Assembly (NCBI GenBank): GCA_050253075.1
Contig: JBFWJS010000005.1
Coordinates: 142,769 to 206,768, forward strand
Source of the DNA: Deferribacterales bacterium
GTDB taxonomy: Bacteria; Chrysiogenota; Deferribacteres; Deferribacterales; Geovibrionaceae
DNA length: 64,000 nt
Reading direction: 5' to 3'
The notes under the pieces are model-generated. The model was not told the origin of the DNA, ran no database searches, and saw nothing but the letters and a program-made list of their open reading frames with translations. How positions within the stretch are numbered: position 1 is the stretch's first letter; the number at the start of each line of letters is the position of its first letter. Both the position numbers and the translations under genes were made by a program. Below are positions 1-64,000 of this stretch, piece by piece.

Positions 1-1245
1 CTTTGCCTCTTCACGTGTCTGAACTATCTTTATATTTCCCGCTTTTTCAAAACGGGTGAATCCTTTACCTACAAATACGAAGTTTACGTTCTGAAGCTCG
101 GATGCTTTTTTCATCAGTTTGAAGTAGAGCATCTCTTCGTATCCTTCTATCTCGCCCATTTCGCCTATGAAGGCTGTCTTCACGTCCGATGGTATCTCGG
201 CGAGGTTTGACATGGCGCTTATCACAGATTCGAAACCTGCGTTATAGGTGTCGTCGATGACCTTTATGCCGTCCACGTCATTTATGCGCCCTCTGCCTGC
301 CTTCGGCTGAAAGTTTCTGATGCCCTTCATGACATCTGTATATGAGAGCCCCGCAGCCATGCCTATGGCTATTGCAGGGAGACTGTTATTTACAAAGTGG
401 CTGTATATGTGGTTCAGCTTAAAGCAGTAAGGAGTATTCCTCGTGACCGCCGTAAAGTAGAAGTCACCCGCTGCTGTTCTGTTCACCTCAGCCAGTATCA
501 CGTGGGAGGACATGTCAGAGCCGAAGTATTTCACCTCTGCTTTTTCAAGCACTTCCGATGTAATGAACCTGCGGCATGTGTCGGCTATGTAGAGCGTCCC
601 TCTGTTTTTCATCCCTTTAACGATGGAGAGCTTCTCCTCTGCGAGCCCTTCTATGCCTTTGAATCTGCCGATGTGCGCATGTCCTATGCCTGTGACAACG
701 CATACGTCAGGCTTTATATATTTAGAGAGCTGTTCTATCTCTCCGCTGGAGTTCGTACCCATTTCAAACACTGCATAGCTTGTGCCCATCTTCATGTTTG
801 CAGCACATATGGCGACTCCAAGCTCGTTGTTGTAATTGCCGTATGCGGTATAAACACGCTTTCTTGTTTTCAGCACTTCGCTGATCAGCTCTTTTGTGGT
901 GGTTTTACCCACGCTGCCTGTTATGGCTATCTTTCTGCCTTTGTATCTCTGAAGGTTATAAGCACCGAGGTCTTTCAGTGCCTGCATGGCATCACGTACC
1001 AGAACCTTACTGCCTCTGATGCTGTCATAAACAGCCTCATCCGTGACCACGACAAGGGATGCACCCTCTTCGGACACTGCCTTTGCGTAAAGGTTTCCGT
1101 CTGTCTTCTCACCTTTGAAAGCGACAAAGCAGCTGTCTTTTCTCAGCTGTCTGCTGTCGATGACAAAGTTTTTGATCTGTACGTCTTCCTGCACATGGGA
1201 ATGAAGAACACCGCCCATGGCATTGATTGCCTGTGTGACTAGCAT
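1..1245 (-). CDS. murF: UDP-N-acetylmuramoyl-tripeptide--D-Ala-D-Ala ligase (3' end runs off window)
   Basis: Not in ORF track; manual translation from ATG at 1245 gives MLVTQAINAMGG...VIDSR...AITGSVGKTTTKE (Mur ligase P-loop); directly follows murE. Confidence 0.92.
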   Translation of the reverse strand, partial: MLVTQAINAMGGVLHSHVQEDVQIKNFVIDSRQLRKDSCFVAFKGEKTDGNLYAKAVSEEGASLVVVTDEAVYDSIRGSKVLVRDAMQALKDLGAYNLQRYKGRKIAITGSVGKTTTKELISEVLKTRKRVYTAYGNYNNELGVAICAANMKMGTSYAVFEMGTNSSGEIEQLSKYIKPDVCVVTGIGHAHIGRFKGIEGLAEEKLSIVKGMKNRGTLYIADTCRRFITSEVLEKAEVKYFGSDMSSHVILAEVNRTAAGDFYFTAVTRNTPYCFKLNHIYSHFVNNSLPAIAIGMAAGLSYTDVMKGIRNFQPKAGRGRINDVDGIKVIDDTYNAGFESVISAMSNLAEIPSDVKTAFIGEMGEIEGYEEMLYFKLMKKASELQNVNFVFVGKGFTRFEKAGNIKIVQTREEAK

Positions 1246-1248
1246 TCG

Positions 1249-2694
1249 CTATACCTCCAGATACTTTCTCACTTCTTCTCTGTCGTCGAAGTGAATTTTC
1301 TCCTTACCGAGAACCATATAGTCCTCATGGCCTTTACCCGCTATCAGCACTATGTCCTTTGGCTCTGCCATCTCCACAGCCTGCTTGATAGCTTTCATAC
1401 GATCGGGGCAGATGATAACGCTTTCTGCGTTTTCGAATCCTGCGATGATGTCTTCGATTATCTGCTGAGGATCTTCTGTCCTCGGGTTATCGCTGGTAAC
1501 TATAACAACATCCGATCCGCTTTCGGCGGACTTTGCCATCCGTGGCCTCTTTGACCTGTCCCTATCCCCGCCGCAGCCGAACACTGTGATCAGCCTGTTT
1601 TCTTTAAAGCTGCAGAGTGCATCTACAACATTTCTCAGGGCGTCGTCAGTGTGGGCGTAGTCTACAAATATATATGCTCCGTTAGCCTTCTCGAATTTCT
1701 CGAGCCTGCCCGGCACATTTTTCAGATTTTCGATACCTTTTACGATGTCGTCTCCGTCCACACCCAGCATGATGCATCCCGCAGCAGCAGCCATAAGGTT
1801 CTCCAGATTGTGCAGACCGACTAGGTCGGACTTTATCTCGAGAGCACCGGAAGGGCAGACAAACTTTGCTTTCAGCCCGCTAAGGCCGAACCATATCTCC
1901 TCTGCGGTGATGTCAGATTTCGGAGTGAGTCCGTAGGACACTTTATCTATCTCAGCTTCTTTAAAGAGCTTTGCTCCATAGTCGTTATCTTTGCCTATCA
2001 CGCCGACCTTGCAGTATTCCGGTGTGAAGAGTATCTTTTTCGCTTCGTAGTATTCGTCCATTGTCTTGTGATAGTCGAGGTGGTCGCCCGATATGTTTGT
2101 GAATATCGCCACGTCGAAGACAACGCCGTTTACCCTGTGCTGATGCAGAGCGTGTGAGGATACCTCCATGATGAGGGTATCGCAGCCCGCCTTTTTAGCA
2201 TCTGCCAGTATTTTAAAGAATTCATATGTAGGCGGTGTGGTACTGTTCAGGTCGATCAGCTTGTCAGCGTATCTGATACCTGTCGTGCCGACCACCACAG
2301 GCTTTTTACCAGCCTGTTTCACGATGGATTCTATGATATATGTTGTGGTTGTTTTGCCGTTTGTACCTGTCACGGCAATGCATTCCATAGCTTCGTCCGG
2401 TCTGCCGAAGAAGTTTCTGCAGGCTCTGGCGACGGCTCTTCTTCCGTCTTCCACGATGACTGTAGGCACACCTTCGATCTTTTCCTCTGCGACGACAAAC
2501 GGTACTTTTCCGCTGGCGAACACATCGGCAGCAAACTGGGTTGAATCCACGGCAGCACCCTTAAACGCAAAGAACGGAGACCTGTTTTTCAGGTTTCTGC
2601 TGTCAATATTGATATCTTTCACATCTGTTTCGAAATCTACATCAAGATCGAAACCCTTGATGGAAAGTCCGTCAAGAAGCTGGGAGACTTTCAT
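1249..2694 (-). CDS. murE: UDP-MurNAc-L-Ala-D-Glu--diaminopimelate ligase
   Basis: VTGTNGKTT, MEVSSH, DYAHTDD, SDNPRTEDP (DAP-type), AGKGHE motifs; start placed at ATG 2694 from AAGGAG spacing. Confidence 0.95.
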   Translation of the reverse strand: MKVSQLLDGLSIKGFDLDVDFETDVKDINIDSRNLKNRSPFFAFKGAAVDSTQFAADVFASGKVPFVVAEEKIEGVPTVIVEDGRRAVARACRNFFGRPDEAMECIAVTGTNGKTTTTYIIESIVKQAGKKPVVVGTTGIRYADKLIDLNSTTPPTYEFFKILADAKKAGCDTLIMEVSSHALHQHRVNGVVFDVAIFTNISGDHLDYHKTMDEYYEAKKILFTPEYCKVGVIGKDNDYGAKLFKEAEIDKVSYGLTPKSDITAEEIWFGLSGLKAKFVCPSGALEIKSDLVGLHNLENLMAAAAGCIMLGVDGDDIVKGIENLKNVPGRLEKFEKANGAYIFVDYAHTDDALRNVVDALCSFKENRLITVFGCGGDRDRSKRPRMAKSAESGSDVVIVTSDNPRTEDPQQIIEDIIAGFENAESVIICPDRMKAIKQAVEMAEPKDIVLIAGKGHEDYMVLGKEKIHFDDREEVRKYLEV

Positions 2695-4360
2695 ATACAT
2701 AGCTCCTTTTTAATCCAAGCTGCATTGACAGCTGTTCTGCCAGAGTCTTAAAAGTGTGGGCCGCTGTAGAACCGCCGTATATCGACTTTTTAGGTTCCTG
2801 ATAGACCACCAGCATAGCTATCCTCGGATTATCAGCAGGGAAAACCCCTGCAAAACTCGCAACATACTCTTTCTTACTGTATGTTCCTGTTTCACTATCT
2901 ATCCTTTGTCCTGTCCCTGTCTTTCCGGCTATAGGCACAAAGGATGACTGCGCATTGCTTCCTGTTCCGTCTGTTACGACATCGGACAGTAATGACTGCA
3001 ACGCTTTTGCTGTTTCTTCAGAAAAGATCCTTTTCTGTACATATTTCGGTCTGTATATATTTCCGCCGTTTTCGACTTTGCTCACTATTTTAGGGTTCAC
3101 CAGTCTGCCGCCGTTGGCGATGGCAGAGTAAAAACGCACCATCTGCAGCGGAGTGACCATCACTTCCTGCCCGATGGATATCGAAGGTTTGCTGAGTCCT
3201 GACCACTGCTCTGTCGATCTGAGGATGCCCTCTTCTTCGCCCAGTCCTGATACGCCTGTCTTCTCGCCAAATCCTGCTTCTTTCATGTATTGATAGAATT
3301 CCTTTTTTGTCACTTTGTCGGACAGCTTCATTGTGCCTATGTTGCTGGAGTGCAGCATGACCTGTCTGGCTGTCAGTATCTGAAACGGGTGAACATCCTT
3401 CACCACGTGGTCGTACAGCTTATACTTACCGTTTTCACAGTTGACCATCTCTCTCATGTTCAGATTATGCTTATCCATAAGCAGAGAAAAAAGCACAGGC
3501 TTGAATATGGAGCCCGGCTCGTATAGATATCCCGCAGGATAGTTTTTCCATTCAGAACGGCTGTATTTGCCGTATTCGTTCGGGTCAAAGCCTCCGGAGG
3601 ACGCCGCAAAAATTATATCCCCAGTGTATGCATCCATGGCAACTGCGATTCCCCTCTTGGCCATGAATTTCTCGGTGTCCTCTCGGAGCACTTCTTCGCT
3701 TAGACCCTGTAGGTATTTGTCTATCGTCAGATAGAGCTGTGTATCTATTTCTTTTTCTTTTCTGGTATCTTCGAAAACGATGCGCTTGCCTTTGTTATCC
3801 TTCAGGCTGAGCAGCTGGAGCTTATGCCCCTGCAGTATCTTTTCGTATCTGTTTTCCAGTCCGCCGAGACCTTTGTTATCCGTACCGGTGAAGCCCACGA
3901 TTGACGCAGCCAGCTTTCTCTCTGGATAAAGTCTCTGCTCTTCCAGCAGATATTCCACATTCGGGATCTGCTTCTGTATCTTTTCCGCCTGATCTATGTC
4001 TATGTTCCTTTCGATCCAGACGAATCCGTCGTTTTTCAGTATGCGTGTGATGGTATTCTTAGAGAGCTTCAGACCTGCATTCTGGAGCTTTCTAACGAAC
4101 ACCTTCCTGTCGTTTATCTCACTGGCGAAGACATAGAGGGATGCGGACTTCTTATTCAGTGCGAGCGGGTCTCCGTTCACATCGAGAATGAATCCTCTGC
4201 CCCTTGTGCTCTCTATGACGCCCTTTGCTTGATTGCCCGCAAACTCAGTGAAAAAGTCCCCCTGCCATAATTGAAGATAGGCGATCCTGGCAACCAGAAC
4301 GCCTAAAGCAAGGAAAGCTAACAAACTGAAGAAGTTTATGCGGGATCTGTCATTTGACAT
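2672..4360 (-). CDS. ftsI: Peptidoglycan transpeptidase FtsI/PBP3
   Basis: N-terminal TM, RGxILD, EPGSIFK (SxxK), SSN, KTGT motifs; dcw position. Confidence 0.92.
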   Translation of the reverse strand: MSNDRSRINFFSLLAFLALGVLVARIAYLQLWQGDFFTEFAGNQAKGVIESTRGRGFILDVNGDPLALNKKSASLYVFASEINDRKVFVRKLQNAGLKLSKNTITRILKNDGFVWIERNIDIDQAEKIQKQIPNVEYLLEEQRLYPERKLAASIVGFTGTDNKGLGGLENRYEKILQGHKLQLLSLKDNKGKRIVFEDTRKEKEIDTQLYLTIDKYLQGLSEEVLREDTEKFMAKRGIAVAMDAYTGDIIFAASSGGFDPNEYGKYSRSEWKNYPAGYLYEPGSIFKPVLFSLLMDKHNLNMREMVNCENGKYKLYDHVVKDVHPFQILTARQVMLHSSNIGTMKLSDKVTKKEFYQYMKEAGFGEKTGVSGLGEEEGILRSTEQWSGLSKPSISIGQEVMVTPLQMVRFYSAIANGGRLVNPKIVSKVENGGNIYRPKYVQKRIFSEETAKALQSLLSDVVTDGTGSNAQSSFVPIAGKTGTGQRIDSETGTYSKKEYVASFAGVFPADNPRIAMLVVYQEPKKSIYGGSTAAHTFKTLAEQLSMQLGLKRSYVYESLPAS

Positions 4361-4649
4361 AAAACGTCCTTCGCACATCCGGCAAACTCAGCCCGAGTTC
4401 TTTTGCCTTTCTGTATAGGTTCTCTGTATCATATTCTCTGGATTTCTTATCCAGCATGCTCAGATAGCTTATCTCTGCTCTCTCGTTTCTGTCGGAGAGA
4501 TTGCTTATCTCATACCCTGTTTTGATGCACAGGTGTCTGACATATACCAAGCTGAAAAGGAGTAGAATTGTGAGCGATGCGAAAAAGAGTGTACGCATTT
4601 TGAGTCTGCCCGCTTGTGGTGCTGCTGTTGAAAGTGTTCCTGCTCTCAT
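4350..4649 (-). CDS. ftsL: Cell division protein FtsL-like
   Basis: 99 aa, one TM then coiled coil ending AKELGL; between rsmH and ftsI. Confidence 0.7.
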   Translation of the reverse strand: MRAGTLSTAAPQAGRLKMRTLFFASLTILLLFSLVYVRHLCIKTGYEISNLSDRNERAEISYLSMLDKKSREYDTENLYRKAKELGLSLPDVRRTFYVK

Positions 4650-4676
4650 ATCTCTCTCCTTATTTCCTTTATCTCA

Positions 4677-4735
4677 GTCATCCTGAACATAGTGCAGGAT
4701 CTGTCTGTCCTGATTCTTCGTTTACTCAGAATGAC
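4677..4735. repeat. REP-like palindromic element, copy 1
   Basis: GTCATCCTGAAC...GGATCT...GATTCTTCG...CTCAGAATGAC; complementary ends; same ends as copies at 17333 and 24427. Confidence 0.75.
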
Positions 4736-4744
4736 GTTTATCTC

Positions 4745-5671
4745 TCAAACCCTTTTTGCGACCCTCATCTTAGAGCTGCGGCTTAACGGGTTTGCTTCTA
4801 CTTCGTCCTTTTGAGGTTCCAGAGGTTTGCGGGTGAGCTGTTTGAATGTCCTCTTTTTATCGCAGGTGCACACGGGCATCTCCGACGGACAAACACACTC
4901 TTTCTCAAACTCTCTGAAAGCATCCTTGACTATCCTGTCCTCCAGTGAATGAAACGAGATAAAGGCGGCTATGCCCCCCTCGCTCACACGGTCTTCAAGT
5001 TTGCCAAGCATCGTTTCTATGCTCTCAAGCTCGCTGTTCACATATATGCGCAGAGCCTGAAAGGTCTTTGTGGCAGGGTTTATACCCGGCTTCTGAGCCT
5101 TTCTTGGTATTGCCGATGCGACTATCTCTGCCAGACGTGTCGTCGTGTTGATGGACTCCGTCTCCCTCGCAGATACTATCGCCCCTGCTATATTCCATGC
5201 GAAGCTGTCTTCGCCATATTTTCTTATGATGTCGCTCAGCTCTTCTCTGGAGAAGCTGTTCACCACATCGGATGCAGAAAGTCTTTCATTCTGATTCATC
5301 CTCATGTCGAGCGGTCCCTCACTCCTAAAGGAGAAGCCCCTCTCGGCAACTTTCAGGTGGTAAAGTGAAACTCCGAAGTCAGCCAAAACAGATGTTACAG
5401 ATGGGATACCCAGTTCATCGAGAACAAGGTCGAATTCGGAAAAGTTGGAATGAACTATGGTAACTCTGGAGTCACCTTTAAAGCGGTCTTTCAGCCTTTC
5501 GACTGCGTCCAGATCTCTGTCCAGAACGATAAGTCTACCCCTCTCAGAGATCTTTTCAAGCATCGCAGCAGAGTGACCGCCTCCGCCGCCTGTCATATCC
5601 AGGGTTATACCGTCTGGATCAGCCGGCAGATACTTCAGCACCTCCCTCATCATTACCGGTATGTGCTTCAT
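4745..5671 (-). CDS. rsmH: 16S rRNA m4C1402 methyltransferase
   Basis: MKHIPVM start, GGGGHS, RGFSF..GPLDMRM, FQALRIYVN, ISFHSLEDR, NPLSRS motifs. Confidence 0.95.
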   Translation of the reverse strand: MKHIPVMMREVLKYLPADPDGITLDMTGGGGGHSAAMLEKISERGRLIVLDRDLDAVERLKDRFKGDSRVTIVHSNFSEFDLVLDELGIPSVTSVLADFGVSLYHLKVAERGFSFRSEGPLDMRMNQNERLSASDVVNSFSREELSDIIRKYGEDSFAWNIAGAIVSARETESINTTTRLAEIVASAIPRKAQKPGINPATKTFQALRIYVNSELESIETMLGKLEDRVSEGGIAAFISFHSLEDRIVKDAFREFEKECVCPSEMPVCTCDKKRTFKQLTRKPLEPQKDEVEANPLSRSSKMRVAKRV

Positions 5672-5846
5672 TCCTAACAACCGTCCCGACTGCCATGCCA
5701 TCCGTACTAAGTCTGACAAAGCTGCCTTTTTGCATAAATCTGTAACACTCTTTCGCAAGAGTCTCACGGTCCAGGTCCTTCATGTCGAAAACCGACAGGT
5801 CACAGCCTGAATTTACCTTATGGGCCAGCCAAGAAAACACTGACAT
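5619..5846 (-). CDS. Small hypothetical protein between mraZ and rsmH
   Basis: AAGGAG RBS 6 nt before ATG; fills the mraZ-rsmH gap; 3' end overlaps rsmH start. Confidence 0.6.
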   Translation of the reverse strand: MSVFSWLAHKVNSGCDLSVFDMKDLDRETLAKECYRFMQKGSFVRLSTDGMAVGTVVRNEAHTGNDEGGAEVSAG

Positions 5847-5884
5847 AAAATGCTCCTTACGTGTCTACTTGCGGCCTGCCATCA

Positions 5885-6331
5885 TTATCTGATCTTTCCG
5901 GCGAACTTCTTATAAAGTTCCGCCTTTTTGTTGTCTGTAGACTTGTTCTCCCAGACAGCGGCAGGCCATATCTCGAAATGGTTACGCAGACCATTTACGA
6001 TACATTCACCCTTGATGCCGCACCTTTCTCTGATTTCAGAAGAGATCATCACACGTCCGTTTTTGTCTATGGACAGCTCGTCCATATCTGCATACAGCAG
6101 TCTGAGAAACTCCTGAAACTCCTCGTCGTCGTTGGATTCGTCCTCCAACCTGGCTTCCTCTCTGTCCCACTCGGCAGTTGGATAAAGTCTGAGGTGGTCC
6201 TCCATTGACAACAGTGTAAGCTCATCACTGCCGTACTTAACCTTAAGTATCTCTCTGAACTTCGAAGGAACAGAGATACGTCCGGTCTCACTAATTTTGT
6301 GTTGGTGGTGTCCTCTAAAACTTCCTGCCAT
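5885..6331 (-). CDS. mraZ: Division/cell wall cluster transcriptional repressor MraZ
   Basis: FRG..HKISETGRISVPSKFR and IDKNGRVMI duplicated AbrB-like repeats; FEIW; first gene of dcw cluster. Confidence 0.92.
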   Translation of the reverse strand: MAGSFRGHHQHKISETGRISVPSKFREILKVKYGSDELTLLSMEDHLRLYPTAEWDREEARLEDESNDDEEFQEFLRLLYADMDELSIDKNGRVMISSEIRERCGIKGECIVNGLRNHFEIWPAAVWENKSTDNKKAELYKKFAGKIR

Positions 6332-6411
6332 TTTTATACCAATTTGTACCTTCTTATGACAATATCGTACAATTTATGCCAAAGTTAACAAATAATATGT
6401 AATTATGTCAA
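6331..6411 (-). promoter_or_regulatory. dcw promoter (TTGACA -35) followed by a 10-bp periodic array (putative MraZ operator)
   Basis: Minus strand TTGACA (6411-6406), TGtTAACTT -10-like, then TGGCATAAAT/TGTACGATAT/TGTCATAAGA/AGGTACAAAT/TGGTATAAAA up to the ATG. Confidence 0.55.
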
Positions 6412-6565
6412 GGGATATTGATTTTGTCCTATTTAGCTCTAATTCAGTGTTTTAGGGGATTTACGCACTATTATTAATGCTTTAATGTGAAAATTCACTC
6501 ATGTGTAGAAAAAATATTTTTTTAGAAATGCTGAAGTGAGTATTTTTTGTGCAGTAATTTTGGAG

Positions 6566-6598
6566 AAAAAAAAGCCCCGCTCGTTAAAAGCAGGGCTT
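6566..6598 (-). terminator. Intrinsic terminator after MCP gene
   Basis: Minus strand AAGCCCTGC-loop-GCGGGGCTT followed by T run. Confidence 0.75.
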
Positions 6599-6612
6599 CG
6601 TTTATCAGTTGT

Positions 6613-8904
6613 TTATATGCATTTAGCCTTGTCGAACATGATCTCAAGATACTTGATGAGCTGCTCCACTCTGCTGTGCATTTTCATCAGATCCTCATAG
6701 GCGGCATCCATATTACCTTTCGCTATCATATCAGAGATATGGTGTGAAAGCTGGTGCACCTCTTTGTGAGGAGCCTCGATAGCTTTGAAGTCTGCATCAT
6801 TTTTATACAGCTCCTGTATGTCCTTGGAGAAGTATATCTGGCCGAAATCACACTCATGGTCACTTTTAAGTCCCTGAGGCCTGTTTCCGGTCATGAAAGC
6901 GGTGAACAGGTTCTTAAGGTATTTGACGTGTGCCATCTTCGCCTTAACGAAGACTATACCTTTGCAGGAGAGCTCATACTGAATGAGGTCTTTCTCAAGT
7001 GTGGCAAGGTCGTCCATAAGCCCGTATATCTGCCCCATAAGCCCCATAACATTGTCTCTGGATGTGCCGGATGCAGCGGCAACCTTCTCAATACTGTTGG
7101 CAACCTCTGCTGTGGCGCCTGCCTGCTGTTCGGATGCTGTGGATATATTAAGGAGCAGTCCGTTCAGTTCCTCCACAGAGCTGAGGATATCCTGAAATCT
7201 GCTGTTTGCCTCTTCGCTGGTTTTCACCTGTGACGAGATGCTCTCGGAAACCTCGGCGGCGTTTCTATCCGCACGGGTCACGTTTTCCTGAATGATCTTC
7301 ACCATCTTTTCGATCTCGTTGGTGGATGCGAGGGTCTTTTCTGCTAGCTTTCTGACCTCGTCGGCAACAACGGCAAAGCCTCTGCCCGCTTCCCCTGCTC
7401 TGGCAGCCTCGATGGCAGCGTTCAGTGCGAGCAGGTTTGTCTGTTCGGAAATGTCGTTGATGACCTCTACCACAGAGCCGATACTCTGGGCGTTTTCGGT
7501 CAGAGAGTTAATGTCGCTTGCGAGACTGTCTACTACAGATTTAACATTCTCTGCTTTCTCGGCAGCTTCACGTACAAGGTCTGAGCCCTCTGTGGCAAGG
7601 CTGAGGGTCTGCTCGCCTTTGGCGGCGACATCGGCAGTGTTTCTGGATATCTCCTCCACGGTGATGCTCATCTCTTCCCCCGCAGCAGCAACAGTGGCCG
7701 CAAGGTCTACGTTCTCGTTGGAAGACTTGCGCACTTCCGTCAGAGCGTAATATATAGGCATGATCTTACCCAGCAGGTTACCCAGCGAGTAAGTTGTTCT
7801 CGAAATATTTTTATCCATTGTATCGAGGAAGTCGTTCATTTTGAATGAAACAGACTCAAGCTCGTTACCTTCTCTGTTCACAGGGATCCTTTTTGAGAGG
7901 TCTCCGTGTCCTTTTGTAACAGCTTCGATGATGCGTGTCATTGTCACCAGCAGCTTAAGGTAGTACTGCATGAAGTAGTAAAGGAATACGGCAAAGCCTG
8001 ATGCCATTACGAATCCCACTATCAGCTTTTTCAGAGCATAGTTAAATGATGCCGCCAGTTTGTCAGAGATATCCTTGAAGAGGATGACCTCTCCGATAGG
8101 CTCACCCTGAAAGTCTTTAAGCTCGACACTTTTGGAAAGTATCTTATGCCCGTCATATACAATGGTCTCCTCAGGAGCATACTGACTCATGAGGTCTCTG
8201 GAGTGTTCGTTGGTATATTTATAAAAGACAACGCCGTCTTTGACGATGTCGGTGTCTTTTGTTTCAAACCTTTTTGCCTGCTTGAAGACAGAGTCTTTTA
8301 TACCTATTACATAGTCCATGTCGAAAGTATCTTTGACACTTTCAAGCGAGCTGTCGATAGAACCGCCGTACTCAACAGAACCGTACAGCTTTCCTTCGTA
8401 AAAGACAGGGAAAACAGCTCTGAGTCCGGGGCCGCCACGACCGACCTCAAGCCCTATCATAGGCTTTTGCTGCTTGTTAGCATCTACGACAGTCTGTCTG
8501 AAAGATGAAAGGTCATCGCCGAATTTATCAGGTTTATGCAGACGCAGAAAGCTGATAGCAGGCGGAGTGTGAAACTGAAACTGGGCTATCCCGTAGTCAT
8601 CCTTTATGTCTTTGAACAGAGGGAGATACTTCTTCAGCAGTCCTTCTCTGTCACCTTCAGCAAGCATTCTAGCAGTATCTTCATCTTTCGCCACCGTACG
8701 CACGGAGAGGGAGAGATCCCGCAGCTTATCATCCAGATTTTTGCTGAGAGAAGATGCCACATCCGTCATGGTGTGTCTGGTGTCTTCGAAAAGTGCCGAG
8801 CGATAAGATACGTAGTCATACCCTGCCAGTATAATAGTAATGAATAGAATACCGATATAGGCGGTGATGGATACAACTTGCTTTATACTAAGTCTCAATC
8901 TCAT
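6613..8904 (-). CDS. Methyl-accepting chemotaxis protein (Cache-type sensor, HAMP, MA domain, C-terminal CZB-like zinc-binding domain)
   Basis: Two TMs, [15 protein letters not shown]ache motif, [36 protein letters not shown]-terminal AH...HECDFG...PHKEVH. Confidence 0.9.
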
Positions 8905-9012
8905 ATAATACCCCTAAAAAAATAAAGTTTATCTTTACAATACCTTCGTATCTTAATAAATTAACATCTAGCGAAGTTTTTCGCATCACAAATTTTACAC
9001 TTTCGCAAAGAT

Positions 9013-9792
9013 ATGAATATGAATAACAAATTTATACAACTCGTTGAAATCGTTAAAACTTTACGCAGTCCTGAAGGGTGCCCGTGGGACAGGGAACAAA
9101 ATCTTTTATCAATTAAAAATCATTTTCTGGAAGAAGCCTTTGAGCTTGTCGATGCACTGGACAACGAAGACATCCCGAATATAAGGGAAGAGCTCGGAGA
9201 CATCATATTCCACGTAGTATTTCATTCTGTGATGGCAGAGGAAGAGGGAAAATTCAACCTTGAAGATGTCATTGCAGAGGTAAATGAAAAGCTGATACGC
9301 AGACACCCCCATGTTTTCGGCGATCTGGGCAAGATAGGCACCGAAGAGGTCGTGATAAACTGGGAAAAGATCAAAGAGCAGGAAAAGAAAGATAAGAGGA
9401 AATCAGTTCTGGATGATATACCGGGCAGTTTCCCTTCCATACAGCGTTCGCAAAAGATGCAGGAGCGTGTGAGAAAGGTCGGATTCGACTGGCCAAATAT
9501 GGAAGAATGCATGGAAAAGGTGAATGAGGAGATAGGCGAATTCAAAGAAGCTGTCGGCACAGGCAGTAAAAAAGATATCGAGCACGAGCTCGGCGATGTC
9601 TTCTTCGCACTGATAAACCTTTCACGATTTTTAAAAGTAGACCCGGACGAAGCACTGCGAAAAGCAAATAAAAGATTCCACAAACGTTTCTCATACATTG
9701 AACAAAGCCTTCAGGAGAGAGGACTCAGCTCTGAGGATGCCACCATCGAACAGATGGAGGAGCTCTGGCAGGAAGCAAAAAAGATGGAATAA
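9013..9792 (+). CDS. mazG: Nucleoside triphosphate pyrophosphohydrolase MazG
   Basis: LRSPEGCPWDREQ, EELGD, KLIRRHPHVFG, GFDW, second ELGD. Confidence 0.95.
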   Translation: MNMNNKFIQLVEIVKTLRSPEGCPWDREQNLLSIKNHFLEEAFELVDALDNEDIPNIREELGDIIFHVVFHSVMAEEEGKFNLEDVIAEVNEKLIRRHPHVFGDLGKIGTEEVVINWEKIKEQEKKDKRKSVLDDIPGSFPSIQRSQKMQERVRKVGFDWPNMEECMEKVNEEIGEFKEAVGTGSKKDIEHELGDVFFALINLSRFLKVDPDEALRKANKRFHKRFSYIEQSLQERGLSSEDATIEQMEELWQEAKKME

Positions 9793-9897
9793 CGCTTGCA
9801 AATAACCCGGCTTAATATTAAGATTTACCTATAATTATTAGTTTCCGCACAATATTTTCGTTACTTTTTTATTCAATATTACTAATGGATTACAAAC

Positions 9898-10986
9898 ATG
9901 ACCAAAGAACTGAATACGTTTCACACCGGCAAGTATCTTCTGTCTGCCGATATATGTTGCGACACCTCCGTACTGAATGAGGCGCTCAACGTTTTTATGC
10001 GTATGCCCCTCTTCCCGAATACCGTTGCGCACCTTAACGACAGCCAGACAGACGGCTTTGTATTTGCAGAAGCAAAACTAGAGGAAAACCCTGCCACATA
10101 CGAGCAGGTATGCCGTATAACAAAGCATGCCCGTGAGAACTTTTCACAGGACACTTCGGCCATAGAAGTCATAAATATATTCGAGGCGCACAACCTCGCT
10201 CTGAAAAACCTCGGCACGGCTCTCACGCCGGAGCTTCTCGCTTCATTTCATAAGGAGCTCACGGCATCACTGCCGAACATCAAAGAGACAAACGGCGCAT
10301 ACCGCAACGGCGGCGTAAAGGCAGACGGTAAATACCTCACGGTGAACTACACTCCGCCTGCGTCCACACTGGACATAAACTTTCTTATAAAGAACCTGTT
10401 CGACTGGCTGGAAAACGACGCTAAAACTCTAAACCCTATAATAAAAGCGATACTCCTGCACCTGCATATAAAAAAGATACAGCCTTTTTCCAACGCAAAC
10501 GGACACCTCGCACGCATCATGGAGATGTGGTATCTGAAAAAGAGCGGAATAAAGTTTCTGCCATACATGCTTTCAGGTATTTATAAAGAAAATAAAGACG
10601 AATATTATAAATGTGTTTCCGAGTTTTATACATCCTCGGACATAAATCCGTTTCTGAAATTCATATCGGCAAAGCTGGAAAAGACCGTCACAGACATACG
10701 TGATGCGAACTATTCCGCCATGTCTGCCGTGATATCAGACGCATATCTTTCATCCCTTTTGAACGACAAGTCTCTGATAAAGCGCCAGTATGATTTCCTC
10801 TGTGCAGTCCGTGAGAGCGGAGAAGTCTTCACACAGGAAGACCTGCAGCTCAAGAAGCAGTTTACAAAGCTGTACGGAAAGGTCAGCAGGACAACTGTTT
10901 CAAGGGATATTAAGAAATTTGAAGAGATGGCTCTGATAACAGCAGAAGGTAACGGCTACGTTTTCAACAAAGCAGCACTGGCATAG
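9898..10986 (+). CDS. Fic-domain protein with degenerate active site and C-terminal winged HTH
   Basis: GAYRN...YTPP and IQPFSNANGHLAR (cf. HPFxDGNGRxxR); C-terminal VSRTTVSRDIKKF. Confidence 0.75.
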   Translation: MTKELNTFHTGKYLLSADICCDTSVLNEALNVFMRMPLFPNTVAHLNDSQTDGFVFAEAKLEENPATYEQVCRITKHARENFSQDTSAIEVINIFEAHNLALKNLGTALTPELLASFHKELTASLPNIKETNGAYRNGGVKADGKYLTVNYTPPASTLDINFLIKNLFDWLENDAKTLNPIIKAILLHLHIKKIQPFSNANGHLARIMEMWYLKKSGIKFLPYMLSGIYKENKDEYYKCVSEFYTSSDINPFLKFISAKLEKTVTDIRDANYSAMSAVISDAYLSSLLNDKSLIKRQYDFLCAVRESGEVFTQEDLQLKKQFTKLYGKVSRTTVSRDIKKFEEMALITAEGNGYVFNKAALA

Positions 10987-10989
10987 ACA

Positions 10990-12420
10990 TTATCTGAAGT
11001 TAATGGTCTCCTCTGCCTTGTCATAGTAATATTCGCCTTTGCCCCGCTCATTCTTAAGCAGTATAAATTTACCCGCAATGGAAACACGCACCTCGGGCCA
11101 GATGGCTCTGCCCACGTTGATGGTGCCTTCCAACGGCGATGTCAGCATCTTTTGTATAGATTTCAGCTCGGCATTCTTTTCCAGAAGCTCTTTGCGGAGC
11201 TGCTCTCTCTTTTTTATCAGCTTTGCTATCTGGTCGTGCTTATCAGTACCAAACCCTGTGAATACGCTCTTCTTATTCGCACCGAGATAATCGTCTATAC
11301 GTGTCAGATCCTTTGATATCTGGAACCTTCTGGCGACGACTTCCCTCAGAAGCAAAACGTCTCTGGCGGATTTATAAAGTGCCACTTCGGTCTTTACATA
11401 GCTTTCAGAGCCGAATATCTTCGCCTCAATGCTGTCCACTGCGAAAAGGCTCCCGCCGACAATAGCTCCGGGCGAGCCCTCAACGATGATGCTCCCTTCG
11501 GAATATATCTCTGAGCTGACTATTGATTTCTTTACGGTCAGACTTTCCTTGCATATAACTTTCGCATACTGCATGAATTTACAGTAGACTCCGCCGCCGC
11601 TGTTGATGGTGGACTTCTGCGTGCCGCCGATTATACCCTGCTTTGCGACAACATCCCCTTTGGTGGTCACATCCCCTCTGATGGTGTCTGCCACCACATC
11701 TTTCAGAGCATGCACCTCAAAGCCTGCTTTGATGACGCCCCTTACTATGACAGAACCGGGGAAGTCGATATTGCCCGTAGTATAGTCTACATCTCCGTTT
11801 ACGAAATACACCTCGGAAACATCGAAATTAACTGTGCCGTCAGAATTCTTTTTATACTCGATGAGCCCGTCTATCCTGCTTATTATCTTTCGCCCTTCGA
11901 TGAAGACATTCTCGCCGAGACGCAGATCGACACCTTCGCCGTCATGCCCGGGGATAGGATTGCCGTAGACATCCATCCCGTCGTTACCTTTTGTGGGCTG
12001 TATTATCATGGCTACGGGCTTATCTTTTTCGCCCATCGCCAGCATCTTTCTTTTATATGTTTTATAGTCTACCTGAGTGAGGTCTTCGGATGAGACAATG
12101 ATGTCCTCAGGCTCTTTTGTGCGCAGTATGAGCTCACCGGGCTGACCATGAACGGCATGGCGTCCTTTGGCAATGCGGTATTTCGGCTCCAGCTTCAGCT
12201 TGTCGTAAAGCTGCTTCTGCAGATCACTGAGGAGCTCTGCATCAATGCCGAATGAGATGCTCCTTTCCGCCAGCAGTTCTTTCAGGTCTGTGGGCAGCGG
12301 CTTCATCGGCACGATAAGATAGGCTGTCATCCCGTCTTCGTCTATCTCGACGTAGGGGGTCTCTCCTATCGGCTCTTCTTCTTCAAAAAGAGAACCTCTG
12401 AGGTCTTTTCCTTCACTCAT
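10990..12420 (-). CDS. FapA family (DUF342) flagellar assembly protein
   Basis: GxDVYGNPIP, VNGDVDYTTGNIDFPGSVIVRG, GAIVGG beta-helix motifs. Confidence 0.82.
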   Translation of the reverse strand: MSEGKDLRGSLFEEEEPIGETPYVEIDEDGMTAYLIVPMKPLPTDLKELLAERSISFGIDAELLSDLQKQLYDKLKLEPKYRIAKGRHAVHGQPGELILRTKEPEDIIVSSEDLTQVDYKTYKRKMLAMGEKDKPVAMIIQPTKGNDGMDVYGNPIPGHDGEGVDLRLGENVFIEGRKIISRIDGLIEYKKNSDGTVNFDVSEVYFVNGDVDYTTGNIDFPGSVIVRGVIKAGFEVHALKDVVADTIRGDVTTKGDVVAKQGIIGGTQKSTINSGGGVYCKFMQYAKVICKESLTVKKSIVSSEIYSEGSIIVEGSPGAIVGGSLFAVDSIEAKIFGSESYVKTEVALYKSARDVLLLREVVARRFQISKDLTRIDDYLGANKKSVFTGFGTDKHDQIAKLIKKREQLRKELLEKNAELKSIQKMLTSPLEGTINVGRAIWPEVRVSIAGKFILLKNERGKGEYYYDKAEETINFR

Positions 12421-13271
12421 TCTATACTATCCATTCTGATTACAGATACGGCGTACTTCGGCAGTTCCAAAGCGGACACGGTGGTAAGGCTGGCAAGAAC
12501 CTCAACAGGTCCCTCCTCTAGCCCGAGCAGATTGACCTTTACGGTCTTTCCGTTTGATTCCATTACTTTCTGAAAGTCTTCATGCTTTTCAAAAAGCTCC
12601 GAAACATCTCTGCCGATGAGAGTATCGCCCTCTTTAAATAAGTTTATCGCAGAAAAATTCATATCCTCGATGATGTTAAAACAGTCATAAACGATGCGCG
12701 CACGGGGAGAATTTTCATAAAGAGCCTTATAAAATGCCTCGCCCTGCCATGCACGTTCCTCGCTCTCTTTGTGTTCGGAAACATCGAGGATTATACCGAG
12801 AATCCCTGCGACCGTACCGACGGATGTCAGTATTATTTTCTTGTGTATAACGTGATAACTGTTCCCCATTGCAGAGAATTTGCCCCTGTGCTCCACCAGC
12901 TCGTTCCGCAGCTCGCTGACGAGTATGCCGTTGCTGGTGGTAAAGACCTCTGCCTCCTCATGGGAAAAAATGTCAAAAACAGTCTTGCCTATTATCTGAT
13001 CTTTGCTCCTCTCGTAAAGGTCTGCTAAGGCTTCGTTGCACCCGATATATACGCCGAATATATCTTTGTAATATACGGGAACGGGGAGCATATCGAGTAT
13101 CTTCTGCAGAAATGTCGCATCGGTTGTGATGCAGTGGAGATCGCAGAAACCGCCGCCCATTATATGCAGCAGTGAGTTGCTGAGTTCCGTGCGGCTTCCG
13201 CCGTTTTCGATCAGGTTTATTGCTTCTTTTAAGCCTGCAATAATGTTCTCAGTATCGATTCTTACATCCAT
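12417..13271 (-). CDS. PAS-domain protein without an evident output domain
   Basis: LDMLPVPVYYKD..GVYIGCNEA..IIGKTVFD PAS motif; second PAS-like segment; GGAGA RBS; overlaps fapA start. Confidence 0.75.
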   Translation of the reverse strand: MDVRIDTENIIAGLKEAINLIENGGSRTELSNSLLHIMGGGFCDLHCITTDATFLQKILDMLPVPVYYKDIFGVYIGCNEALADLYERSKDQIIGKTVFDIFSHEEAEVFTTSNGILVSELRNELVEHRGKFSAMGNSYHVIHKKIILTSVGTVAGILGIILDVSEHKESEERAWQGEAFYKALYENSPRARIVYDCFNIIEDMNFSAINLFKEGDTLIGRDVSELFEKHEDFQKVMESNGKTVKVNLLGLEEGPVEVLASLTTVSALELPKYAVSVIRMDSIE

Positions 13272-13399
13272 TACACATCTCCGCATCTCTGTTTAAACAC
13301 CCTTTACTTATTAATATACACAGAGTTTTCTCTTTTCACAGCAGAAATTGAACATCAATTTCACTTGTATTTTTACTGTTTTTACCATAACAATATCTA

Positions 13400-16300
13400 A
13401 TGAAATTCAAATCCCTAGTTGTCCAAGGCTTCAAGTCGTTCGTAGATAAGACCGTGATAGAGTTTCCCGGCGGGATAACCTGCGTCATCGGTCCGAACGG
13501 TTCGGGTAAAAGTAATATACTCGATGCCATCCGTTGGATATTCGGCGAGCAGAGCGCAAAGGAGCTTCGCGGTGCCGACATGGACGACGTGGTTTTCTCG
13601 GGCTCTCAGCACAGGAAGCCGACAGGATTTGCCGAAGTTTCACTCACTCTTTCCGAACTGCCCGAAAGCCTTACGGCGAAATGGGGCTCTTTCAGCGAAA
13701 TAACCGTCAGCAGAAAACACTACCGCACAGGCGACAGAGAATACCGCATAAACGGTAAGAAATGCCGACTGAAGGATATACGTGAAATATTCTACGACTC
13801 GGGTATCGGAGCACGGAGCATCTCCATCATCGAGCAGGGAAAGGTGGAAAAGATCATTCAGTCATCCCCCGAAGACCTTCGTGCATTCTTTGAAGAGACC
13901 GCAGGCGTTATGCGCTTCAAAGAGCGTAAGAAAGAGGCAGAGCGCAGACTGCACCAGACAAAGGACAACCTGAGCCGTGTAACGGACATCATAGCCGAGA
14001 TACGTGCACAGATGGAGACACTCTCCGTACAGTCCGAGCGTGTCTCACGATACCGAGAGCTGGCAGCCAGACAGTCCGTACTGTCTAAGGCGGTCATTTT
14101 CCACAGATACAGCAAATCATTCAGTGACCTGAAAGAGATAAACGAAACGGTCAACAAGCTGAAGATAGACCTCTCTGGCTATACGGAAAAGTTCGCAAAG
14201 CTGGCACAGGTCGAAACTGAGCTGAACAGCAAGCTGTCAGCAGCCAGAAAGGAATTCAACGGTAAAAACGACCAGATATTACAGGCAGAGTCGGAATCGG
14301 GACGAACCGAAGCAGACATAAGACTGCTAGAAAACGAGATAGAAGCAGCCGAAAAGAGCAAAGACAACCTGCACAATGACATAGAATTCCTGCAAAAGAA
14401 GCTGAGTGAGCTCACAGAGAGGCGTGTGAACATCCTCGAGAGCAAAAGCGAGCATGCAGATAAGCTGAAAGAAGCCGAAGAAAAGATAGAAGAATTCAAC
14501 GAACGCATATCAGACTATGAAATAATGCGTGAAGAGATAAAGGAAGAGATGTTCGCAGTGGACGACCAGTACCTCGAGCTGGCACAGCGTGCATCAGACA
14601 CCAGAAACGCAATATTCGAAAACGAAACCCTCCTCACCCGCTCCGAAAAGGACCGTGAGAGGCTGAAAGCCGAAAAAGAGGAGAGCTTAAAAGACAGCCA
14701 GTTCGCAAAGAATAACATCGAGGAACAGACCAGAGATGTCGAAAGGCTCACCCTCGAGCTCGAGACTATTGCGGAAACTCTGGAACACTACGCAGACGAA
14801 CACGCAGAACTGCGTGACGAGATATCATCCATAGAAACAACCCTCGGCGAAAAGCGCATTGAGGTAAAAACGATAACCAACCGCATAGAAATGCTGAAAC
14901 AGGCACTCGATGCCGAATCAGCCAGCGACGACATAAAGCACATACTCGAATCTCTCGGAGGTTCGCTCCTTCTTCCCCGTCTGTCCGAAGACCTGACAAG
15001 GGAGCTCGGCGATATCATCGTGATACCAAAGAGTAAAGAATCAGAAATAGCAGAAACACTCGCAGAGGTGAAGCAGTCCGTCAGGTTCGTATACGACTCG
15101 GATGTCGATGCCCTGCTCAGCTATGCAAAGGATAATATTGACGCATCCACAGGGATAGTCCGCAACGGATACATCCACAGAAAGCCAGGCTCCGACGACA
15201 AGCGAGAGAACGTACTCCGCCTGCAGAAACAGATAGACGGCTATGAAGCCGACCTGATAAAAGCGAACGCAGAGTGCACAGAGCTCGAGGAATCGCTCCC
15301 CGAAATGGTCGAAAAGCTCGAGATACTCGCAGATAAAAAGGACGAGCTTCAGGAACAGCGCCAAACAGCCACACTGGATCTAAAAGATAAGGAACGCAGC
15401 CTCGAAGACCTGAAGAGCAGGCACGAACGCCTCTCAAAACGTTCATCCATCATAGACAGCGAGCTGCAGAACATCGACCACGAGATAGAAAGAGCAAAAG
15501 AAAAGATAGAATACCTGAAAGAGCAGAACAAAGAGCTCTCTGTCAGCATCGCAGCCAAAGAGGAAGAGAAAGAGGCGATGCAGAGCAAGCTCGAAGATAT
15601 AGATAATATGTACGAGGACGTCCGTGACGAGCTCTCAGGATACCGCATCGAGATGCGCGGTATACAGGAGAAGATGAACGCAGTCACAAACGAGCTTCAC
15701 TTCATAGACAAAGACCTCGACGAATCCCAGACAAAGCTGACAGCAGCAAAGAACAGGCTGTCCACACTGATCACATCAGATATAGTGACCCTTAAGGATA
15801 ATCTGGAAAAACGCAGAAGCGACTATCAGGAAGTTATTAAGAGACGTCATAACCTTAATGATGAAAAGCAGAATCTGGACAGACAGATAGCCGAATATGA
15901 GAAACAGATAGACGACTACGGACATGATATAGATAAGATGAACCTGTACATCAAAGGTATCGAAGACGAGATATTCGACGCCGAAAAGAAGATGGAAAGG
16001 TATCAGGCAGAAGTATCCGCACAGACAGAGGCCTTCGTAGAGAAATTTAACGAGGACATCACAGAGTTTGAGATGGATCTCACAGACTTTCAGCCGAATA
16101 AGGCAAAGGGAGAGCTGTCCATCATCGAAAGGGATATAGACTCCCTCGGCCCGCTGAATATGGCGGCGGAAAGCGAGTATAAGGAAGTGATGGAGAGGAA
16201 CGAATTCCTCACGGCGCAGAAGGATGACCTCGAAGATGCAGTGGCATCCATCTATGAGCTGATCAGAGAGATGGACGAAAATACATCCGCACTCTTTCAG

Positions 16301-16735
16301 GAAACATTCGAAGGGGTTAAGAAGAACTTCCACCGTGTGTTCTCCATGCTCTTCGGCAACGGAAACTGCGACCTTAAGCTCACAGAGCCCGACGACATAC
16401 TCAACAGCGGTGTTGAGATATTTGTCCAGCCGCCGGGCAAAAAGCTGCAGAACATGAACCTGCTCTCCGGCGGTGAAAAGGCGATGAGCGCATGTACGCT
16501 CCTTTTCGCACTTTTCCTGTATCGTCCTACACCGTTCTGCTTCCTCGATGAGATCGACGCTCCGCTGGACGAAAACAACATCGACCGTTTCACCCGCATA
16601 GTAAAAACGCTCTCCGCAGACACCCAGTTTGTCATCATCAGCCACAACCAAAAGACGATGGCAGCGGCAGATTCGCTATACGGCGTCACAATGCAGGAGC
16701 CGGGTGTTTCACGCATACTCTCCGTCACAATGTAG
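13400..16735 (+). CDS. smc: Chromosome segregation protein SMC
   Basis: GFKSF, GPNGSGKSN, IEQG, long coiled coils, LSGGEK, FLDEIDAPLD, ISH. Confidence 0.95.
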   Translation: MKFKSLVVQGFKSFVDKTVIEFPGGITCVIGPNGSGKSNILDAIRWIFGEQSAKELRGADMDDVVFSGSQHRKPTGFAEVSLTLSELPESLTAKWGSFSEITVSRKHYRTGDREYRINGKKCRLKDIREIFYDSGIGARSISIIEQGKVEKIIQSSPEDLRAFFEETAGVMRFKERKKEAERRLHQTKDNLSRVTDIIAEIRAQMETLSVQSERVSRYRELAARQSVLSKAVIFHRYSKSFSDLKEINETVNKLKIDLSGYTEKFAKLAQVETELNSKLSAARKEFNGKNDQILQAESESGRTEADIRLLENEIEAAEKSKDNLHNDIEFLQKKLSELTERRVNILESKSEHADKLKEAEEKIEEFNERISDYEIMREEIKEEMFAVDDQYLELAQRASDTRNAIFENETLLTRSEKDRERLKAEKEESLKDSQFAKNNIEEQTRDVERLTLELETIAETLEHYADEHAELRDEISSIETTLGEKRIEVKTITNRIEMLKQALDAESASDDIKHILESLGGSLLLPRLSEDLTRELGDIIVIPKSKESEIAETLAEVKQSVRFVYDSDVDALLSYAKDNIDASTGIVRNGYIHRKPGSDDKRENVLRLQKQIDGYEADLIKANAECTELEESLPEMVEKLEILADKKDELQEQRQTATLDLKDKERSLEDLKSRHERLSKRSSIIDSELQNIDHEIERAKEKIEYLKEQNKELSVSIAAKEEEKEAMQSKLEDIDNMYEDVRDELSGYRIEMRGIQEKMNAVTNELHFIDKDLDESQTKLTAAKNRLSTLITSDIVTLKDNLEKRRSDYQEVIKRRHNLNDEKQNLDRQIAEYEKQIDDYGHDIDKMNLYIKGIEDEIFDAEKKMERYQAEVSAQTEAFVEKFNEDITEFEMDLTDFQPNKAKGELSIIERDIDSLGPLNMAAESEYKEVMERNEFLTAQKDDLEDAVASIYELIREMDENTSALFQETFEGVKKNFHRVFSMLFGNGNCDLKLTEPDDILNSGVEIFVQPPGKKLQNMNLLSGGEKAMSACTLLFALFLYRPTPFCFLDEIDAPLDENNIDRFTRIVKTLSADTQFVIISHNQKTMAAADSLYGVTMQEPGVSRILSVTM

Positions 16736-16854
16736 AACCCGCTTACCAAAGCTATTTCACCAAATATCAAATCATTATTCTATCGTAATAAATATTGACT
16801 TATTATTACCTATGGTTCATACCTTAACTATTATTTTGTATTTAGGGGACACCA

Positions 16855-17328
16855 ATGAAGAAACTTATTATGATCCTTTTTCTGGTGGCTGTAGTTGCCG
16901 GAGGTGTATATTATTTCATCTCGAACCAGCCTACCAAAGTCGCAAACCCGCTTCCTATGCCTGAATACGGCAAGATAACTGTCGAGCATGCCGCACCGCT
17001 TTTCGACGGAAAGCTGCCTGAGGGATATGCGGTAGTCGATGTCAGAACTGTCGAGGAATATGACAAGAAGCACACAGAAGGCACAGTGAACGTGCCCGTA
17101 GCCATCTTTGAAGAGTCCGACGACCCATGTAAAGAGATAGCTCTTATGCTGCCTAAAGCTGAAAAGATCATTTTCGTATGCCCTTACGGCCCTAGGTCTA
17201 AGGATATGTATGAAAACCTCACAGCACCCGTGGACGACCTCGGATGCGGATTTCCAAAGGACGGTCTTTATCACCTCTGGGCAAACATAAAGTATAAAAA
17301 AGACCACATAATCGTTCAAAGCAAGTAG
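16855..17328 (+). CDS. Membrane-anchored rhodanese-like protein
   Basis: N-terminal TM; VVDVRTVEEY..HTEG.VNVP; active-site loop VCPYGPRS. Confidence 0.8.
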   Translation: MKKLIMILFLVAVVAGGVYYFISNQPTKVANPLPMPEYGKITVEHAAPLFDGKLPEGYAVVDVRTVEEYDKKHTEGTVNVPVAIFEESDDPCKEIALMLPKAEKIIFVCPYGPRSKDMYENLTAPVDDLGCGFPKDGLYHLWANIKYKKDHIIVQSK

Positions 17329-17332
17329 TATA

Positions 17333-17426
17333 TTTGTCATGCTGAGGAGGGATATTATCCCGACGTAGGCATCTCAGCCATAGCTTAGATTCTTACGTCG
17401 CACACAGTGCTCCTCAGAATGACAAA
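17333..17426. repeat. REP-like palindromic element, copy 2
   Basis: TTTGTCATGCTGAG...GCATCT...AGATTCTTACG...CTCAGAATGACAAA between convergent genes. Confidence 0.75.
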
Positions 17427-17431
17427 GTTTA

Positions 17432-18538
17432 TCAGATCACAGGCACGCCGAACCTTTTCGCCACCTCAGCCTTATCCACATCAAAGCCGAGCTCTATAGC
17501 ATCTTTTATAACATCCCAGTCGGCCTCCACCTTCATATCCAGTATGAAAGCAGGCACAGGCGCATCGCCGAAGTTCAGATCGACTATCCATCTAAGCAGT
17601 GTCCTCGTAAGCGTCTCCGACAGCGCCCCCGCTATCTTATAGCTCTTTGTCTGCAGTGTCTCGAGATGCTGCTGAGCCAGAGAATACGAGCCGTTTGTGG
17701 ATGTGTCGCTGGTGAGTATCTCGCCTGTCACGGCCTTTGATATCTCCGTATTGCATATGTTCACCAGCTCGGAAAAGTCCGCCGATGTACCCTTTGTCTC
17801 CAGCACCTGCACGCTGTCCACATTTGCCAGAGCCACAGCTGCATCTGACTGTATATTATAAAGATTTTCTGCCAGTTCTTTTGCCCTTGCCCTGCTGTCT
17901 GCATCGTCTATGGAGTCAAATAGAGCGAGCACCGTCGGCACGCCGTACTTCTCTGCCACTGTCAGCCAATACCTGAACCCCGCCTTTTTAAACATCCACG
18001 GCCAGTAGCATTTTGACAGAACGGGTGTGCCGTAGGGGTTCTCATTCTTCGGGCTGTTTCGGTGTACGACAAACTTGTACTCCTCCTCCAGAGGTATAGA
18101 CACGGCGCCGTCCGCCAGTGCCAGCCCGCCGTCGCTTGTGAATGCAAACCTTGAAGGCTTCCGCCCCATAGCGTTCACGGGTATCCAAGCCCCTTCTCTC
18201 TCTTCCCATATGATCTCTATCACGCTGAAGCCGTATTCCACGGCCATCATCATATCCTGCAGAAGCTGTTTCACGCCGAGCCCGTTCAGACAATCCTTCA
18301 CAAATGCGGCTATACCTGCGGATTCGTCGTCCATATCCTTCGCACGCACGTCCCACTTCATGGCAAAGACCCTGTCTTTCAGCTGTTCGAGCTTTGCGTG
18401 TATGTGGGCATCCTGAAGCATCTCGTCAAAGATGCTCATGTTCACCCCTGTCTTACCGAAAAGCACGTCTGGGTTTGTCATCATCCCCATAGACGTCACG
18501 TCTGTATTCTTTGTCAGCACACTTGTTAATCTGCTCAT
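17432..18538 (-). CDS. Phage portal protein, Mu gp29/DUF935-like
   Basis: DAHI..LEQ.K, YGFSVIEIIW, NPYGTPVL..CYWPW.FK, AEKYGVP, EISKAVTGEILTS; follows terminase genes. Confidence 0.88.
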   Translation of the reverse strand: MSRLTSVLTKNTDVTSMGMMTNPDVLFGKTGVNMSIFDEMLQDAHIHAKLEQLKDRVFAMKWDVRAKDMDDESAGIAAFVKDCLNGLGVKQLLQDMMMAVEYGFSVIEIIWEEREGAWIPVNAMGRKPSRFAFTSDGGLALADGAVSIPLEEEYKFVVHRNSPKNENPYGTPVLSKCYWPWMFKKAGFRYWLTVAEKYGVPTVLALFDSIDDADSRARAKELAENLYNIQSDAAVALANVDSVQVLETKGTSADFSELVNICNTEISKAVTGEILTSDTSTNGSYSLAQQHLETLQTKSYKIAGALSETLTRTLLRWIVDLNFGDAPVPAFILDMKVEADWDVIKDAIELGFDVDKAEVAKRFGVPVI

Positions 18539-18553
18539 ATCTATCTCCTTTCA

Positions 18554-19954
18554 TTAATATTTTTTGAACATATCTCCGCTCTTTCGCCCCGCTCCCGAGA
18601 ATGACGCCGAAGGCTTCACCCGTCTTTCCGTCTGGCTGAGAGCCTGTGTCATGGCATCCACCATGTCGTCATTTTTCCCGCCCGGGAATAATGCCGCCTC
18701 GTCCATCAGCTCCTCGGAGAACTTTGCCCCCCGTTTCAGATAGACATTCCCCGCCTCGAGCATAGGCGTGACGGCTATCGCCCTCGCTGTCTTGCTCCCC
18801 TGCGGATTCACGGGGATGAGCCCCTGTATCTCATTTTTCAGAGCGGATATCACAGCGGGGCCGTTCGCCTTATCTTCAATGTATTTAGCACGTGCCTGCG
18901 GGTACTTTTCCGTCATCATGCGCAGGGCTCGCAGGGCAGACATAAAGTCCATCCGCCCACGCACCTGATCCACAAGGTATCTCTCCGTGCCCCGAATCCC
19001 CCACACCTGACCGACCACAAAGTCTGAGCCGTCACCTCCGGAGAATGTCATATCCCACGACTGCACCATCTGCTCAAAGGCAGGCTCCGCATCGTAAAAG
19101 CGGAACCACGACTTTTTGAAAACTGCTCCGTCCTCGGGGGCTGGTCTCTGCTGATAGAGTGCGTTCCAAACACGGGAGCCCACTGCGGAGCGTATCTGTG
19201 CGAGGGCGTCTTCGTCATATTTCTCAGCCCAGAGCGGTTCACCCACGGTACGGAATGCCTCGTCCTCCTCTGCTATTGCGGGGAAGCTGACCACCTGCCA
19301 GCCGTCTCTGTCGGCATTCAGCAGTCTGCCTGCGAGGTCGTCCTCGTGCCAGCGGGTGAGTATGACGACTATCCGTCCCCCCTTCTCTATCCTTGTGTAC
19401 AGGGTGGACTGATACCAGTCCCACACCTTGTCACGATAGTTCTTGCTGTCGGCGTCCTCCTGATTTTTAAACGGGTCGTCGATGATGAGCAGGTCGCCCC
19501 CCATCCCCGTTATCGAACCGCCAACCCCCGCTGCGACATAGCCGCCGCCGTCTGCGGTCTCCCATCTGTCTGCTGCCTTTGACCTTCCGCTCAGCCCAGT
19601 GCCGAACGTCAGGCGGAATTTTGGATCTGCTACGATATCCCGCACCTTTCTGCCGAAGTTCTCCGCAAGTCGGGCACTGTATGATGTGGCTATCACCCGC
19701 TTTGTCGGGTGTCTGCCCAGAAACCAAGCGGGGAAACGCACGGATGCCAGCTCGCTCTTCCCGTGGCGCGGGGGCATGAGTATCATCAGCCTGCCGTCAG
19801 TCCCTGCCTCCAGCTCGGTGAGCTTATCCGCCAGCAGTCGGTGGTGCCAGTTCGGCTCGTATCCTCTGTATGTCAGCTTACAGAACGGGATGAGGCTCTC
19901 TCGGGCGAGCTTCAGCGCATAAAGTTTTTCAAAGTTTTCACTGCTTAGCTTCAT
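18554..19954 (-). CDS. Phage terminase large subunit
   Basis: MPPRHGKS Walker A, LLIIDD Walker B, TRWHEDDL, ALYQQRP, IEDKANG, NDDMVDAMTQA nuclease motif. Confidence 0.93.
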   Translation of the reverse strand: MKLSSENFEKLYALKLARESLIPFCKLTYRGYEPNWHHRLLADKLTELEAGTDGRLMILMPPRHGKSELASVRFPAWFLGRHPTKRVIATSYSARLAENFGRKVRDIVADPKFRLTFGTGLSGRSKAADRWETADGGGYVAAGVGGSITGMGGDLLIIDDPFKNQEDADSKNYRDKVWDWYQSTLYTRIEKGGRIVVILTRWHEDDLAGRLLNADRDGWQVVSFPAIAEEDEAFRTVGEPLWAEKYDEDALAQIRSAVGSRVWNALYQQRPAPEDGAVFKKSWFRFYDAEPAFEQMVQSWDMTFSGGDGSDFVVGQVWGIRGTERYLVDQVRGRMDFMSALRALRMMTEKYPQARAKYIEDKANGPAVISALKNEIQGLIPVNPQGSKTARAIAVTPMLEAGNVYLKRGAKFSEELMDEAALFPGGKNDDMVDAMTQALSQTERRVKPSASFSGAGRKSGDMFKKY

Positions 19955-20387
19955 GCATTATCGCTTTGGCATCCTCTACGCTCAGGTTATCCAGCTCACT
20001 CATAAGGTCGGCTATATTACCGTCAGCAGATTCGTCTTTGAGGAATTCGTCGGGGGATTTGCCTATGCAGATGTCCTTATAGTTTTTCACTGTTTTCGAA
20101 TGCAGTTCCACATCACGCAGATTCTCACACTCGTTGAGGAGTACATCCGCCTTTTCCAGCCCTGCCATTGTGCTGTTGCATATGGCATCCAGCATCTTCA
20201 CCCGATGATTTTTCAGCCTTCGGATTGTCTTATCCGTTTCGGGGCGTTTCCATTTTTCGGCATCGGCTCTGTTCTTCACCGTCTCTGTTTTTATGCCGTA
20301 TTCCTCTGACAGCTCGGACAGGTCATATACACCGTCCTCGTATTCACTGCGCATGGATGTCCATGTTTCCTTCGTTATTCTGCCCAT
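19938..20387 (-). CDS. Probable terminase small subunit
   Basis: N-terminal HTH (W..MRSEYEDG..LSELSEEYGI..TVKNRA..EKW), 149 aa, overlaps terL start. Confidence 0.75.
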   Translation of the reverse strand: MGRITKETWTSMRSEYEDGVYDLSELSEEYGIKTETVKNRADAEKWKRPETDKTIRRLKNHRVKMLDAICNSTMAGLEKADVLLNECENLRDVELHSKTVKNYKDICIGKSPDEFLKDESADGNIADLMSELDNLSVEDAKAIMHEAKQ

Positions 20388-20411
20388 ATGGTTCTCCGTA
20401 TTTTTTAATCA

Positions 20412-20465
20412 GGATTCTACGCAGAAATTTGAATTAATATGTTTAAACACGATAGACTTAGAAAC
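20412..20465 (-). promoter_or_regulatory. Putative activator-dependent late promoter of packaging operon
   Basis: Minus strand GTTTC-N14-TTAAACATAT-N17-TAGAATCC; same layout at 30260-30313. Confidence 0.7.
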
Positions 20466-20499
20466 ACAGATCGGTGAAAATTAATACTTTCGTTTTCAA

Positions 20500-21639
20500 A
20501 TGAACACAGGTGATATATACTATTTAAAACGAGAGTCAGAGTGTGCCTATATGATCAGAAAAGTTATTACAGACGTCTATGAAGACATCCATTTCAGTGA
20601 TAAATACGACACTGAGCAGATAAACCTGCTGCTGAAAGAACTGGACGTGCGCCATGCGCATTTCTCCGGGCTGCCTATCGTGCCCGAGGTTCGCAGCTTC
20701 CTTAACGGCGAGCTCCGCACACAGTCCATATACTCCACCGCCGCAATCGGAAAGCCCGATATGGAGGAGGAAGACGTGCGCAATTTCCTCGCAGGGAACC
20801 CGCACGAGCTGGACGAGACACGCTCCCGCATAGTGAATAACATCAGGCGCACATTTGAATTCGTCGATAAAAACAGAACGACTTTCGAGCTGACCACCGA
20901 AAACCTGCGCAAGCTCCACATCATGCTCGTGATAGACACGGCTGAGGGGCTCCCCGGCGTATACAGATCTAAGGACCGCTCAGAGGTAAACATAGACTAT
21001 AAGCCCCCGAGGGGCTCTATGGACGAGCTGACCAAAGAATTCTGCGACTGGTTCGCCAGCTCCGACATGCAGAAGCATCACCCTGCCGTTAGGGCGTTTC
21101 TCGCTCATTACCACATAGGTATGCTTCAGCCTTTCAGCAACGGCAACGGGCGTGTGGCACGCACTCTGGAGGCTATCGTGCTGGAGAACGCAGATATGCC
21201 GTACCTCACCCATGTGCTGTCTCAATATTATAAAAGAAACAGAAAAGACTATATAAAAGCATATATCAAAAACGAAAAGACGGGCGGATTCGACATGACG
21301 CCGTTCCTCGCATTCTGCCTCGAGGGCTCCGTGCGTGCGTATAAGCTGATAACAGACATGGCTGTCACAGGGCTCCGTGCCATCAGCGTGCGTGAATACA
21401 TCCGCAGACTCAGGACAGAAAAGAAAATCACCGAACGCCAGCGTGACCTGCTGGAGATAATATATCAGTACGACAAGCCATTCGACCTGCACGACCTGCT
21501 CACGAACCCTATATTCGCAGGGCTCTACCGCAGTGTGACAGAAAATACCGCACGCAATGACATAAAGCGCATGAAAGAACTGAGCCTCGTGACACAGACT
21601 CAGGGCGGATATATCTTTAACCGCTTCGTGCTCGGATAG
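20500..21639 (+). CDS. Fic-domain protein with degenerate active site and C-terminal winged HTH (start may be 20551)
   Basis: SIYSTAAI, PGVYR, LQPFSNGNGRVAR; C-terminal VTENTARNDIKRM; similar layout to 9898-10986. Confidence 0.8.
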   Translation: MNTGDIYYLKRESECAYMIRKVITDVYEDIHFSDKYDTEQINLLLKELDVRHAHFSGLPIVPEVRSFLNGELRTQSIYSTAAIGKPDMEEEDVRNFLAGNPHELDETRSRIVNNIRRTFEFVDKNRTTFELTTENLRKLHIMLVIDTAEGLPGVYRSKDRSEVNIDYKPPRGSMDELTKEFCDWFASSDMQKHHPAVRAFLAHYHIGMLQPFSNGNGRVARTLEAIVLENADMPYLTHVLSQYYKRNRKDYIKAYIKNEKTGGFDMTPFLAFCLEGSVRAYKLITDMAVTGLRAISVREYIRRLRTEKKITERQRDLLEIIYQYDKPFDLHDLLTNPIFAGLYRSVTENTARNDIKRMKELSLVTQTQGGYIFNRFVLG

Positions 21640-21645
21640 GTGCTT

Positions 21646-22536
21646 ATGTATCTGTGCTTCGACATAGGCGGGACAAACATCAAATCCTGTCTGACAGACG
21701 AAAACGGCAAATGCCTCGATAAGATATCTATACACACACCGAAGGATTACGGCGATATCCTCTCGATACTCATATCCTCTGCCGAACGTATAAGCGACTT
21801 CAAAGCCTGTGCTGTAGCCGTACCGGGGACATGCTCGCCTTCATCGGGCGAGGTGCTCTTTGCTCCGAACCTGACAGCACTGAACGGCAGAAATATCAAG
21901 AACGACCTCGAAAAGGCTCTGAACAAGCCGGTATTCATAGAAAACGATGCAAACCTCGCCGCTCTAGGCGAATACTACTTCATTGAGAAAGATAAGGTGA
22001 AGAACATGATATTCCTCACCATAGGCACAGGGCTCGGAGGCGGAGCAGTGCTGAACGGAGAACTGCTCACATCAGACATCTCCCTCTTTGAAGCGGGGCA
22101 CATAAACCTCATCCCCGACGGACGCCTCTGCGGATGCGGTAAAAAGGGATGCCTCGAAACATACGCCAGCATCGGCGGGATAATGAAGACATATAAAGAA
22201 CTCTCCGCAAGGGGTGAGGCAGACAATGTGAACCAGATATACACCGCTGCCAAAAACGGCGACAGGGCAGCACAGCTCACCTTTGAAGTTTTCGGCGGAC
22301 AGCTCGGCATAGGCATGGCTAGCCTCGTGAACATACTGGTCCCGCAGAAGATAAAGATAGGCGGAGGCATATCCGAGATGGCAGACGCCTTCCTCCATCA
22401 CACCATGAAGATCTTTTCGAAAAACATATATCCCGCTTATAAACAACGTGTTTCCATAGAGCTCTCCGCTTTGAAAAACGAGGCAGGGCTCAAAGGGTGC
22501 ACAGCCCTCTCCATCACTAATCTTTCGTCAAAATAA
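21646..22536 (+). CDS. ROK family sugar kinase (glucokinase-like)
   Basis: FDIGGTNIK, ENDANLAALGE, TIGTGLGG, EAGH, CGCGKKGCLE. Confidence 0.9.
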   Translation: MYLCFDIGGTNIKSCLTDENGKCLDKISIHTPKDYGDILSILISSAERISDFKACAVAVPGTCSPSSGEVLFAPNLTALNGRNIKNDLEKALNKPVFIENDANLAALGEYYFIEKDKVKNMIFLTIGTGLGGGAVLNGELLTSDISLFEAGHINLIPDGRLCGCGKKGCLETYASIGGIMKTYKELSARGEADNVNQIYTAAKNGDRAAQLTFEVFGGQLGIGMASLVNILVPQKIKIGGGISEMADAFLHHTMKIFSKNIYPAYKQRVSIELSALKNEAGLKGCTALSITNLSSK

Positions 22537-22585
22537 ACCTTGTGTTTTCCGCTCTATATGAAATATTATCCCTACGGAGCACAAA

Positions 22586-23398
22586 TTGGAAAAGCGACTT
22601 ATCACAGGCATCACACCTACGAAATGCCTTAACTGGCTATACAGAAAGAACCCCGAAGTTTATGTCTATCCACCCGCCGTTGCGGATGTCGACGGAGAGT
22701 ATTATCAGCTGAACAGCTTCGAACATTACTCTCAGGAGTACTTCATCATCGAGGCAGACAGTGTGGAAGATGCGCTGAACATATCCGTAGACCTCTACGG
22801 AGCAGCCAGCCTGAACACCACAGAGCTGGCTTACCTTACCGCTGTGTGCGATAGACAGGAACTGGATAAGTCAAAGATAACAGCATACGAAACCCACGGC
22901 ATAAAGGGGAAGAAAAACTTTGAAACCCTGAAGGCCATCACATTCATGTGCCCGTCGCTGCAGAAATACATCTCGGTGAAAGCTATCCCGCTGAAGACCA
23001 TAGCCGTCTTCGACAAGCTCGAGAAGGATTTCCGCAGGTTTGTGAAAAACACTATCGACGACAGAGAGCTATCCGTGCAGGATTTCCGTAAGATGGTGAA
23101 TCTGCTGTTTGACATGCAGTCGAGCGCAACTCCGGAAGACATGGGCCCCGACCTGCTCAAAAAACTGGCCGAAAAGAAAGATATGACACGCATCAGCTTT
23201 ATGAAGGAGATGCAAAACCTCACTAAGGGTTTGAGTGCAAACGTCTTTTCAGAAAACAACTTTGAAACGGGCGAGCTGACATTCAGCATAAAGGCATCAG
23301 GGATGAAAGAGCTGAAAGAAAAACTGGAAGCTCTGTCAGAAGACGAAAATAAAATAGAAAGAATATACAGGTTTTTGGATGAGCAGGATATTTGTTGA
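22586..23398 (+). CDS. Hypothetical protein coupled to SPL-family radical SAM gene
   Basis: 270 aa ORF, TTG start with GGAG RBS, overlaps next gene. Confidence 0.7.
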   Translation: MEKRLITGITPTKCLNWLYRKNPEVYVYPPAVADVDGEYYQLNSFEHYSQEYFIIEADSVEDALNISVDLYGAASLNTTELAYLTAVCDRQELDKSKITAYETHGIKGKKNFETLKAITFMCPSLQKYISVKAIPLKTIAVFDKLEKDFRRFVKNTIDDRELSVQDFRKMVNLLFDMQSSATPEDMGPDLLKKLAEKKDMTRISFMKEMQNLTKGLSANVFSENNFETGELTFSIKASGMKELKEKLEALSEDENKIERIYRFLDEQDIC

Positions 23399-24458
23399 TA
23401 AAGCGGCGGCTGAAAGCGAAGTAGCCGCAAACGCCATGAAGAACTGCTCCGACGTCAGCTTTGTCGGCAGTGCCGAAGAAGTCCCCGATAACAAGAACTG
23501 CATATATATCACCGCAGGCCCAAACACCTTTGTACACAGGTGCCCCGCCACAAAGATATACAGATGCTGTGACTACTATGTGGCAGATGTAGCCGAGGGA
23601 TGCCCCTTCGACTGTACATACTGTATATTACAGTCATACCTGAACCACGAATATATAAAGGTCTATTCAGACTTTGAAGGGATAAAGAACGATATACTGA
23701 ATCTGCCGAAAGACAGGTTTTACCGGCTGGGCACGGGCGAACTCTCCGACAGCCTCGCCCTCGACCACATATTCAACTTCAGCGGATTCATAGGCGAAAC
23801 AGTGAATAAAGCGGAAAACCTCCTCTTCGAGTTCAAAACCAAATCCGCAAACATAAAGAACCTCCTGAACATAAACCCGAAGAATATGATGGTCTCATGG
23901 AGTATGAATCCACAGGAGATAATTGATAAAGAAGAGCACGGAGCGGCAAAGCTGGACAACAGGCTGAAAGCCGCAAACCTCTGCTCCCAGTACGGATACA
24001 AGATAGGCTTCCACTTCGATCCGCTGATATACTACGACAATTTCGAAGCGGGATACGCCGAAGTCATCAGAAAGATGGCAGAGTCTGTCCCCGAAAGCTC
24101 TGTGGAATACATATCTGTCTCCACTTTCCGCTTCATCCCCGAGCTCTTAGACATTGTAAGGGGCAAGTTTGACCGTTCGCTGCTGCTCCAGAGCGAATAC
24201 GTGAAGACAATGGACGGAAAGATGCGCTACTTCAAGCCTGTTCGTGTACACATGCTTGACTTCTTTGTAAAAGAGGTGCGTAAATACTGGAAGGATGTTT
24301 TCATATACTTCTGCATGGAGCATGAATCCGTCTGGAAAAAGATAATGAAGTACGACCCCGGTGAGCGTGAAGACTTTGAAAAGTTCTTCCCATGCCAGAT
24401 AAAACATACGCCTGACAGCAGGATAACTCATTCTGAACAAGTAGAAGAATCTGAATAA
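23379..24458 (+). CDS. Spore photoproduct lyase-family radical SAM protein
   Basis: GCPFDCTYCILQSY (CxxxCxxC), GTGELSDSLA, EFKTKS, SWSMNP, GFHFDP. Confidence 0.85.
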   Translation: MSRIFVDKAAAESEVAANAMKNCSDVSFVGSAEEVPDNKNCIYITAGPNTFVHRCPATKIYRCCDYYVADVAEGCPFDCTYCILQSYLNHEYIKVYSDFEGIKNDILNLPKDRFYRLGTGELSDSLALDHIFNFSGFIGETVNKAENLLFEFKTKSANIKNLLNINPKNMMVSWSMNPQEIIDKEEHGAAKLDNRLKAANLCSQYGYKIGFHFDPLIYYDNFEAGYAEVIRKMAESVPESSVEYISVSTFRFIPELLDIVRGKFDRSLLLQSEYVKTMDGKMRYFKPVRVHMLDFFVKEVRKYWKDVFIYFCMEHESVWKKIMKYDPGEREDFEKFFPCQIKHTPDSRITHSEQVEESE

Positions 24459-24504
24459 GAAAGATAAATAAGGTCACATATCCTTCGCATCTGCTCAGGA
24501 TGAC
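24427..24504. repeat. REP-like palindromic element, copy 3 (overlaps 3' end of the SPL-like gene)
   Basis: CTCATTCTGAAC...GAAGAATCT...ATATCCTTCGC...CTCAGGATGAC. Confidence 0.7.
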
Positions 24505-24578
24505 CCGGCGAGCATTACATTTCCCCTTTTATTAAAAGCGGAATCTGCTTATAATATGCCCGTTTCGATGGAGGAATA

Positions 24579-25769
24579 ATGGGTTTTTTCAGCATATTTA
24601 AAAAGAAGAAAGACGAGGTAGCCGAGCAGGAAGAGCAGGTTATCGAAAATGATATAGAAACCGAAGAGGAAGGCGAAGAGCCCGAAGCTGTCGAGGTGCA
24701 GGCGGAAGAACCTGCCGCAGTGGAAGAAGCTACAGACGAAGAGCCTGAAGATGATGAATCCGAGGACGAATCTGAGGACGAAGATGAAGAGGAAGAGCAG
24801 TCCGAAGCTGTAAAGCAGGACTATGCCGAGAAGCCTGCCGTGAAGCAGGGCTTCTTTAAAAGGCTGAAAAAGGGTCTCTCCAAAACATCCGGCAAGCTGG
24901 TCGGCGGGATGGAGAGCATCTTCACAGGGAAAAAGAACATCGACGAAGACCTCCTAGAAGAGCTGGAAGAGCTGTTCATCACATCCGATGTGGGCGTCCC
25001 CACCACAATGAAGATCATAGACAACGTACGCAGCGAGCTTTCCCGCAAGGCTCTGAAAGACCCACAGGAGCTCAAGGCCGAGCTTAAAAAACAGATCAAA
25101 AATATTCTCGATATACCGAACGACCTGAACACCACCGAAGATAAGCCATACGTGATAATGGTGCTCGGCGTGAACGGCGCAGGAAAGACCACAAGCATCG
25201 CAAAGATGGCTAAACGCTTTAAAGAGCAGGGACTTTCCACATGTCTCGCCGCAGGGGACACATTCCGTGCTGCCGCCATAGACCAGCTGTGCGTATGGGC
25301 AGACAGGGTGAAAGTACCCGTGGTGAAACAGTCCGAAGGGAGCGACAGCGCCGCTGTCATATTCGACGCTATACAGTCCTGCAGATCAAAGGGTATACAG
25401 GTACTCATTGCGGATACTGCGGGAAGACTGCATAATAAATTTAACCTGATGAAAGAGATGGAAAAGATAGTCCGCATATGTAAGCGGGAGCTGCCTGATG
25501 CGCCGCACGAGATACTCCTTGTGCTGGATGCTACCAGCGGACAGAACGCCCTCTCTCAGGCACAGAAATTCCACGAAAGCGTGGGCATCACAGGGCTGGT
25601 ACTCACAAAGCTGGACGGCACAGCAAAGGGCGGTGCGGTCATCGGCATCGTGGACGAGCTTCAGATACCTGTGAAATTCATAGGTTTCGGTGAAGGGATA
25701 GACGACATGAAGCCTTTCGATGCGGAAGACTTCGTCAATGCCCTCTTTGACAACGACACGGAGAACTGA
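24579..25769 (+). CDS. ftsY: Signal recognition particle receptor FtsY
   Basis: Acidic N-terminus, GVNGAGKTTSIAK, DTFRAAA, DTAGR, TKLDGTAKGG. Confidence 0.96.
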   Translation: MGFFSIFKKKKDEVAEQEEQVIENDIETEEEGEEPEAVEVQAEEPAAVEEATDEEPEDDESEDESEDEDEEEEQSEAVKQDYAEKPAVKQGFFKRLKKGLSKTSGKLVGGMESIFTGKKNIDEDLLEELEELFITSDVGVPTTMKIIDNVRSELSRKALKDPQELKAELKKQIKNILDIPNDLNTTEDKPYVIMVLGVNGAGKTTSIAKMAKRFKEQGLSTCLAAGDTFRAAAIDQLCVWADRVKVPVVKQSEGSDSAAVIFDAIQSCRSKGIQVLIADTAGRLHNKFNLMKEMEKIVRICKRELPDAPHEILLVLDATSGQNALSQAQKFHESVGITGLVLTKLDGTAKGGAVIGIVDELQIPVKFIGFGEGIDDMKPFDAEDFVNALFDNDTEN

Positions 25770-25776
25770 TCATAAC

Positions 25777-26115
25777 ATGCGCTTCCTATTTATTTTAATT
25801 GCTCTGGCATGCTTAATGCCTAGCCAAGCCCCCGCACAGGAGAATATCCGCGGGATATTCTTTGAAAACGATTCACCGCACATGCTCGGCGTACGCCTTA
25901 TCAACAGATACAGCAGAGTGGAGGATCACTATCTTTTCGACCCGAACAGCAAAGAGCACGTGGACACAAAGGTCGAAACATTCACACTCTCTGCACAGCT
26001 GATAACACCCAGCTATCAGATAGACTGCTGTGAATGGACACAGATACACAGCGGCGACACCGTCACCATAGAGTATCTGCCCGACCGCGACAGATGCTGG
26101 TGTAAGATAAAATAA
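25777..26115 (+). CDS. Small exported hypothetical protein
   Basis: MRFLFILIALACL..APA signal-peptide-like N-terminus; four Cys in C-terminal half. Confidence 0.6.
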   Translation: MRFLFILIALACLMPSQAPAQENIRGIFFENDSPHMLGVRLINRYSRVEDHYLFDPNSKEHVDTKVETFTLSAQLITPSYQIDCCEWTQIHSGDTVTIEYLPDRDRCWCKIK

Positions 26116-26367
26116 TCAGTCTATATTCATACAGCTCCGCTCCTGAAGGAACTCCTCAAGGCTCTTTTTCGGCACACGCCATCTGCCGTTTCCGTCTATG
26201 CTGGTGTTCCATGCGATGAGCTTTGCGCTTTTTATCCATCTGCGTACCGTGATGTGACTGACCTGAAGTATCTTCGCCACCTGATATATGGTCAGGTTGC
26301 TCCCGGGCATTGATTCCACCTGTCTGCTTATACTATCCTCATTCCATACTTTGCACGGAGCCGACAT
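26116..26367 (-). CDS. Excisionase/MerR-like helix-turn-helix DNA-binding protein
   Basis: LTIYQVAKILQVSHITVRRWIKSAKLIA...GRWRVPKKSLEEFL; GGAGG RBS before ATG 26367. Confidence 0.85.
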   Translation of the reverse strand: MSAPCKVWNEDSISRQVESMPGSNLTIYQVAKILQVSHITVRRWIKSAKLIAWNTSIDGNGRWRVPKKSLEEFLQERSCMNID

Positions 26368-26433
26368 ACCGCACCTCCAAATAACATAATTTATTTGTAC
26401 ATAAATACACAATATGCATGTATTTTTCAACAC

Positions 26434-26464
26434 ATATTTTCTGTTTGTTTTTCACAGAATATAT
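26434..26464. promoter_or_regulatory. Inverted repeat (putative operator) between divergent HTH genes
   Basis: ATATTTTCTGT-N9-ACAGAATATAT. Confidence 0.45.
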
Positions 26465-26479
26465 CTGTATATATTATAT

Positions 26480-26839
26480 ATGGGTGTAGGACACAGATTA
26501 AAAGAGCTCCGCAGAGAGCTGAAGATCAGTCAGAAAGAACTAGGAAATCTGCTGAATGTCGCACAGCAGGTGGTCAGTTATTATGAAAAAAGCGGTAATA
26601 TAGATGCGTCAAAACTGTCCATCATCTCTGAAAAATACAGCATAGATATCAGATACTTCTTCGAAGACAAACCTTTAAACTCTTACAGAGGCACAAACCT
26701 TCAGCTTAATTCCTCTTCAGACTTTATAATCCCCGCCGGATGGGACGACATACTCCATGAAATGGCGGAGATAGAATACGGCAAGGTGCGGATAATAGAA
26801 TCTGTTGTCAGAACATTGATTAAAGAATTTAAGAATTAA
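26480..26839 (+). CDS. XRE/cI-like HTH transcriptional regulator
   Basis: MGVGHRLKELRRELKISQKELGNLLNVAQQVVSYYEKSG; no RBS before ATG 26480 (possibly leaderless). Confidence 0.85.
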   Translation: MGVGHRLKELRRELKISQKELGNLLNVAQQVVSYYEKSGNIDASKLSIISEKYSIDIRYFFEDKPLNSYRGTNLQLNSSSDFIIPAGWDDILHEMAEIEYGKVRIIESVVRTLIKEFKN

Positions 26840-26872
26840 CACTTTAAATTTCATACGGGGGAAAACCGGCTG

Positions 26873-28981
26873 ATGGATATTAGCGGCGAAAACGCCCCAT
26901 TTATTTTACGTTTTTCTAAATACATGTATCGAACAAACCCGAGAATAACAAGAGGAGGACCGCCCAGAACAGCCTAAGGCCAGCCTCTGAATATAGATAA
27001 AGCCGTAGCAGGCATACGAAATGCGCATACAGCATACTGCCGTTTCGACTTTAATAAAGACCTCCCACTTTACTCACTGCTGACCTTGAAAAAAGGCTCA
27101 CTCTCAAAGTCGAACAGATACCACTTCCTGAAAACCGCAGATATAAAGCTGACGGGCAGTTTGTCCCCTGAGGACCTCATCTTTGCGCTAAAGGACGATG
27201 CAGATATCTCCAGATTTGAAAACATACTGCGCTACAGTCGAAACATAAACTTCCGAAAGTCTCTGACCCATATGTCAGACATAAGAGCCCTACTGCCGGA
27301 GGATAAGCTGAAAAACTCAGTTACCGAAGGCGACATAGTAATCCAGCTGTTTAATAACGACAACTACGGCAAACTACTCCACTTTCTCAGAGACGGGCTG
27401 AATATAAGAGCAGGCGACATCTTTTCCGTAGGCAGTCTGAACATCATAAAAGCAAATATAAACGACCTGTCTAAGCTGGAAACTCTAGCATCACACTCTC
27501 TGATAAGGTCTGTGGAAAGCGCTCACAGCATCCATCTGGAAGAGCATTATATAAGGCACGCTCCGCTGCCGCTGAACTGTGTGAAAGAACGAGCCCTTCA
27601 AAAAGCATATCCCAAGGCCGCCCTGATAGACTCAGGCGTGGCATCTGACTCCCTGCTGAAAGAGTGGGAGATATCCACGGAAAGCTACATCCCTGATGAA
27701 AAGCGAAATCCAGCCCACGGCACTTTTGTCTGCGGGCGAATGCTTCAGGAAGGGGAAGAGTTCGGCGGGATACTGTACCTGAACGCTGAAATGATGCCTT
27801 CGGACGGAATTTTATCCATCAGCGATTTCTACAGAAACATGACAGACATCCTGCAGAAATACTCAAAGACCATAAAAGTTTATAACATCTCCATGGGTAC
27901 ATCTGCTCTGCTCCGAGACGAATTTTCCTACTCCGCATACATACTGGACACACTGCAGAAGGAATATGACGTGCTCTTCATAATATCCGCAGGCAACTGT
28001 GCACCTGACGGGGAGGCTCCGAGGTCACTCACTGCACCTGCCGAAAGCGTACACTCCGTCAGCGTCGGTTCCGTGGCGCACACAGACACAAATATCCAGA
28101 AGAAGCACACCCCATCCCTTTTCACAAGGCACGGCCCGGCACCGCTCGGATTCATAAAGCCCGACATCGCCGCATACGGAGGGGCTCATGCTGAGCATTT
28201 CGGCAGGCTGAAACCTGTGGGAGTATTCAGCATCGGCGTGCAGAACGAGCTGGCAGAAGACATCGGAACCTCCCACGCCGTCCCTATGGTCACATCAAAA
28301 GCGGCAAAGCTGTATCACCAATACAGCCATGCATTTAAAAGCCCCGACATAACAAAAACATTGCTGATACACGATGCATTCCTAAAAAAAAGCTCCAAAG
28401 AGCCCGACATATACTGCGGATACGGCATATCTGCCGATGGAGACAATGACGAAAACCATGTAACATACATCCATCAGGGGCTGGTAAAGCCTGAGCAGAT
28501 AGTAGAACTGCCCGAGATACCTATCCCACCCGATATGATAAAGGACGGAGCCGTCTATGGAGGCATCGTCCTGACACTTGTTTATAAGACACACGTGGAC
28601 ATAGCTTTCCCTCATTACTACTGCATGACAATGCTGGATATATCACTCGGGTATTACGACGGGGGGAAGTGGATATCTGTGATGACGGCGAAAGATACGG
28701 CGGGGCTCCCCAAAGGAAAAGATGCACAGGAGCTCTTTAAATGGCAGCCTGTAAAAGTGTTCAGCAGGGTATTTAAAAATAAGAAAATGCCCGACAAGCT
28801 ATTACTAAGAATAATACCGTCTAAAAGAGATTTTTATGACAAAATGGAAGACATTTCATACTCATTCGCTATATCTTTTGTGAGCAAAGAGGAAAACCTG
28901 TTGAAAGGTATTCTCGACAGACCGTCTGATTTTTCACACATTCTCGAATCTGCCCATGACTTGTGGAAAACATGTGGATAA
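26873..28981 (+). CDS. S8 subtilisin-like serine peptidase; in-frame TAA at 26975-26977 (possible pseudogene; open frame from TTG 27086)
   Basis: Catalytic motifs IDSG, HGTFV, SAGN, GTSHAVP; ATG 26873 is in frame, with one stop at codon 35. Confidence 0.78.
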
Positions 28982-29133
28982 TAAAAGCGTTAATTAGCCA
29001 ATAAACCAACACTTTTCAACAATACAATAAAAAAACCTTATTTATCAATTATATAACAAAAAACCCCGCAAACACGGGGTTTAGGTTGTCAAGCACTTTT
29101 TTTTCAACAAAATTTTGGAAAACATGTTTACAA
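28962..29133. repeat. DnaA-box cluster element with IHF-like site, copy A
   Basis: TGTGGAAAA 28962, TGTGGATAA 28973, TTTTCAACA 29013 and 29101, TTTGGAAAA 29114, TATCAATTATATA 29043; homologous to 49680-49851. Confidence 0.75.
29058..29082 (-). terminator. Intrinsic terminator-like hairpin downstream of TPR gene
   Basis: Minus strand AAACCCCG-TGTTTG-CGGGGTTTTTT. Confidence 0.55.
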
Positions 29134-29220
29134 AATAGTCAGAAACCTTGTGTCTTCACAGTTTCGACAAAACTGTTCATTTTTTGACCATTAAAAAAAA
29201 TCATATTTTAACGGTAAAAA

Positions 29221-30174
29221 TCACCACAATCTGAGCTTTGTACCTTTTTCGTAATTTTGTATGTCGTATCTGAAATCTTCTTTCTGAACCAGATCCTGTG
29301 TCTGAGCTATTGCTTCGTCCAATACCTTTATTGCGTTTTCAAAATCGTCGGTCTCGGCATATGCCGCAGCCATCACTTCCGCATAGTGGACAACGTTCAG
29401 GTCATAGAGTTCTTTTGCTATCTTTACGGCTTTTTCGCCGTTTCTGTATGATTCCAGAGGGTTTGTGGAATATACCCATGCGAGCATGCGCTTCGCCTCG
29501 AGGTTCGTCTTGTCTATTTTAATGGCCTTTTCAAGGTCGTTAACGGCCTGATTTGCGTCTTTCTGCTTATAGAACACCTTCGCCCTGAGCAGATAAAGAT
29601 CAGAGTTTTCAGGGGATTTCTGCATGGCTTTCAGGGTGTATGTCTTTGCCTCGTCATACTTGCCCATGTTGAATAACAGATCGCCCATAGCAACGAGGAA
29701 ATCTGCGCTCTCTCCGCCCCATCTCTCGGCACCTTTGAGGTCCTTTGCCGCCTCTGCATAGTCGCCCATGGCCACATGTGCTTTTGCTCTCTCCACATAT
29801 GCCACAGGGTATTTCTTCCCTGCTTTATCTATGACGGTTCTGAAATCTATCACCGCATCCTTATAAAAGCTGAGTTTCACGTATGCACGTCCCCTTTTCA
29901 GGTGATATTTAGCATCGCCGTGGTTTCTGATGGCTTTTGTATAGTTGTTTACAGCCTCGCCGTATCTGCCGAATGCGTAGTCTATATCCGCAAGTCCTTC
30001 ATAGTAATAATCCGAATGAACAGACTTCGTAACATTCTTTTCATAATTCTGAACCGCTTCTTCGTATGTCGGCGCTTTCAGCGCAGCATCGAGCCCCGCC
30101 GTATACTCTTCCTGATTAACAGTACAGCCGGCAGTCATAAGAACAAGCGAAAACAAAGCAATCAAAACTCTCAT
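29221..30174 (-). CDS. Tetratricopeptide-repeat lipoprotein
   Basis: Signal peptide with lipobox TAGC; multiple TPR repeats (EAVNNYTKAI, DAVIDF, QAVNDLEKAI). Confidence 0.85.
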   Translation of the reverse strand: MRVLIALFSLVLMTAGCTVNQEEYTAGLDAALKAPTYEEAVQNYEKNVTKSVHSDYYYEGLADIDYAFGRYGEAVNNYTKAIRNHGDAKYHLKRGRAYVKLSFYKDAVIDFRTVIDKAGKKYPVAYVERAKAHVAMGDYAEAAKDLKGAERWGGESADFLVAMGDLLFNMGKYDEAKTYTLKAMQKSPENSDLYLLRAKVFYKQKDANQAVNDLEKAIKIDKTNLEAKRMLAWVYSTNPLESYRNGEKAVKIAKELYDLNVVHYAEVMAAAYAETDDFENAIKVLDEAIAQTQDLVQKEDFRYDIQNYEKGTKLRLW

Positions 30175-30259
30175 CAAAGCACCTCTCTGGTCGTGTCTAA
30201 GTGAATACAATACCTTTTATTAGATTCCATTGAAAGAGTAAAGTTCAGCCCCCACAGCC

Positions 30260-30313
30260 GTTTCAGGTTTAACCGCCCTTAAACATATCCATTATTTCAT
30301 TCCTGTACCATCC
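30260..30313 (+). promoter_or_regulatory. Putative activator-dependent late promoter of head-tail operon
   Basis: GTTTC-N14-TTAAACATAT-N17-TACCATCC; same layout as 20412-20465. Confidence 0.7.
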
Positions 30314-30343
30314 ACTCACTTGAAAAACTCTAAAGGAGGAAAC

Positions 30344-31036
30344 ATGAAACTGGAACTGGCGAAAACCGGAAACCATAACGGCATCACCATAACAGAAGAA
30401 GACCTGAGAGACATGGCAGCGACCTTTACAGGCGATGTGCCCGTCACAATAGGTCACGAGGCCGACGACTCCATGCCCGCATACGGCTGGGTCACCGCTC
30501 TAGAAGTGTCCGAAGACGGACAGACACTCACAGGCGAACTGGAGCTGAACGAAGAGCTCCAGCAGGCTATCGCAGAGGGACGTTACAAGAACTGGAGCAT
30601 AGGCGCAGGCAGAAACGCAGACGAGCAGATGTATCTGCACCATGTGGCGTTCCTCGGCGCTGTCCCCCCGATGATAAAGGGGCTGAAGCTCATCGAGATG
30701 GGCGACAGGTCAGACATCGTCACATTCGCCATAAACGGCGGATGCTCACTCACCCTCTCCGATGCGGAGCTCTCCGAATACGCATCACTGCGTAAGGAAA
30801 AGAAGAGCGCACTCATCAAAAAGCTCTCCGACGCATCAGCGGGGAAGATCCCCTTCGGCAAGCGTGAGGAGCTCATCAGATTCGCAGACTCTCAGCTCTC
30901 CGCAGGCGGCGAAGAGATAGTCTCCATGCTGGCGGAGATATTCGAAAGCGTGAAACACCCAGTGAGAGAAGGGATATCCCAAGCCATCAGAACAAAAAAC
31001 GCTGAAACGTCCGTAAACGTATTCAGCAAAATCTAG
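30344..31036 (+). CDS. Phage prohead protease/scaffold, Mu gp32(I)-like
   Basis: PVTIGH..SMPAYGWV..L, GRYKNWSIG, YLHHVAFLGAVPP.IKGL; AAGGAGG RBS. Confidence 0.8.
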   Translation: MKLELAKTGNHNGITITEEDLRDMAATFTGDVPVTIGHEADDSMPAYGWVTALEVSEDGQTLTGELELNEELQQAIAEGRYKNWSIGAGRNADEQMYLHHVAFLGAVPPMIKGLKLIEMGDRSDIVTFAINGGCSLTLSDAELSEYASLRKEKKSALIKKLSDASAGKIPFGKREELIRFADSQLSAGGEEIVSMLAEIFESVKHPVREGISQAIRTKNAETSVNVFSKI

Positions 31037-31045
31037 GAGGAATAA

Positions 31046-31408
31046 ATGGCAACAGTAAACGGCGTTATCGGTCAGCAGACCATCACAGACAAATCTGTCA
31101 TCGACGACAGACACCCCGCAGTGATCCGCTTTATGCAGTTCAAAGCAGACAACGGCATCATCGGAGCAGGCGAGATACTCGCACTGGATTCTAACGGCGA
31201 CGTGGTCTCATACGACCCTGCATCAGGCGGAACAGAGGCATCACCTATCGGCGTGTGCTCATCACAGACAGACACGGCGAAAGATACCGCAGGCGGAGTC
31301 ATCATCCATGGAACAGTAGTAGGCGCAAGCCTTCTCACCCTCGGCGTAAAAGCTGTCTCCGCAGAGATAGAAGCCCTCGAGGCAAACACACTCATCTGGT
31401 CATTCTAG
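31046..31408 (+). CDS. Head decoration protein (lambda gpD-like)
   Basis: 120 aa, GEILAL..G..VSYDPASGGTEASPIGV pattern; between protease and capsid genes. Confidence 0.65.
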   Translation: MATVNGVIGQQTITDKSVIDDRHPAVIRFMQFKADNGIIGAGEILALDSNGDVVSYDPASGGTEASPIGVCSSQTDTAKDTAGGVIIHGTVVGASLLTLGVKAVSAEIEALEANTLIWSF

Positions 31409-31420
31409 GAGGATACATAA

Positions 31421-32404
31421 ATGATACAGCTTGATCTCAGCAGATATTTCACAACAGACTCACTCATCAAAGCACTCACAAACATGCCGGAGCTTAAATC
31501 CCCCGTCATGGACAGCATCTACACGGCGGACAAACGCAGAAACCACCCTCTGCCGACAGTCTCCGTCAGCGACCTCCAACAGGCGGTTAAGAACATAGCT
31601 ATCACAAAAAGAGGCGGAGAACCTGTGCCTGTCTATGAAGAAAGCATGAACATCACACACATCGAACCTCAGCCGTTCAGACCTTCCGAAAGACTCAACG
31701 GAGTGGACGTGAATAACCTCAAGCTCCTCGACGAGACAGGCGTGGAGCTCCTCGTAAATAACAAGATAGACAGACTCCGCCGCATCGTCAGAGCATCCAC
31801 AGAGGCTATGGCGGCACAGTCGCTCACAGGCTCTATCGCATACCCTATGGCTATGGACGGCGGATACGGCACATACAGCGTGGACTTCGGCTCCACACTC
31901 AGCCACTCCGTCGGCACTGCATGGACAGACTCGGGCATCACACTCGACGCCGTCCTCGCAGACCTCATCAGCATGGAGGCAAACATCCAGGCTGAGACAC
32001 ACTACGGCTCCGACATCCGCTTCTGGGCGGGTCAGGACGCCTTCATGGCTCTGGCAAAGATCGTCCAGGACGTCAACAACACAGGCATCACGGGCATGAT
32101 AGACGCAAGAACCATCAACATAGCAGGATTCAGGGTAGAGCTTCAGAACAGCTCATACACAGACCTCGCCACAGGCTCGCAGACAAAGGTCGTGGATACT
32201 TCAAAGGTGATGGCGTTCGCCGCCGATGCACCTTTCGAGCTGGTCTACTCTGTCATAGACGACCTCGACAGCAACCTTACTGCCATGCCTTTCTTCGTAA
32301 AGAGCGTGAAAGACCCGAGGTCCTCAAGCATCGAGATCATCGCAGAGAGCAAACCGCTCCCTGTTCCGTTCACAAAGGGTATTTGCTGGGCAACAGCCGT
32401 ATAA
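31421..32404 (+). CDS. Major capsid protein (lambda gpE-like family)
   Basis: 327 aa; LRRIVRASTEAMAAQSLTG.I, VDFG, C-terminal IIAESKPLPVP typical of gpE-type capsids; strong RBS. Confidence 0.82.
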   Translation: MIQLDLSRYFTTDSLIKALTNMPELKSPVMDSIYTADKRRNHPLPTVSVSDLQQAVKNIAITKRGGEPVPVYEESMNITHIEPQPFRPSERLNGVDVNNLKLLDETGVELLVNNKIDRLRRIVRASTEAMAAQSLTGSIAYPMAMDGGYGTYSVDFGSTLSHSVGTAWTDSGITLDAVLADLISMEANIQAETHYGSDIRFWAGQDAFMALAKIVQDVNNTGITGMIDARTINIAGFRVELQNSSYTDLATGSQTKVVDTSKVMAFAADAPFELVYSVIDDLDSNLTAMPFFVKSVKDPRSSSIEIIAESKPLPVPFTKGICWATAV

Positions 32405-32420
32405 GGCTCGACTCAAAAAT

Positions 32421-32449
32421 CGGCAGGGGTGCTCTGATGCGCCCCGCCG
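32421..32449 (+). other. GC-rich stem-loop after capsid gene (no U tract)
   Basis: CGGCAGGGGTGC-TCTGAT-GCGCCCCGCCG. Confidence 0.5.
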
Positions 32450-32470
32450 CCCTATCAAAAGAGGTAAACC

Positions 32471-32827
32471 ATGCTGATAGACATATATGAGCTTCAGGAA
32501 ATGATACAGACAGAGGACTACGACGCCATATGCCGTGGTGACGATGCCGTTGCGGAAGAATCACTGGAATCTGCCCGTGCGTATGTAGGACTGGCCGCTG
32601 AGAAATTCGGCATTGAATACGACGAGGAAGACCCAGCCATAAGGCTCGCCGTGAAAAAGTGGGCTCTGGCGCAGATGTACATCTTCGCAGCGGAGTGGGA
32701 AACAGCCCAAAGGTATAAGGACGAATGCAACGAAGTGCTCGCACCACTTGCCCCCGCATCCGAACAGGGGGGAAGAGTCTACTCTTCGACCGTTTCGGGG
32801 AGCACCTCGTGGAAAGGATATTACTGA
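32471..32827 (+). CDS. Probable head-tail connector (Mu gp36/DUF1320-like)
   Basis: 118 aa helical protein right after capsid gene; AQRYKDEC..L pattern. Confidence 0.6.
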   Translation: MLIDIYELQEMIQTEDYDAICRGDDAVAEESLESARAYVGLAAEKFGIEYDEEDPAIRLAVKKWALAQMYIFAAEWETAQRYKDECNEVLAPLAPASEQGGRVYSSTVSGSTSWKGYY

Positions 32828-33198
32828 TGAAGACAGCTCAGGAGATAAAGCAGGCGATAGCCGACTCGCTGAATACCTGCGGCGTGTTCGACTCTGTGCT
32901 GACACCGTCCGACAACCGAAAGGATGCGACCATAATGCGTGAGCCGTCTGCTGCGGTCTATTACAGCGGATGCGTGATAAGGGACGATAACGGCGTGCAG
33001 GTGACAGAATACGCATACATCATACGCATGAAGTTCCTGAAAATAGGCGTAAACGAAACAGCCGACGACATAGAACTCGCCGTTAACGCCCTGAAAGAGC
33101 TGGAGCCCGCATCCCTCGCCCAGTCGGGCAAAACAGACACAAACAGCAGATCGGCATCATACACCATAGACATAACATTTGCGGGGTGCAGGGGATGA
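32827..33198 (+). CDS. Probable neck/tail-completion protein
   Basis: TGATG coupling; PSAAVYYSG, C-terminal YTIDITF; position in operon. Confidence 0.5.
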   Translation: MKTAQEIKQAIADSLNTCGVFDSVLTPSDNRKDATIMREPSAAVYYSGCVIRDDNGVQVTEYAYIIRMKFLKIGVNETADDIELAVNALKELEPASLAQSGKTDTNSRSASYTIDITFAGCRG

Positions 33199-33563
33199 TA
33201 CGCATATCAGACATAACACTCCCAAAGTCCGCAGTGTGGGCAAACGAGATATCAAACAGCACACATAAAACCGAGCGGACAGCATGCCCCTACGGGACAG
33301 AAGTCATCTTTGCAGACATACAGGATGCTGAGATAGACATATACATACCAAAGATATCTGGCGAGCTGACCCGTGCGGACGTGCAGAGGCTGAAAGCTCT
33401 AGCAGACGGCACAAACGAGATAAGCATAAACATAAACGGCACAGACAAAACGTGCGTCTTCAGGCATTCGGACACCGCACTCGACCTGCACCCGATAAGC
33501 CCGAAACAGACACAAACGCACACCGACAGCTACTACGGATATATAAGGCTTCTGGAGGTTTAA
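33195..33563 (+). CDS. Putative distal-tail/baseplate-proximal protein
   Basis: ATGA coupling; I.DITLP..AVW.NE and LTRADVQRLKALA resemble siphophage proteins encoded right after tape measure genes (recall, unverified). Confidence 0.5.
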   Translation: MIRISDITLPKSAVWANEISNSTHKTERTACPYGTEVIFADIQDAEIDIYIPKISGELTRADVQRLKALADGTNEISININGTDKTCVFRHSDTALDLHPISPKQTQTHTDSYYGYIRLLEV

Positions 33564-34532
33564 ATGAATCAGACAGACATAAAAATACTGAAAGCAGAAA
33601 CGATAACAGACGACAGCATAAACGGCGGGAGGGTCAGCTTCGCCTCTGAGGTGATCAGCGGAGTGAAGTTTAACCTGTTCCCCAGAGTGACATCATCCGA
33701 AAGGGACAGTGGAGTGACAAGATACCGTAAGGCCTTCATCGGCAACATGAACCCGCTGGGCGAGACGGCATACGGCGCATCTGTCGCCATCAGTACCCCC
33801 GGCAACGGCGAAGACAGGTTCTATATAAAGCAGGGAACACACTCAGACACACAGGACGACCTGACATCGGACGGATGGACAGGATGCGGAACGCTGGCAT
33901 ACACGGCATCCGCTGGGGACACATCCATACAGGTAATTTTTAAATCCAGCGACTACGCCATCCCCGAGGGCGCTATGCTCATAATCAAAGATGATCTGGA
34001 AAACACCGTGAACATACGCACATCGGCATCGGCACCGTGCGCAGAGTGGAACGGCACAACGGCGACAATACAGCTCGAATCCCAGCTCCCAGACGGATTC
34101 TCTTCATACAGCACACACGTGGGCGTGATGATAGAAACGGGCGACCTAGCTCCTGAGATGACTGACATATCGGTATCATCCTCATCAGGCACATTCGACG
34201 AGAGCATCGTAACCCTCTATAACGGCGGAACAATAGCGGACACATACTCAGTCACATTCGACAGTGCATTCAGCTTTGCCGTGTCGGGTGCGGAAACAGG
34301 CGCACTGGCATCGGGCACCACAGGCTCCGCATATGAGCCGTCTAACCCGCAGACAAACAAACCTTATTTCAGCATACCTTCTGAAAGCTGGTCGGGGATA
34401 TTCGAAGCTGGCGACACTGTGACATTCACCACTGCGCCTTCGTGTGCTGGCTTCTGGATAAAAGAGGCTGTCCCCGCAGGGTGCGCACACGAGCCGAACA
34501 ACAGCTTCAATCTGGACTGGATGATAGATTAG
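33564..34532 (+). CDS. Putative tail-tip protein
   Basis: DIKILKAETITD...GGR...EVISGV.FNLFPRVTSSER..GVTRYRKAF resembles a conserved prophage tail protein N-terminus; Ser/Thr/Gly-rich. Confidence 0.6.
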   Translation: MNQTDIKILKAETITDDSINGGRVSFASEVISGVKFNLFPRVTSSERDSGVTRYRKAFIGNMNPLGETAYGASVAISTPGNGEDRFYIKQGTHSDTQDDLTSDGWTGCGTLAYTASAGDTSIQVIFKSSDYAIPEGAMLIIKDDLENTVNIRTSASAPCAEWNGTTATIQLESQLPDGFSSYSTHVGVMIETGDLAPEMTDISVSSSSGTFDESIVTLYNGGTIADTYSVTFDSAFSFAVSGAETGALASGTTGSAYEPSNPQTNKPYFSIPSESWSGIFEAGDTVTFTTAPSCAGFWIKEAVPAGCAHEPNNSFNLDWMID

Positions 34533-34539
34533 GTGACAC

Positions 34540-35769
34540 ATGGCTAACCTTACATACGCGAATTTCGCACTATCAAAGCTGACACAGGCACTCTCTGCAT
34601 CGGGCACAGCCGTACACATAGCAGACGACGCCCTCTTCCCCGACGGATACTTCACCGCCGTGATATGGAGCGCAGGGGTCGGCTCACCTCTGGAGGATGC
34701 AGACAGCGAGCTGCTGACGCTGATGCGCACATCCGCAGGAGTTTTCGAAGCGGTGCGGGGAGATGAAGGGACAACTGCCCGTGACTGGGCGCAGGATTCC
34801 CTGATAGCAAACGTGGTGACGGCGGAAACTATGGAATACATATACTCCGCAGCTGGGAACACGGCATCCGTCACCGTGATGTCCGACACCGCATACACCA
34901 TGGAAAGGGACGACACAAAGATGCTGTGTACATTCACCCCCGCAGAGGGGGAAAAGTCTGTCACCCTCCCCGCATCGGATGTGTGTGAAGGGCTGACATA
35001 TACGATACTCAACAGAGGCATATATCCGCATCAGACACTAAAGCTATATCCGAACGCATCCGACGGATATGCACATACTGCCGAAGGATACATAAGCATA
35101 CCTTCGGGCGGGTCTGCACAGCTTATACACAGCGATGACGGATGGGTCGTCATATCAGCAAACGCCGACAGCTACAAAAACCTGCGCATAATAGACGAAG
35201 ACATGCCGAGCGTATCATTCGGCGAGGGCACACTGTATGCAGACACATCGGCAGAGGATATAAACATCACCCTCCCCTCGGCAAAGGAATACTGCGGTGT
35301 CCCCCTCAAGATATATAAATTCTCCGACGACGCAAACAAGGTGATCATCAGCGGATACGAAGGGGACAGCACCCCCGTAGAGCTGACGGAGCAGTGGCAG
35401 TCCGCCGTGTTTGTCATGAGCCAGAGCGGGACAGTATATATGACAGACGGTCCGCAGGCTTCAGCACCTTCATCAGGGACATCCGAGGGGGACGTGATCT
35501 TCCTGTCTGAAAACAGGTTCCTCGACGGCAGCGAACGCTTCATCTTCGTGACGACAGGGTCAGTGGGGATACACTCATACCTGCCCGAGCCGAGCGCACA
35601 CACGGGAAAGATGGTAACGGTGAAGAAGATAGACTCTGGCTCAGGCGTTGCCATCATCTTCCCCATAGACAGCACAATAGACGGTGCAGCAGACTTGGTG
35701 GAGCTCACACAGCAGTGGCAGTACGCCACATTTGCCTGCGGCGGAGACGGCTGGTACAGGGTAGGCTGA
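34540..35769 (+). CDS. Putative tail fibre protein with three internal repeats
   Basis: VRGDEGTTARDW motif; repeats TLPASDVCEG / TLPSAKEYCG / YLPEPSAHTG and VELTEQWQ / VELTQQWQ. Confidence 0.6.
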   Translation: MANLTYANFALSKLTQALSASGTAVHIADDALFPDGYFTAVIWSAGVGSPLEDADSELLTLMRTSAGVFEAVRGDEGTTARDWAQDSLIANVVTAETMEYIYSAAGNTASVTVMSDTAYTMERDDTKMLCTFTPAEGEKSVTLPASDVCEGLTYTILNRGIYPHQTLKLYPNASDGYAHTAEGYISIPSGGSAQLIHSDDGWVVISANADSYKNLRIIDEDMPSVSFGEGTLYADTSAEDINITLPSAKEYCGVPLKIYKFSDDANKVIISGYEGDSTPVELTEQWQSAVFVMSQSGTVYMTDGPQASAPSSGTSEGDVIFLSENRFLDGSERFIFVTTGSVGIHSYLPEPSAHTGKMVTVKKIDSGSGVAIIFPIDSTIDGAADLVELTQQWQYATFACGGDGWYRVG

Positions 35770-35770
35770 T

Positions 35771-37411
35771 ATGTTTATACAATGCGGAGCACCGCTTTTA
35801 AACATATCTCTGTCCTCACAGTCAGGGCTGAACGGCAGTCTGAGCATCACAGCCCCCTTTGTGATAGACGGCAGTGTGGAGCTTGCCTCCGCACTGTCCA
35901 TTTCGGACAGCCTGAACCTGCCTATACCGGAGGGGCTGAACGGCGAGCTGTTGATATACGCACTCTTTGCCGAGGTATACAGAGGCTCGGATAATATCCC
36001 CGTCAGTCTGTCTGCTATGGATGAAGCCACTGTCGCCTGTAATACGGTGAACGCACTCGCCCTTGATGGAGCCGTATCTATATCCTCAGAGCTGGCAGAA
36101 GCCTTTGAGGGCAGTCTGACATCCTTAAACACCATAGGCGAGTATGCACTCAGAGCATCAACTGACATCAGGATACCGTTCGGGCTGTATGACACATCAG
36201 GAAGCTGTGAAATACGCCTTCCCCAAACCACAGCCCACGTCATAAAGGACGAGCTGGAAGTATATGCAGACGGCATCGACATCACAAAGCTGTTAAGGAG
36301 CGCAGAGATAAAACTCTTCGGCGGAAATGAACCGATCAGGCTGAAAGCATTGCTGAAACCTCTGAAAAATACGCCGAAGTACATCGACATCTTCATCAAC
36401 GGTGAGGCATACGCCTTCCGCATTGATACGGCGGAGCATTCCTCTGAGCAGTGCACCCTGACTGGCAGTATGCCGAGCGGATACGCATCCGTGACAGCAG
36501 GTATAAAGCGTGCATCGGCCCTGTGTGCCGATGATACTGACATAATATTCTCTGCTGCGGATTTCGTCACTCAGGGGATAGAGGCAGACGGCACAGACCA
36601 CGGCATAGCAGTGATGCTGGCTGAGATGTGCGGAGCAAAAGCCCGCCAGATGAAGGACGGCAGGAGCATGGTATACGATGCGAGTTCATGCGCAGTATAC
36701 ACGCCGAAGCATATCCTTAGCTGGGCAAAGACTGCCCCCGAGAGGTTCAAAGGGGTAGTTGAAGTGATATACGGCAAAAACGGCGACGACCACATAACTC
36801 TGGAGCCATCATCCAGAAAAGCCGTGAAAGGCATCAGCCTGAAAGTATACGGTAAGAGCGGCATCCCCGTGAGAGCCGACGGCGGGAAACTGAAGCTGAT
36901 AAACAGCGGAAACAGAGAGACCGTGACTGAGGACATAATATTCGAAAACGGATACGGCAGACTGTCTAAACCCTGCATGAAGATGCTCTCCGCAGGCTTC
37001 ACCGCCGACGGAAAGAAGGTCTATGCAGATGCATACTGCATCACGGCAGGCATCAGGTACGAGACCACATACGACCTGTACACCGTATCCGCAGAATCAG
37101 ACAGTGTGACACTGTGCGCCTATCTGGATAATCGGGTGGTCATAATGAAAGGGAGCGGCAGCATAACGAGCATCACAGCCGAAAACATATGTGACCACGC
37201 CACGGCTTATAAACTGGCGAAGTCGAAGCTGGCAGAGGCATCGGACAAGCTGACCCTGGTGACCACACACTCGAACATACTGAACACGACAGGCGCACTG
37301 AAAGTAAAAACACCATACGGCACAGGCGAGGCAATCAGCGCATCCATAAACATAAGCACCGCTCCGCTCAAGATAACAGACAAACTGGAGGTACAGATAT
37401 GGCAAAGGTAA
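35771..37411 (+). CDS. Putative tail hub/baseplate protein
   Basis: 546 aa, tightly packed in virion operon. Confidence 0.5.
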   Translation: MFIQCGAPLLNISLSSQSGLNGSLSITAPFVIDGSVELASALSISDSLNLPIPEGLNGELLIYALFAEVYRGSDNIPVSLSAMDEATVACNTVNALALDGAVSISSELAEAFEGSLTSLNTIGEYALRASTDIRIPFGLYDTSGSCEIRLPQTTAHVIKDELEVYADGIDITKLLRSAEIKLFGGNEPIRLKALLKPLKNTPKYIDIFINGEAYAFRIDTAEHSSEQCTLTGSMPSGYASVTAGIKRASALCADDTDIIFSAADFVTQGIEADGTDHGIAVMLAEMCGAKARQMKDGRSMVYDASSCAVYTPKHILSWAKTAPERFKGVVEVIYGKNGDDHITLEPSSRKAVKGISLKVYGKSGIPVRADGGKLKLINSGNRETVTEDIIFENGYGRLSKPCMKMLSAGFTADGKKVYADAYCITAGIRYETTYDLYTVSAESDSVTLCAYLDNRVVIMKGSGSITSITAENICDHATAYKLAKSKLAEASDKLTLVTTHSNILNTTGALKVKTPYGTGEAISASINISTAPLKITDKLEVQIWQR

Positions 37412-37896
37412 CAGTGAGTTTTGTCACCGCAGATGATGAAAGCAAGATGACCATAGAGAGCGACCCCGACAGAAACAAAGACTATACGGGCAGGACAAAG
37501 ACAAAATTCCGCTACGGCGACACGGCGTACTTCAGAGTATACAGCCATGAGGCCGAAAAGATATCCGCATCCGCATCCGACGGCGAGCTCACCGACATGG
37601 GGATATACACAGGCACTATAGCAGACGAGGTGCTCCCGTTCATCACGGAACAGACGGCAGACACAGAAAAGCCCGTTAAAAAGATAAGCGGATATGAATG
37701 GCTGGGGAACAGCCTCGGCAGTGTGACGGCATACGACAGCTACAGCGTGCAGGCATCATCCGCCCCCACAGAGTCTAAGATCGCCGCACTCTCTCTCACA
37801 TACCAGACTACATACAGGCTCTTCGGGCTGACACTGGCGAAGCGGGATATATCCGAATACCCCGTCATAGTATATGTGAGGTCGGGCGATGTCTGA
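37399..37896 (+). CDS. Hypothetical virion-operon protein
   Basis: GGAGG RBS, overlaps both neighbours. Confidence 0.6.
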   Translation: MAKVTVSFVTADDESKMTIESDPDRNKDYTGRTKTKFRYGDTAYFRVYSHEAEKISASASDGELTDMGIYTGTIADEVLPFITEQTADTEKPVKKISGYEWLGNSLGSVTAYDSYSVQASSAPTESKIAALSLTYQTTYRLFGLTLAKRDISEYPVIVYVRSGDV

Positions 37897-38614
37897 GAGC
37901 AAGATAACATTCACCTCGGCTGATACGGGGCTGTCCAGCTTTAAGTTCGTACTGGAGGCAGCGGAGAACGGGGGTAAGACGATATTTGCCCCCGACGAGC
38001 GGGCAAGGCTGAAACTCTACCCCGGCGGACAGAACCCGCAGATAAGCACATCGTGGGGCTCGGCGGAGGTATACATGAGAGGAGTGAAGCAGACCTTCAC
38101 CGAATACATCGCCTTCCGCTCTGCCGACTCTGGGAATACGACATACTTCATAGAAAAGCTGATATCCGCATCGTGGGAAGGGATAGGCGAAGGTAGACCG
38201 CTCATATACGGCAGCAGGATAATCCTCCCCGCCGTCACCACAGGCGTGCTGAAGGTTCAGTATGAGACCAGCTATGACCTGATAGACGTCACATGCTCTC
38301 ACCCTACATATATGCTGGTCAGCGCTGAGAGTGAGGCACTTGCAGGAGATTTCCTCGTGGACTTCAGCGACGGATACCTGACGGATGTGTATGACAAAGA
38401 CGTGGTGATGACCGTGCGTGACGCCTGTACAAAGGAGACCCTGCCGAATGCGTCGGTATATATAAACGGGAGCTTCAGCGGGCGCACGGACAATGCGGGA
38501 CTTATCAGGCTGGGCAGTATGAAATCGGGCACTTACGCCCTGCGCATCACCCGTGACGGATACACTGACACGGACAAAGACACCATCGGCAACGATTACT
38601 TTACGGTGGAATAA
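37889..38614 (+). CDS. Virion-operon protein with C-terminal PEGA/carboxypeptidase-regulatory-like domain
   Basis: LPNASVYING..SGRTDNAG...SGTYALRITRDGY. Confidence 0.6.
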   Translation: MSESKITFTSADTGLSSFKFVLEAAENGGKTIFAPDERARLKLYPGGQNPQISTSWGSAEVYMRGVKQTFTEYIAFRSADSGNTTYFIEKLISASWEGIGEGRPLIYGSRIILPAVTTGVLKVQYETSYDLIDVTCSHPTYMLVSAESEALAGDFLVDFSDGYLTDVYDKDVVMTVRDACTKETLPNASVYINGSFSGRTDNAGLIRLGSMKSGTYALRITRDGYTDTDKDTIGNDYFTVE

Positions 38615-39618
38615 TGGCACTGGGCAGCGAAAGATACCTAACCCCCAACATATATATATGCAAAGACAGATACTACCCTAAGGGGATCTGCTACGGCAAT
38701 AAATGCTCATCCACAGGGCTGACCGTGACGGAAAAGGACATAACCGAAACCGTCAGCATGTATGTCGGGGGCAGAAAGATAGCAGACATCACAAGCATCA
38801 CGGCGAGGCAGATAAACATAAGGGTGAACCTATCCCCCGCAGGCGGTACGGCCAGAAGGATAACGGCATACTTACTGCCCAACGGCTCGGGTGAGGAATG
38901 TATGCTGGCATCACCACCATGCAGGGAGATAGACACCGACAGCGGCGTGAAATGGTATGAGGACGGCGACTTCATCACTGCGGAACTGCCTCTGGCGGAG
39001 CACTGCGCCGTAAACAAATTCCAGACCACATACAGCAGCGGAACCATAAGGACAGACACGCCAACATCCATAGGCGAGGCAGACGGAGAGAGCGTCACCC
39101 TCACCTTTGACGACGGAGGGAAGACCCTGCATAAGACATCGATATCGGAGAAATACCTTATCCCCGGGAAGGAAACTGCAGTGCACTACGGACTGCGCGG
39201 TGTGGACGGGTATCACTACCTAGCCATCATAGACTTTCAGACGGAGATATTCACATCCGCCGAATTTGCAGGATGCGGACTCGTGAAAAGGGAAAAGGTT
39301 TATAAGAATCCATCCCGACCGGAGCTGGACTACACATATGAATATGTCCCATATGCAGGTGGCATCGGCAAGACCATACGCAAGGAATGGAGCTACGACA
39401 CAAACTACCGCATATGTGTCGCATTCCGAGGAAAACACTACTGGATAAAGAGCACAGACCACGCACCGTATGAGATAGGTCAGAGGGTATTCATAATGAA
39501 GGGCACCTCCGACATGCCCCTTATCCCCGACGAATCTTCCAGCAGGAACGCATCGGACACCCTGTCTGAATACGATGACGTGGCTGTGCCCGAGCATTTT
39601 TACAGCGGGGTGAACTGA
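38614..39618 (+). CDS. Hypothetical virion-operon protein
   Basis: 334 aa, TAATG coupling. Confidence 0.6.
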   Translation: MALGSERYLTPNIYICKDRYYPKGICYGNKCSSTGLTVTEKDITETVSMYVGGRKIADITSITARQINIRVNLSPAGGTARRITAYLLPNGSGEECMLASPPCREIDTDSGVKWYEDGDFITAELPLAEHCAVNKFQTTYSSGTIRTDTPTSIGEADGESVTLTFDDGGKTLHKTSISEKYLIPGKETAVHYGLRGVDGYHYLAIIDFQTEIFTSAEFAGCGLVKREKVYKNPSRPELDYTYEYVPYAGGIGKTIRKEWSYDTNYRICVAFRGKHYWIKSTDHAPYEIGQRVFIMKGTSDMPLIPDESSSRNASDTLSEYDDVAVPEHFYSGVN

Positions 39619-40643
39619 TGGACATGATACACAGCACCAGCATAAAAGACCCATTGAGAAACATCGGCTACAGGACAGGCATCGTCCTCGGGACAAACCG
39701 TGAGGCTGTCACGGCAACAGTGCTGACGGGGGGCAGTGTGCTCACCCTCCCCGTCGTGTATAACTGCCCCGCTGGATACAGCTCCGCAGATGCATTTGCC
39801 GTGGGAGACGATGCCGTTATCAGGCTGTATAAGGGCGAGCCTTCCCATGTGGTAGGATTCCCCCGTACTTCATGGCCGTGCGTGCGCACACCTGCACTGG
39901 TCTTTGAAGCGGAAGAGCCGTACACATACGACACAGAAGCCTTCATACAGCACCCTGCGAAGTTTTACGACAGGTATAAACCGCTGAAGGAATACGAGTG
40001 CGAGGTTGACCACACTTTTTATCTGAACAAATCAAATGCCGCCACAGACGACGCCTTTGTTTCCATAGAGACAGACTGGTACGACGGCGTGTGGAACAGG
40101 TATACAGAGTTCTACTACGGAGCGGAGCTTATCTATACCACGCATAATAATGAAACGGCGGCGCACGTCTTCAACGGCACCAGATCGAATGTATTCGGCA
40201 GATATATAAATCCCCGCACGGGCTGGGGGTGCATGATCTATCAGATAAACACCTTCACCGATTGGAGGCCGAGGGCATCAGGCAGGGTGGACTTCAACTA
40301 TTACCTATACACCTCCACAGGCATAAACATGCCCATAGCATCGGCATATGCAGAGGTGGACAGTGCATCCGCACAGACATACGGACCGGTGATAGGCGAG
40401 GCCTCCTGCACCATGCTTCTGGACAGCTATGCAGGGAACATTATGAAAGCAGACATCACCCTTTGCAGCGGAGGGATGTTCACCTCAGACGGAAGTATAA
40501 ACACCGCCGAGGCAGGCGAAGAGATGAAACACAGCATATGCATCATAACCGAAGGCATGGAAGAACCCTTCACAGAGATATACGGCATAAACACAAAAGA
40601 AATGCCGAGCGAGAACTACAGAATATACGTAAAAAGAAGATAG
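39618..40643 (+). CDS. Hypothetical virion-operon protein (possible OB-fold spike-like N-terminus)
   Basis: TGATG coupling; GIVLG...TATV...LPVVYNCP...FAVGDDAVI...PSHVVGF. Confidence 0.55.
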   Translation: MDMIHSTSIKDPLRNIGYRTGIVLGTNREAVTATVLTGGSVLTLPVVYNCPAGYSSADAFAVGDDAVIRLYKGEPSHVVGFPRTSWPCVRTPALVFEAEEPYTYDTEAFIQHPAKFYDRYKPLKEYECEVDHTFYLNKSNAATDDAFVSIETDWYDGVWNRYTEFYYGAELIYTTHNNETAAHVFNGTRSNVFGRYINPRTGWGCMIYQINTFTDWRPRASGRVDFNYYLYTSTGINMPIASAYAEVDSASAQTYGPVIGEASCTMLLDSYAGNIMKADITLCSGGMFTSDGSINTAEAGEEMKHSICIITEGMEEPFTEIYGINTKEMPSENYRIYVKRR

Positions 40644-40656
40644 AAGGAGAACGGGA

Positions 40657-41871
40657 ATGAGCTATAAAAGCACAAAAGAGATACTGAACGCCGTTTTCGA
40701 CAGCAGTGACGGCACTCTGAAAACAACCTATAAGACCGAGGGCGAGGTCTTTAACCTTGTCTATGACGAGGATGCCAACGCTCTGCGGGTGAACATCGAA
40801 GGATTCACCGGAGGCACAGGGGGGATAATCGACGGCGAGGCAGCCACATTCGCAGACCTGCCCGCCGCATCAGAACACGCAGGTGATATATATATTGTAC
40901 ACGCCACCACTGGCGTGATGCTGATAAACCGCAGACAGGCGGGGATGTACCGCTCGGACGGCACTTCATGGAGCCTGCTCGACGTGAACCTGTCTGCCGA
41001 CAAAGTATACTATACGGGCACACTGACATCAGAAAATGTGCTGGACGCACTGGAAGAGCTTAATACCGCAAAAGCAGAGATGATATATTCCAGCGTCACG
41101 CTGAATGTCGCCAATTCAGGCGGAGACTTTGCAAGCCTGAACGATGCGCTGGCTTATCTGAATAATTACCGCCTCGCTCCGAATGTGACAGTCACCATCC
41201 AGATAGCAGACGGTACTTATGCCGTTACAAACACAATCAATCCCAATCACCCTGATTTATCTAATATAAGGATAACGGGAAACACCACCGACCATACAAA
41301 AGTGATACTGGACTGCTCAGATATAAGCGTCGGTATAAGTCTCACTGATGGCGTTGTATGCTATATGGGGGGCTTCACAATCATAGGCTGCACAACTGGT
41401 CTTATGGTAGGAAATGGTGCCACTGCTAGATTATTATATACATTTGAGTGCAGTTACTGCTCCACAGGGGTATATGCGCTATACCACGGCTGTATAATAG
41501 CCTCAGCACTTATAGCTAGTAATAACACTTTGAGAGGTGTGTTCCTTTTAAGATCTTCAAATATGACTGTTACAGGTAATTGTATAATTGATAACAACGG
41601 TAGTGACGGCATAAAACTTCAGGAAAACTCCAAAGCGAATCTTCGCGGTTCTAGCATAGAAAACGGTAGTATCTCAAATAATGGCGGCAGCGGAGTCTAC
41701 TGTGTATCACAAGGAGAAGTGTTTACATACAATATGACCATAGACGGTAACGGCAGCTATGACATAATTGCAAACGATCTTTCTAACGTATTTGCCCAAA
41801 GTTGTGTTTACAGCACACTATCCCCTAATCTCAGAACAGTAGGAAATGACAACTCATATATTTTAGCGTAG
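40657..41871 (+). CDS. Tail spike/receptor-binding protein with right-handed beta-helix
   Basis: ATFADLPAAS..AGDIYIV, GDFASLNDAL..IQIADGTY, NNG..G repeats. Confidence 0.7.
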   Translation: MSYKSTKEILNAVFDSSDGTLKTTYKTEGEVFNLVYDEDANALRVNIEGFTGGTGGIIDGEAATFADLPAASEHAGDIYIVHATTGVMLINRRQAGMYRSDGTSWSLLDVNLSADKVYYTGTLTSENVLDALEELNTAKAEMIYSSVTLNVANSGGDFASLNDALAYLNNYRLAPNVTVTIQIADGTYAVTNTINPNHPDLSNIRITGNTTDHTKVILDCSDISVGISLTDGVVCYMGGFTIIGCTTGLMVGNGATARLLYTFECSYCSTGVYALYHGCIIASALIASNNTLRGVFLLRSSNMTVTGNCIIDNNGSDGIKLQENSKANLRGSSIENGSISNNGGSGVYCVSQGEVFTYNMTIDGNGSYDIIANDLSNVFAQSCVYSTLSPNLRTVGNDNSYILA

Positions 41872-41878
41872 GTGATTC

Positions 41879-42193
41879 ATGAAAGTATTTATAAAAAATG
41901 ACAAAATTATCGCAACACACGGAAACGAACAAAACGTCATATACAATGAAGCAGTATGTATATACTGCTCCGAAGGAACAAGAGCTGAATTTGACAAGCC
42001 CTTCAGCGAACAGGGGATACAGCCCCTTTCAAATGCCGAGGTAAGGAGCATAAGGTATAAGCTGGAGTCGGACCCTCTCTTTGAAGCGGCACGAAATGAA
42101 GCGATATACGACGGCACTGAACCCGACTATACGAAAGCCATAGCAAAGGCCGCAGAGATAAAAGCCGACCTGCCCATAGACGGGGAGGCATGA
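41879..42193 (+). CDS. Putative tail fibre assembly chaperone
   Basis: Follows spike gene; RSIRYKLESDPLF...AEIKADLP. Confidence 0.55.
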   Translation: MKVFIKNDKIIATHGNEQNVIYNEAVCIYCSEGTRAEFDKPFSEQGIQPLSNAEVRSIRYKLESDPLFEAARNEAIYDGTEPDYTKAIAKAAEIKADLPIDGEA

Positions 42194-42426
42194 TGACCAT
42201 AGAGATATCAGACATCATACAGACACTGGGGAGCATAGCGAGCCTTGTGCTCATCCCCATATGGCGCTCCATCAATGCACTGCGGGAAAGCCAGAACAAA
42301 ACGAACATAATCCTGGCTCGTGACTACGTGAGCAAAAAGGAGTGCCGGGAGAGGCACGGACAGCTCCACAGCGACATGATAAGGATACACGCACGCATAG
42401 ACGAGACAACGGATAAAAAGTATTAA
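42190..42426 (+). CDS. Small holin-like membrane protein
   Basis: 78 aa, one N-terminal hydrophobic helix then charged tail; last gene of virion operon. Confidence 0.45.
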   Translation: MMTIEISDIIQTLGSIASLVLIPIWRSINALRESQNKTNIILARDYVSKKECRERHGQLHSDMIRIHARIDETTDKKY

Positions 42427-42600
42427 TCCCTTACCGGAGGGCAGTTTCAAGATTCGCCCGATATGAAATTGTCCTCTTTTTAATCATTTGCCTATTTTTT
42501 AACCACCACCTGAACACTATTTATTCATCATTTAAATATTTAACTAACCTCAAAGCCCGAATATGGCTTTATGAGAACAATAAAGGCTATGACAGTTTTT

Positions 42601-42616
42601 TGGCACAGCTTTTGTT
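42601..42616 (+). promoter_or_regulatory. Sigma-54-like promoter of glnK-amtB
   Basis: TGGCAC-AGCTT-TTGTT (consensus TGGCAC-N5-TTGC, one mismatch at -12). Confidence 0.6.
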
Positions 42617-42630
42617 ATATAAATAGGTGA

Positions 42631-42996
<366 letters not shown>

Positions 42997-43016
42997 GTAA
43001 GGGAGGAACCTTAGAA

Positions 43017-44345
43017 ATGTTTAGAAAAATACTCACAACACTCATGATCACAGGTCTTGCAGCTACAGCTTTTGCTGATGAACCTGTTACGCTCGAGTCA
43101 CTCAGCAATGACATTGCAGCCGTGCAGGCCAATGCTGACTGGCTTTGGACACTCATTGCTGCTTTCATGGTTTTCTTTATGCAGCTCGGTTTTGCTATGG
43201 TTGAATCCGGCTTCACAAGAGCTAAAAACGCAGTTAACATCATTATGAAGAACCTGATGGACTTCTCCATCGGTGCACTCGCTTTCTGGGCAGTTGGTTT
43301 TGCTCTTATGTTCGGTACTACTACTACTGGTTTTTTTGGAACAGAAGGCTTCTTCATCTCTAACTGGGACATGCAGGACAACTGGACACTTTGCTTCTGG
43401 ATCTTCCAGACAGTGTTCTGTGCTACTGCTGCTACTATCGTTTCCGGAGCTATTGCTGAAAGAGCAAACTTTAAAGCCTACATCCTTTTCTCTGCTATCA
43501 TGACAGCGGTTATCTACCCTGTTTTCGGAAGCTGGGCATGGGGTTCACTTTTCCACGGCGAAGGCTGGCTTGAAAAAGTAGGCTTCATCGATTTCGCAGG
43601 CTCTACTGTTGTTCACTCTATCGGTGGCTGGGCTGCTCTTGCAGGCGCTATCGTTCTCGGACCTAGAATCGGTAAATACGGCAAAGACGGCAAGCCAAAG
43701 GCTATCCCCGGCCACAACATCCCAATCGCTACAATCGGTGTATTCGTACTCTGGTTCGGCTGGTATGGATTCAACGTTGGTTCTGAGACAGCTGCTGACA
43801 CTGCTCTGCCTCTCATCGCTGTAAACACAACACTTGCACCTGCTGCGGCTATCATGTCTGCTATGTGGCTCACATACCTCTTTTACAAGAAGTTCGATGC
43901 AGGTATGTCACTCAACGGTGCTCTTGCAGGTCTCGTCGGTATCACAGCAGGCTGTGCTAACGTAACACCCGGCTACTCTATCATCATCGGTCTTATCGCC
44001 GGTGTTATAGTTGTACTTTCCGTACAGTTCTTCGAGAAGATCAAAGTGGACGACCCTGTCGGCGCTATCTCCGTACACGGCGTATGCGGTGCATGGGGTA
44101 CACTTGCTGCAGGTCTCTTTAACTACAACTTTGAAACCGGTGCTCTTGAGCCTGTTCTTATGTCTCAGATAATCGGTATAGCTGCTGCTTTCGCTTGGTC
44201 TTTCCCTGTATCATTCATCGTATTTAAGATCGTTAACGTGATCACAAAAGTACGTGTATCTGAGCAGGAAGAACTCGAAGGCCTCGACTTCCACGAACAC
44301 GGAATCGATGCTTACCCAGAGTACAGCAGATCCTACATCAAATAA
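43017..44345 (+). CDS. amtB: Ammonium transporter
   Basis: FMQLGFAMVESG, DFAGSTVVH, WFGWYGFN, DDPVGAISVHG, ELEGLD. Confidence 0.95.
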   Translation: MFRKILTTLMITGLAATAFADEPVTLESLSNDIAAVQANADWLWTLIAAFMVFFMQLGFAMVESGFTRAKNAVNIIMKNLMDFSIGALAFWAVGFALMFGTTTTGFFGTEGFFISNWDMQDNWTLCFWIFQTVFCATAATIVSGAIAERANFKAYILFSAIMTAVIYPVFGSWAWGSLFHGEGWLEKVGFIDFAGSTVVHSIGGWAALAGAIVLGPRIGKYGKDGKPKAIPGHNIPIATIGVFVLWFGWYGFNVGSETAADTALPLIAVNTTLAPAAAIMSAMWLTYLFYKKFDAGMSLNGALAGLVGITAGCANVTPGYSIIIGLIAGVIVVLSVQFFEKIKVDDPVGAISVHGVCGAWGTLAAGLFNYNFETGALEPVLMSQIIGIAAAFAWSFPVSFIVFKIVNVITKVRVSEQEELEGLDFHEHGIDAYPEYSRSYIK

Positions 44346-44386
44346 GACACGTTTGACATATATGTTATCCATTTGGGTAACCTTCC

Positions 44387-44414
44387 AAGGCCTCGCTTTA
44401 TGCGGGGCCTTTTT
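44387..44414 (+). terminator. Intrinsic terminator after amtB
   Basis: AAGGCCTCGC-TTTAT-GCGGGGCCTTTTT. Confidence 0.8.
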
Positions 44415-44539
44415 AGTTGGCATATCAATATAACTAAACTCTGGTAATCTCAGAATCCAAATCAGCATTAAGGAATGAGTTGCTTATTTCGTTCTTTAGC
44501 AAGGATAAAATTTCGACAGCCACAGCATATGCAAAAAGC

Positions 44540-44669
44540 GTCACTGCGAAGCCCGCAGGGCTGTGGCACTAGCCGAAGGCTGTACGAGTCCATGACAGTT
44601 ATTGCCGAGATAGTCTTAGTTAAAACTTTTACCCTAAGATTGCTTCGTCATTACATTCCTCGCAATGAC
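44540..44669. repeat. REP-like palindromic element, related subfamily
   Basis: GTCACTGCGAAG...AGATTGCTTCG...CTCGCAATGAC; complementary ends. Confidence 0.65.
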
Positions 44670-44771
44670 TTTCAGGCTATAAGGCTGTGATTTGCTCATT
44701 CATCCACGCATAAATGCGTGGTGTTCTACTCGCTGTGTGCATGCAGCTAAAACTAGAGTCTGCTACCGCAT

Positions 44772-44803
44772 AAAAAAAGGCTGCCCGTATGAGCAGCCCT
44801 TTT
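44772..44803 (-). terminator. Intrinsic (possibly bidirectional) terminator
   Basis: A7-GGCTGC-loop-GCAGCC-CTTTT. Confidence 0.7.
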
Positions 44804-44836
44804 AATGGTTTAAGTTTAAGTAAGTATATTCGAGTA

Positions 44837-45655
44837 TTATAATTTGACAGCGTGCCAATGCAGCTTATACAGTCTGCAACCCGCCGCGAGCTCTGCTCCG
44901 CCCTTATAAGTGACAGGAGCACCCGCACCGACCTCAGGAGCCATGATAATGCCTCCGTCAGAAGTAAACGCTCTCATAAACTTCAATGAATCAGTATCAA
45001 AGTATAATACGACATCTCTGTCATCTATCTGATCAACTGTTACCTTTTCGATATAAAGGATATCTGTTTCATTGACCTTTGGTGCAAATCTTCCGTCGTT
45101 TACATAAACCCAGAAAGCACCCTTTTCAAGTTCACATCTGCCGTCTTCAACGTCGGCAAGAGTGACATCGATGCCGGGCTCTGATGGTTCATAGACCACC
45201 GCTTCACCTTCGGCAGCGGCACTTACTTCGCCCTGCTCAAAGGAATAGCCCTCTTCTTCACCGATAAGATCCGAAACGCTGCATGTCAGACATGTAGCGA
45301 GATTTTCGATTAAATCTCTTTCAAATTCGCCATATCCAAGCTCCATCCTCGTAAGAGCCTGAACATCTATTTTAGCTACAGCAGCCAGATCGTTTTTAGA
45401 GAAACCCCTTTTCTCTCTCATTTTTTTAATGTTTTCGCCGGTCTCTTTTGTATTCTTGATGTTGTCGCCATAGGCGAAGTAGTCAAGTTTCACTTCCAGA
45501 AATCTGGCAATTCTTGAAAGTGTTTCGAGATCCGGTTCTCTGCTGCCGCTAAGGTAATTTGAAAGTCGAGAAGGAGACAGACCCACAGCTCTACAAACGT
45601 CGACCTGCTTGATCCCCTTGCGTTTAATCAATTTCCTAATCTTGTTTCCCAACAT
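44837..45655 (-). CDS. Double XRE-HTH regulator with degenerate S24-like C-terminal domain
   Basis: LGNKIRKL..GIKQ..SRLSNYLSGSREPD and GENIKKMREKRGFSK..LTRMELG; C-terminal AFWVYV....APKVNETDILYI. Confidence 0.8.
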   Translation of the reverse strand: MLGNKIRKLIKRKGIKQVDVCRAVGLSPSRLSNYLSGSREPDLETLSRIARFLEVKLDYFAYGDNIKNTKETGENIKKMREKRGFSKNDLAAVAKIDVQALTRMELGYGEFERDLIENLATCLTCSVSDLIGEEEGYSFEQGEVSAAAEGEAVVYEPSEPGIDVTLADVEDGRCELEKGAFWVYVNDGRFAPKVNETDILYIEKVTVDQIDDRDVVLYFDTDSLKFMRAFTSDGGIIMAPEVGAGAPVTYKGGAELAAGCRLYKLHWHAVKL

Positions 45656-45994
45656 GGTTACATAGTACCTCAATATTCTTACTCAGTAAATCAACTATTC
45701 GAAAAAGAGCACAACGCACTATACATTACGTGTACGTATTTTCACATATAACAGGCTGATAAACTTGTGGTACACAAAATTGAAGCAAGCGATACAAAAT
45801 AATGAACCAATTACACTCTAAGCTAATTGTGTTAGCAAATATAATATTCATTATGATATTTTTCACAATGTTTTTTTAAACGTTAAGTTTAAGTTTTGTG
45901 ATCAAATTTTAAGCCCGAATTTAATTACCGACAAATGTTAAATAGCCCACATATATTTTGGAGACATTTTCATTTTTTAATGCTATTTAAATTC

Positions 45995-46432
45995 ATGATC
46001 AAGAGGTTAAGGGTAAAGATCAGAAAGATACTTCTGCTGGACTGTCCGCCGAGCCGAATAGCTGCGGCGTCCGCTCTCGGTGTGGTCGTAGGATTCTCCC
46101 CCTACATAGGCTTTCACACAGTCATCGCTATAGGTCTGTCCTTTATCTTCAATCTGCCTTTGTATCCGCTGATAGTCGGTGCGTATATAACAAATCCGCT
46201 GACATTCATCCCTGTTTATACAGCCTGCTACAAATTCGGCGAGCTGATAACCGGGCAGACGGCGGAGATGCCCGTCAACTTTACAGAGATGTCTCTGACC
46301 ACTGTTTTAACCACGGCTAAGACCTTTATTGTCCCTTTTTTCGTCGGAGCACATTTGCTGGGCTTGATTCTTGGCTCAATTACATATATTCTGGCTTATT
46401 ACTTAGTTAAAAAGTACAAGGATAGTGTTTAG
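45995..46432 (+). CDS. DUF2062-like membrane protein
   Basis: PPSRIAAASALGV..GFSP.IGFHT, ITNPLTFIP. Confidence 0.75.
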   Translation: MIKRLRVKIRKILLLDCPPSRIAAASALGVVVGFSPYIGFHTVIAIGLSFIFNLPLYPLIVGAYITNPLTFIPVYTACYKFGELITGQTAEMPVNFTEMSLTTVLTTAKTFIVPFFVGAHLLGLILGSITYILAYYLVKKYKDSV

Positions 46433-46434
46433 GT

Positions 46435-47319
46435 ATGGCAGAGATTCTCGCAGTAGCCAGCGGAAAAGGCGGCGTAGGGAAAAGTTTCTTCTCTTCAAAT
46501 GTTTCAATGTCTTTAAAATACGCAGGCAACGACATACTTCTGGTGGATGCCGACCTCGGCGGAGCAAATCTGCATGACTTTATCGGTCTGAAGGTGCCCG
46601 GTCTCGGTCTGTATGAATTCCTCAAGGATAAAGTGGATATCAATAAGGTGATAACGAGCTCCCCTGCGGGCGTTGATTTCATCGGCGGATCCAGCGATGT
46701 CCTCGGCATTGCCCACATCACAAACTTTGAAAAGATGAAAGTGCTGAATAAACTTAAGGCACTTGATTATAAATATGTCCTGCTCGACCTCGGTGCAGGG
46801 ACAAGTTTTAACACGGTAGACTTTTTTAACTTTGCAGATAAAAAAATAGTTATTATGAATTCCGAGCCGACATCAATTGAGAACTCTTACGGTTTTCTCA
46901 AGGTCGCATTATATAGAAAGATAGAGCTGCATCTCAGGAAAAATCCAAACGCAGCAGACATCTGTAAGAAGCTGCATACAAAGAGCATGCAGTTCCCTAA
47001 CATACACGCAATATTCAAAGAACTGCAGGCTGCAGACCAGACTGCGCTGGACGAAGTGCGTGAAATTGTTGACGGATTTAAGGTCGGAATTATATTAAAT
47101 CTCATAAAAACAAGAAAAGAGCTTAATGTATTTTACGGATTTGAAAGCATCACGAAAAAATATCTTGGTATTAATATTGAAAAATTAGGTTTTATACCAT
47201 ATGATATAAGCGTAAGTGAAAGTATAAAGCTTATTAAGCCGTACTATTTAAATAATATGAAAAGTGATGTGTCCAAATGCATAGACGACATCAGAAGCCA
47301 CATCATAACAAAGCTTTGA
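46435..47319 (+). CDS. MinD/FlhG-like ATPase
   Basis: SGKGGVGKS, VDADLGGANL, DLGAGT, EPTSIENSYGF. Confidence 0.85.
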   Translation: MAEILAVASGKGGVGKSFFSSNVSMSLKYAGNDILLVDADLGGANLHDFIGLKVPGLGLYEFLKDKVDINKVITSSPAGVDFIGGSSDVLGIAHITNFEKMKVLNKLKALDYKYVLLDLGAGTSFNTVDFFNFADKKIVIMNSEPTSIENSYGFLKVALYRKIELHLRKNPNAADICKKLHTKSMQFPNIHAIFKELQAADQTALDEVREIVDGFKVGIILNLIKTRKELNVFYGFESITKKYLGINIEKLGFIPYDISVSESIKLIKPYYLNNMKSDVSKCIDDIRSHIITKL

Positions 47320-47329
47320 GAGGTGCTAG

Positions 47330-48304
47330 GTGAGCAATCTCCAGCCAATAGGCGAACTTGATTACGACGATATCGGACAAAGAGAGGGGATGGAAGTTAT
47401 CCAGCTTGTTGGACTCAAGCTCGGTGACGAAGAATATGCCATCGACGTGCTGAAGATCCAGGAGATCATCAGAACAGTCGAGATCACATCTGTTCCCCGT
47501 ACAGAAGCTTTTGTCCTCGGCGTCATGAACCTTAGAGGTAAGGTTATCCCTGTTATAGACCTCAGGGTCAGATTTTCTCTGGATAAGATGGACTTCGATA
47601 AAGAAACAAGAATCATCGTTGTCAGATTCGAAACAGAGAATATAGGCTTTGTTGTTGACGAAGTTACAGAAGTAATACGCATTAATAAAAGCATGGTAGA
47701 ACCCACACCGCCGCTTGTCGGCTCCGTGGGTCAGGAATATATACTCGGTATATGCAAATACGCCGAGAGACTCATCATCCTCCTCGACATCGACAGCGTC
47801 GTCACAGACGACAAAGGCATAGAGTCAGACCTTAAGAGACAGATCTTAGGTCAGATGGCACTCCCTTCTGCCGAGCAGAACTATCAGCAGGTAGCCGCTG
47901 CAGTTGAGCAGGAATACGCAGAACCCGAAGAAGCAGACGAACCTGCGGCTATCGGTACCGATGCAGATGAATCCGCTTTCGAAGAAGGTTCCGCAGATGA
48001 CGAAGTCGGTGCATCCATCGATGACCTCATCGCTCTCGAGCTCGCTAAACGTGAAGCAGAGACCGACGAACTGAATAAAAAGAAAAGCGACGAAACTTCG
48101 GACGAAGATTCAAAAAAAAAATCTGACGAAGTAGCCACAGCCGACCTTGACGACATCCTTAACGACGCCCTTAACCAGAGCGGCAGCCAGATGGAGTCAG
48201 AGGAAGGACACGTTGAGCAGATGGAGCTCGATGACCTCATCGCTCTTGAGCTTGCAAAACGTGAGGCCGAAACAGACGCTATCAATAAGAAAAAAAAAAA
48301 GTAA
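47330..48304 (+). CDS. cheW: CheW-domain protein with acidic tail, ending in an A11 run
   Basis: EEYAIDVLKIQEII, VLGVMNLRGKVIPVIDLR, GFVVDEVTEV. Confidence 0.88.
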   Translation: MSNLQPIGELDYDDIGQREGMEVIQLVGLKLGDEEYAIDVLKIQEIIRTVEITSVPRTEAFVLGVMNLRGKVIPVIDLRVRFSLDKMDFDKETRIIVVRFETENIGFVVDEVTEVIRINKSMVEPTPPLVGSVGQEYILGICKYAERLIILLDIDSVVTDDKGIESDLKRQILGQMALPSAEQNYQQVAAAVEQEYAEPEEADEPAAIGTDADESAFEEGSADDEVGASIDDLIALELAKREAETDELNKKKSDETSDEDSKKKSDEVATADLDDILNDALNQSGSQMESEEGHVEQMELDDLIALELAKREAETDAINKKKKK

Positions 48305-49560
48305 CTGAAGTTATAGAGGCTGAGGAACCTGTAGAGGAACCTCAGCCCGAACTTTCCCTCGAAGAAAAACTCGGAAACTCCCTTACAGCAGAAGATGATG
48401 AAGAGAGCATTGAAGATGCTATGCTTGAAGAACTCGGTCTGTCCGAAGACGAAGACCTTGAAGACGTAGAGCCTACATCTGCAATACAGCAGCCGAAAGA
48501 CGACGACGAACTCGGCAGCCTTATCGCCGAACTTGCCAATAACAGCACACCCGAAACAGTAGAAGAAGAAGATGTCGAAGATGACGACATAGCAGCTCTG
48601 CTGAATGAAGCTGCCGCTGAGGAAGAAGCCGTCGATGAAGAGCCGCTCGAAGATGAAGCAGACGATGACATCGAGGAACTGCTTAACGAAGCAGCAGAAG
48701 AAGAAATAGACGAAGAGGCCATATTGAACAATGTTCTCGATGAGATAGACGAGATCGAAGAGATGTTCAACGAGAAGGCCTTAGAAGAAACAGAGGAAGA
48801 CCTCGAAGACATCTTTGACGAAGAATCTGCCGAATCCGCCGAAGAAGAGATCATAGAGGCAGCAGCCGAAGAAGTTATTGAAGAACCTGCAATAGAAGAA
48901 CCGGAAGAGGAAGATGACCCGATGGCATTGCTGAAGGATCTTTCCGCTGATACTGTCGGCGAAGAGACAGACTCCTTCGACAAGCTGAAATCCCTCTCCA
49001 AAAGGATAATAGACGGCGAGCCAGTAGACCTCGGCATAAACATAAAGAGCGAGATATCCGAACTGCTCAAGCTGATAATGGAAACAAAGCAGAGAGTAGA
49101 CGAGATCGAGCCTACGATAGCCACATCAAACCAGCACATACCGAATGTTCTCAATACACTCGAGTCTGTTACAGAGACCACAGAGGATGCGACATTCACA
49201 CTGATGGAAAACGCAGATGCGCTGAACAATTATTATCAGGAATTCGTAGAGGAGATAAACGACCTCGAAGACCTGATCTATAAAAAAGACGTGGCGAGCA
49301 TAGTCAGAAAGATAGAGCATATGGAAAAGAGCATGGAAGAAGCGGACAGCATGGGCTTCAGCATCCTGCAGGCTCTGGAATTCCAGGATATCACAGAGCA
49401 GAAGCTCCGCAAGGTGATAAACTCCATAAGCGACATCGGCGCAAGGCTGGGCGCTATACTCGGCTTCATAAAACTTAAGCAGGATCAGGACCCTACAGTC
49501 GCAGACGATGCATCTCAGGATGACATCGACAAACTGCTCGCAGAGTTTGGTCTCGATTAA
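48301..49560 (+). CDS. cheZ: CheZ-like phosphatase with acidic N-terminal linker; frame open from the A run (first ATG 48421)
   Basis: TTEDAT, LEFQDITEQKLRKV (DxxxQ), C-terminal SQDDIDKLLAEFG. Confidence 0.8.
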   Translation, partial: VTEVIEAEEPVEEPQPELSLEEKLGNSLTAEDDEESIEDAMLEELGLSEDEDLEDVEPTSAIQQPKDDDELGSLIAELANNSTPETVEEEDVEDDDIAALLNEAAAEEEAVDEEPLEDEADDDIEELLNEAAEEEIDEEAILNNVLDEIDEIEEMFNEKALEETEEDLEDIFDEESAESAEEEIIEAAAEEVIEEPAIEEPEEEDDPMALLKDLSADTVGEETDSFDKLKSLSKRIIDGEPVDLGINIKSEISELLKLIMETKQRVDEIEPTIATSNQHIPNVLNTLESVTETTEDATFTLMENADALNNYYQEFVEEINDLEDLIYKKDVASIVRKIEHMEKSMEEADSMGFSILQALEFQDITEQKLRKVINSISDIGARLGAILGFIKLKQDQDPTVADDASQDDIDKLLAEFGLD

Positions 49561-49584
49561 GCCTTAATATCACGATGAATTTTT

Positions 49585-49620
49585 AAGCACCTGTGCGTTT
49601 AAAACCGCAGGTGCTTTTTT
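49585..49620 (+). terminator. Intrinsic terminator after cheZ
   Basis: AAGCACCTG...CAGGTGCTTTTTT. Confidence 0.8.
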
Positions 49621-49679
49621 ATGGTTAATTTTTCACTTATTTTTACTTATTTAGTCTTACTAAAATCTATCGTTTATTT

Positions 49680-49851
49680 TGTGGAAAACCTGTTGAAAAG
49701 AATATTTATTTTAACGTTATTCGATATTGACTTTTCAAAAAAATAATACGAATCCTTATCCATCAATTACTTACATAAAAATCAAGCTATTCGTGGGTTT
49801 TAGGTGTCAAGAACTTTTTTATCCACAAAATTGTGGAATAAATGTTTATAT
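49680..49851. repeat. DnaA-box cluster element with IHF-like site, copy B
   Basis: TGTGGAAAA 49680, TGTTGAAAA 49691, TTATCCACA 49819, TGTGGAATA 49832, CATCAATTACTTA 49761; offsets match copy A. Confidence 0.75.
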
Positions 49852-50010
49852 TTTTTCGGTGTTATAAAAAAAACAGAAAGTTTTGATAAACTTAACTGTG
49901 CTGTTCAATTTTTAGGCAAAAAAAACATCCGTAAATTTTTTTTACATCTTTCTAAAAAAGCCACATATTCCTTGCATACAAAAGCATTTTTAATTTATAA
50001 ATGATGTCAG

Positions 50011-51903
50011 GTGACACAAATGACAAATGACCAGAGAACAGTATTCGGCACATTCAAGGATGCCTGCCGTAGATATAACGATAACACGGCTTATATATAC
50101 AGAGTACGCGACGAGGAATTCACTGTTACATACCAGAAGTTCCTCGAGGACGTGTTCATACTCTCACGTACTTTCGCCAGACACGGCATCAAAAAGGGGA
50201 CTAAGGTTCTCTTCATCTCAGACAACAGATATGCGTGGATAGTCACCGACCTTGCCATTGCATCCCTCGGCGCAATACTCATCCCCAGAGGGAGCGACAC
50301 TCCGGTGCAGGAGATGCAGTACATAGCCGAACACTCCGGCAGCGAATACGCCATTTTCGAGACGGAGCAGGTTCTGGAAAACTCCGAAGAAGTCATAAAG
50401 AGCATCAAGTTCAAAGAGATATTCCTTGTGGAAGGAGAAGACAAGAAACGCTTCTTCAGCAAGATACACACATACAATGCCATAATGGGCGATAGAAAAT
50501 ACACCGAAGACGAGCTTGAGAAATTCCTCGAGAGCGAGCCGTCCACCATAGACGACATCTTCACCATCATATACACATCAGGCACAACAGGACACCCGAA
50601 AGGGGTTATCCTCACCAATCGAAACCTGATGCATAACCTAGACATCATACCCGACCTGATAAAGCTGAAACACGACGATAGCTGGCTGTCTATCCTCCCT
50701 GCATGGCACATATTCGAGCATGCGGTGGAGCTCGTAGCAATGGCAAACGGCTGTACGCTGATATATTCGGGTGTGAAGACTTTCGCAGCGGATCTTGAGC
50801 ATTATAAACCGACCATCGTGGCGACAGTACCGCGTGTGTGGGAAGCTCTCTATGCGAAGGTGCTCGCCGCCCTTGAAAAACAGAGTGAAAAGAAACTGCG
50901 TATGTTCATGCTTTTATGCAGGGCATCCGCATCATATAACCGTCAGATGAGAAGGCTGAAAGACCAGCTCCCCGTTTTCGAAGAGAAGAATATCTTCTCT
51001 CGCTACGCCTGCAAACTCGGCTCACTGCTGAAGCTCATAGCGCTAACCCCGCTGAACATGCTCGCAATGAAGAAGTTCGAGGCGGTACAGCAGAAATTCG
51101 GCGGAAGGCTGAGGCTGGCAGTCAGCGGAGGCGGAAGCCTGCCCGCATACCTCGAGACATGGCTGGATGCCATAGGTCTGCGTATAGTAAACGCATACGG
51201 CATGACAGAGTGCGCACCTGCCATAGCAGGGCGTATCATCGGCTGCGAGGTGCTCGGCACACTCGGACCTCCCGTACCGGGAACAGAGCTCCGCATTGTG
51301 GACGAAGACGGCGAGATACTCCCCTTCGGTCAGGAGGGAGAGATACAGATACAAGGACCGCAGGTCTTCCCCGGGTATTACGAAATGCCCGAGGAGAACG
51401 AAGTATCCTTCACGGAGGACGGCTATTTCCGCACGGGCGATCTCGGTATGCTGACTAAAACAGGCGAGCTGAAGATCACAGGACGCATCAAGGACATCAT
51501 AGTCCTCGCCAACGGTGAAAACATCGACCCTACAAAGATAGAGTCCGCTATCACTATGCTCCCTTTCATAAAGGACGCAGTGCTCGTGGGACAGGATCAG
51601 AAGAGCCTCGGTGCTCTCATCATCCCCGACTTTGACAAGCTGAAAGAGCACATGAGCAAGAAAGCGGGCGATCTGGCACACGACATAGACGTAAACTCAA
51701 AGCAGATGATAGACAGCGTGAAAAAAGAGATAAACAAGCTGCTCACAAGTAAAAAGGGCTTTAAATCCCATGAAAAGCTGCATAATCTCTCTTTCCTCGA
51801 CAAGGATTTCAAGCTGGGCGAAGAGCTGACAAACACGCTGAAAAAGCGTCGCCACATCATAGAAAAGAAGTATAAAGAGATCATTAACTCTCTCTTTAAA
51901 TAA
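50011..51903 (+). CDS. Long-chain fatty acyl-CoA synthetase (AMP-binding)
   Basis: IYTSGTTGHPKG, YGMTE, GYFRTGDLG, GRIKD. Confidence 0.9.
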   Translation: MTQMTNDQRTVFGTFKDACRRYNDNTAYIYRVRDEEFTVTYQKFLEDVFILSRTFARHGIKKGTKVLFISDNRYAWIVTDLAIASLGAILIPRGSDTPVQEMQYIAEHSGSEYAIFETEQVLENSEEVIKSIKFKEIFLVEGEDKKRFFSKIHTYNAIMGDRKYTEDELEKFLESEPSTIDDIFTIIYTSGTTGHPKGVILTNRNLMHNLDIIPDLIKLKHDDSWLSILPAWHIFEHAVELVAMANGCTLIYSGVKTFAADLEHYKPTIVATVPRVWEALYAKVLAALEKQSEKKLRMFMLLCRASASYNRQMRRLKDQLPVFEEKNIFSRYACKLGSLLKLIALTPLNMLAMKKFEAVQQKFGGRLRLAVSGGGSLPAYLETWLDAIGLRIVNAYGMTECAPAIAGRIIGCEVLGTLGPPVPGTELRIVDEDGEILPFGQEGEIQIQGPQVFPGYYEMPEENEVSFTEDGYFRTGDLGMLTKTGELKITGRIKDIIVLANGENIDPTKIESAITMLPFIKDAVLVGQDQKSLGALIIPDFDKLKEHMSKKAGDLAHDIDVNSKQMIDSVKKEINKLLTSKKGFKSHEKLHNLSFLDKDFKLGEELTNTLKKRRHIIEKKYKEIINSLFK

Positions 51904-51942
51904 ACCTCTTGCTATATTAATAAACTCAGCTAATTTCATGTT

Positions 51943-53700
51943 ATGAACAAATTCCTGCCAACCACAAAAGAAGAGATAGAATCCCTCGGATGGGACAGAC
52001 CCGACGTGATAATCGTATCGGGCGATACTTATCTGGACAGTCCGTATAACGGCGCCGCACTCATCGGCAGACTGCTGCAGTCCGAAGGATACAACACAGC
52101 CATAATAGCCCAGCCGAATATCGACACAGACGAAATAGCGAGGCTCGGCGAGCCGAAGCTCTTCTGGGGAGTGACATCGGGCTGTGTGGACTCTATGGTG
52201 GCAAACTATACCGCATCGAAAAAGCCGAGACGCTCAGACGACTTTACCCCCGGAGGAGAAAACAACCGCCGCCCCGACAGAGCAGTCATCAAATATACGA
52301 ACACCATCCGCAAGCATTTCAAAGACACTGCACCGATAGTGATAGCGGGGATAGAAGCATCGCTCAGGCGTGTGACCCACTATGACTTCTGGTCTGATAA
52401 ACTGCGCAGGTCGATACTGTTCGACTCAAAGGCAGACTGCCTCGTCTATGGAATGGGCGAAAAGGCAGTGCTGGAGCTGGCGAAAGGCACGGCACCGAAA
52501 GACATCCGCGGCATCTGCTACATATCAAACGACATACCCGACGGATACATCACCCTCCCCTCCCATGCTGAATGCGAGGCGGACAAAGACACCTTTACGG
52601 AGATGTTCCATACATTTTATAAAAACTGCGACTACATAACAGCCAAAGGTCTGGCGCAGATGCAGGACACCAGATATCTGGTGCAGAACCCGCCTGCAGT
52701 AGACCCCACCCGTGTGGAGCTGAACAGCTATCACGAACTGCCGTACACATACGAGGTGCACCCGTACTATGCAAAGGACGGACACGTCAAGGCAATGGAC
52801 ACCATAAGAAACTCTGTGACGACCCACAGAGGATGCTACGGCGAGTGTAACTTCTGCGCTATATCCATGCATCAGGGGACAAGGATAGTCGAGCGTACCG
52901 AAGCCTCTGTCGAAGCGGAAGTAAAACGCTTCATGGAAAAGAAGGGCTGGAACGGCATCATAAACGACATCGGCGGTCCGACGGCGAACATGTACGGCAT
53001 AGAGTGTAAAAAGAAGAAAGAACAGGGACGATGCGCAGACAAACGCTGCCTTTACCCGAAGATATGCCCGCAGCTCGGCATCAACCATAAATTCACAAAC
53101 TCGCTCCTCTCCCGCATACGAAAGCTGGACGGGATAAAGCGTGTTTTCATAGCATCGGGCATCAGATACGACATGATAATGGACGATAAGAAATTCGGTT
53201 CGCAGTATCTAGAAAACCTTGTGCGCTTTTACGTCTCAGGTCAGCTAAAAATTGCCCCTGAGCACAGCGAACAGGAAGTGCTCGACATGATGGGCAAACC
53301 ATCTGAAAAAGTGCTGAAAGACTTCGTAGAAGCATTTTATAAAGAGAATAAGAAGCACGGAAAGAAGCAGTTCCTTACATACTATATGATAGCGGCACAC
53401 CCGGGTTGCGAGATACATCATATGGAAAAGCTGAAACGCTTCGCATCCCACGAGCTGAAGATAAACCCCGAGCAGGTACAGATATTTACACCGCTACCTT
53501 CGACATATTCGTCTCTGATGTACTACACAGGCAAAGACCCGTTCACAGGGAAAAGCATATATGTGGAAAAAGACCCTGCCAAACGCACAAAGCAGAAGGA
53601 AGCTATCACCAGCACGCCTGAAAGACGCCCTGTAAGACCGGCGTCAAAGCCGAAGCGCAATAACAGGCCGAAACCGAAAGCGAGGCCGAAGCCCCGCTGA
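51943..53700 (+). CDS. YgiQ family radical SAM protein
   Basis: MVANYTASKKPRRSDDFTPGG, HRGCYGECNFC, GGPTANMYG, LKIAPEH. Confidence 0.9.
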   Translation: MNKFLPTTKEEIESLGWDRPDVIIVSGDTYLDSPYNGAALIGRLLQSEGYNTAIIAQPNIDTDEIARLGEPKLFWGVTSGCVDSMVANYTASKKPRRSDDFTPGGENNRRPDRAVIKYTNTIRKHFKDTAPIVIAGIEASLRRVTHYDFWSDKLRRSILFDSKADCLVYGMGEKAVLELAKGTAPKDIRGICYISNDIPDGYITLPSHAECEADKDTFTEMFHTFYKNCDYITAKGLAQMQDTRYLVQNPPAVDPTRVELNSYHELPYTYEVHPYYAKDGHVKAMDTIRNSVTTHRGCYGECNFCAISMHQGTRIVERTEASVEAEVKRFMEKKGWNGIINDIGGPTANMYGIECKKKKEQGRCADKRCLYPKICPQLGINHKFTNSLLSRIRKLDGIKRVFIASGIRYDMIMDDKKFGSQYLENLVRFYVSGQLKIAPEHSEQEVLDMMGKPSEKVLKDFVEAFYKENKKHGKKQFLTYYMIAAHPGCEIHHMEKLKRFASHELKINPEQVQIFTPLPSTYSSLMYYTGKDPFTGKSIYVEKDPAKRTKQKEAITSTPERRPVRPASKPKRNNRPKPKARPKPR

Positions 53701-53707
53701 AGCCGTT

Positions 53708-56479
53708 CTAAAAAGAAGTGCTGAGGTTCAGCGCCTGATCCCCTCTTTTTACGTTTAATGTATATTCCTTACCCTCCTGCGCATACAGAAGCGAAACTCT
53801 GATGTCGCTGAGGTTGTGTATCTTTCTTCCGTCGAATCCCGTGATATAGTCGCCGTCCTTCACACCCGCACGCTCGGCAAGGGAGCCTTCGGACACTTTC
53901 GCCACGTATAGCCCTTCGTCCTTCTCCTCTACCATCACGCCTATCTTAGGCGATGCGACGTATTCTATCGGGTCAGGGTGCAGGATATAGTCGCCTATCC
54001 CACGGTCAAACTCTTCATCCTGAACAACTATCACGCCTTTGATACCCGTGCGTCTTTCAAACCTTTTGGCTATGCCGTAGCCATAGCGGACATGCCCGTT
54101 CCCCGCCAGTATCACCATAGTCTTTTCGGGATGAGCTTCCACATAGTTAGCTGCCGTATCTGCCATTGTCTCATCCCAAAGTATCTGAGCCTGATAAAAG
54201 TTTTCGAAGTTTTTGCCCATGGCGTGCATGCCGAAAACACTGTGCAGGAATGATTTATACATCCCGCCTGTGTACTCTATGTCGGAAGGTATCTGCCCGA
54301 TCTCGTCTTCGCTGAGGGATGGAATCCCGCCTGCGGAGACCTTTTTGGTGATCTCCTGCTCCAGATTCAGCGCTATGAGAGGTATGCCGAGCTCCTTTGC
54401 ATAGTCGAATATAGGCTTATAAAGGCGGAAATCGAAACGCCACCTTGAAAAATACTCTGACTTCAGGAGCATATCCCCCTGCGATATCTCACCCTTAAGA
54501 TATGCATCCAGAACAGGCTGAAACCTGCGCTGGAACATCTCGAGCCCGACGGCGACATCTTTGCCCGCCTCATTCAGTTCTTTTATAAACTGAAGCTGGC
54601 TGTCGTGGTGTGCGTAGTCGTCGTGATTCTCGCCTATCAGAAACGCCTTAGCGTCCAGATTAGCCTTTACTATATCGCTGATCTCCAGAGGCTGCTGCAC
54701 TGCTACTCCCCCTTTGCTGTTGGTAATGTTTATCACTATTCCGTTTTCGCTTTCATCGGTGACCTTTTCAAAGCTGCGCCCGCCGTTCAGCACCAGAGCC
54801 GAATATTTGCCGTAGTGGCTGATGCGTGCAGAGGATCGGTTAACGGCATCCGTATCCTTCCCTATCACCAGATAAGACATCCGGTCGAGCCCAACAGGGG
54901 ATTTAATCCCCTTCACCATGAATTCCCCTGTGAAGTCTGTGGAAATGAGCGGGTACATCTTTTTAAATGCCTTATTACCGCTGCCGAGGAATATCATGAT
55001 CTTGTCCGTATACATCCTCGGGTCTTTATCGTCGGAGATGACCTCCGCCTCGGAAATGCTCTTTATGAAGCCTGCGTACTTCGCCTCTTCTGAGGGGTTC
55101 ACGAATATCACCTTTGCATATTTGCTGTAGAGGTGGTTCAGGCTCGGGCGGAATTCGCCTTCGTCGAGCATCCTCGCTGTTTTATACTCTGGGTCTATGA
55201 TGAGCTGAACAGGGACATCATCCGTGTGTATCTCGTCGGGTTTGCCCCCTTCCTTGATGTACAGATAGTCCTTGTATTCCTTCCCGCTCTTGTCCTTTAC
55301 CACTACTTCCAGCGGATATTCGAGCCATTTGTATTTGTTATCCACCTGAATGTGGAGCTTATACCCTTCGACATCCTTGATGACCTTCAGGTCCTTTATG
55401 TCAAAGTCCGCCAGGGCTGTCTCCGCCATCCATCCGTCGAGGAAGTCTCTGAGGTGTATGCCGCTGACATCCTCCATCGTGGCGATGATGTCGTCCCATC
55501 TGGCGGTTTTGAATTTATATCTGTCTATGAATATGCGTATTGATTTTTCAAAGTCTTCCCTGCCGAGGATAGTTTCCAGCATGGTGAAAACCATCATGCT
55601 CTTAGCATATCCCACAGCCTGCGACTGCTTGTCTTTGTTATAGTGAAAGCCCATGAGGCATGTGCCGTCTTCCTTTTGTCTGGCGTGTGCCATATAGCCG
55701 AGCAGGGCGTTCTTGCGGTATTCTCTGTCTGTCTTATCCAGCTCTGCGTAGAGCCTGTCGGCGAAGTACGTCGTCAGCCCCTCTGCCCAGTTGCCGTCCT
55801 CATAGTCTGTCTCTACGGCTACGCCGAGCCACTGATGCACCAGCTCATGTCCGAGGGAAACATCTGTCAGGAAAGGCATGGCGATGATACTGCCTGATAT
55901 GAACGTCATGGATGTGAGGGCGTGCCCTGCGGGGTAAGGAACCTCGACAACATTGAACCTGTCGTATGGATAGTCGCCCAGTTTCTTGGTATATATATCG
56001 AAAAGCTCTTTCAGCCTGTCGAAATAGACAGGGGCGAGCCTGCGGTTTTCCACTGAAAAGTATGTGGAGATATCTATCCCCTTATAGCTTGCGGTCTCCT
56101 TCACCCATTTATCTGAAAAGGCGATGGCTATCCCTGCGTGTGGATTGTCAAATTCGTATCTGACGCCTGAATAAGTCTTTTTTGACCTGTTGCTCTCTGT
56201 GACCAGCATATATTCGTCAGGCATGAAGACATACATATACATCCCTGCACCTTCGGGGAGCTTCGGCATCCAGTCGCCGTATACGACAAACGTGTGTCCG
56301 TCGTTGTAGTACGCTTTTTTCAGATCAAAGGCAAAATCCTGCCTCTCACCGTTGAACTCTACCATCCCTGTGAGTGTATTTTCGGACGGGTTAATCCGCA
56401 GTGCGACCTGTGCGTATTCTTTTGCAAATGCTGAGAAAGATATGGTTAATAACAATAGGATCAGAAGGGATTTCCTCAT
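53708..56479 (-). CDS. Exported M1-like aminopeptidase + ChaN-like domain + PDZ
   Basis: Signal peptide; HELVH...NWAEGL zinc motif; IGENHD..HH..Q, LEMF, AQILWDETMA, AGNGH; C-terminal PDZ (GSLAERAGVKDGD). Confidence 0.82.
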   Translation of the reverse strand: MRKSLLILLLLTISFSAFAKEYAQVALRINPSENTLTGMVEFNGERQDFAFDLKKAYYNDGHTFVVYGDWMPKLPEGAGMYMYVFMPDEYMLVTESNRSKKTYSGVRYEFDNPHAGIAIAFSDKWVKETASYKGIDISTYFSVENRRLAPVYFDRLKELFDIYTKKLGDYPYDRFNVVEVPYPAGHALTSMTFISGSIIAMPFLTDVSLGHELVHQWLGVAVETDYEDGNWAEGLTTYFADRLYAELDKTDREYRKNALLGYMAHARQKEDGTCLMGFHYNKDKQSQAVGYAKSMMVFTMLETILGREDFEKSIRIFIDRYKFKTARWDDIIATMEDVSGIHLRDFLDGWMAETALADFDIKDLKVIKDVEGYKLHIQVDNKYKWLEYPLEVVVKDKSGKEYKDYLYIKEGGKPDEIHTDDVPVQLIIDPEYKTARMLDEGEFRPSLNHLYSKYAKVIFVNPSEEAKYAGFIKSISEAEVISDDKDPRMYTDKIMIFLGSGNKAFKKMYPLISTDFTGEFMVKGIKSPVGLDRMSYLVIGKDTDAVNRSSARISHYGKYSALVLNGGRSFEKVTDESENGIVINITNSKGGVAVQQPLEISDIVKANLDAKAFLIGENHDDYAHHDSQLQFIKELNEAGKDVAVGLEMFQRRFQPVLDAYLKGEISQGDMLLKSEYFSRWRFDFRLYKPIFDYAKELGIPLIALNLEQEITKKVSAGGIPSLSEDEIGQIPSDIEYTGGMYKSFLHSVFGMHAMGKNFENFYQAQILWDETMADTAANYVEAHPEKTMVILAGNGHVRYGYGIAKRFERRTGIKGVIVVQDEEFDRGIGDYILHPDPIEYVASPKIGVMVEEKDEGLYVAKVSEGSLAERAGVKDGDYITGFDGRKIHNLSDIRVSLLYAQEGKEYTLNVKRGDQALNLSTSF

Positions 56480-56521
56480 AATCAAACCTCAAATAAATAA
56501 GTTGTTATAAGGTATAATAGG

Positions 56522-57472
56522 TTACCTGCTGACAAACATCCAGCGGTAAAAAACTTTATCAGGCATGGCACGGAAGAGCCTGACAAGTATGGCGACCAAT
56601 AAAACAGAAAAGACTGTGCGGAGGAAAAGTATCCCCGAAAGGTGTCCGCCGATAGCCATCATAACAAGAGTGTCCTCTATCATAGAGTGGCATATCCCCA
56701 TGAACCCGAGGCTGAAAAAGATGTCTCTGTGGCCGATGCTCCCCGATGCCGCCTCTTTGAGTATGAGGCCGCTGCCGTATGTGAGCCCGAGGGTGAAGCC
56801 GACAACAGTGGTGTAAGCCGCCTGTTCGCCTATCCCCATCACTTTCAGCAGAGGACGGCAGAGCATGTTTATCACTTTTATAAAGCCTATCTTGTCCAGC
56901 AGCTTCATAAGAGCCACAAGGCAGAGGATGATCATAGCGATATACGCCAGATTCAGCACCTCGCCATATGCCCAGCTTATGAGGTTGTCCTCTCGGGCGA
57001 CAGGTGCATAAAGTATAGTGACAGGCTCCTGCAGCAGGTTGAATGCTTTATAGAAAACATTGAGAAACATTCCGAATATAAGGGCAGAGCCGAAACGGAA
57101 GACGAACATGGCACGCAGACGTGTGCCCGCTTTTTTGCTGATCTGCAGCTCCACGGGGAAACCGTGCGCCATCAGCATCATAGAAGCCATCACCGTAGCC
57201 TGTGCCACAGTGAGATCCACATCCTTTGCCAATGAGGCAAAGACTATGACGCCTCCGTACAGGTTTGTCGCTATCGCACTCGCCCAAGCTAGCCCCATCT
57301 CTCCGGGCAGACCCGTAAGCACCATCAGAGGCTGGAGAACCCTGCCGAAAAGCTCGACAAGCCCTGTCTCTTTCAGCACCTTTATGAGTATTATCATAGG
57401 CACCAGCACCCTGAAAAGCGGGATGCATATATCAATTGTCTCACGGAAAATGGCGATAACTGTTTTTATCAT
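56522..57472 (-). CDS. Nucleoside-recognition (gate) domain membrane protein
   Basis: PLM..GLPGE, GFTLGLTYGSGLI, ICHSMIEDT. Confidence 0.75.
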   Translation of the reverse strand: MIKTVIAIFRETIDICIPLFRVLVPMIILIKVLKETGLVELFGRVLQPLMVLTGLPGEMGLAWASAIATNLYGGVIVFASLAKDVDLTVAQATVMASMMLMAHGFPVELQISKKAGTRLRAMFVFRFGSALIFGMFLNVFYKAFNLLQEPVTILYAPVAREDNLISWAYGEVLNLAYIAMIILCLVALMKLLDKIGFIKVINMLCRPLLKVMGIGEQAAYTTVVGFTLGLTYGSGLILKEAASGSIGHRDIFFSLGFMGICHSMIEDTLVMMAIGGHLSGILFLRTVFSVLLVAILVRLFRAMPDKVFYRWMFVSR

Positions 57473-58665
57473 ACAAGCCTTGTTACTTCGTAGTGCTGGC
57501 TGAGTGTGTCCATCACTTTGTCTATGTGGTCGTATCCTCTGGTCTCCAGAGAGATATTGACACGTGAAAGTCCCACGGGGATGTTCATGTCGTTACGCAC
57601 ATGGACTATCTCGTGGATGTTCGCCTGAAGGTTGCTTATCACGGTACTAAGCTGTGTAAGCGCACCGGGCACGTCCCTCAGAATGATGGAAACCGTCATA
57701 AACCTGCCTGTGGCGGTCATGCCTCGGTTTATCACTCTGTTTATGGTGGTAACGTCTATGTTACCACCTGAAACCACCAGAACAGTGGTCTTATCCTTTA
57801 CGTCTATCTTGCCCGCCAGTACGGCAGCAAGCGGGGCAGCACCTGCACCCTCTACAACGAGCTTCGCACGCTCGATATATTCCAAAACACCGAGAGCTAT
57901 CTCGCCCTCTGTCACAGTTACCAGCTCGTCCACACAGTTCTGACAGTGTTTCAGAGTCAGCTCGCCGACCTTTTTAACCGCTATCCCCTCTGCGAATGTA
58001 GCAGAAGTGGAAAGGCTGACCACACGCCCCTCAGAGAGAGAGTTGACCATCCCCGCAGCCTCGGCAGCCTGCACACCGATGACCTTTATACTGCTGTCGA
58101 ACCCCTTAACATACTCGGCAACACCTGAGACAAGCCCGCCCCCGCCGACAGGTACGACTATCTGGTCTATGTCGGGGTTTTCATTGAGTATCTCATATGC
58201 GACACTCCCCTGCCCGGCTATGACGTCTGTGTCGTCAAATGGGTGTACGAAGAAAAGCTTTTCCTTTTCGGCTATTTCAATAGCGTGCTTATACGCATCT
58301 TCGAAAGATGCACCGTGGAGGATAACTTCCGCACCGTGGTCTTTTGTGCTGTTCACCTTTACCATAGGGGTGAACTCAGGCATAACGATAACGGCACGAA
58401 TGCCCATCGTCTTTGCGCTGAAGGCAACGCCCTGTGCGTGGTTTCCCGCTGATGCGGCGATGACGCCGTTACGGCACTCATTCTCATGCTTCAGCATGCA
58501 GTTCAGCGCTCCGCGTATTTTGAATGAGCCGGTACGCTGAAGGTTTTCCAGTTTAAAATATATGTCCGCATTCAGCCTTTCCGAAAAATTATTCGAATAA
58601 TAAAGCGGCAGATGCTTGATATATTTACGTATTCTAAAGTAGGCTTTTGTTATATCTTCAAACAT
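57469..58665 (-). CDS. ilvA: Threonine ammonia-lyase with C-terminal ACT domain
   Basis: KLENLQRTGSFKIRGA, ASAGNHAQG, PVGGGGL, SGGNID, DVPGAL. Confidence 0.9.
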   Translation of the reverse strand: MFEDITKAYFRIRKYIKHLPLYYSNNFSERLNADIYFKLENLQRTGSFKIRGALNCMLKHENECRNGVIAASAGNHAQGVAFSAKTMGIRAVIVMPEFTPMVKVNSTKDHGAEVILHGASFEDAYKHAIEIAEKEKLFFVHPFDDTDVIAGQGSVAYEILNENPDIDQIVVPVGGGGLVSGVAEYVKGFDSSIKVIGVQAAEAAGMVNSLSEGRVVSLSTSATFAEGIAVKKVGELTLKHCQNCVDELVTVTEGEIALGVLEYIERAKLVVEGAGAAPLAAVLAGKIDVKDKTTVLVVSGGNIDVTTINRVINRGMTATGRFMTVSIILRDVPGALTQLSTVISNLQANIHEIVHVRNDMNIPVGLSRVNISLETRGYDHIDKVMDTLSQHYEVTRLV

Positions 58666-58774
58666 GGGATTATATTAGTCTTCTAACCTTTATTTTACAA
58701 GCATTTCCTTTTCGGCACAAATCCCGGAAAATAGTAATGCTTTATAACTATATTTTGATGTTCATGAAACTGTA

Positions 58775-58803
58775 TTGACATGCCTAAACACTTGTTCTAT
58801 ATT
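58775..58803 (+). promoter_or_regulatory. Sigma-70 promoter of permease-thioredoxin operon
   Basis: TTGACA-N17-TATATT. Confidence 0.75.
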
Positions 58804-58823
58804 TCTTTCCAGAGGTAAACACC

Positions 58824-59981
58824 ATGAGTGAACTGAAGAAATTATTTTATCTGACCGCCGTATTCCTGCTCATCTTTTTCGTATCCTTCGACACCCCGAA
58901 GATGAGTTCGTCCATACTGGAGGGCTTCTTCCTTTTACAGGACTACGTGCGTGAACACACTCTGACGTGTCTGATACCTGCGCTTTTCATAGCGGGTGCT
59001 ATCAGCGTTATGATATCTCAGGCGGCAGTGATAAAATACTTCGGAGCTGATGCGAACAGGTTCCTCGCTTATTCCGTGGCTTCTGTTTCGGGGAGCATAC
59101 TCGCCGTCTGCTCATGCACCATCCTCCCCCTCTTTGCAGGGATATACCGCAGGGGAGCGGGCATAGGCCCGGCCACCGCATTTGTTTACTCAGGTCCTGC
59201 CATAAACATTCTGGCTATCATCCTCACCGCTAAGATCCTCGGGTGGCAGCTCGGGCTCGCCAGAGCAGTGGGAGCAGTCTTCTTCTCCGTTATCATAGGT
59301 CTCATAATGGCCTTCATATACAGAAACGAAAAGCCCGCCGCACCGCCTGCACCAAAATCCGCAGTGGACAGCGAGGTAAAACCGATAGGCAAATCTGTCG
59401 TATTCTTCATCATGATGACGGCAGTGCTGATATTTGCCACATGGGCGAGACCCTCGTCCGAAGGCACGCTCTTCTCCATGATATTCAGCCTGAAATGGGT
59501 TCTGGCGGGCGTATCGCTCATATGCGTGCTCATCATAGCCTTTAACCTTTTGAACAAACAGGAACGCACAGACTGGATGATAGAAACATGGGAATTTGCT
59601 AAACAGATAATCCCACTTCTCTTCATCGGTGTTCTCGTGGCGGGATTCTTCCTCGGCAGACCGGGCCATGAAGGCATCATCCCCGCCGTATATATAGAGT
59701 CTCTCGTAGGGGGGAACAGCTTCGGCGCCGTATTCTTTTCCTCTCTTGTGGGCTCGCTTATGTATTTCGCTACGCTGACAGAGATACCTATCCTGCAGGG
59801 GCTCATCGGAGCAGGCATGGGCAAGGGACCCGCACTGGCGCTTCTGCTCGCAGGCCCGGCACTCAGTCTGCCTAACATGCTGGTGATAAAGAGCGTCATC
59901 GGCACACAGAAAACTATTGTATACGTCACACTCGTGGTTATTATGTCCACTGCCGCAGGACTTATTTTCGGCAGCTTCTAA
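58824..59981 (+). CDS. ArsP/DUF318-like permease
   Basis: EHTLTCLIPALFIAG, LAVCSCTILPLF, MYFATLTE, AGPALSLP. Confidence 0.85.
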   Translation: MSELKKLFYLTAVFLLIFFVSFDTPKMSSSILEGFFLLQDYVREHTLTCLIPALFIAGAISVMISQAAVIKYFGADANRFLAYSVASVSGSILAVCSCTILPLFAGIYRRGAGIGPATAFVYSGPAINILAIILTAKILGWQLGLARAVGAVFFSVIIGLIMAFIYRNEKPAAPPAPKSAVDSEVKPIGKSVVFFIMMTAVLIFATWARPSSEGTLFSMIFSLKWVLAGVSLICVLIIAFNLLNKQERTDWMIETWEFAKQIIPLLFIGVLVAGFFLGRPGHEGIIPAVYIESLVGGNSFGAVFFSSLVGSLMYFATLTEIPILQGLIGAGMGKGPALALLLAGPALSLPNMLVIKSVIGTQKTIVYVTLVVIMSTAAGLIFGSF

Positions 59982-59991
59982 GGAGTTAGAT

Positions 59992-60231
59992 ATGAGAATA
60001 AAAGTATTAGGACCCGGATGCAGAAATTGTAAAACAGTACACGACATGGTGCTCGCCGCTGTAACAGAGCTTGAGCTCACAGATGCCACCATCGAATATA
60101 TTCAGGATATGAACGTGATATCCTCATACATAATGACAACACCGGGGCTTGTCGTTGACGAAGTTGTCATGCACGAGGGTAAACCACTGCCCACTTACGA
60201 TAAAATAAAAGCACTTCTTACAGGTAAATAA
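59992..60231 (+). CDS. Small thioredoxin-fold redox protein
   Basis: MRIKVLGPGCRNC, IMTTPGLVVD; AAGGAG RBS. Confidence 0.88.
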   Translation: MRIKVLGPGCRNCKTVHDMVLAAVTELELTDATIEYIQDMNVISSYIMTTPGLVVDEVVMHEGKPLPTYDKIKALLTGK

Positions 60232-60295
60232 AAACTTTTATCGTTTTATTTCTGTTTCCGTGCTAATTTAAAAGAAAAAGCCCGGAGCAGATAAA

Positions 60296-61105
60296 ATGGA
60301 AAATACTGTAGCTTTTATCAAAGACTGGGCTATGACAAACGGTCTGAACATCGTCTATGCCATAGCCATCTTCATTATCGGACGATACATCGCCAGAGGT
60401 CTCGCATCTCTGATGAAAAAGGCTCTCAACAAAGCAAATGTGGAGATCACACTTACAAAGTTTTTGTCTAAACTGGTGTACTACCTCCTCCTCGCCGCTG
60501 TAGTTATAGCAGCGCTGAATAAACTCGGCATAGAGACAACATCTGTCGTCGCCGTACTCGCCACCGCAGGTCTGGCTATAGGTCTCGCACTGAAAGACTC
60601 CCTGTCGAACCTCGCCGCAGGCGTCATGATCATCATATTCAAGCCTTTCGTGATAGGAAACTTCATAGAAACAGCAGGTACAGCAGGCATAGTCGAAGAG
60701 ATAAGTATCTTCACCACAAAGCTAAAAACACCTGATAACAAAATAATAATAGTGCCTAACTCATCCGTTATTAACGGTAATATAATAAACTTCTCCGCTC
60801 AGGAAACCAGACGTGTGGACATCACGGTCGGCGTAGGATACGAGTCCGACATCAAAAAGGTGAAAGATATCCTGAACGGCATCATAGCATCCACACCGAC
60901 AGTAATGACCGACCCTGCACCTATGGTCGCACTCCTGAACCTCGGCGAATCCAGCATAGACTTCGTAATGAGATCATGGGTAAAGACAGACGACTACTGG
61001 CCTACATACTTTGAAATGATGGAAAAGATCAAGACAAGGCTGGACGAGGAAGGGGTCAACATTCCGTTCCCACAGATGGATGTACATCTGAAGAAAGAGG
61101 ATTAA
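60296..61105 (+). CDS. mscS: Small-conductance mechanosensitive channel
   Basis: GLAIGLALKDSLSNLAAG, PF.IG, VPNS, GVNIPFPQ. Confidence 0.9.
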   Translation: MENTVAFIKDWAMTNGLNIVYAIAIFIIGRYIARGLASLMKKALNKANVEITLTKFLSKLVYYLLLAAVVIAALNKLGIETTSVVAVLATAGLAIGLALKDSLSNLAAGVMIIIFKPFVIGNFIETAGTAGIVEEISIFTTKLKTPDNKIIIVPNSSVINGNIINFSAQETRRVDITVGVGYESDIKKVKDILNGIIASTPTVMTDPAPMVALLNLGESSIDFVMRSWVKTDDYWPTYFEMMEKIKTRLDEEGVNIPFPQMDVHLKKED

Positions 61106-61938
61106 TCCGCTTTTCTGACGTTTGTATACCAGTAAGCCATAGCGACAAAGACTGTTCCGCCGACGAAGTTGCCCAGAGTAACTGCGATGAGGTTGTGCGT
61201 CCAGATATCCGCCCAGTTCAGCAGGTCGAGCTTATCTGCGGATATGCCTGACAGCTCTACTGCTTTCGAATATCCCTTTGCGAATATTCCCGCAGAGAGG
61301 AAGTACATATTCGCTATGCTGTGCTCAAAGCCCGAAGCGACGAACGCCATAATGGGGAAGAATATCCCGAGTATCTTACCCGTGATGTCCGTAGCGGCGG
61401 CAGCCATGACAACAGCGAGGCACACCAGCCAGTTACATCCGACAGCACGGAAGAAGTACGCAGTGTTATGCCCGACCCCTTCGGGGGAGACAGTGAGCTT
61501 GCCGTAGGCTATCTTCAGCGCTGTAGCACCGACAGGTCCGTCGAGAAGCCCTGTGCCCCATGCGATTATCCACGCAAGGATGATGGTGCCGATGAAATTC
61601 GCTATGAATACATAAACCCAGTTTCTGAACATGTGCCTGATGCCTATGCGCTTTTCAAGGATGGAGAATGTCATGAGGTTGTTCCCTGTCCACAGCTCGG
61701 AACCAGGGATGATGACGAGCATCAGACCAAAGCTGAACACAGCCCCCGTGAGAAACTGTTTCGCCCCGAACCACTCAGTATCCCCAGTGGCGACGGTTGT
61801 GGCGAGATGTGCGGCAAAGCCGATATATGCGCCCGCCAGAATACCGAGTATGACAAGGTTAACAGCAGACATTTTAGATTTGACCACGCCGGATTCCACA
61901 AAGATACCGTATAGCTTTTCAGGAGCATTAAAAGACAA
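61102..61938 (-). CDS. Formate/nitrite transporter (FNT) family
   Basis: GILAGAYIG, ELWTGN, CNWLVCLAV, GFEHSIANM, TLGNFVGG; TTG start after GAGGTG. Confidence 0.9.
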   Translation of the reverse strand: MSFNAPEKLYGIFVESGVVKSKMSAVNLVILGILAGAYIGFAAHLATTVATGDTEWFGAKQFLTGAVFSFGLMLVIIPGSELWTGNNLMTFSILEKRIGIRHMFRNWVYVFIANFIGTIILAWIIAWGTGLLDGPVGATALKIAYGKLTVSPEGVGHNTAYFFRAVGCNWLVCLAVVMAAAATDITGKILGIFFPIMAFVASGFEHSIANMYFLSAGIFAKGYSKAVELSGISADKLDLLNWADIWTHNLIAVTLGNFVGGTVFVAMAYWYTNVRKAD

Positions 61939-62061
61939 AACCCACCTCACTTAAGTCATTACTATATATGTACTATCCTGACCAAACATGTCAATGTTTA
62001 TTAAGTTAACTATTTATTACAGTTTTAAAAAGGACTTAAACGGTGACTTTTCACATAGATA

Positions 62062-62076
62062 TGATAATTTTTATCA
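62062..62076. promoter_or_regulatory. Fur-box-like 7-1-7 inverted repeat
   Basis: TGATAAT-T-TTTATCA, one mismatch to TGATAAT-N-ATTATCA. Confidence 0.4.
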
Positions 62077-62172
62077 CATAAATGCAATTAATCATGTTAT
62101 TATTTCATATTATAAAGACATTTCTGTTCATTAATCTTATTTTTTCACGCAAAATTAAATAAGGAATTACCT

Positions 62173-64000
62173 ATGAAAAGTTTAACAGCTTTATTCTTCA
62201 AAATTACAGTTCTCACTGCGATGACCATACTTTTGGTTTCATGCGGGGGAGGCGGAGGCGGCGGCAGTTCCTCGGGCTCATCCGGTCAGTCGGTAACTGT
62301 AAAGCTCAACATATCTCAGGACAACTTTCGCTCTGCTCCGACCAGCAGGGTCAGCATAAACGGCTCTGAGATAGCCTCGCTACTGCTCACCGTCACCGGA
62401 AACGAGACCAACATCTCAGAAGACATCCTGAGTGCGGTGGAGAATGACGGTTTTGTAACCCTTGAGCTCATCTTAAACAACAGATACACATTCGGCATCG
62501 AAGCATCGGACGCAGACGACAATGAGCTGTGCTCGGGCTCCACAGCCGTAACGATAAACAGCGCACAGCGTGACGTCACACTCATCTGCGAGTCCCCCGA
62601 CGATAATAACAACGGCGGAGGCGGTGACGGTGGAGACGGCGTTATCTCGTTCACCATAAACGGCGTTGCGGCATCTGGTCTCCCTCTCTCCGGCGGGATG
62701 GTATACCTCAAAGATGCAAACGGCACAGTCGTCACGGCTCCGATAGGCGAAGACGGGAGCTACACCATATCCACCACAGGGCTCACGGCTCCTTTCATTC
62801 TGAAAGCTGTCGGCACAGTGGGCACAGCGGTGAAAACTCTTTATGCATTCACCGACAACGGCGGAGTGATGAACATAAACCCTTATGTAAACCTTGCAGC
62901 AGCAGCGGCACTCGGCGTTTCAGATATGGATGCGGTTTACGAGGCTCCGTCAGGCTACAGATCAAACATGACGTATGAAAACATCGCAGCGGCATCGGAA
63001 TCCATCGTAAGGATATTCGCCGATATATTTGCAGCACTCGGAGTCTCAGGCTCTGACCCGCTCAGCGGAAGCTACTCCGCAGACAGCTCGGGCATAGACG
63101 GTATCCTTGATTATCTCGATATAAAGCTCACCCCTTCTGGTTTCACCGTTGCGGATAAATCCACGGGAAACCCTGTGATATCCGGCACAGTGAGCGACCT
63201 CACCGCTGAGACACCGCCAAGCATCCCTGCGGATGTGGAGGCTCTGATAGCATCTTATGTATCTATCACGGTATCCCAGCTGGCAGAGGCAAAGGCGTTT
63301 ATGGAAGATTTCTACCTTTCATTCTCCAGAGGCAGCTACGAAGCATACCTCGCAGACGACTTTACATATAATGACGGCTACACCAGAGACACCATGACAA
63401 CATGGACAATGTATACAGGAAACTACGACAGTATCGAAAACTTTCAGATATTCCAGAGGATGACAACGGACAAGCTGATGGTTTACTTCTACGTCGTGGA
63501 TACAAACGGCGGCATGTCGCCTGTGTTCTACACCATCGAAAAGATCGCAGGTACTTGGTACATCACTGGTAACGAAGAGACATTCACGGCAACGGCGGGG
63601 CTTTCCGTCACACGCTCATTCGGATCTGACGGCACAGTTACATATAATACCGGTCTGATGCTCTCAGCAGCCGAATTGACAGGTCTGGTCGATGTCGCCG
63701 TTATAAACGTAACAGGGCCGGGGCTCCCCGAGGACGGTCTGAACATCATAAGAGACTACGACACAAACGAGCCCGTAATATACAACGGCACAAACTCAGG
63801 CAATAAATACTACATGACAGCATCACAGCTAGCCCAGATTCAGGAAGCATTCGACACTGACGGATACGCAGCATACACATTCTCGGCGTACGAAACTGTC
63901 TCGCAGGATTATACACCAATGGGCACAGCGATACAGTCCATCACAAAGACTGTTTACACATCCGAAATCCCTCTGACAAACAGCGCAGAGGATATAGACG
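62173..64000 (+). CDS. Large surface lipoprotein (3' end runs off window)
   Basis: Not in ORF track; MKSLTALFF...LVSC lipobox, Gly/Ser linker, later NGVAASG.PL..G.V.LKDANG Ig-like segment. Confidence 0.8.
   Translation, partial: MKSLTALFFKITVLTAMTILLVSCGGGGGGGSSSGSSGQSVTVKLNISQDNFRSAPTSRVSINGSEIASLLLTVTGNETNISEDILSAVENDGFVTLELILNNRYTFGIEASDADDNELCSGSTAVTINSAQRDVTLICESPDDNNNGGGGDGGDGVISFTINGVAASGLPLSGGMVYLKDANGTVVTAPIGEDGSYTISTTGLTAPFILKAVGTVGTAVKTLYAFTDNGGVMNINPYVNLAAAAALGVSDMDAVYEAPSGYRSNMTYENIAAASESIVRIFADIFAALGVSGSDPLSGSYSADSSGIDGILDYLDIKLTPSGFTVADKSTGNPVISGTVSDLTAETPPSIPADVEALIASYVSITVSQLAEAKAFMEDFYLSFSRGSYEAYLADDFTYNDGYTRDTMTTWTMYTGNYDSIENFQIFQRMTTDKLMVYFYVVDTNGGMSPVFYTIEKIAGTWYITGNEETFTATAGLSVTRSFGSDGTVTYNTGLMLSAAELTGLVDVAVINVTGPGLPEDGLNIIRDYDTNEPVIYNGTNSGNKYYMTASQLAQIQEAFDTDGYAAYTFSAYETVSQDYTPMGTAIQSITKTVYTSEIPLTNSAEDID

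Follow-up and report, generated by a model that had tools for sequence, protein, structure and literature searches.

A candidate multi-locus, gene transfer agent-like system of phage origin inherited throughout one family of the Deferribacterales

The gene transfer agent (GTA) of Alphaproteobacteria known as RcGTA has a capsid and a portal of HK97-type families, a lysis locus that lies apart from its other genes, and a raised GC content in the GTA genes. PBSX-type particles are encoded by one contiguous cluster, occur in a few close species, and possess a contractile tail that is needed for killing. RcGTA and its relatives (Rhodogtaviriformidae) are described as chromosomal, phage-derived head-tail genes that co-diverge with the host, evolve slowly, and form a ‘genome’ distributed over several loci (PMC9662315). 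The same source describes BhGTA (VSH-1) of Brachyspira (Brachygtaviriformidae) as a non-proteobacterial GTA with a single-copy terL that is located away from the structural cluster, conserved in the lineage and co-diversifying with the host; most of its genes are reported there to be without phage homologues, and synteny is lost among Brachyspira species (PMC9662315). FpGTA, a candidate GTA of Faecalibacterium (Nat Commun 2026), is presented as two operons ~125 kb apart, one with lysis genes, that are conserved across species of a genus; it is reported to be podovirus-like, and long reads directly show that it packages 8.4-8.9 kb of host DNA (PMC12946183). PBSX of Bacillus subtilis is treated in that account as a defective phage resident in the chromosome, whose particles take up 13.4 kb of DNA drawn evenly from across that chromosome (PMC12946183). 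A GTA has not previously been described in the phylum of the Deferribacterales, and a literature search found no account of a GTA-like system in the Deferribacterales.

The window analysed here, meaning the whole stretch of 64,000 nucleotides, had been read from its sequence as carrying a split virion gene set: a terS-terL-portal module on the minus strand (17432-20387) and, ~10 kb away and facing in the opposite direction, a tightly coupled 16-gene operon on the plus strand (30344-42426), with host genes between them. Gene calls and Pfam and PHROG matches place all of these genes as proposed, the TerS match being weak. The features of the two modules and their neighbourhood are as follows.

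17432..18538, minus: portal protein of Mu type, 368 aa (PF06074, E 2e-86; phrog_113)
18554..19954, minus: large terminase (TerL), 466 aa (PF03237 and PF17289; phrog_38, E 4e-131)
19938..20387, minus: small-terminase-like DNA-binding protein, 149 aa (weak PHROG matches to TerS and DNA-binding families, E 4e-5)
20414..20446, minus: motif TTAAACATAT-N16-GTAGAAT, its 10-mer beginning 59 nt upstream of the terS start
25720..26115, plus: small secreted protein (signal-peptide-like N-terminus)
26116-26433, minus: HTH_17 protein (Pfam)
26414-26839, plus: HTH_3 protein (Pfam)
27086-28981, plus: IetS-like S8 peptidase (Pfam; PADLOC IetS, E 7e-91)
29221..30210, minus: TPR lipoprotein (TPR families; lipobox LMTAGC)
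30279..30311, plus: motif TTAAACATAT-N16-GTACCAT, its 10-mer beginning 65 nt upstream of the protease ATG
30344..31036, plus: prohead (head maturation) protease (phrog_976, E 6e-29; ATG at 30344 after the RBS AGGAGG)
31046..31408, plus: head decoration protein, lambda gpD-like (phrog_49; weak PF02924)
31421..32404, plus: major capsid protein of lambda gpE type (PF03864, capsid protein E, E 7e-59)
32471-32827, 32725-33198 and 33186-33563, plus: three small ORFs in head-tail connector position (the third phrog_4408)
33564..34532, plus: tail-tip or distal-tail-like structural protein, 322 aa (likeness of an AF2 model)
34540..37411, plus: a pair of rapidly evolving tail proteins of 409 aa (internal repeat) and 546 aa
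37399..40643, plus: four ORFs in tail or baseplate position, 165, 241, 334 and 341 aa (165-aa, phrog_24905; 241-aa, CarboxypepD_reg-like domain)
40657..42193, plus: beta-helix tailspike or fibre, 404 aa (PF13229), and a 104-aa ORF
42190..42426, plus: 78-aa protein, last gene of the operon, putatively holin-like (one hydrophobic segment)

The 16 genes of the head-tail operon are co-directional, with overlapping or abutting junctions from the protease gene to 42426, and the terS-like ORF overlaps the start of terL. The genes between the modules encode a Fic protein, a ROK protein, an uncharacterised product, an SPL-like radical SAM protein, FtsY and the small secreted protein, followed by the HTH_17 and HTH_3 proteins, the S8 peptidase and the TPR lipoprotein. 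The outer flanks are formed by smc on one side and glnK-amtB on the other, as had been claimed; the rhodanese proposed beside smc could not be confirmed because the corresponding 169-aa ORF (16831-17340) has no Pfam match.

The sample comprised 16 genomes of the family, the genome of the window (G000) and 15 others, in four genera (g1 to g4, with G000 in g1). Members of the family include Denitrovibrio, Seleniivibrio and Limisalsivibrio. TerL and capsid genes are present in 16/16 of these genomes, and neither was found in 25 genomes from seven other families of the order; with a TerL profile, 15/15 other family genomes were recovered and two weak matches among 52 other genomes of the phylum. 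Both modules have conserved neighbours in the relatives, and synteny inside each module is kept in all 15, in spite of three distinct arrangements: in g1 the modules lie 10 kb apart on opposite strands, in g2/g3 a distance of 27-37 kb separates them and contains lon, ffh, trmD, rimM and the genes for ribosomal proteins L19, L13 and S9, and in g4 they are on different contigs in 7/7 genomes. An assembly error joining the segments is excluded, since G002, a one-contig genome of the same genus, has the identical arrangement. A 15.9 kb piece of the region is listed as a viral contig in IMG/VR.

In the packaging module, homologues in all 15 relatives are 52-82% identical and full length for the portal, 58-82% for TerL, which is single-copy in the genome, and 30-67% for the TerS-like protein; the TerL alignment of the four genera retains 200+ invariant columns, including the GKS and DD motifs. 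The protease, the decoration protein and the capsid (61-88% identity) are likewise found in 15/15, and the three connector-position ORFs, which had no match in the Pfam scan, in 15/15, 10/15 and 14/15, respectively; the true start of the second probably lies after 32725, because its homologues align only from residue 26-35. The 322-aa protein, also present in 15/15, belongs to a family with 1753 representatives. In its AF2 model (pLDDT 97.5), a predicted beta-barrel domain spanning residues 72-192 is similar in structure to tail-tip and Dit domains (Z 8.6-11); homologues sit right behind the tape-measure gene in Vibrio siphophages, and one is annotated ‘tail fiber’ in phage RS138.

The distal part of the operon is less uniform. 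The 409-aa and 546-aa proteins are only 27-46% identical even within the genus (dN/dS 0.12-0.21); the gene of the former contains an internal repeat (D5), and the Atlas neighbours of the latter are viral, with 11-14% of them carrying YQBQ, a family named after a PBSX/skin-type protein. The 165-, 241- and 334-aa ORFs occur in 15/15 other genomes, and the 341-aa ORF is full length in 10/15. Only the first ~50 residues of the 404-aa spike are conserved in relatives, the 104-aa ORF has no homologue in the 15 other genomes, and both the spike C-terminus and the 104-aa ORF are exchanged in a contig that is otherwise 95-97% identical; the pair is read as a variable receptor-binding cassette. The 78-aa protein is conserved in 10/10 other g1 and g4 genomes (58-74% identity; dN/dS 0.012); its earlier designation as holin-like derives solely from a single hydrophobic stretch in the sequence. 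Pfam, PHROGs and further searches gave no recognisable match to a tail tube, tape-measure or sheath protein in the virion modules, and the particle may therefore be short-tailed, or the part concerned may be unrecognised or encoded elsewhere.

Among the neighbours, the TPR lipoprotein gene stands beside the protease gene, in divergent orientation, in 15/15 other genomes (29-59% identity), and the genes past it vary. The HTH_17/HTH_3/S8 set adjoins the head-tail module in 10/10 other g1 and g4 genomes, with dN/dS of 0.05-0.09, and is absent from the g2/g3 regions examined; its members are conserved neighbours and candidate regulators. A homologue of the small secreted protein directly follows the portal gene in 5/5 g2/g3 genomes and is present in 3/3 other g1 genomes, and its membership of the particle system is uncertain.

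Inheritance of the virion genes follows that of the host. Identities across the genera are 78-82%, 66-70% and 58-60% for TerL, 86-88%, 79-80% and 61-64% for the capsid, and 81-85%, 66-68% and 48-49% for SMC. The topology of the TerL ML tree equals that of SMC down to sub-clades, and neither the capsid tree nor the portal tree contradicts it with support. When 36 query proteins were compared with 27 loci outside the family, TerL alone had similar relatives there (<=50% identity). Capsid homologues of 49-57% identity lie on short contigs, possibly belonging to related free phages or further hosts.

The virion genes are under purifying selection. Their dN/dS in the closest g4 genome pairs (G012-G014 for most genes) ranges from 0.012 to 0.21, far below 1 and on par with the flanking host genes (smc 0.036, ftsY 0.031, amtB 0.051), for which dS is similar. 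The capsid gives 0.033 in the closest pair and 0.074 against the 95-97% identical contig; in that comparison, no stop is found in 16/16 genes, and dN/dS is 0-0.17 in 14 genes and 0.23 and 0.44 in two tiny ones. Pseudogenisation is not systematic. Single internal stops occur in two MAGs: G001 has them in terL, in the S8 gene and in the 341-aa gene, and G003 has one in the 334-aa gene. Because smc in G003 also carries an internal stop, sequence errors are suggested there.

Going beyond the sequence-only reading, both modules were found to share a promoter-like motif, TTAAACATAT-N16-TAnnAT, which precedes terS and the protease gene in 11/11 genomes of g1 and g4 (22/22 sites). The strict pattern has just two matches in the 3.04 Mb genome, one of them the terS site, and 18 in the 16 genomes, 15 of these at the two modules, compared with 2 for a reversed-pattern control. 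With a matrix built without G000, the protease site ranks first (32.3 bits) and the terS site second of 6.08 million positions; the g2/g3 version of the motif is too degenerate for genome-wide prominence. The same motif precedes a PF00959 T4-type lysozyme gene in 11/11 g1 and g4 genomes, on another contig in G000, and in 10/11 the lysozyme gene is followed by a conserved, overlapping ORF for a hydrophobic (holin-like) protein of 59-64 aa. A motif-bearing locus outside the window thus supplies the missing endolysin. In g2/g3 the lysozyme orthologue is lacking, and so are several tail genes.

As had been claimed, integrase, Mu transposase, replication and endolysin families are absent from the 55 window proteins in a Pfam scan, in which no transposase of any family was found; no tRNA was found in the window, and no att-like flanking repeat was found. 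The claim of a host-like composition did not hold in its simple form, as the modules have 52-56% GC compared with 46.6% for the genome; across the 16 genomes (43-54%), virion GC follows host GC and is higher in 15/16. The same genome also contains a contiguous Mu-like prophage (G000:C1, 585-625 kb) with genes for transposase, MuB, repressor, amidase, MuF, sheath and tape-measure protein; MuF occurs in 4/16 family genomes, so true Mu-like prophages are sporadic.

Domestication of this virion gene set is near certain, and on the best reading a phage whose portal was of Mu type and whose capsid was of lambda-E type was domesticated in the common ancestor of the family. Predicted phage head, DNA-packaging, tail and lysis genes at at least three chromosomal places, inherited with the family and maintained intact, are the genomic signature of a host-owned GTA, and we infer, with somewhat better than even confidence, that the system is an independently domesticated, multi-locus, GTA-like particle system, a candidate GTA on genomic evidence. 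Distribution, trees and dN/dS thus support the host-maintained packaging particle first proposed for this DNA. Some signal would cause a dedicated factor to switch on the common promoter before three unlinked loci, namely terS-terL-portal, the protease-decoration-capsid-tail operon, and the lysozyme gene with its small membrane protein. Capsids would assemble on the portal and be matured by the protease, TerS and TerL would load them with random DNA in headful mode, a tail bearing the exchangeable beta-helix spike would be attached, and the producer cell would be lysed by the lysozyme cassette. Because essential host genes interrupt the set and integration and replication functions are lacking, the particle would be unable to propagate itself, and would therefore most likely carry host DNA to kin, in the fashion of a GTA; that it could not carry its own genes for reasons of capsid size is argued from the dispersal of the loci alone. 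The HTH-like N-terminus of the TerS-like protein could allow sequence-specific packaging, which would count against the GTA reading.

The main rival is a PBSX-like defective-phage particle, kept for killing related strains or competing with them by tail adsorption, with packaged DNA that is not productively delivered. Such a particle would agree equally well with the vertical inheritance, the purifying selection, the control of host type and the lysis cassette lying apart, PBSX-type killers likewise conserve DNA packaging yet transfer no genes, and a fast-evolving receptor-binding end that is swapped between near-identical strains is the expectation for strain-level antagonism. It is nevertheless judged unlikely, as no sheath or tube is recognised here, whereas the sheath of the resident Mu-like prophage is readily detected with the same tools, and selection on TerS, TerL, portal and decoration protein matches that on the capsid in strength, which seems excessive for killing alone. 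A domesticated particle that carries a different cargo or serves a different purpose (proteins, a specific DNA region, DNA repair or stationary-phase survival) might account for the IetS-like protease, the two HTH proteins and the TPR lipoprotein by the head-tail operon, which have no counterpart in described GTAs, and GTA function is itself presented as debated (PMC9632790, PMC11841831); conservation of the terminase pair points to DNA as cargo, however, and with no positive sign of any particular alternative this explanation is regarded as quite improbable.

The retention of ~20 genes in 16/16 genomes where SMC is only 48% identical, with dN/dS of 0.01-0.2, nowhere near 1, modules unbroken through at least three different rearrangements, and a specific promoter motif conserved at three loci, is hard to reconcile with an old, grounded and functionless prophage remnant that is intact by chance or by hitch-hiking beside smc, ftsY and glnK-amtB. 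The setting of the virion genes among housekeeping genes and a tail module without recognisable tube and tape-measure genes would suit a remnant, as would the stops in three virion genes of two MAGs, an argument offset by the smc stop in the same MAG. Family-wide retention, dN/dS, the trees and the comparison with the 95-97% identical contig contradict it, and it is considered highly improbable. The same low standing is given to a temperate or transposable phage, still active, that infects the whole family or re-integrates at one site, the split being a rearranged functional prophage. Mu-type head genes, Mu-like phages that do infect these hosts, the IMG/VR entry and the capsid relatives on other contigs speak for such a phage, but the IMG/VR contig shares the chromosomal context of the window (S8, TPR), and outside the family TerL alone has similar relatives. 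Ribosomal-protein genes and lon lie between the modules in one genus and the modules are on different contigs in another, the gene trees track the host tree, dS is at the level of the host genes, and neither an integrase or transposase gene nor a repressor-operator module or replication gene is present; the split, the trees, dS and the missing mobility genes already contradict an active phage.

Compared with known systems, the GTA-like gene set resembles Mu-like phages such as BcepMu and phiE255 in its Mu-type portal, which is 28% identical to that of BcepMu and 28% identical to that of the resident prophage; the order protease - decoration - capsid E is shared with the latter at 30-38% identity. 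It differs from Mu-like phages in a portal of 368 rather than 503 aa, in having no recognisable MuA/MuB, GemA, repressor, MuF, Mu gp27 or gp36, sheath, tape-measure protein or baseplate J, and in being non-contiguous and family-universal. PBSX differs from this multi-locus, family-wide set, in which no sheath is recognised. With BhGTA it has in common a single-copy, conserved terL, but here the head genes belong to clear phage families and within-module synteny is kept in 15/15 genomes. As with FpGTA, to which it is likened by description and not by sequence, it is a candidate GTA outside the Alphaproteobacteria with distant operons and lysis genes apart, in another host phylum and known from its genes alone. 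Relative to RcGTA, the host belongs to another phylum and the origin is probably independent: the capsid is of lambda-gpE type (PF03864), the portal of Mu type (PF06074), a decoration protein is added, the packaging genes form a separate, opposite-facing module instead of heading the structural cluster, a tube or tape-measure gene is not recognised, and the promoter motif is another one, CtrA-type control not being known here. Common to RcGTA and the Deferribacterales system are chromosomal head-tail genes that co-diverge with the host, evolve slowly and are spread over several loci, lysis genes that lie apart, and a raised GC content.

The virion genes of the window lie in two modules parted by host genes, and Pfam and PHROGs bear out the gene assignments of the sequence-only reading, which had described a portal, terL and terS set and a protease-to-tail operon as the parts of a split, domesticated phage virion gene set. 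The source genome (3.04 Mb in 17 contigs, 99.89% complete) carries the following features in this region.

17432-18538, minus strand: portal protein of Mu type (PF06074, E 2e-86)
18554-19954, minus strand: TerL (phrog_38, E 4e-131)
19938-20387, minus strand: TerS-like DNA-binding protein (weak match, PHROGs)
20414-20446, minus strand: promoter-like motif upstream of terS
30279-30311, plus strand: promoter-like motif upstream of the protease gene
ATG at 30344, plus strand: prohead protease, first gene of the head-tail operon, with AGGAGG in front of the ATG
next in order, plus strand: gpD-like decoration protein, then gpE-type capsid protein (capsid PF03864, E 7e-59)
after the capsid gene to 42426, plus strand: 13 further co-directional abutting ORFs
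between the modules: genes for Fic, ROK, an unknown protein, an SPL-like radical SAM protein, FtsY, a small secreted protein, HTH_17, HTH_3, an S8 peptidase and a TPR lipoprotein
flanks: smc; glnK-amtB

The remainder of the window is ordinary chromosome, with dcw genes, chemotaxis genes and transporters among its contents. The earlier statement that integrase, transposase, replication and endolysin genes are missing agrees with the count of such Pfam families among 55 scanned window proteins, which is zero, and neither a tRNA scan of the window nor a search of it for att-like repeats gave a result. Two details of that reading did not hold: the open reading frame called rhodanese has no family match, and the composition described as host-like is 52-56% GC in the modules versus 46.6% in the genome. 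The concern that an assembly error had joined the segments is answered by a one-contig genome of the same genus with an identical arrangement of modules. The stretch is matched by 23 sequencing runs, none of RNA; among four that were compared, contigs span the module junctions in the likely source run, and other runs hold short spanning pieces. The window has two Fic-domain genes, at 9898-10986 and 20500-21639; the latter matches the SoFic defence model (E 2e-33).

The family comprises four genera and 16 genomes including the source, with the window's genus (g1) and g4 contributing 11 genomes and g2 and g3 five. The search of relatives that had been proposed found TerL and the capsid gene each in 15/15 other family genomes; seven further families in the order, represented by 25 genomes, yielded neither gene. 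Across the phylum (68 genomes), a TerL profile recovered the family in 15/15 cases and gave two weak matches (E 1e-13 and 3e-32) in the 52 others. TerL relatives beyond the family are at most 50% identical, and at 27 such extra-family TerL loci the remaining 35 query proteins were without a match. Public contigs with matches belong to Denitrovibrio, Seleniivibrio and other Deferribacterales, with capsid homologues in Denitrovibrio acetiphilus (86%), Seleniivibrio woodruffii (80%) and Limisalsivibrio acetivorans (62%). In a presence matrix of 36 window genes against the 15 family genomes, the genes for portal, terL, terS, protease, decoration protein, capsid and the 118-, 322-, 165-, 241- and 334-aa proteins occur in 15/15, and two more in 14/15; some tail genes and the HTH and S8 genes (10/10 other g1 and g4 genomes) are restricted to g1 and g4.

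The identity of TerL, capsid and portal to the window's proteins falls in step with that of SMC.

Amino acid identity to the window's proteins, by genus
TerL: g1 78-82%; g4 66-70%; g2/g3 58-60%
Capsid: g1 86-88%; g4 79-80%; g2/g3 61-64%
Portal: g1 79-82%; g4 67-69%; g2/g3 52-54%
SMC: g1 81-85%; g4 66-68%; g2/g3 48-49%

Maximum-likelihood trees of TerL and SMC (16 rows) share their topology down to sub-clades, and the capsid and portal trees (16 rows), which are less resolved, hold no supported conflict with the SMC tree, so that the proposed comparison with the species tree comes out in favour of vertical descent. The GC content of the virion genes tracks that of the host across genomes (43% to 54%), from which it follows that these genes are long resident; it lies above the host value in 15/16 genomes, and this raised GC recalls reports on alphaproteobacterial GTAs.

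Synonymous sites are saturated within the window's genus (pS about 0.75-0.8), and dN/dS was taken from the closest g4 pairs (G012-G014 for most genes), in which dS is 0.15-0.7 in virion and host genes alike with the exception of glnK (0.05). The virion genes give ratios of 0.012-0.21, including capsid (0.033), terL (0.033) and portal (0.040), and the host genes smc, ftsY and amtB give 0.036, 0.031 and 0.051; the neutral value named earlier as the mark of a decaying prophage is not approached. A 15.9 kb IMG/VR contig represents the same chromosomal region (S8 gene, TPR gene and head-tail operon) in a 95-97% identical strain, and in comparison with it none of 16 genes has a stop, 14 have dN/dS of 0-0.17, and two tiny genes have 0.23 and 0.44 with 5-7 changes each. 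Pseudogenised orthologues, likewise sought, come down to true internal stops, single and in frame, in two MAGs, in terL (locus L003), the S8 gene and the 341-aa gene of G001 and in the 334-aa gene of G003. These are probably sequencing or assembly errors, not pseudogenes, since in G003 the core gene smc (locus L107) carries one too. An in-frame gap of about 120 nt, or some 38-40 codons, interrupts the capsid gene of the IMG/VR contig (L123:4841-4847; window 31720-31839), either as a real deletion variant or as an assembly artefact.

The distance between the modules differs among genera. They are on different contigs in 7/7 g4 genomes, with the break between rok and the next gene, and in g2 and g3 they are on the same strand and 27-37 kb apart; in G007, a g3 genome, the interval holds glnK-amtB and genes for an MqnC-like enzyme, Memo, HSP20, Lon, a sulfate permease, Ffh, RimM, TrmD and the ribosomal proteins L19, L13 and S9. 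The TPR lipoprotein gene is divergent from the protease gene in 15/15 genomes, and the genes past it vary.

The Fic gene at 20500-21639 directly adjoins the terS promoter in 10/10 other g1 and g4 genomes, and in g3 the portal gene and the small secreted-protein gene are immediately followed by a gene for a PilZ-domain protein (c-di-GMP-binding type; L030:6409-6780 in G007). A gene for a tandem double-HTH_3 protein (RstR/Cro-like; 44837-45673, minus) lies 2.4 kb past the tail operon, likewise in g4, and in g2 and g3 it adjoins the packaging module, with about 1.1 kb between it and the small gene after portal. It keeps close to one of the two modules throughout and is a candidate regulator, as is the HTH_17/HTH_3 pair at 26116-26839. 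The S8 peptidase (27086-28981) stands beside the head-tail operon in all 11 g1 and g4 genomes and is under purifying selection. It matches PADLOC IetS (E 7e-91, model positions 72-706 of 749) and scores 216 bits against NCBIfam IteS, far under the 900-bit cut-off. Neither Pfam nor PADLOC detects an IetA ATPase partner beside it, the neighbours being HTH_17, HTH_3 and the TPR lipoprotein; the gene may serve defence on its own or may have been co-opted into the particle system.

Both modules of g1 and g4 are preceded by a common promoter-like motif consisting of TTAAACATAT, 16 nt and (G/T)TAnnAT, often with CC next. It is present at 22/22 sites upstream of terS and the protease gene in the 11 genomes, with TTAAACATAT exact at 18 sites and one mismatch at four, and it starts 40-65 nt upstream of the start codon. 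A scan with the sigma-70 consensus gave no site at the starts of either module. Across the 16 family genomes the strict pattern is matched 18 times, 15 of these at terS or protease sites, and a reversed control is matched twice; the source genome has exactly two matches in its 3.04 Mb. A weight matrix trained on 30 sites from the other ten genomes, with the source genome left out, ranked the protease site of the source genome first and its terS site second of 6.08 million positions (32.3 and 22.7 bits; next 18.5). The matrix runners-up at C2:13401 and C5:219828 and a strict match in G003 (C4:27715) were dropped as chance matches because no gene on the same strand follows them closely. Several head-tail promoters have a further half-site, similar to TTAA(A/C)C, at exactly 10 nt upstream of the motif's TTAAAC (window 30267-30288: GTTTAACC...TTAAAC), and G003, G008 and G013 have it as a full tandem copy; the doubling suggests a putative direct-repeat binding site for an activator. 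In the deeper genera, a related element pair, RACAW-N19-TATATTYC, precedes both modules in 4/4 g3 genomes, and in g2 it precedes terS. This pair is as frequent genome-wide as its reversed control, and it is thus supported by position only and is unusable for finding a lysis locus in g2 and g3.

Two of the three remaining strict-pattern matches precede a gene for a T4-type lysozyme of 153-163 aa (PF00959, E 5e-13). Its orthologue in the source genome is on another contig (C7:63399-63857) with the exact 10-mer of the motif 122 nt upstream, and stop-free orthologues of 53-71% identity are present in 11/11 g1 and g4 genomes, each with the motif (0-2 mismatches), N16 and a TATAAT-like element upstream. 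None of the five g2 and g3 genomes has an orthologue, the sole 36% match there lying in a sporadic Mu prophage, and a search of the 52 other genomes of the phylum gave one further match. An overlapping ORF of 59-64 aa with a hydrophobic N-terminal segment accompanies the lysozyme gene in 10/11 genomes and is a candidate holin. Divergent from the lysozyme promoter is a gene for a 127-aa zinc-ribbon protein with a membrane segment and no family match (L130:2923-3306, on C7, minus). Since the motif is common to the packaging, head-tail and lysozyme loci, at least three unlinked loci share one promoter type in g1 and g4. This motif and the lysozyme gene, a counterpart for the endolysin that had seemed to be missing, go beyond the sequence-only reading.

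Among the tail genes, Pfam, PHROGs, NCBIfam and sequence search of PDB recognised none for a tube, tape-measure or sheath protein; five tail proteins compared with PDB by sequence and by profile gave nothing below E 0.03, and for 17 of 18 virion-associated proteins scanned NCBIfam gave nothing, bar a chance-level match for the TerS-like protein (E 0.0025). The best-conserved tail protein (322 aa) is a member of an unnamed family that is large (1753 representatives) and mostly viral. Its homologues come immediately after the tape-measure gene in siphophages of Vibrio, and in Ralstonia phage RS138 they bear the annotation 'tail fiber'. An AF2 model from a 7-row alignment was unusable (pLDDT 42), and one from a 106-row alignment reached pLDDT 97.5. 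Foldseek found no whole-fold match for the latter in PDB (TM at most 0.22); a VIA-wide comparison related its beta-barrel domain, at the domain level only (Z 8.6-11, about 85 residues), to distal-tail and tail-tip proteins of phages Chi, JBD30 and T5, and BFVD holds two similar unnamed viral proteins (TM 0.85 and 0.77). The 546-aa protein has viral Atlas neighbours (11-14% with YQBQ), and the 409-aa protein is rich in beta structure and contains an internal repeat, seen in its gene at 35377-35413 and 35698-35734 (321-nt spacing, VELTEQWQ... motif), which indicates a duplicated domain. A short tail, with a tail tip only, is possible. The tailspike has one weak beta-helix repeat match in NCBIfam. 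Only its first approximately 50 residues are conserved in relatives, and the 104-aa ORF is found in none of 15 genomes, and spike and ORF look like a swappable receptor-binding cassette. In the near-identical strain the spike's C-terminal portion, along with most of the 104-aa ORF, has given way to unrelated sequence (window 41213-41998), a strain-level swap of the receptor-binding end.

The source genome itself contains a contiguous, apparently complete Mu-like myovirus prophage on contig C1 (585000-625000; loci L120-L122), with genes for GemA, DUF3164, a MuB-like ATPase, rve transposase, repressor, amidase, Mu gp27, TerL, a 503-aa Mu portal, MuF, protease, decoration protein, capsid E, gp36, sheath, tape-measure protein, baseplate V and J and fibre. 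The Mu-type portal and the protease, decoration protein and capsid E order of the window element recur in this prophage; the element differs from it in having no MuA or MuB, repressor or MuF and in having its modules parted by host genes, and the head proteins of the two are only 28-38% identical. MuF occurs in 4/16 family genomes, always outside the loci of the window element, and Mu-like phages are therefore sporadic in the family, whereas the split element is universal and without MuF. The capsid protein has no match at E 1e-5 among 50,697 phage records, its sole IMG/VR match is a near-identical chromosomal piece, and a search for free-phage relatives with P0014 gave no match. Capsid homologues of 49-57% identity (P0179-P0186) may come from free phages or from further hosts.

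PMC9662315 describes features of GTAs, against which the element can be set out as follows. Caudovirus-derived genes (portal, TerL, TerS-like, protease, decoration, capsid and tail-tip proteins) are in the chromosome; they are inherited vertically, as seen from the 16/16 family genomes, the SMC-like identity gradient and the TerL tree with the SMC topology; and the virion genes evolve like host genes under purifying selection. Means of self-propagation are wanting in that families for integration, excision and replication are absent from the 55 scanned window proteins and the genes are dispersed over three loci, packaging and head-tail modules parted by host genes and a lysis locus on a separate contig, and it is from this dispersal that a single particle is argued to be unable to carry them all. 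Host circuits may control production; the observation that bears on this is the conserved promoter-like motif shared by all three loci. By every genomic criterion that could be tested the element appears GTA-like, and the gene set is very probably a domesticated phage-derived particle system, unlike a decaying or active prophage.

What such particles would do is a separate matter. The conserved TerS/TerL/portal set, the absent means of self-propagation and the dispersed loci lead us to regard a GTA in the strict sense as the probable function. The main rival, in which the particles would be killers of the PBSX type, seems unlikely, and exaptation for some different function seems a little more unlikely still. 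The fuller reading that we favour, by a modest lean, is that of an independently exapted GTA, a new viriform family and the first in Deferribacterota, whose phage ancestor would have had a portal of Mu type and a capsid of lambda-E type, and whose packaging, head-tail and lysis loci, at least three in all, would form a regulon under one dedicated promoter type, TTAAACATAT-N16-TAnnAT, that predates the Denitrovibrio/Seleniivibrio split and has a related form in the deeper genera.

Each independent GTA case bears on whether bacteria repeatedly make phages into DNA-exchange organelles. Deferribacterota is a deep-branching phylum with cultured, non-pathogenic members, among them Denitrovibrio acetiphilus DSM 12809 and Seleniivibrio woodruffii, which makes the candidate directly testable, and its genomes offer an internal contrast between a domesticated element (16/16) and a real Mu-like prophage (MuF in 4/16). 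A short, highly specific motif joining unlinked loci provides a handle on the regulator and on further loci, and a shared-promoter search, as with the endolysin here, could help to delimit other dispersed GTA 'genomes'.

According to PMC9662315 and PMC12946183, the genetic basis of GTAs is known for the RcGTA-like, Bartonella and Brachyspira groups, and also for Caulobacter and the candidate FpGTA, and Desulfovibrio and Methanococcus produce particles whose genes are less well known. Full-text searches of a literature with few subscription-journal papers gave no GTA or conserved prophage for Deferribacterota, and an older description may exist; in PMC6896113, 'prophage' is confined to two figure legends. 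The head proteins of the window element belong to PF03864 (capsid E) and PF06074 (Mu portal). The capsid and portal of RcGTA (Rhodogtaviriformidae) belong to families of HK97 type, and because the head-gene families differ in this way, the element likely has an origin independent of RcGTA.

Follow-up and report, generated by a model that had tools for sequence, protein, structure and literature searches.

Two separated operons for phage-derived packaging and head-tail proteins in a Deferribacterales genome are preceded by the same sequence element, which very probably constitutes a shared, regulated promoter. We lean toward reading this element as a promoter-like repeat array of a domesticated phage gene set, likely bound by a small protein of the HTH_17 family, that switches on predicted gene-transfer-agent (GTA) particles. 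A literature search found no description of this system.

The two sites are found within a 64,000-nucleotide stretch of DNA (the window), on the minus strand at 20465-20414 and on the plus strand at 30260-30311, i.e., where the original prediction had placed an identical promoter layout, and both read GTTTC-N14-TTAAACATAT-N17-TAnnAT. A scan of the window allowing ≤3 mismatches returned these 2 matches, compared with 0 in 100 shuffles. Upstream of the small-terminase gene (terS), the core repeat TTAAACATAT occupies 20437..20446 (minus), at a predicted -39 to -30, and thereby covers the -35 position; the second and third repeat units follow at 20447..20466, with a C one turn above the core C and the GTTTC (20461-20465) within the third unit, and a -10-like hexamer, TAGAAT (20414..20419), is located 17 bp below the core. 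Upstream of the head-tail operon the sequence gives, on the plus strand, the third and second units at 30259..30278 (the second being TTAACCGCCC), a GTTTC at 30260-30264 within this stretch, the core TTAAACATAT at 30279..30288, which is conserved in relatives, and the -10-like hexamer TACCAT at 30306..30311. The distance to the start codon is 26 nt for terS (start at 20387) and 32 nt for the protease (start at 30344), and each site is followed by a ribosome-binding site. The -35 position reads ACATAT and neither site passes a sigma-70 consensus scan, i.e., a recognisable -10 is found without a typical -35, as at Mor/C-type promoters.

In the whole 3.04-Mb genome a 21-base template yields two exact matches, none with 1-3 mismatches and three with 4; the window sites are the sole close matches to the full pattern. 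As the template derives from these very sites, the scan is circular; non-circular support comes from conservation in orthologous regions.

At the orthologous sites, the conserved element consists of 10-bp-phased direct repeats that end 17 bp above a TAnnnT box. A further C, one turn above that of the core and at a position that played no part in choosing the sites, is found in 37/37 sites of genera g1 and g4 and in 9/10 sites of g2 and g3, against a background of 101/415 10-mers (24%). The TAnnnT box is present in all 37 sites, partly owing to the way in which these were selected. At terS and protease, the core and -10 are kept in 22/22 g1 and g4 sites (11/11 genomes), 20-41 nt above the start codon, which agrees with the view that one shared, probably activator-dependent promoter makes both operons a single system. 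In g3 the clade variant ACAY-N4-TRACAA-N19-TATATT has exactly two matches in each of four genomes, at the same two operons; the terS site of genome G004 lacks both the upstream C and the g3 pattern. At terS, the second unit shares little with the core beyond TC, and second units carry a C followed by A or G in 27/37 cases.

The motif is limited to a handful of places per genome. When a matrix is trained on nothing but terS and protease sites from the ten other genomes, the four top-scoring sites in G000 are those at terS, an RHH gene, the protease and an endolysin; with all sites in the training set, an unrelated G000 site (21.5) scores above the endolysin site (19.6). The 16 additional pattern matches inspected are mostly non-orthologous, three being endolysin sites and one the RHH site. 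The unlinked lysis gene that had been anticipated was located: a cassette of a PF00959 endolysin and a phrog_402 gene lies under the same signal in all 11 g1 and g4 genomes (~1.2 Mb away in G002), and in the g3 genomes the head-tail operon itself contains the phrog_402 gene together with an M15 endolysin. The RHH protein was rejected as the family activator, its gene being found in only 4/16 genomes. A promoter for divergent fic or TPR genes was likewise discarded, as terS has no divergent neighbour in g2 and g3 and the lysis site has other neighbours. Judging by known sigma-factor consensus sequences, an alternative sigma factor is not favoured, the -10 being TAnnnT in all sites.

The original prediction described GTTT...AAAC as a dyad and likened the sites to Mu promoters. 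Mu C recognizes a 16-bp dyad centred at -43.5 as a Mor/C dimer (PMC2582627). The likeness to Mu late promoters, as set out in the available part of that source, comprises a -10 without a -35 and an activator site that overlaps the -35 position (PMC2582627), and extends to the Mu-type head genes: portal, protease and capsid are 28-35% identical to those of a Mu-type prophage elsewhere in G000. Furthermore, Pmom has a proposed displaced -35 with 19-bp spacing (same source). The dyad itself did not survive: it would span 25 bp rather than 16, GTTTC is exact in only 6/37 orthologous sites and in 0/14 g4 terS and protease sites, and an inverted-repeat scan of the 37 sites gave no consistent inverted match at any offset across all operon types. 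When the genome and its relatives were scanned as had been proposed, the core pattern was retained in orthologous regions, but the GTTT-arm pattern (one mismatch, 16 genomes) gave 2-13 matches per genome, no better than a reversed control, its exact matches being confined to the two sites in G000 and to terS of G002. Mor/C (PF08765) is encoded in 3/16 genomes, those with a separate Mu-type prophage protease, and is absent from 13/16, including the single-contig genomes G002 and G007; neither the 16-bp dyad nor the Mor/C dimer of Mu is conserved here. Inverted-repeat sites for a Mor/C-family dimer are consequently largely refuted, and we consider them very improbable; the GTTTC is better understood as unit three of the direct-repeat array, the one that has decayed most.

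A better fit is offered by the 83-aa HTH_17 protein (26116..26367, minus), one of two HTH proteins that the original prediction had proposed to assay and the best activator candidate. An identical protein is on record for Denitrovibrio acetiphilus (WP_013011493.1). It is a stand-alone MerR-like winged-helix protein (PF12728, E 9e-13) that is single-copy in 16/16 genomes and always located in a trio with genes for an S8 protease and an XRE protein, even where the trio lies 40 kb from the virion genes. A structural model superimposes on DNA-bound BldC with an rmsd of 1.4 Å over 52 columns (TM-target 0.85) and also matches Pukovnik Xis, the fold E-values being weak (0.014-0.04; profile 2e-4 to 5e-3). 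Thr27, Arg30 and Trp31 of BldC are retained, and in the clade with the altered motif the recognition helix reads NPLTVKR instead of SHITVRR, a single event on a single branch. BldC reads an AT-rich tract and one C-G pair per 9-bp repeat (PMC5859096). According to the available parts of the reports on BldC, RdfS (PMC11963761) and Apl (PMC7498355), these regulators share with HTH_17 a small winged-helix fold and, as predicted here, head-to-tail binding to direct repeats about one turn apart; the sites here likewise consist of tandem repeats, each unit with an AT tract and an invariant C-G pair. RdfS activates some promoters (PMC11963761). The unit is 10 bp here (9 bp in genus g13) compared with 9 bp for BldC, no integrase or att site accompanies HTH_17, and virion or GTA genes are not among the targets described in those parts of the reports. 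Based on co-occurrence and fit, on which the link to the motif rests, we find it moderately probable that HTH_17 binds the repeats.

The same regulon and particle could instead be governed by a host response regulator of the OmpR/PhoB type, with HTH_17 acting elsewhere or upstream. Such regulators also recognise repeats of 10-11 bp arranged in tandem across the -35 region, a geometry that fits the array; CtrA is a precedent for host two-component control of GTAs, and sensor-kinase-like genes are found just upstream of terS in G004 and G007. However, no such kinase genes adjoin terS in g1 and g4, the regulon comprises very few sites, all phage-related (two exact ones in each g3 genome; the top four in G000), and the motif variant tracks the HTH_17 clade and recurs in g13 together with an HTH_17 homolog, which makes a response regulator decidedly unlikely.

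The switch in which HTH_17 would participate is found between this gene and a divergent XRE-family repressor candidate (26480..26839, plus; PF01381; open frame from 26414), which lies beside HTH_17 in 16/16 genomes. The intervening region (26402..26470), aligned over all 16 genomes, harbors a sigma-70-like promoter of the HTH_17 gene (TTGAAA at 26425-26430, 17 bp, TATTTA) and palindromes TAC(A)-N9-TGT at 26404-26424 and 26453-26470 that presumably serve as operators. An IetS-like S8 subtilase (27086..28981, plus) is encoded downstream of the repressor; in G001 the S8 gene is split. In the mechanism that we propose, the XRE protein would repress the HTH_17 gene via these palindromes, and induction may involve cleavage of the repressor by the neighbouring S8 protease. 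HTH_17 would then polymerise head-to-tail on two or three repeats, where every conserved C would have its TG/CG step read by the equivalent of BldC Arg30, and would recruit sigma-70 polymerase, standing in for the -35 box. The resulting particle, with no tube or only a very short tail, would package host DNA by headfuls and be released by the co-regulated endolysin.

The packaging operon (minus strand) encodes the small terminase (19938..20387, 149 aa; PHROG terS families, E 4e-5; 16/16 genomes), the large terminase (terL, 18554..19954, 466 aa; PF03237 and PF17289; 16/16) and a Mu-type portal (17432..18538, 368 aa; PF06074, E 2e-86). On the plus strand, profile matches identify a Mu-type head protease/scaffold, a decoration protein and the major capsid protein (30344..32404). 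These are followed by candidates for a 118-aa head-tail adaptor and a 123-aa tail terminator (32471..33198, the latter at 32827-33198), assigned from the gene order of the siphophages RS138 (Ralstonia) and PG28 (Vibrio), and by a tail-tip module (33186..42426) with a phrog_4408 protein, 322-aa and 409-aa proteins, a baseplate-hub-fold protein (35771-37411), phrog_24905 proteins, two small genes and a beta-helix spike candidate (40657-41871) that varies strongly between genomes. In RS138 and PG28 a phrog_209-like terminator, phrog_4408, the 322-aa tip protein, a phrog_6079-like hub and phrog_24905 genes occur in similar order (tail-module identity ~25-33%), but the set described here lacks the tube (phrog_807), chaperone and tape-measure genes that those phages carry between terminator and tip. 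The tail-terminator candidate is followed by neither a tube nor a tape-measure gene, a search with two tape-measure families found none in two single-contig genomes, and only G004 keeps a tube gene in the cluster (1/16). A tube-less particle may be unable to inject DNA.

The terL, protease and capsid genes are found in all 16 genomes searched of this anaerobic family and the virion genes are single-copy in 16/16 Geovibrionaceae-level relatives, the capsid being present in 0/47 other genomes of the order. It matched none of 50,697 phage records; a profile search recovered 226 unnamed relatives. Scans of 44 and of 35 window proteins revealed no integrase or replication family, and of at least 60 repeat families the 20 largest included no evident att-site repeat. 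The genes are spread over three to four loci embedded in housekeeping genes; these loci are separated by 10-40 kb or reside on separate contigs, and their arrangement differs between genera. Values of dN/dS range from 0.01 to 0.23 across the gene set (0.01-0.03 for HTH_17), and the virion genes are under purifying selection. In the 12/16 genomes in which rpoB was found, the head tree shares 9/9 splits with the rpoB tree, the packaging tree 7/9 and the regulator tree 8/9, disagreements being confined to g3; the virion genes largely co-diverge with rpoB.

A decaying prophage remnant, with a duplicated late promoter kept only by descent, would account for the lack of integrase, replication, tube and tape-measure genes near the cluster and for one broken terL (G001, in-frame TGA at codon 124). 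This reading is extremely improbable: it is contradicted by the dN/dS values, by the retention of proteins and motif even as synonymous sites approach saturation, by the motif at four unlinked places with diverged spacers, and by presence in 16/16 genomes. Alternatively, HTH_17 may control domesticated particles that do not transfer genes, i.e., decoys, adhesive or killing particles, or a lysis-coupled DNA-release device, consistent with the absent tape measure, the rarity of the tube and the variable spike. We regard this as unlikely, though less so, since terS, terL and portal are kept at dN/dS 0.02-0.14, a sign that DNA is packaged, the hub and tip proteins have likewise been retained, and no sheath is found in the cluster. 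Transfer of host DNA by the predicted particles is, in our estimation, reasonably probable. With respect to the ICTV definition of GTAs as viriforms (PMC9662315), the set encodes caudoviricete-derived proteins (terminases, portal, capsid and hub fold, known here from their genes), is endogenised at several loci and follows vertical inheritance with host co-diversification, and is thus a GTA candidate.

In the Caulobacter crescentus GTA, control involves the repressor RogA, the activators GafY and GafZ, and IHF (PMC11150451). As far as the available part of that source goes, this control resembles the circuit proposed here in that a repressor restrains an unlinked activator, which turns on a main cluster as well as peripheral genes, their promoters combining a good -10 with a poor -35. 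The two differ in that GafY binds at ~-120 with IHF and GafZ anti-terminates, whereas here the site abuts the -35 as a phased direct repeat, the candidate is the HTH_17 protein, and the virion genes are Mu/siphovirus-derived and belong to another phylum.

A homologous repressor/HTH_17 pair is found in 10/11 cases in the Mucispirillum-level genus g13, with the repressor divergent in 10/10; WP_023276056.1 is the corresponding record for Mucispirillum schaedleri. There, 9-bp repeats followed by N19-21-TATATT precede a terS-terL-portal-capsid cluster at 10/11 loci, and a second site precedes an SU10-adaptor-like operon (adaptor match below the Pfam cut-off) in 3/5 genomes; a relaxed g13 pattern is not enriched over a reversed control. 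This split cluster is podovirus-type and unrelated to the Geovibrionaceae set. Genus g15 has a related terL, no HTH_17 match in 2/2 genomes and a different gene context; terL matches in g15, g18 and g19 of family f7 and in family f5 were left out of the argument, as their context differs or is cut. The HTH_17 matches of g19 sit behind a replication-type gene. Tentatively, and with considerable doubt, each of the two Deferribacterales families may harbor an undescribed GTA from unrelated phages, the Geovibrionaceae particle being Mu/siphovirus-derived with loss of tape measure and tube and that of Mucispirillum SU10/podovirus-type, both chromosome-split and both switched by homologous BldC/Xis-type activators acting at promoters built of phased direct repeats; the circuit would have persisted or been re-recruited while the particle was exchanged.

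To our knowledge, few independent GTA lineages are recognised, and GTA activators have come to light solely through genetics. In the present case a promoter signature reveals a whole regulon, having led to an unlinked lysis cassette and, in the gut genus Mucispirillum, to another candidate system; it also points to a candidate one-gene switch. If correct, the reading would extend GTAs to a further phylum with a lineage of its own, bring in a new class of GTA activator and a naturally tube-less, siphovirus-derived particle, and offer a means of finding split GTAs missed by prophage finders.

The virion genes of the window are divided between two operons. The minus-strand operon (17432-20387) comprises terS, terL and a Mu-type portal gene, and the plus-strand operon (start 30344) comprises a protease, a decoration protein, the capsid and tail genes up to 42426. 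They are separated by housekeeping genes and by a trio composed of an HTH_17 gene (26116-26367, minus strand), an XRE repressor candidate (26480-26839, plus strand) and an S8 subtilase gene (27086-28981, plus strand). The G+C content of the two operons is 0.54 and 0.52, respectively, and that of the remainder of the window 0.47. No integrase or replication families were found among the window proteins scanned (44 with Pfam, 35 with PHROG). The window also harbors two SoFic-like Fic-domain genes (9898-10986 and 20500-21639), the second of which forms a divergent pair with terS in those g1 and g4 genomes that were examined.

The original prediction, i.e., that terS and the protease share one promoter architecture (GTTTC-N14-core-N17-TAnnAT, with a 10-mer as the core), is correct in that both sequences are present where they were placed. 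At up to three mismatches, the pattern has two matches in the window and none in 100 shuffles, and a 21-base template gives two exact matches in the 3.04-Mb genome and none with one to three mismatches. Because this template was derived from the two sites themselves, the test was extended to relatives within a family set (probably Geovibrionaceae) of 16 genomes in genera g1-g4, of which g3 is probably Geovibrio. All 22 terS and protease sites of g1 and g4 keep the core (at most one change) and a TAnnnT at 17 bp from it (18 bp in three), and are placed 20-41 nt above the start. The g2 and g3 sites carry a variant motif with the same ACA-N20-TA geometry, which has exactly two occurrences per genome in four g3 genomes, at the terS and protease operons, and one in genome G004. 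Scans of ten g1/g4 genomes gave 2-6 matches each, compared to 0-2 for the reversed control; 16 extra matches were examined, of which three precede an orthologous endolysin gene and one a small ribbon-helix-helix (RHH) gene.

When all g1 and g4 sites are considered (37 sites, which come from four loci of related genomes and do not count as that many independent events), a C is found exactly ten bases above the core C in 37/37 (background 24%) and twenty bases above it in 23/37 (background 19%; both from 415 near-core 10-mers). The C one turn above the core C is kept in nine of the ten g2 and g3 sites. This phasing argues for an array at predicted positions -59 to -30 that is made up of two or three direct repeats with a 10-bp period, the GTTTC being its putative third unit. 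The element had instead been likened to the dyad of Mor/C-dependent promoters, for which the Mu C binding site is a 16-bp dyad at -43.5 (PMC2582627). This assignment is rejected: GTTTC is exact in 6 of the 37 sites and Mor/C genes are found in 3 of the 16 genomes, in the window's genome (G000) within a separate prophage. The latter is an apparently complete Mu-type transposable prophage (G000:C1:586256-619374; L038, L132, L208) with a Mor gene, a tape measure and sheath-like genes, and its head genes are 28-35% identical to those of the window.

A third promoter copy, with an 18-bp spacer, is located outside the window before a PF00959 endolysin gene and a 59-aa phrog_402 gene (L176:5277-6036, G000:C7:63277-64036). 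This cassette is present in 11/11 g1 and g4 genomes, each with the motif (score 11.5-13.5 vs 8.5-9.0 for three unrelated lysozyme genes), and its second gene, phrog_402, was detected by script in ten of them. In G007, a g3 genome, the head-tail operon itself contains a phrog_402 gene together with a gene for an M15 endolysin. A fourth copy precedes a 47-aa RHH gene (L177:2361-2565, G000:C3:158361-158565) in all four genomes of g1 (Denitrovibrio-level) and none of the other 12, possibly for feedback control. A matrix trained solely on terS and protease sites of other genomes ranks the four G000 sites highest (33.6, 22.9, 21.7 and 21.4), with a thin margin for the last three over the next match (19.8). 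The proposal of a single functional system is supported and extended to the endolysin cassette.

The virion genes are maintained throughout the family: terL and the protease are present in 16/16 genomes, as is the capsid, which is found in 0/47 other genomes of the order. Identity of terL tracks kinship (78-82% within genus, 58-70% within family), and pairwise dN/dS for six virion genes is 0.01-0.23 where dS is unsaturated. Among the 12 genomes where rpoB was found, splits shared with the rpoB tree number 9/9 for the head, 7/9 for packaging and 8/9 for the regulators; the packaging and regulator differences fall inside g3. Detailed annotation of seven relatives places the operons on different contigs or, in either orientation, at a distance of 10-36 kb from each other. 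The element is phage-derived and domesticated by the host. Codon 124 of terL is an in-frame TGA in genome G001 (L003, L088-L089), whose S8 gene is also split in two; decay and assembly error are both possible sources. Denitrovibrio acetiphilus, whose genome paper does not mention phage, has a deposited protein that matches the G002 capsid exactly.

Each of the 16 genomes has one copy of the HTH_17 gene, invariably transcribed divergently from the XRE gene, which S8 follows; this arrangement persists even at a distance of 40 kb between the trio and terS. The HTH_17 promoter is sigma-70-like and has conserved palindromes within and flanking its spacer, a layout that may represent a repressed switch. 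The predicted HTH_17 structure fits BldC-DNA and Pukovnik Xis, with weak E-values. BldC binds head-to-tail on 9-bp direct repeats, where Arg30 reads an AT tract and one C-G pair (PMC5859096), and such proteins are able to activate promoters, as described for RdfS (PMC11963761). The alignment shows BldC Thr27, Arg30 and Trp31 to be conserved in every family member, and neighboring helix residues differ between g1/g4 and g2/g3 in parallel with the motif. Binding of the repeats by a host OmpR-type regulator remains a rival to the proposed binding by HTH_17. Two g3 species (G011, G007; L104, L105) with an rpoB dS of 0.61 share the very same HTH_17 coding sequence, which suggests a recent transfer of this stretch. 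The S8 protein is an IetS-like subtilase with no adjoining IetA-type ATPase gene.

The link to HTH_17 beyond a single family is supported solely by the Mucispirillum-level genus g13 (proteins identical to those of its genome G028 are deposited for Mucispirillum schaedleri). The Geovibrionaceae capsid is absent from g13, which holds an unrelated terS-terL-portal-capsid cluster, with terL in 13/13 genomes at 82-100% identity. Ten of 11 genomes carry an HTH_17 homolog, and in 10/10 it is transcribed divergently from a repressor of the S24 type; this repressor contains an S24 domain itself and lacks an S8 subtilase neighbor. Of the 11 loci for which upstream DNA is present, 10 show two or three 9-bp repeats before terS, followed by N19-21-TATATT, and the strict pattern occurs once per genome in 5/5. 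A second site precedes an adaptor-like operon in 3/5 genomes; the adaptor match is below cut-off and the relaxed pattern is not enriched over its control. In G028, terS, terL, portal, scaffold candidate, SU10-type capsid and Ig-domain genes (L222:13738 to L223:2104) lie 180 kb from the adaptor-like operon (L281:5309-8432), and the repressor-HTH_17 pair forms a third locus (L224:7177-8305). Together, the cluster and its split loci constitute a candidate second GTA. Related terL genes in other genera of families f7 and f5 were left out of this argument because their gene context differs. In five genomes of families with neither cluster, the HTH_17 profile found nothing in four and one weak match in the fifth.

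In the window, the tail genes are similar to those of the tip module in siphophages RS138 and PG28; the predicted structure of a 546-aa protein is that of a baseplate hub (pLDDT 62, best E 9e-12), and, as a lead only, a 123-aa protein may be the tail terminator. A tail-tube gene is found within the cluster in one of the 16 genomes, i.e., G004, where it (phrog_807; L076:16118-16816, G004:C2:287117-287815) is retained between terminator and tip, still without a tape measure; this cluster is a possible intermediate in tail loss. Two tape-measure families were searched for in five of the 16 genomes: the single-contig genomes G002 and G007 gave no match, and the matches in G000, G004 and G013 sit away from the cluster.

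In searches of the openly accessible literature, none of the matches listed describes an element of this kind from these bacteria; neither Mucispirillum nor Deferribacter is mentioned in the main text of a mouse virome preprint, whose supplements may bear on the point. Of the six ICTV features that define a GTA (PMC9662315), three are found in the family gene set, which argues for considering it a GTA candidate. In its working, the candidate is likened to the Caulobacter repressor-activator cascade (PMC11150451), with different parts. We consider it somewhat probable that the motif is a promoter of direct-repeat type for a GTA-like regulon that is split and spans the family, with HTH_17 as its likely activator.

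Follow-up and report, generated by a model that had tools for sequence, protein, structure and literature searches.

The phage-derived head, packaging and tail-tip genes of this 64,000-nucleotide window (G000:C5:142769-206768) belong to a family-wide, vertically inherited, multi-locus system that is probably GTA-like, new and independently domesticated, and whose predicted stub-tailed particle would carry host DNA. A more specific proposal, which we find plausible and hold tentatively, is a new GTA family, within the Deferribacterales phylum, whose head would join a siphophage tail tip directly, neither tube nor tape measure coming between, which would have become podovirus-like by stepwise loss, with one genome (G004) as a living intermediate, and which would deliver DNA free of a ruler. 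On genomic evidence, the system would be classed as GTA-like and not as a long-tailed module or a Mu prophage; the stub-tailed particle is a prediction from its genes. Delivery of DNA to recipients is a further criterion for a GTA.

The head/tail-tip operon (30344-42426) has all of its genes co-oriented on the forward strand and opens with a Mu-like head maturation protease/scaffold (30344-31036; phrog_976, E 1.5e-28), a lambda D-like head decoration protein (31046-31408; phrog_49, E 2e-5, with PF02924 under the cut-off) and a major capsid protein of the lambda E family (31421-32404; PF03864, E 7e-59), for which no phage record was matched at E 1e-5. Thirteen genes, g1-g13, follow. A second operon (17432-20387) lies on the opposite strand, with host genes in between, and encodes a likely terminase small subunit (terS, 19938-20387; weak PHROG terS matches at E 4e-5 and position, with an orthologue in 16/16 genomes), the terminase large subunit (terL, 18554-19954; phrog_38, E 4e-131) and a Mu-type portal (17432-18538; PF06074, E 1.8e-86, and phrog_113), which follows terL in 15 relatives. 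The two operons are about 10 kb apart in the window, about 11.5 kb apart and on different strands in genus g1 and 29-37 kb apart in four of the five genus g2/g3 genomes, and the packaging locus is on a separate contig in G009 and in all seven genus g4 genomes. None of the system's genes in the window genome (G000) has a broken frame.

The earlier note had suggested that the proteins starting at 33195 and 33564 resemble siphophage proteins that normally follow the tape measure, and homology bore this out. In hhalign, Ralstonia phage RS138 (97.9%) and Vibrio phage PG28 (96.6%) each had, immediately behind the tape measure gene, a counterpart that matched g3 (33195-33563) from end to end, and all three fall in phrog_4408. 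Gene g4 (33564-34532), which we label tail-tip/fibre-associated, has its homologues one gene further on, in RS138 ORF48 (annotated as a tail fibre) and in the second post-tape-measure gene of PG28. A model of g3 based on a 148-sequence alignment (pLDDT 87.9) showed a tube/Dit/Hcp fold, with baseplate and tube-fold chains as its best matches (Z 9.2-8.2, rmsd 2.9-3.9) and Dit and tube chains after them. Homology and fold together predict that g3 is likely a Dit-like distal tail ring. Given its tube fold, g3 could also stack several rings, which counts against a one-ring stub, and a tube might even be functionally present if g3 polymerised into a short tube without a ruler. This would fit the matches of the model to tube, Hcp, tube-initiator and Dit chains (Z 9.2-5.8), which include tail tubes and the lambda and T1 tail-tip chains, but baseplate entries rank highest among the fold matches, the RS138 and PG28 homologues follow the tape measure, and a separate tube gene exists in both phages and in G004; we regard a tube made of g3 as unlikely.

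The genes on either side of the Dit-like ring could be assigned with differing strength. Gene g1 (32471-32827) may encode a head-tail adaptor, as suggested by its position and helical make-up; it matched no family and its comparison with the RS138 adaptor was not significant. Gene g2 (32827-33198) is tail terminator- or stopper-like, its Atlas feature neighbours being PF23818, PF06141 (gpU) and PF09646 (Mu gp37) at 0.92-0.93, a lead that carries no alignment. Downstream, g5 (34540-35769) is fibre-like from synteny and a weak phrog_8469 tail fibre match (E 0.009); it precedes g3 in five genomes and is absent from G003. A baseplate hub-like role is likely for g6 (35771-37411), from its position, from Atlas clusters at 0.95 in which 11-14% of members belong to the YqbQ family, and from a weak 246-column match to a 430-aa gene of PG28 (E 0.0015, probability 17%). 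Genes g7 and g8 (37399-38614; phrog_24905) are related tail-tip proteins and, like g4, have homologues in the PG28 tail tip. Genes g9 and g10 (38614-40643) matched no family and are conserved in synteny in 16/16 genomes; the N-terminus of g10 is, we assume, similar to a spike OB fold. The operon continues with a receptor-binding fibre with an exchangeable C-terminus and its small partner (g11 and g12, 40657-42193; beta-helix PF13229, C-termini differing in relatives) and, in genera g1 and g4, ends with a small, conserved, hydrophobic gene (g13, 42190-42426; phrog_12220, 11 genomes). In hhalign comparisons of g1, g2, g6, g9 and g10 with single RS138/PG28 proteins nothing was significant, and g3, g4 and g6 had no sequence match among solved structures. 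Residues 205-295 of g4 also matched a domain in frames of about 950 aa in genus g2/g3 genomes (L017-L020); these second matches lie in what we take to be flagellar hook loci and were set aside. A lone g4 homologue (40%) was seen among non-structural genes in an unrelated viral contig (L053:9998-10684).

The operon reads from a terminator to a distal ring, and the tube, the chaperones and the 1376-1565 aa ruler that separate the two in RS138 and PG28 are missing. As the earlier note had described, the TGA stop of g2 overlaps the start of g3 as ATGA (33195-33198, forward strand), the expected site of these genes and the site of the tube gene in G004. Three further runs, from three studies, each yielded a single contig that crosses the junction (X3, 32504-33715; X4 and X5, both 32504-33572), and because these independent contigs span it, it is not an assembly artefact. 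ATGA overlaps are frequent in phage operons, so the overlap alone is not evidence. Across the 16 genomes, the tail-terminator-like g2 abuts g3 in 11: 6 have the ATGA overlap and 5 have 1-5 bp between the two genes. In the four genomes of genus g3, a g5-type fibre gene of 218 aa stands between them, and the gap in G004 is 1411 bp. In all 16, the junction has no room for a tape measure or chaperone, and neither precedes the distal tail gene at this locus. The ORFs at 32471-42426 matched no tube, sheath, chaperone or tape-measure family in PHROGs, Pfam or NCBIfam, and helix formers, a crude measure, made up 28-38% of the operon ORFs longer than 300 aa versus 44-62% of three tape measures. The claim that the operon holds no long helical tape measure was thereby upheld, as was the claim that no Mu F/G-like gene is evident: RS138 F matched only an unrelated prophage and RS138 G matched nothing in the window genome. 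That no sheath or tube is recognisable was true of family matches but not of folds, given the tube/Dit/tube-initiator fold of the g3 model. These results support the view that tube, chaperones and tape measure have been lost between the terminator and the distal-tail gene.

A tube gene after the terminator was absent in 15 of the 16 genomes and present in G004, where the g2-g3 gap holds an intact 232-aa gene (NF052337 score 76.9 versus a cut-off of 60) that matches phrog_807, to which the RS138 and PG28 tubes belong, and is similar to the major tail protein of YSD1. A g5-type gene follows after 10 bp, so that no chaperone or ruler fits there. In the rooted SMC tree, G004 grouped with genus g3 and genus g1 with genus g4, both with a support of 1.0, and the capsid tree rooted on a related prophage agreed. 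Because G004 alone keeps a tube at the junction, the simplest history is that the tape measure and chaperones probably disappeared in the ancestor of the family and the tube afterwards, in two lineages. The G004 tube may also have been re-gained and, existing as a single copy, it may itself be drifting. The precise loss proposed in the earlier note is thus supported as a loss, with the G004 tube at the very place, but probably a stepwise one and not one recent precise deletion.

Alternatively, a locus that escaped recognition could supply tube and tape-measure genes for a normal long tail, or a co-resident prophage could lend them, given that the system is already spread over three loci and that prophages with sheath, tube and tape measure are found in G000, G004 and G008. 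The earlier suggestion that such genes sit at a third locus gained no support; the third locus that turned up was one for lysis. We searched all 16 genomes for the tube family and TIGR02675, and 6 of the 16 for PF10145. The native tube of G004 had no orthologue in the 15 other genomes, and NF052337 exceeded its cut-off in 1 of the 16. The tape-measure searches were partial and weaker: TIGR02675 matched in 0/16 but also missed the prophage tape measure of the window genome itself, and the PF10145 matches above cut-off all lay in myoviral prophages, in G000 and G004, with four further weak matches in G004, G006 and G013. Tape measures diverge fast. The complete genomes G002 and G007 had no match to either tape-measure family, the tubes, chaperones and rulers of RS138 and PG28 had no match in G000, and the genes behind the shared motif described below included no further shared tail gene in G000, G002 and G006. 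Moreover, the prophage tails are contractile and the prophages sporadic, with a Mu-like prophage capsid match in 2/16 genomes. We judge a normal long tail to be quite improbable.

Two sets of candidates were rejected in this search. Three weak phrog_807 matches and the weak NF052337 matches were not counted as orphan tubes, as they fell in 477-481 aa genes of separate prophages; from their context these genes are presumably sheath-like, and the three that were tested matched no Pfam family. The above-cut-off PF10145 matches, sitting in myoviral prophages, were likewise discarded as orphan tape measures. An apparently intact Mu-like prophage with a contractile tail was located at G000:C1:586000-619400, with a close relative in G008:C10. 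In viral and metagenome scans, the matches were confined to family members and a single unrelated phage gene, and no full-tailed close ancestor appeared.

Both operons were single-copy and syntenic in all 16 Geovibrionaceae genomes, a family of anaerobes that includes Denitrovibrio, Seleniivibrio, Geovibrio and Limisalsivibrio according to named records. L124 and L125, in which host and module genes alike carry frameshifts, were excluded from all counts. Capsid, terL and g4 each had one close copy in 16/16 family genomes and in 0/25 others of the order, and, of the 68 genomes available for the phylum, a deep g3 profile matched 16, every one from the Geovibrionaceae (0/52 others). The system genes are under purifying selection: dN/dS was 0.01-0.34 in every computable pair, with synonymous distances similar to those of host neighbours (eight chosen genome pairs, some saturated). 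The most constrained genes were capsid, terL and portal (0.02-0.08; capsid 0.02-0.07 and terL 0.04-0.08), and fibre and hub genes reached values as high as 0.34. At the genus level, the trees of head, tail-tip and packaging genes had the topology of the host tree (FastTree, by inspection), some within-genus nodes differing, and this congruence spans about 49% SMC identity.

A decaying prophage that lost its tail genes by chance would account for the broken genes seen in three genomes of genus g1. G002, a complete genome, has its g8 interrupted by an IS transposase (L021:12605-14005) and lacks g11-g12, so that it is possibly a natural inactive strain; terL of G001 has an in-frame stop; and in G003 g9 is split and g5 absent, but the host SMC gene of G003 also contains a stop, so that sequence errors are possible there. 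The presence in 16/16 genomes, the strong purifying selection, the tree congruence and the conserved shared motif all argue against decay, which we consider barely credible. Receptor-binding ends are exchanged within the species at g11/g12: the C-terminal part of g11 and g12 (41213-42075) was replaced, from about 41215, in most contigs of three wastewater runs.

We compared the probable GTA-like system with the GTA criteria stated in the available part of PMC9662315. The particle proteins are Caudoviricete-derived (capsid, portal, terminase, protease and tube-fold ring); endogenisation is complete and spread over several loci, two in 16/16 genomes and a third, for lysis, in 11/11 genomes of genera g1/g4, with host flanks; inheritance is vertical at the genus level; and the loci are dispersed over the chromosome, which bears on the criterion of not packaging the full own gene set. 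A GTA would, in addition, package mainly random DNA of its host. Of a siphophage tail module, g3 would be the distal ring by homology and fold, and g6 is a candidate hub by weak leads. A Mu-like prophage would be one contiguous genome with transposase, gpF/gpG and tail, whereas here the loci are split, F and G are missing from the locus, and no transposase or integrase was found among the scanned neighbours.

The third locus (G000:C7:63399-64036) encodes a phage lysozyme (PF00959) and a small gene, related to one inside the G004 operon, which we call holin-like on account of its size, hydrophobicity and position. The lysozyme had a close, unlinked orthologue in 11/11 genus g1/g4 genomes and, complementary to this, an M15-like lysin gene was inside the operon in 5/5 genus g2/g3 genomes. 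All three loci of the window genome lie behind a shared motif, TTAAACATAT-N15-YGTANNATCC, in which TTAAACATAT is followed after 15 bases by a TATAAT-like box. Among 5927 candidates in G000, a matrix trained on 14 sites of other genomes ranked the site upstream of terS (20412-20446, reverse strand) first, that upstream of the protease and the head/tail-tip operon (30279-30313, forward strand) second and the lysozyme site seventh. The strict pattern gave seven matches in five genomes versus none for a reversed control; five of the seven were sites used to devise the pattern and two were new, upstream of the G013 protease and the G001 lysozyme. The exact decamer was found 112-151 bp upstream of the lysozyme gene in 4/4 genus g1 genomes and within 200 bp of it in 0/7 genus g4 genomes, and the motif is degenerate in genera g2/g3. 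By itself, the decamer occurs 17-26 times per genome, mostly elsewhere, and a sigma-70 scan gave nothing above chance. From its layout, the motif is a putative activator site before a -10 box.

Several neighbouring genes are worth recording. Divergent HTH_17 and XRE HTH genes (26116-26839) with an IetS-like S8 peptidase (whole stretch 26116-28981; peptidase score 216 bits versus a cut-off of 900) adjoin the operon in genera g1/g4 and may be regulators or a defence remnant. A strongly conserved double-HTH repressor-like gene (44837-45673) is another candidate regulator; it adjoins the virion operon in three of four genus g1 genomes, and in each of the five genus g2/g3 genomes it and a paralogue are found close to the terminase and portal genes. 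A small gene of no family with a signal-peptide-like start (25720-26115) may belong to the system, since its homologue directly follows the portal in 5/5 genus g2/g3 genomes. Fic-domain and ROK genes (20500-22536) lie divergently upstream of terS in 11/11 genus g1/g4 genomes.

In the mechanism that we propose, one regulator would turn on the packaging and virion operons, plus the lysis locus in genus g1, via the shared motif, and the terminase would load chromosomal DNA into the head, since the system has no element genome of its own that replicates and could be packaged. The terminator ring g2 would sit directly on the tube-fold ring g3, which would cap the hub g6 and the fibres, for a tail a few rings long; the parts that remain would be enough to build a head filled with DNA, a neck of two rings, a single tube-fold ring, a hub and fibres. 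Particles would be released by the lysozyme or M15-like lysin with the holin-like protein. As the particle would lack a tape measure that could make a channel through the membrane, we infer that the DNA would be set free at the envelope or in the periplasm and then be taken up by the ComEC machinery of the recipient. ComEC was found in 16/16 family genomes but also in 10/14 controls and is permissive only. In RcGTA, competence genes of the recipient are reportedly needed.

The same stub-tailed particle could have a job other than gene transfer, such as a receptor decoy or competitor, an adhesin, DNA release in biofilms or killing. The fast variation of the fibre ends and the IetS-like S8 protease gene beside the operon in genera g1/g4 would suit such a role. 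However, selective constraint is strongest on terminase, portal and capsid, which indicates that DNA filling matters, and tail-only killing particles have no heads. The loss of the tape measure also removes the usual injection channel, as described in the available part of PMC11445458, and favours a non-transfer job; overall we consider one rather unlikely.

The gene-transfer reading was further set against known systems. RcGTA, BaGTA and BhGTA, as covered in the available part of PMC9662315, similarly have phage-derived head and packaging genes, several loci and vertical inheritance, but differ in phylum and gene families, which here are a lambda-E capsid, a Mu portal and an RS138/PG28-type tail tip. 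The same part gives a 49-nm tail with a tube for RcGTA and a 65-nm tail for BhGTA, and BaGTA particles are reported both as tail-less or short-tailed and as long-tailed (PMC9662315). Unlike these GTAs, the present system has lost the tube and ruler genes and kept a siphophage tail tip. The Pseudomonas phage JBD30 has, as is predicted here, a neck of two rings, adaptor and stopper, that binds the tail directly, but has 45 tube rings and a tape measure proposed as the delivery channel (available part of PMC11445458). RS138 and PG28 share the g3 and g4 homologues directly after the tape measure, g7/g8 in PG28, and the tube family seen in G004, but have a tube, chaperone(s), the long tape measure and their own replication, at identities of about 25%. 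The RcGTA-type cluster belongs to alphaproteobacteria and has tube and ruler, so that, from descriptions, the RcGTA family is set apart by host phylum and tail gene content. The Mu-like myoviral prophages of G000 (C1:586-619 kb) and G008 have a related protease, decoration protein, capsid (35%) and portal (28%), but carry transposition-region genes, gpF, sheath, tube, tape measure and baseplate in one locus and occur sporadically. We found no paper on this system in the literature on Denitrovibrio, Deferribacter, Limisalsivibrio and Geovibrionaceae GTAs or phages, subscription papers and supplements lying outside the search.

Proven independent GTA lineages are few, and the present candidate comes from a new phylum and cultured genera, with a gene list and a shared motif that points to the switch of the system. 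The siphophage tape measure is held to be necessary for tail assembly and envelope crossing; a selected system without one would show that a tail tip can be assembled on a neck and that DNA can be delivered in an alternative way. The Geovibrionaceae would then offer a natural series for tail reduction, with the tube kept in one lineage and probably lost twice.
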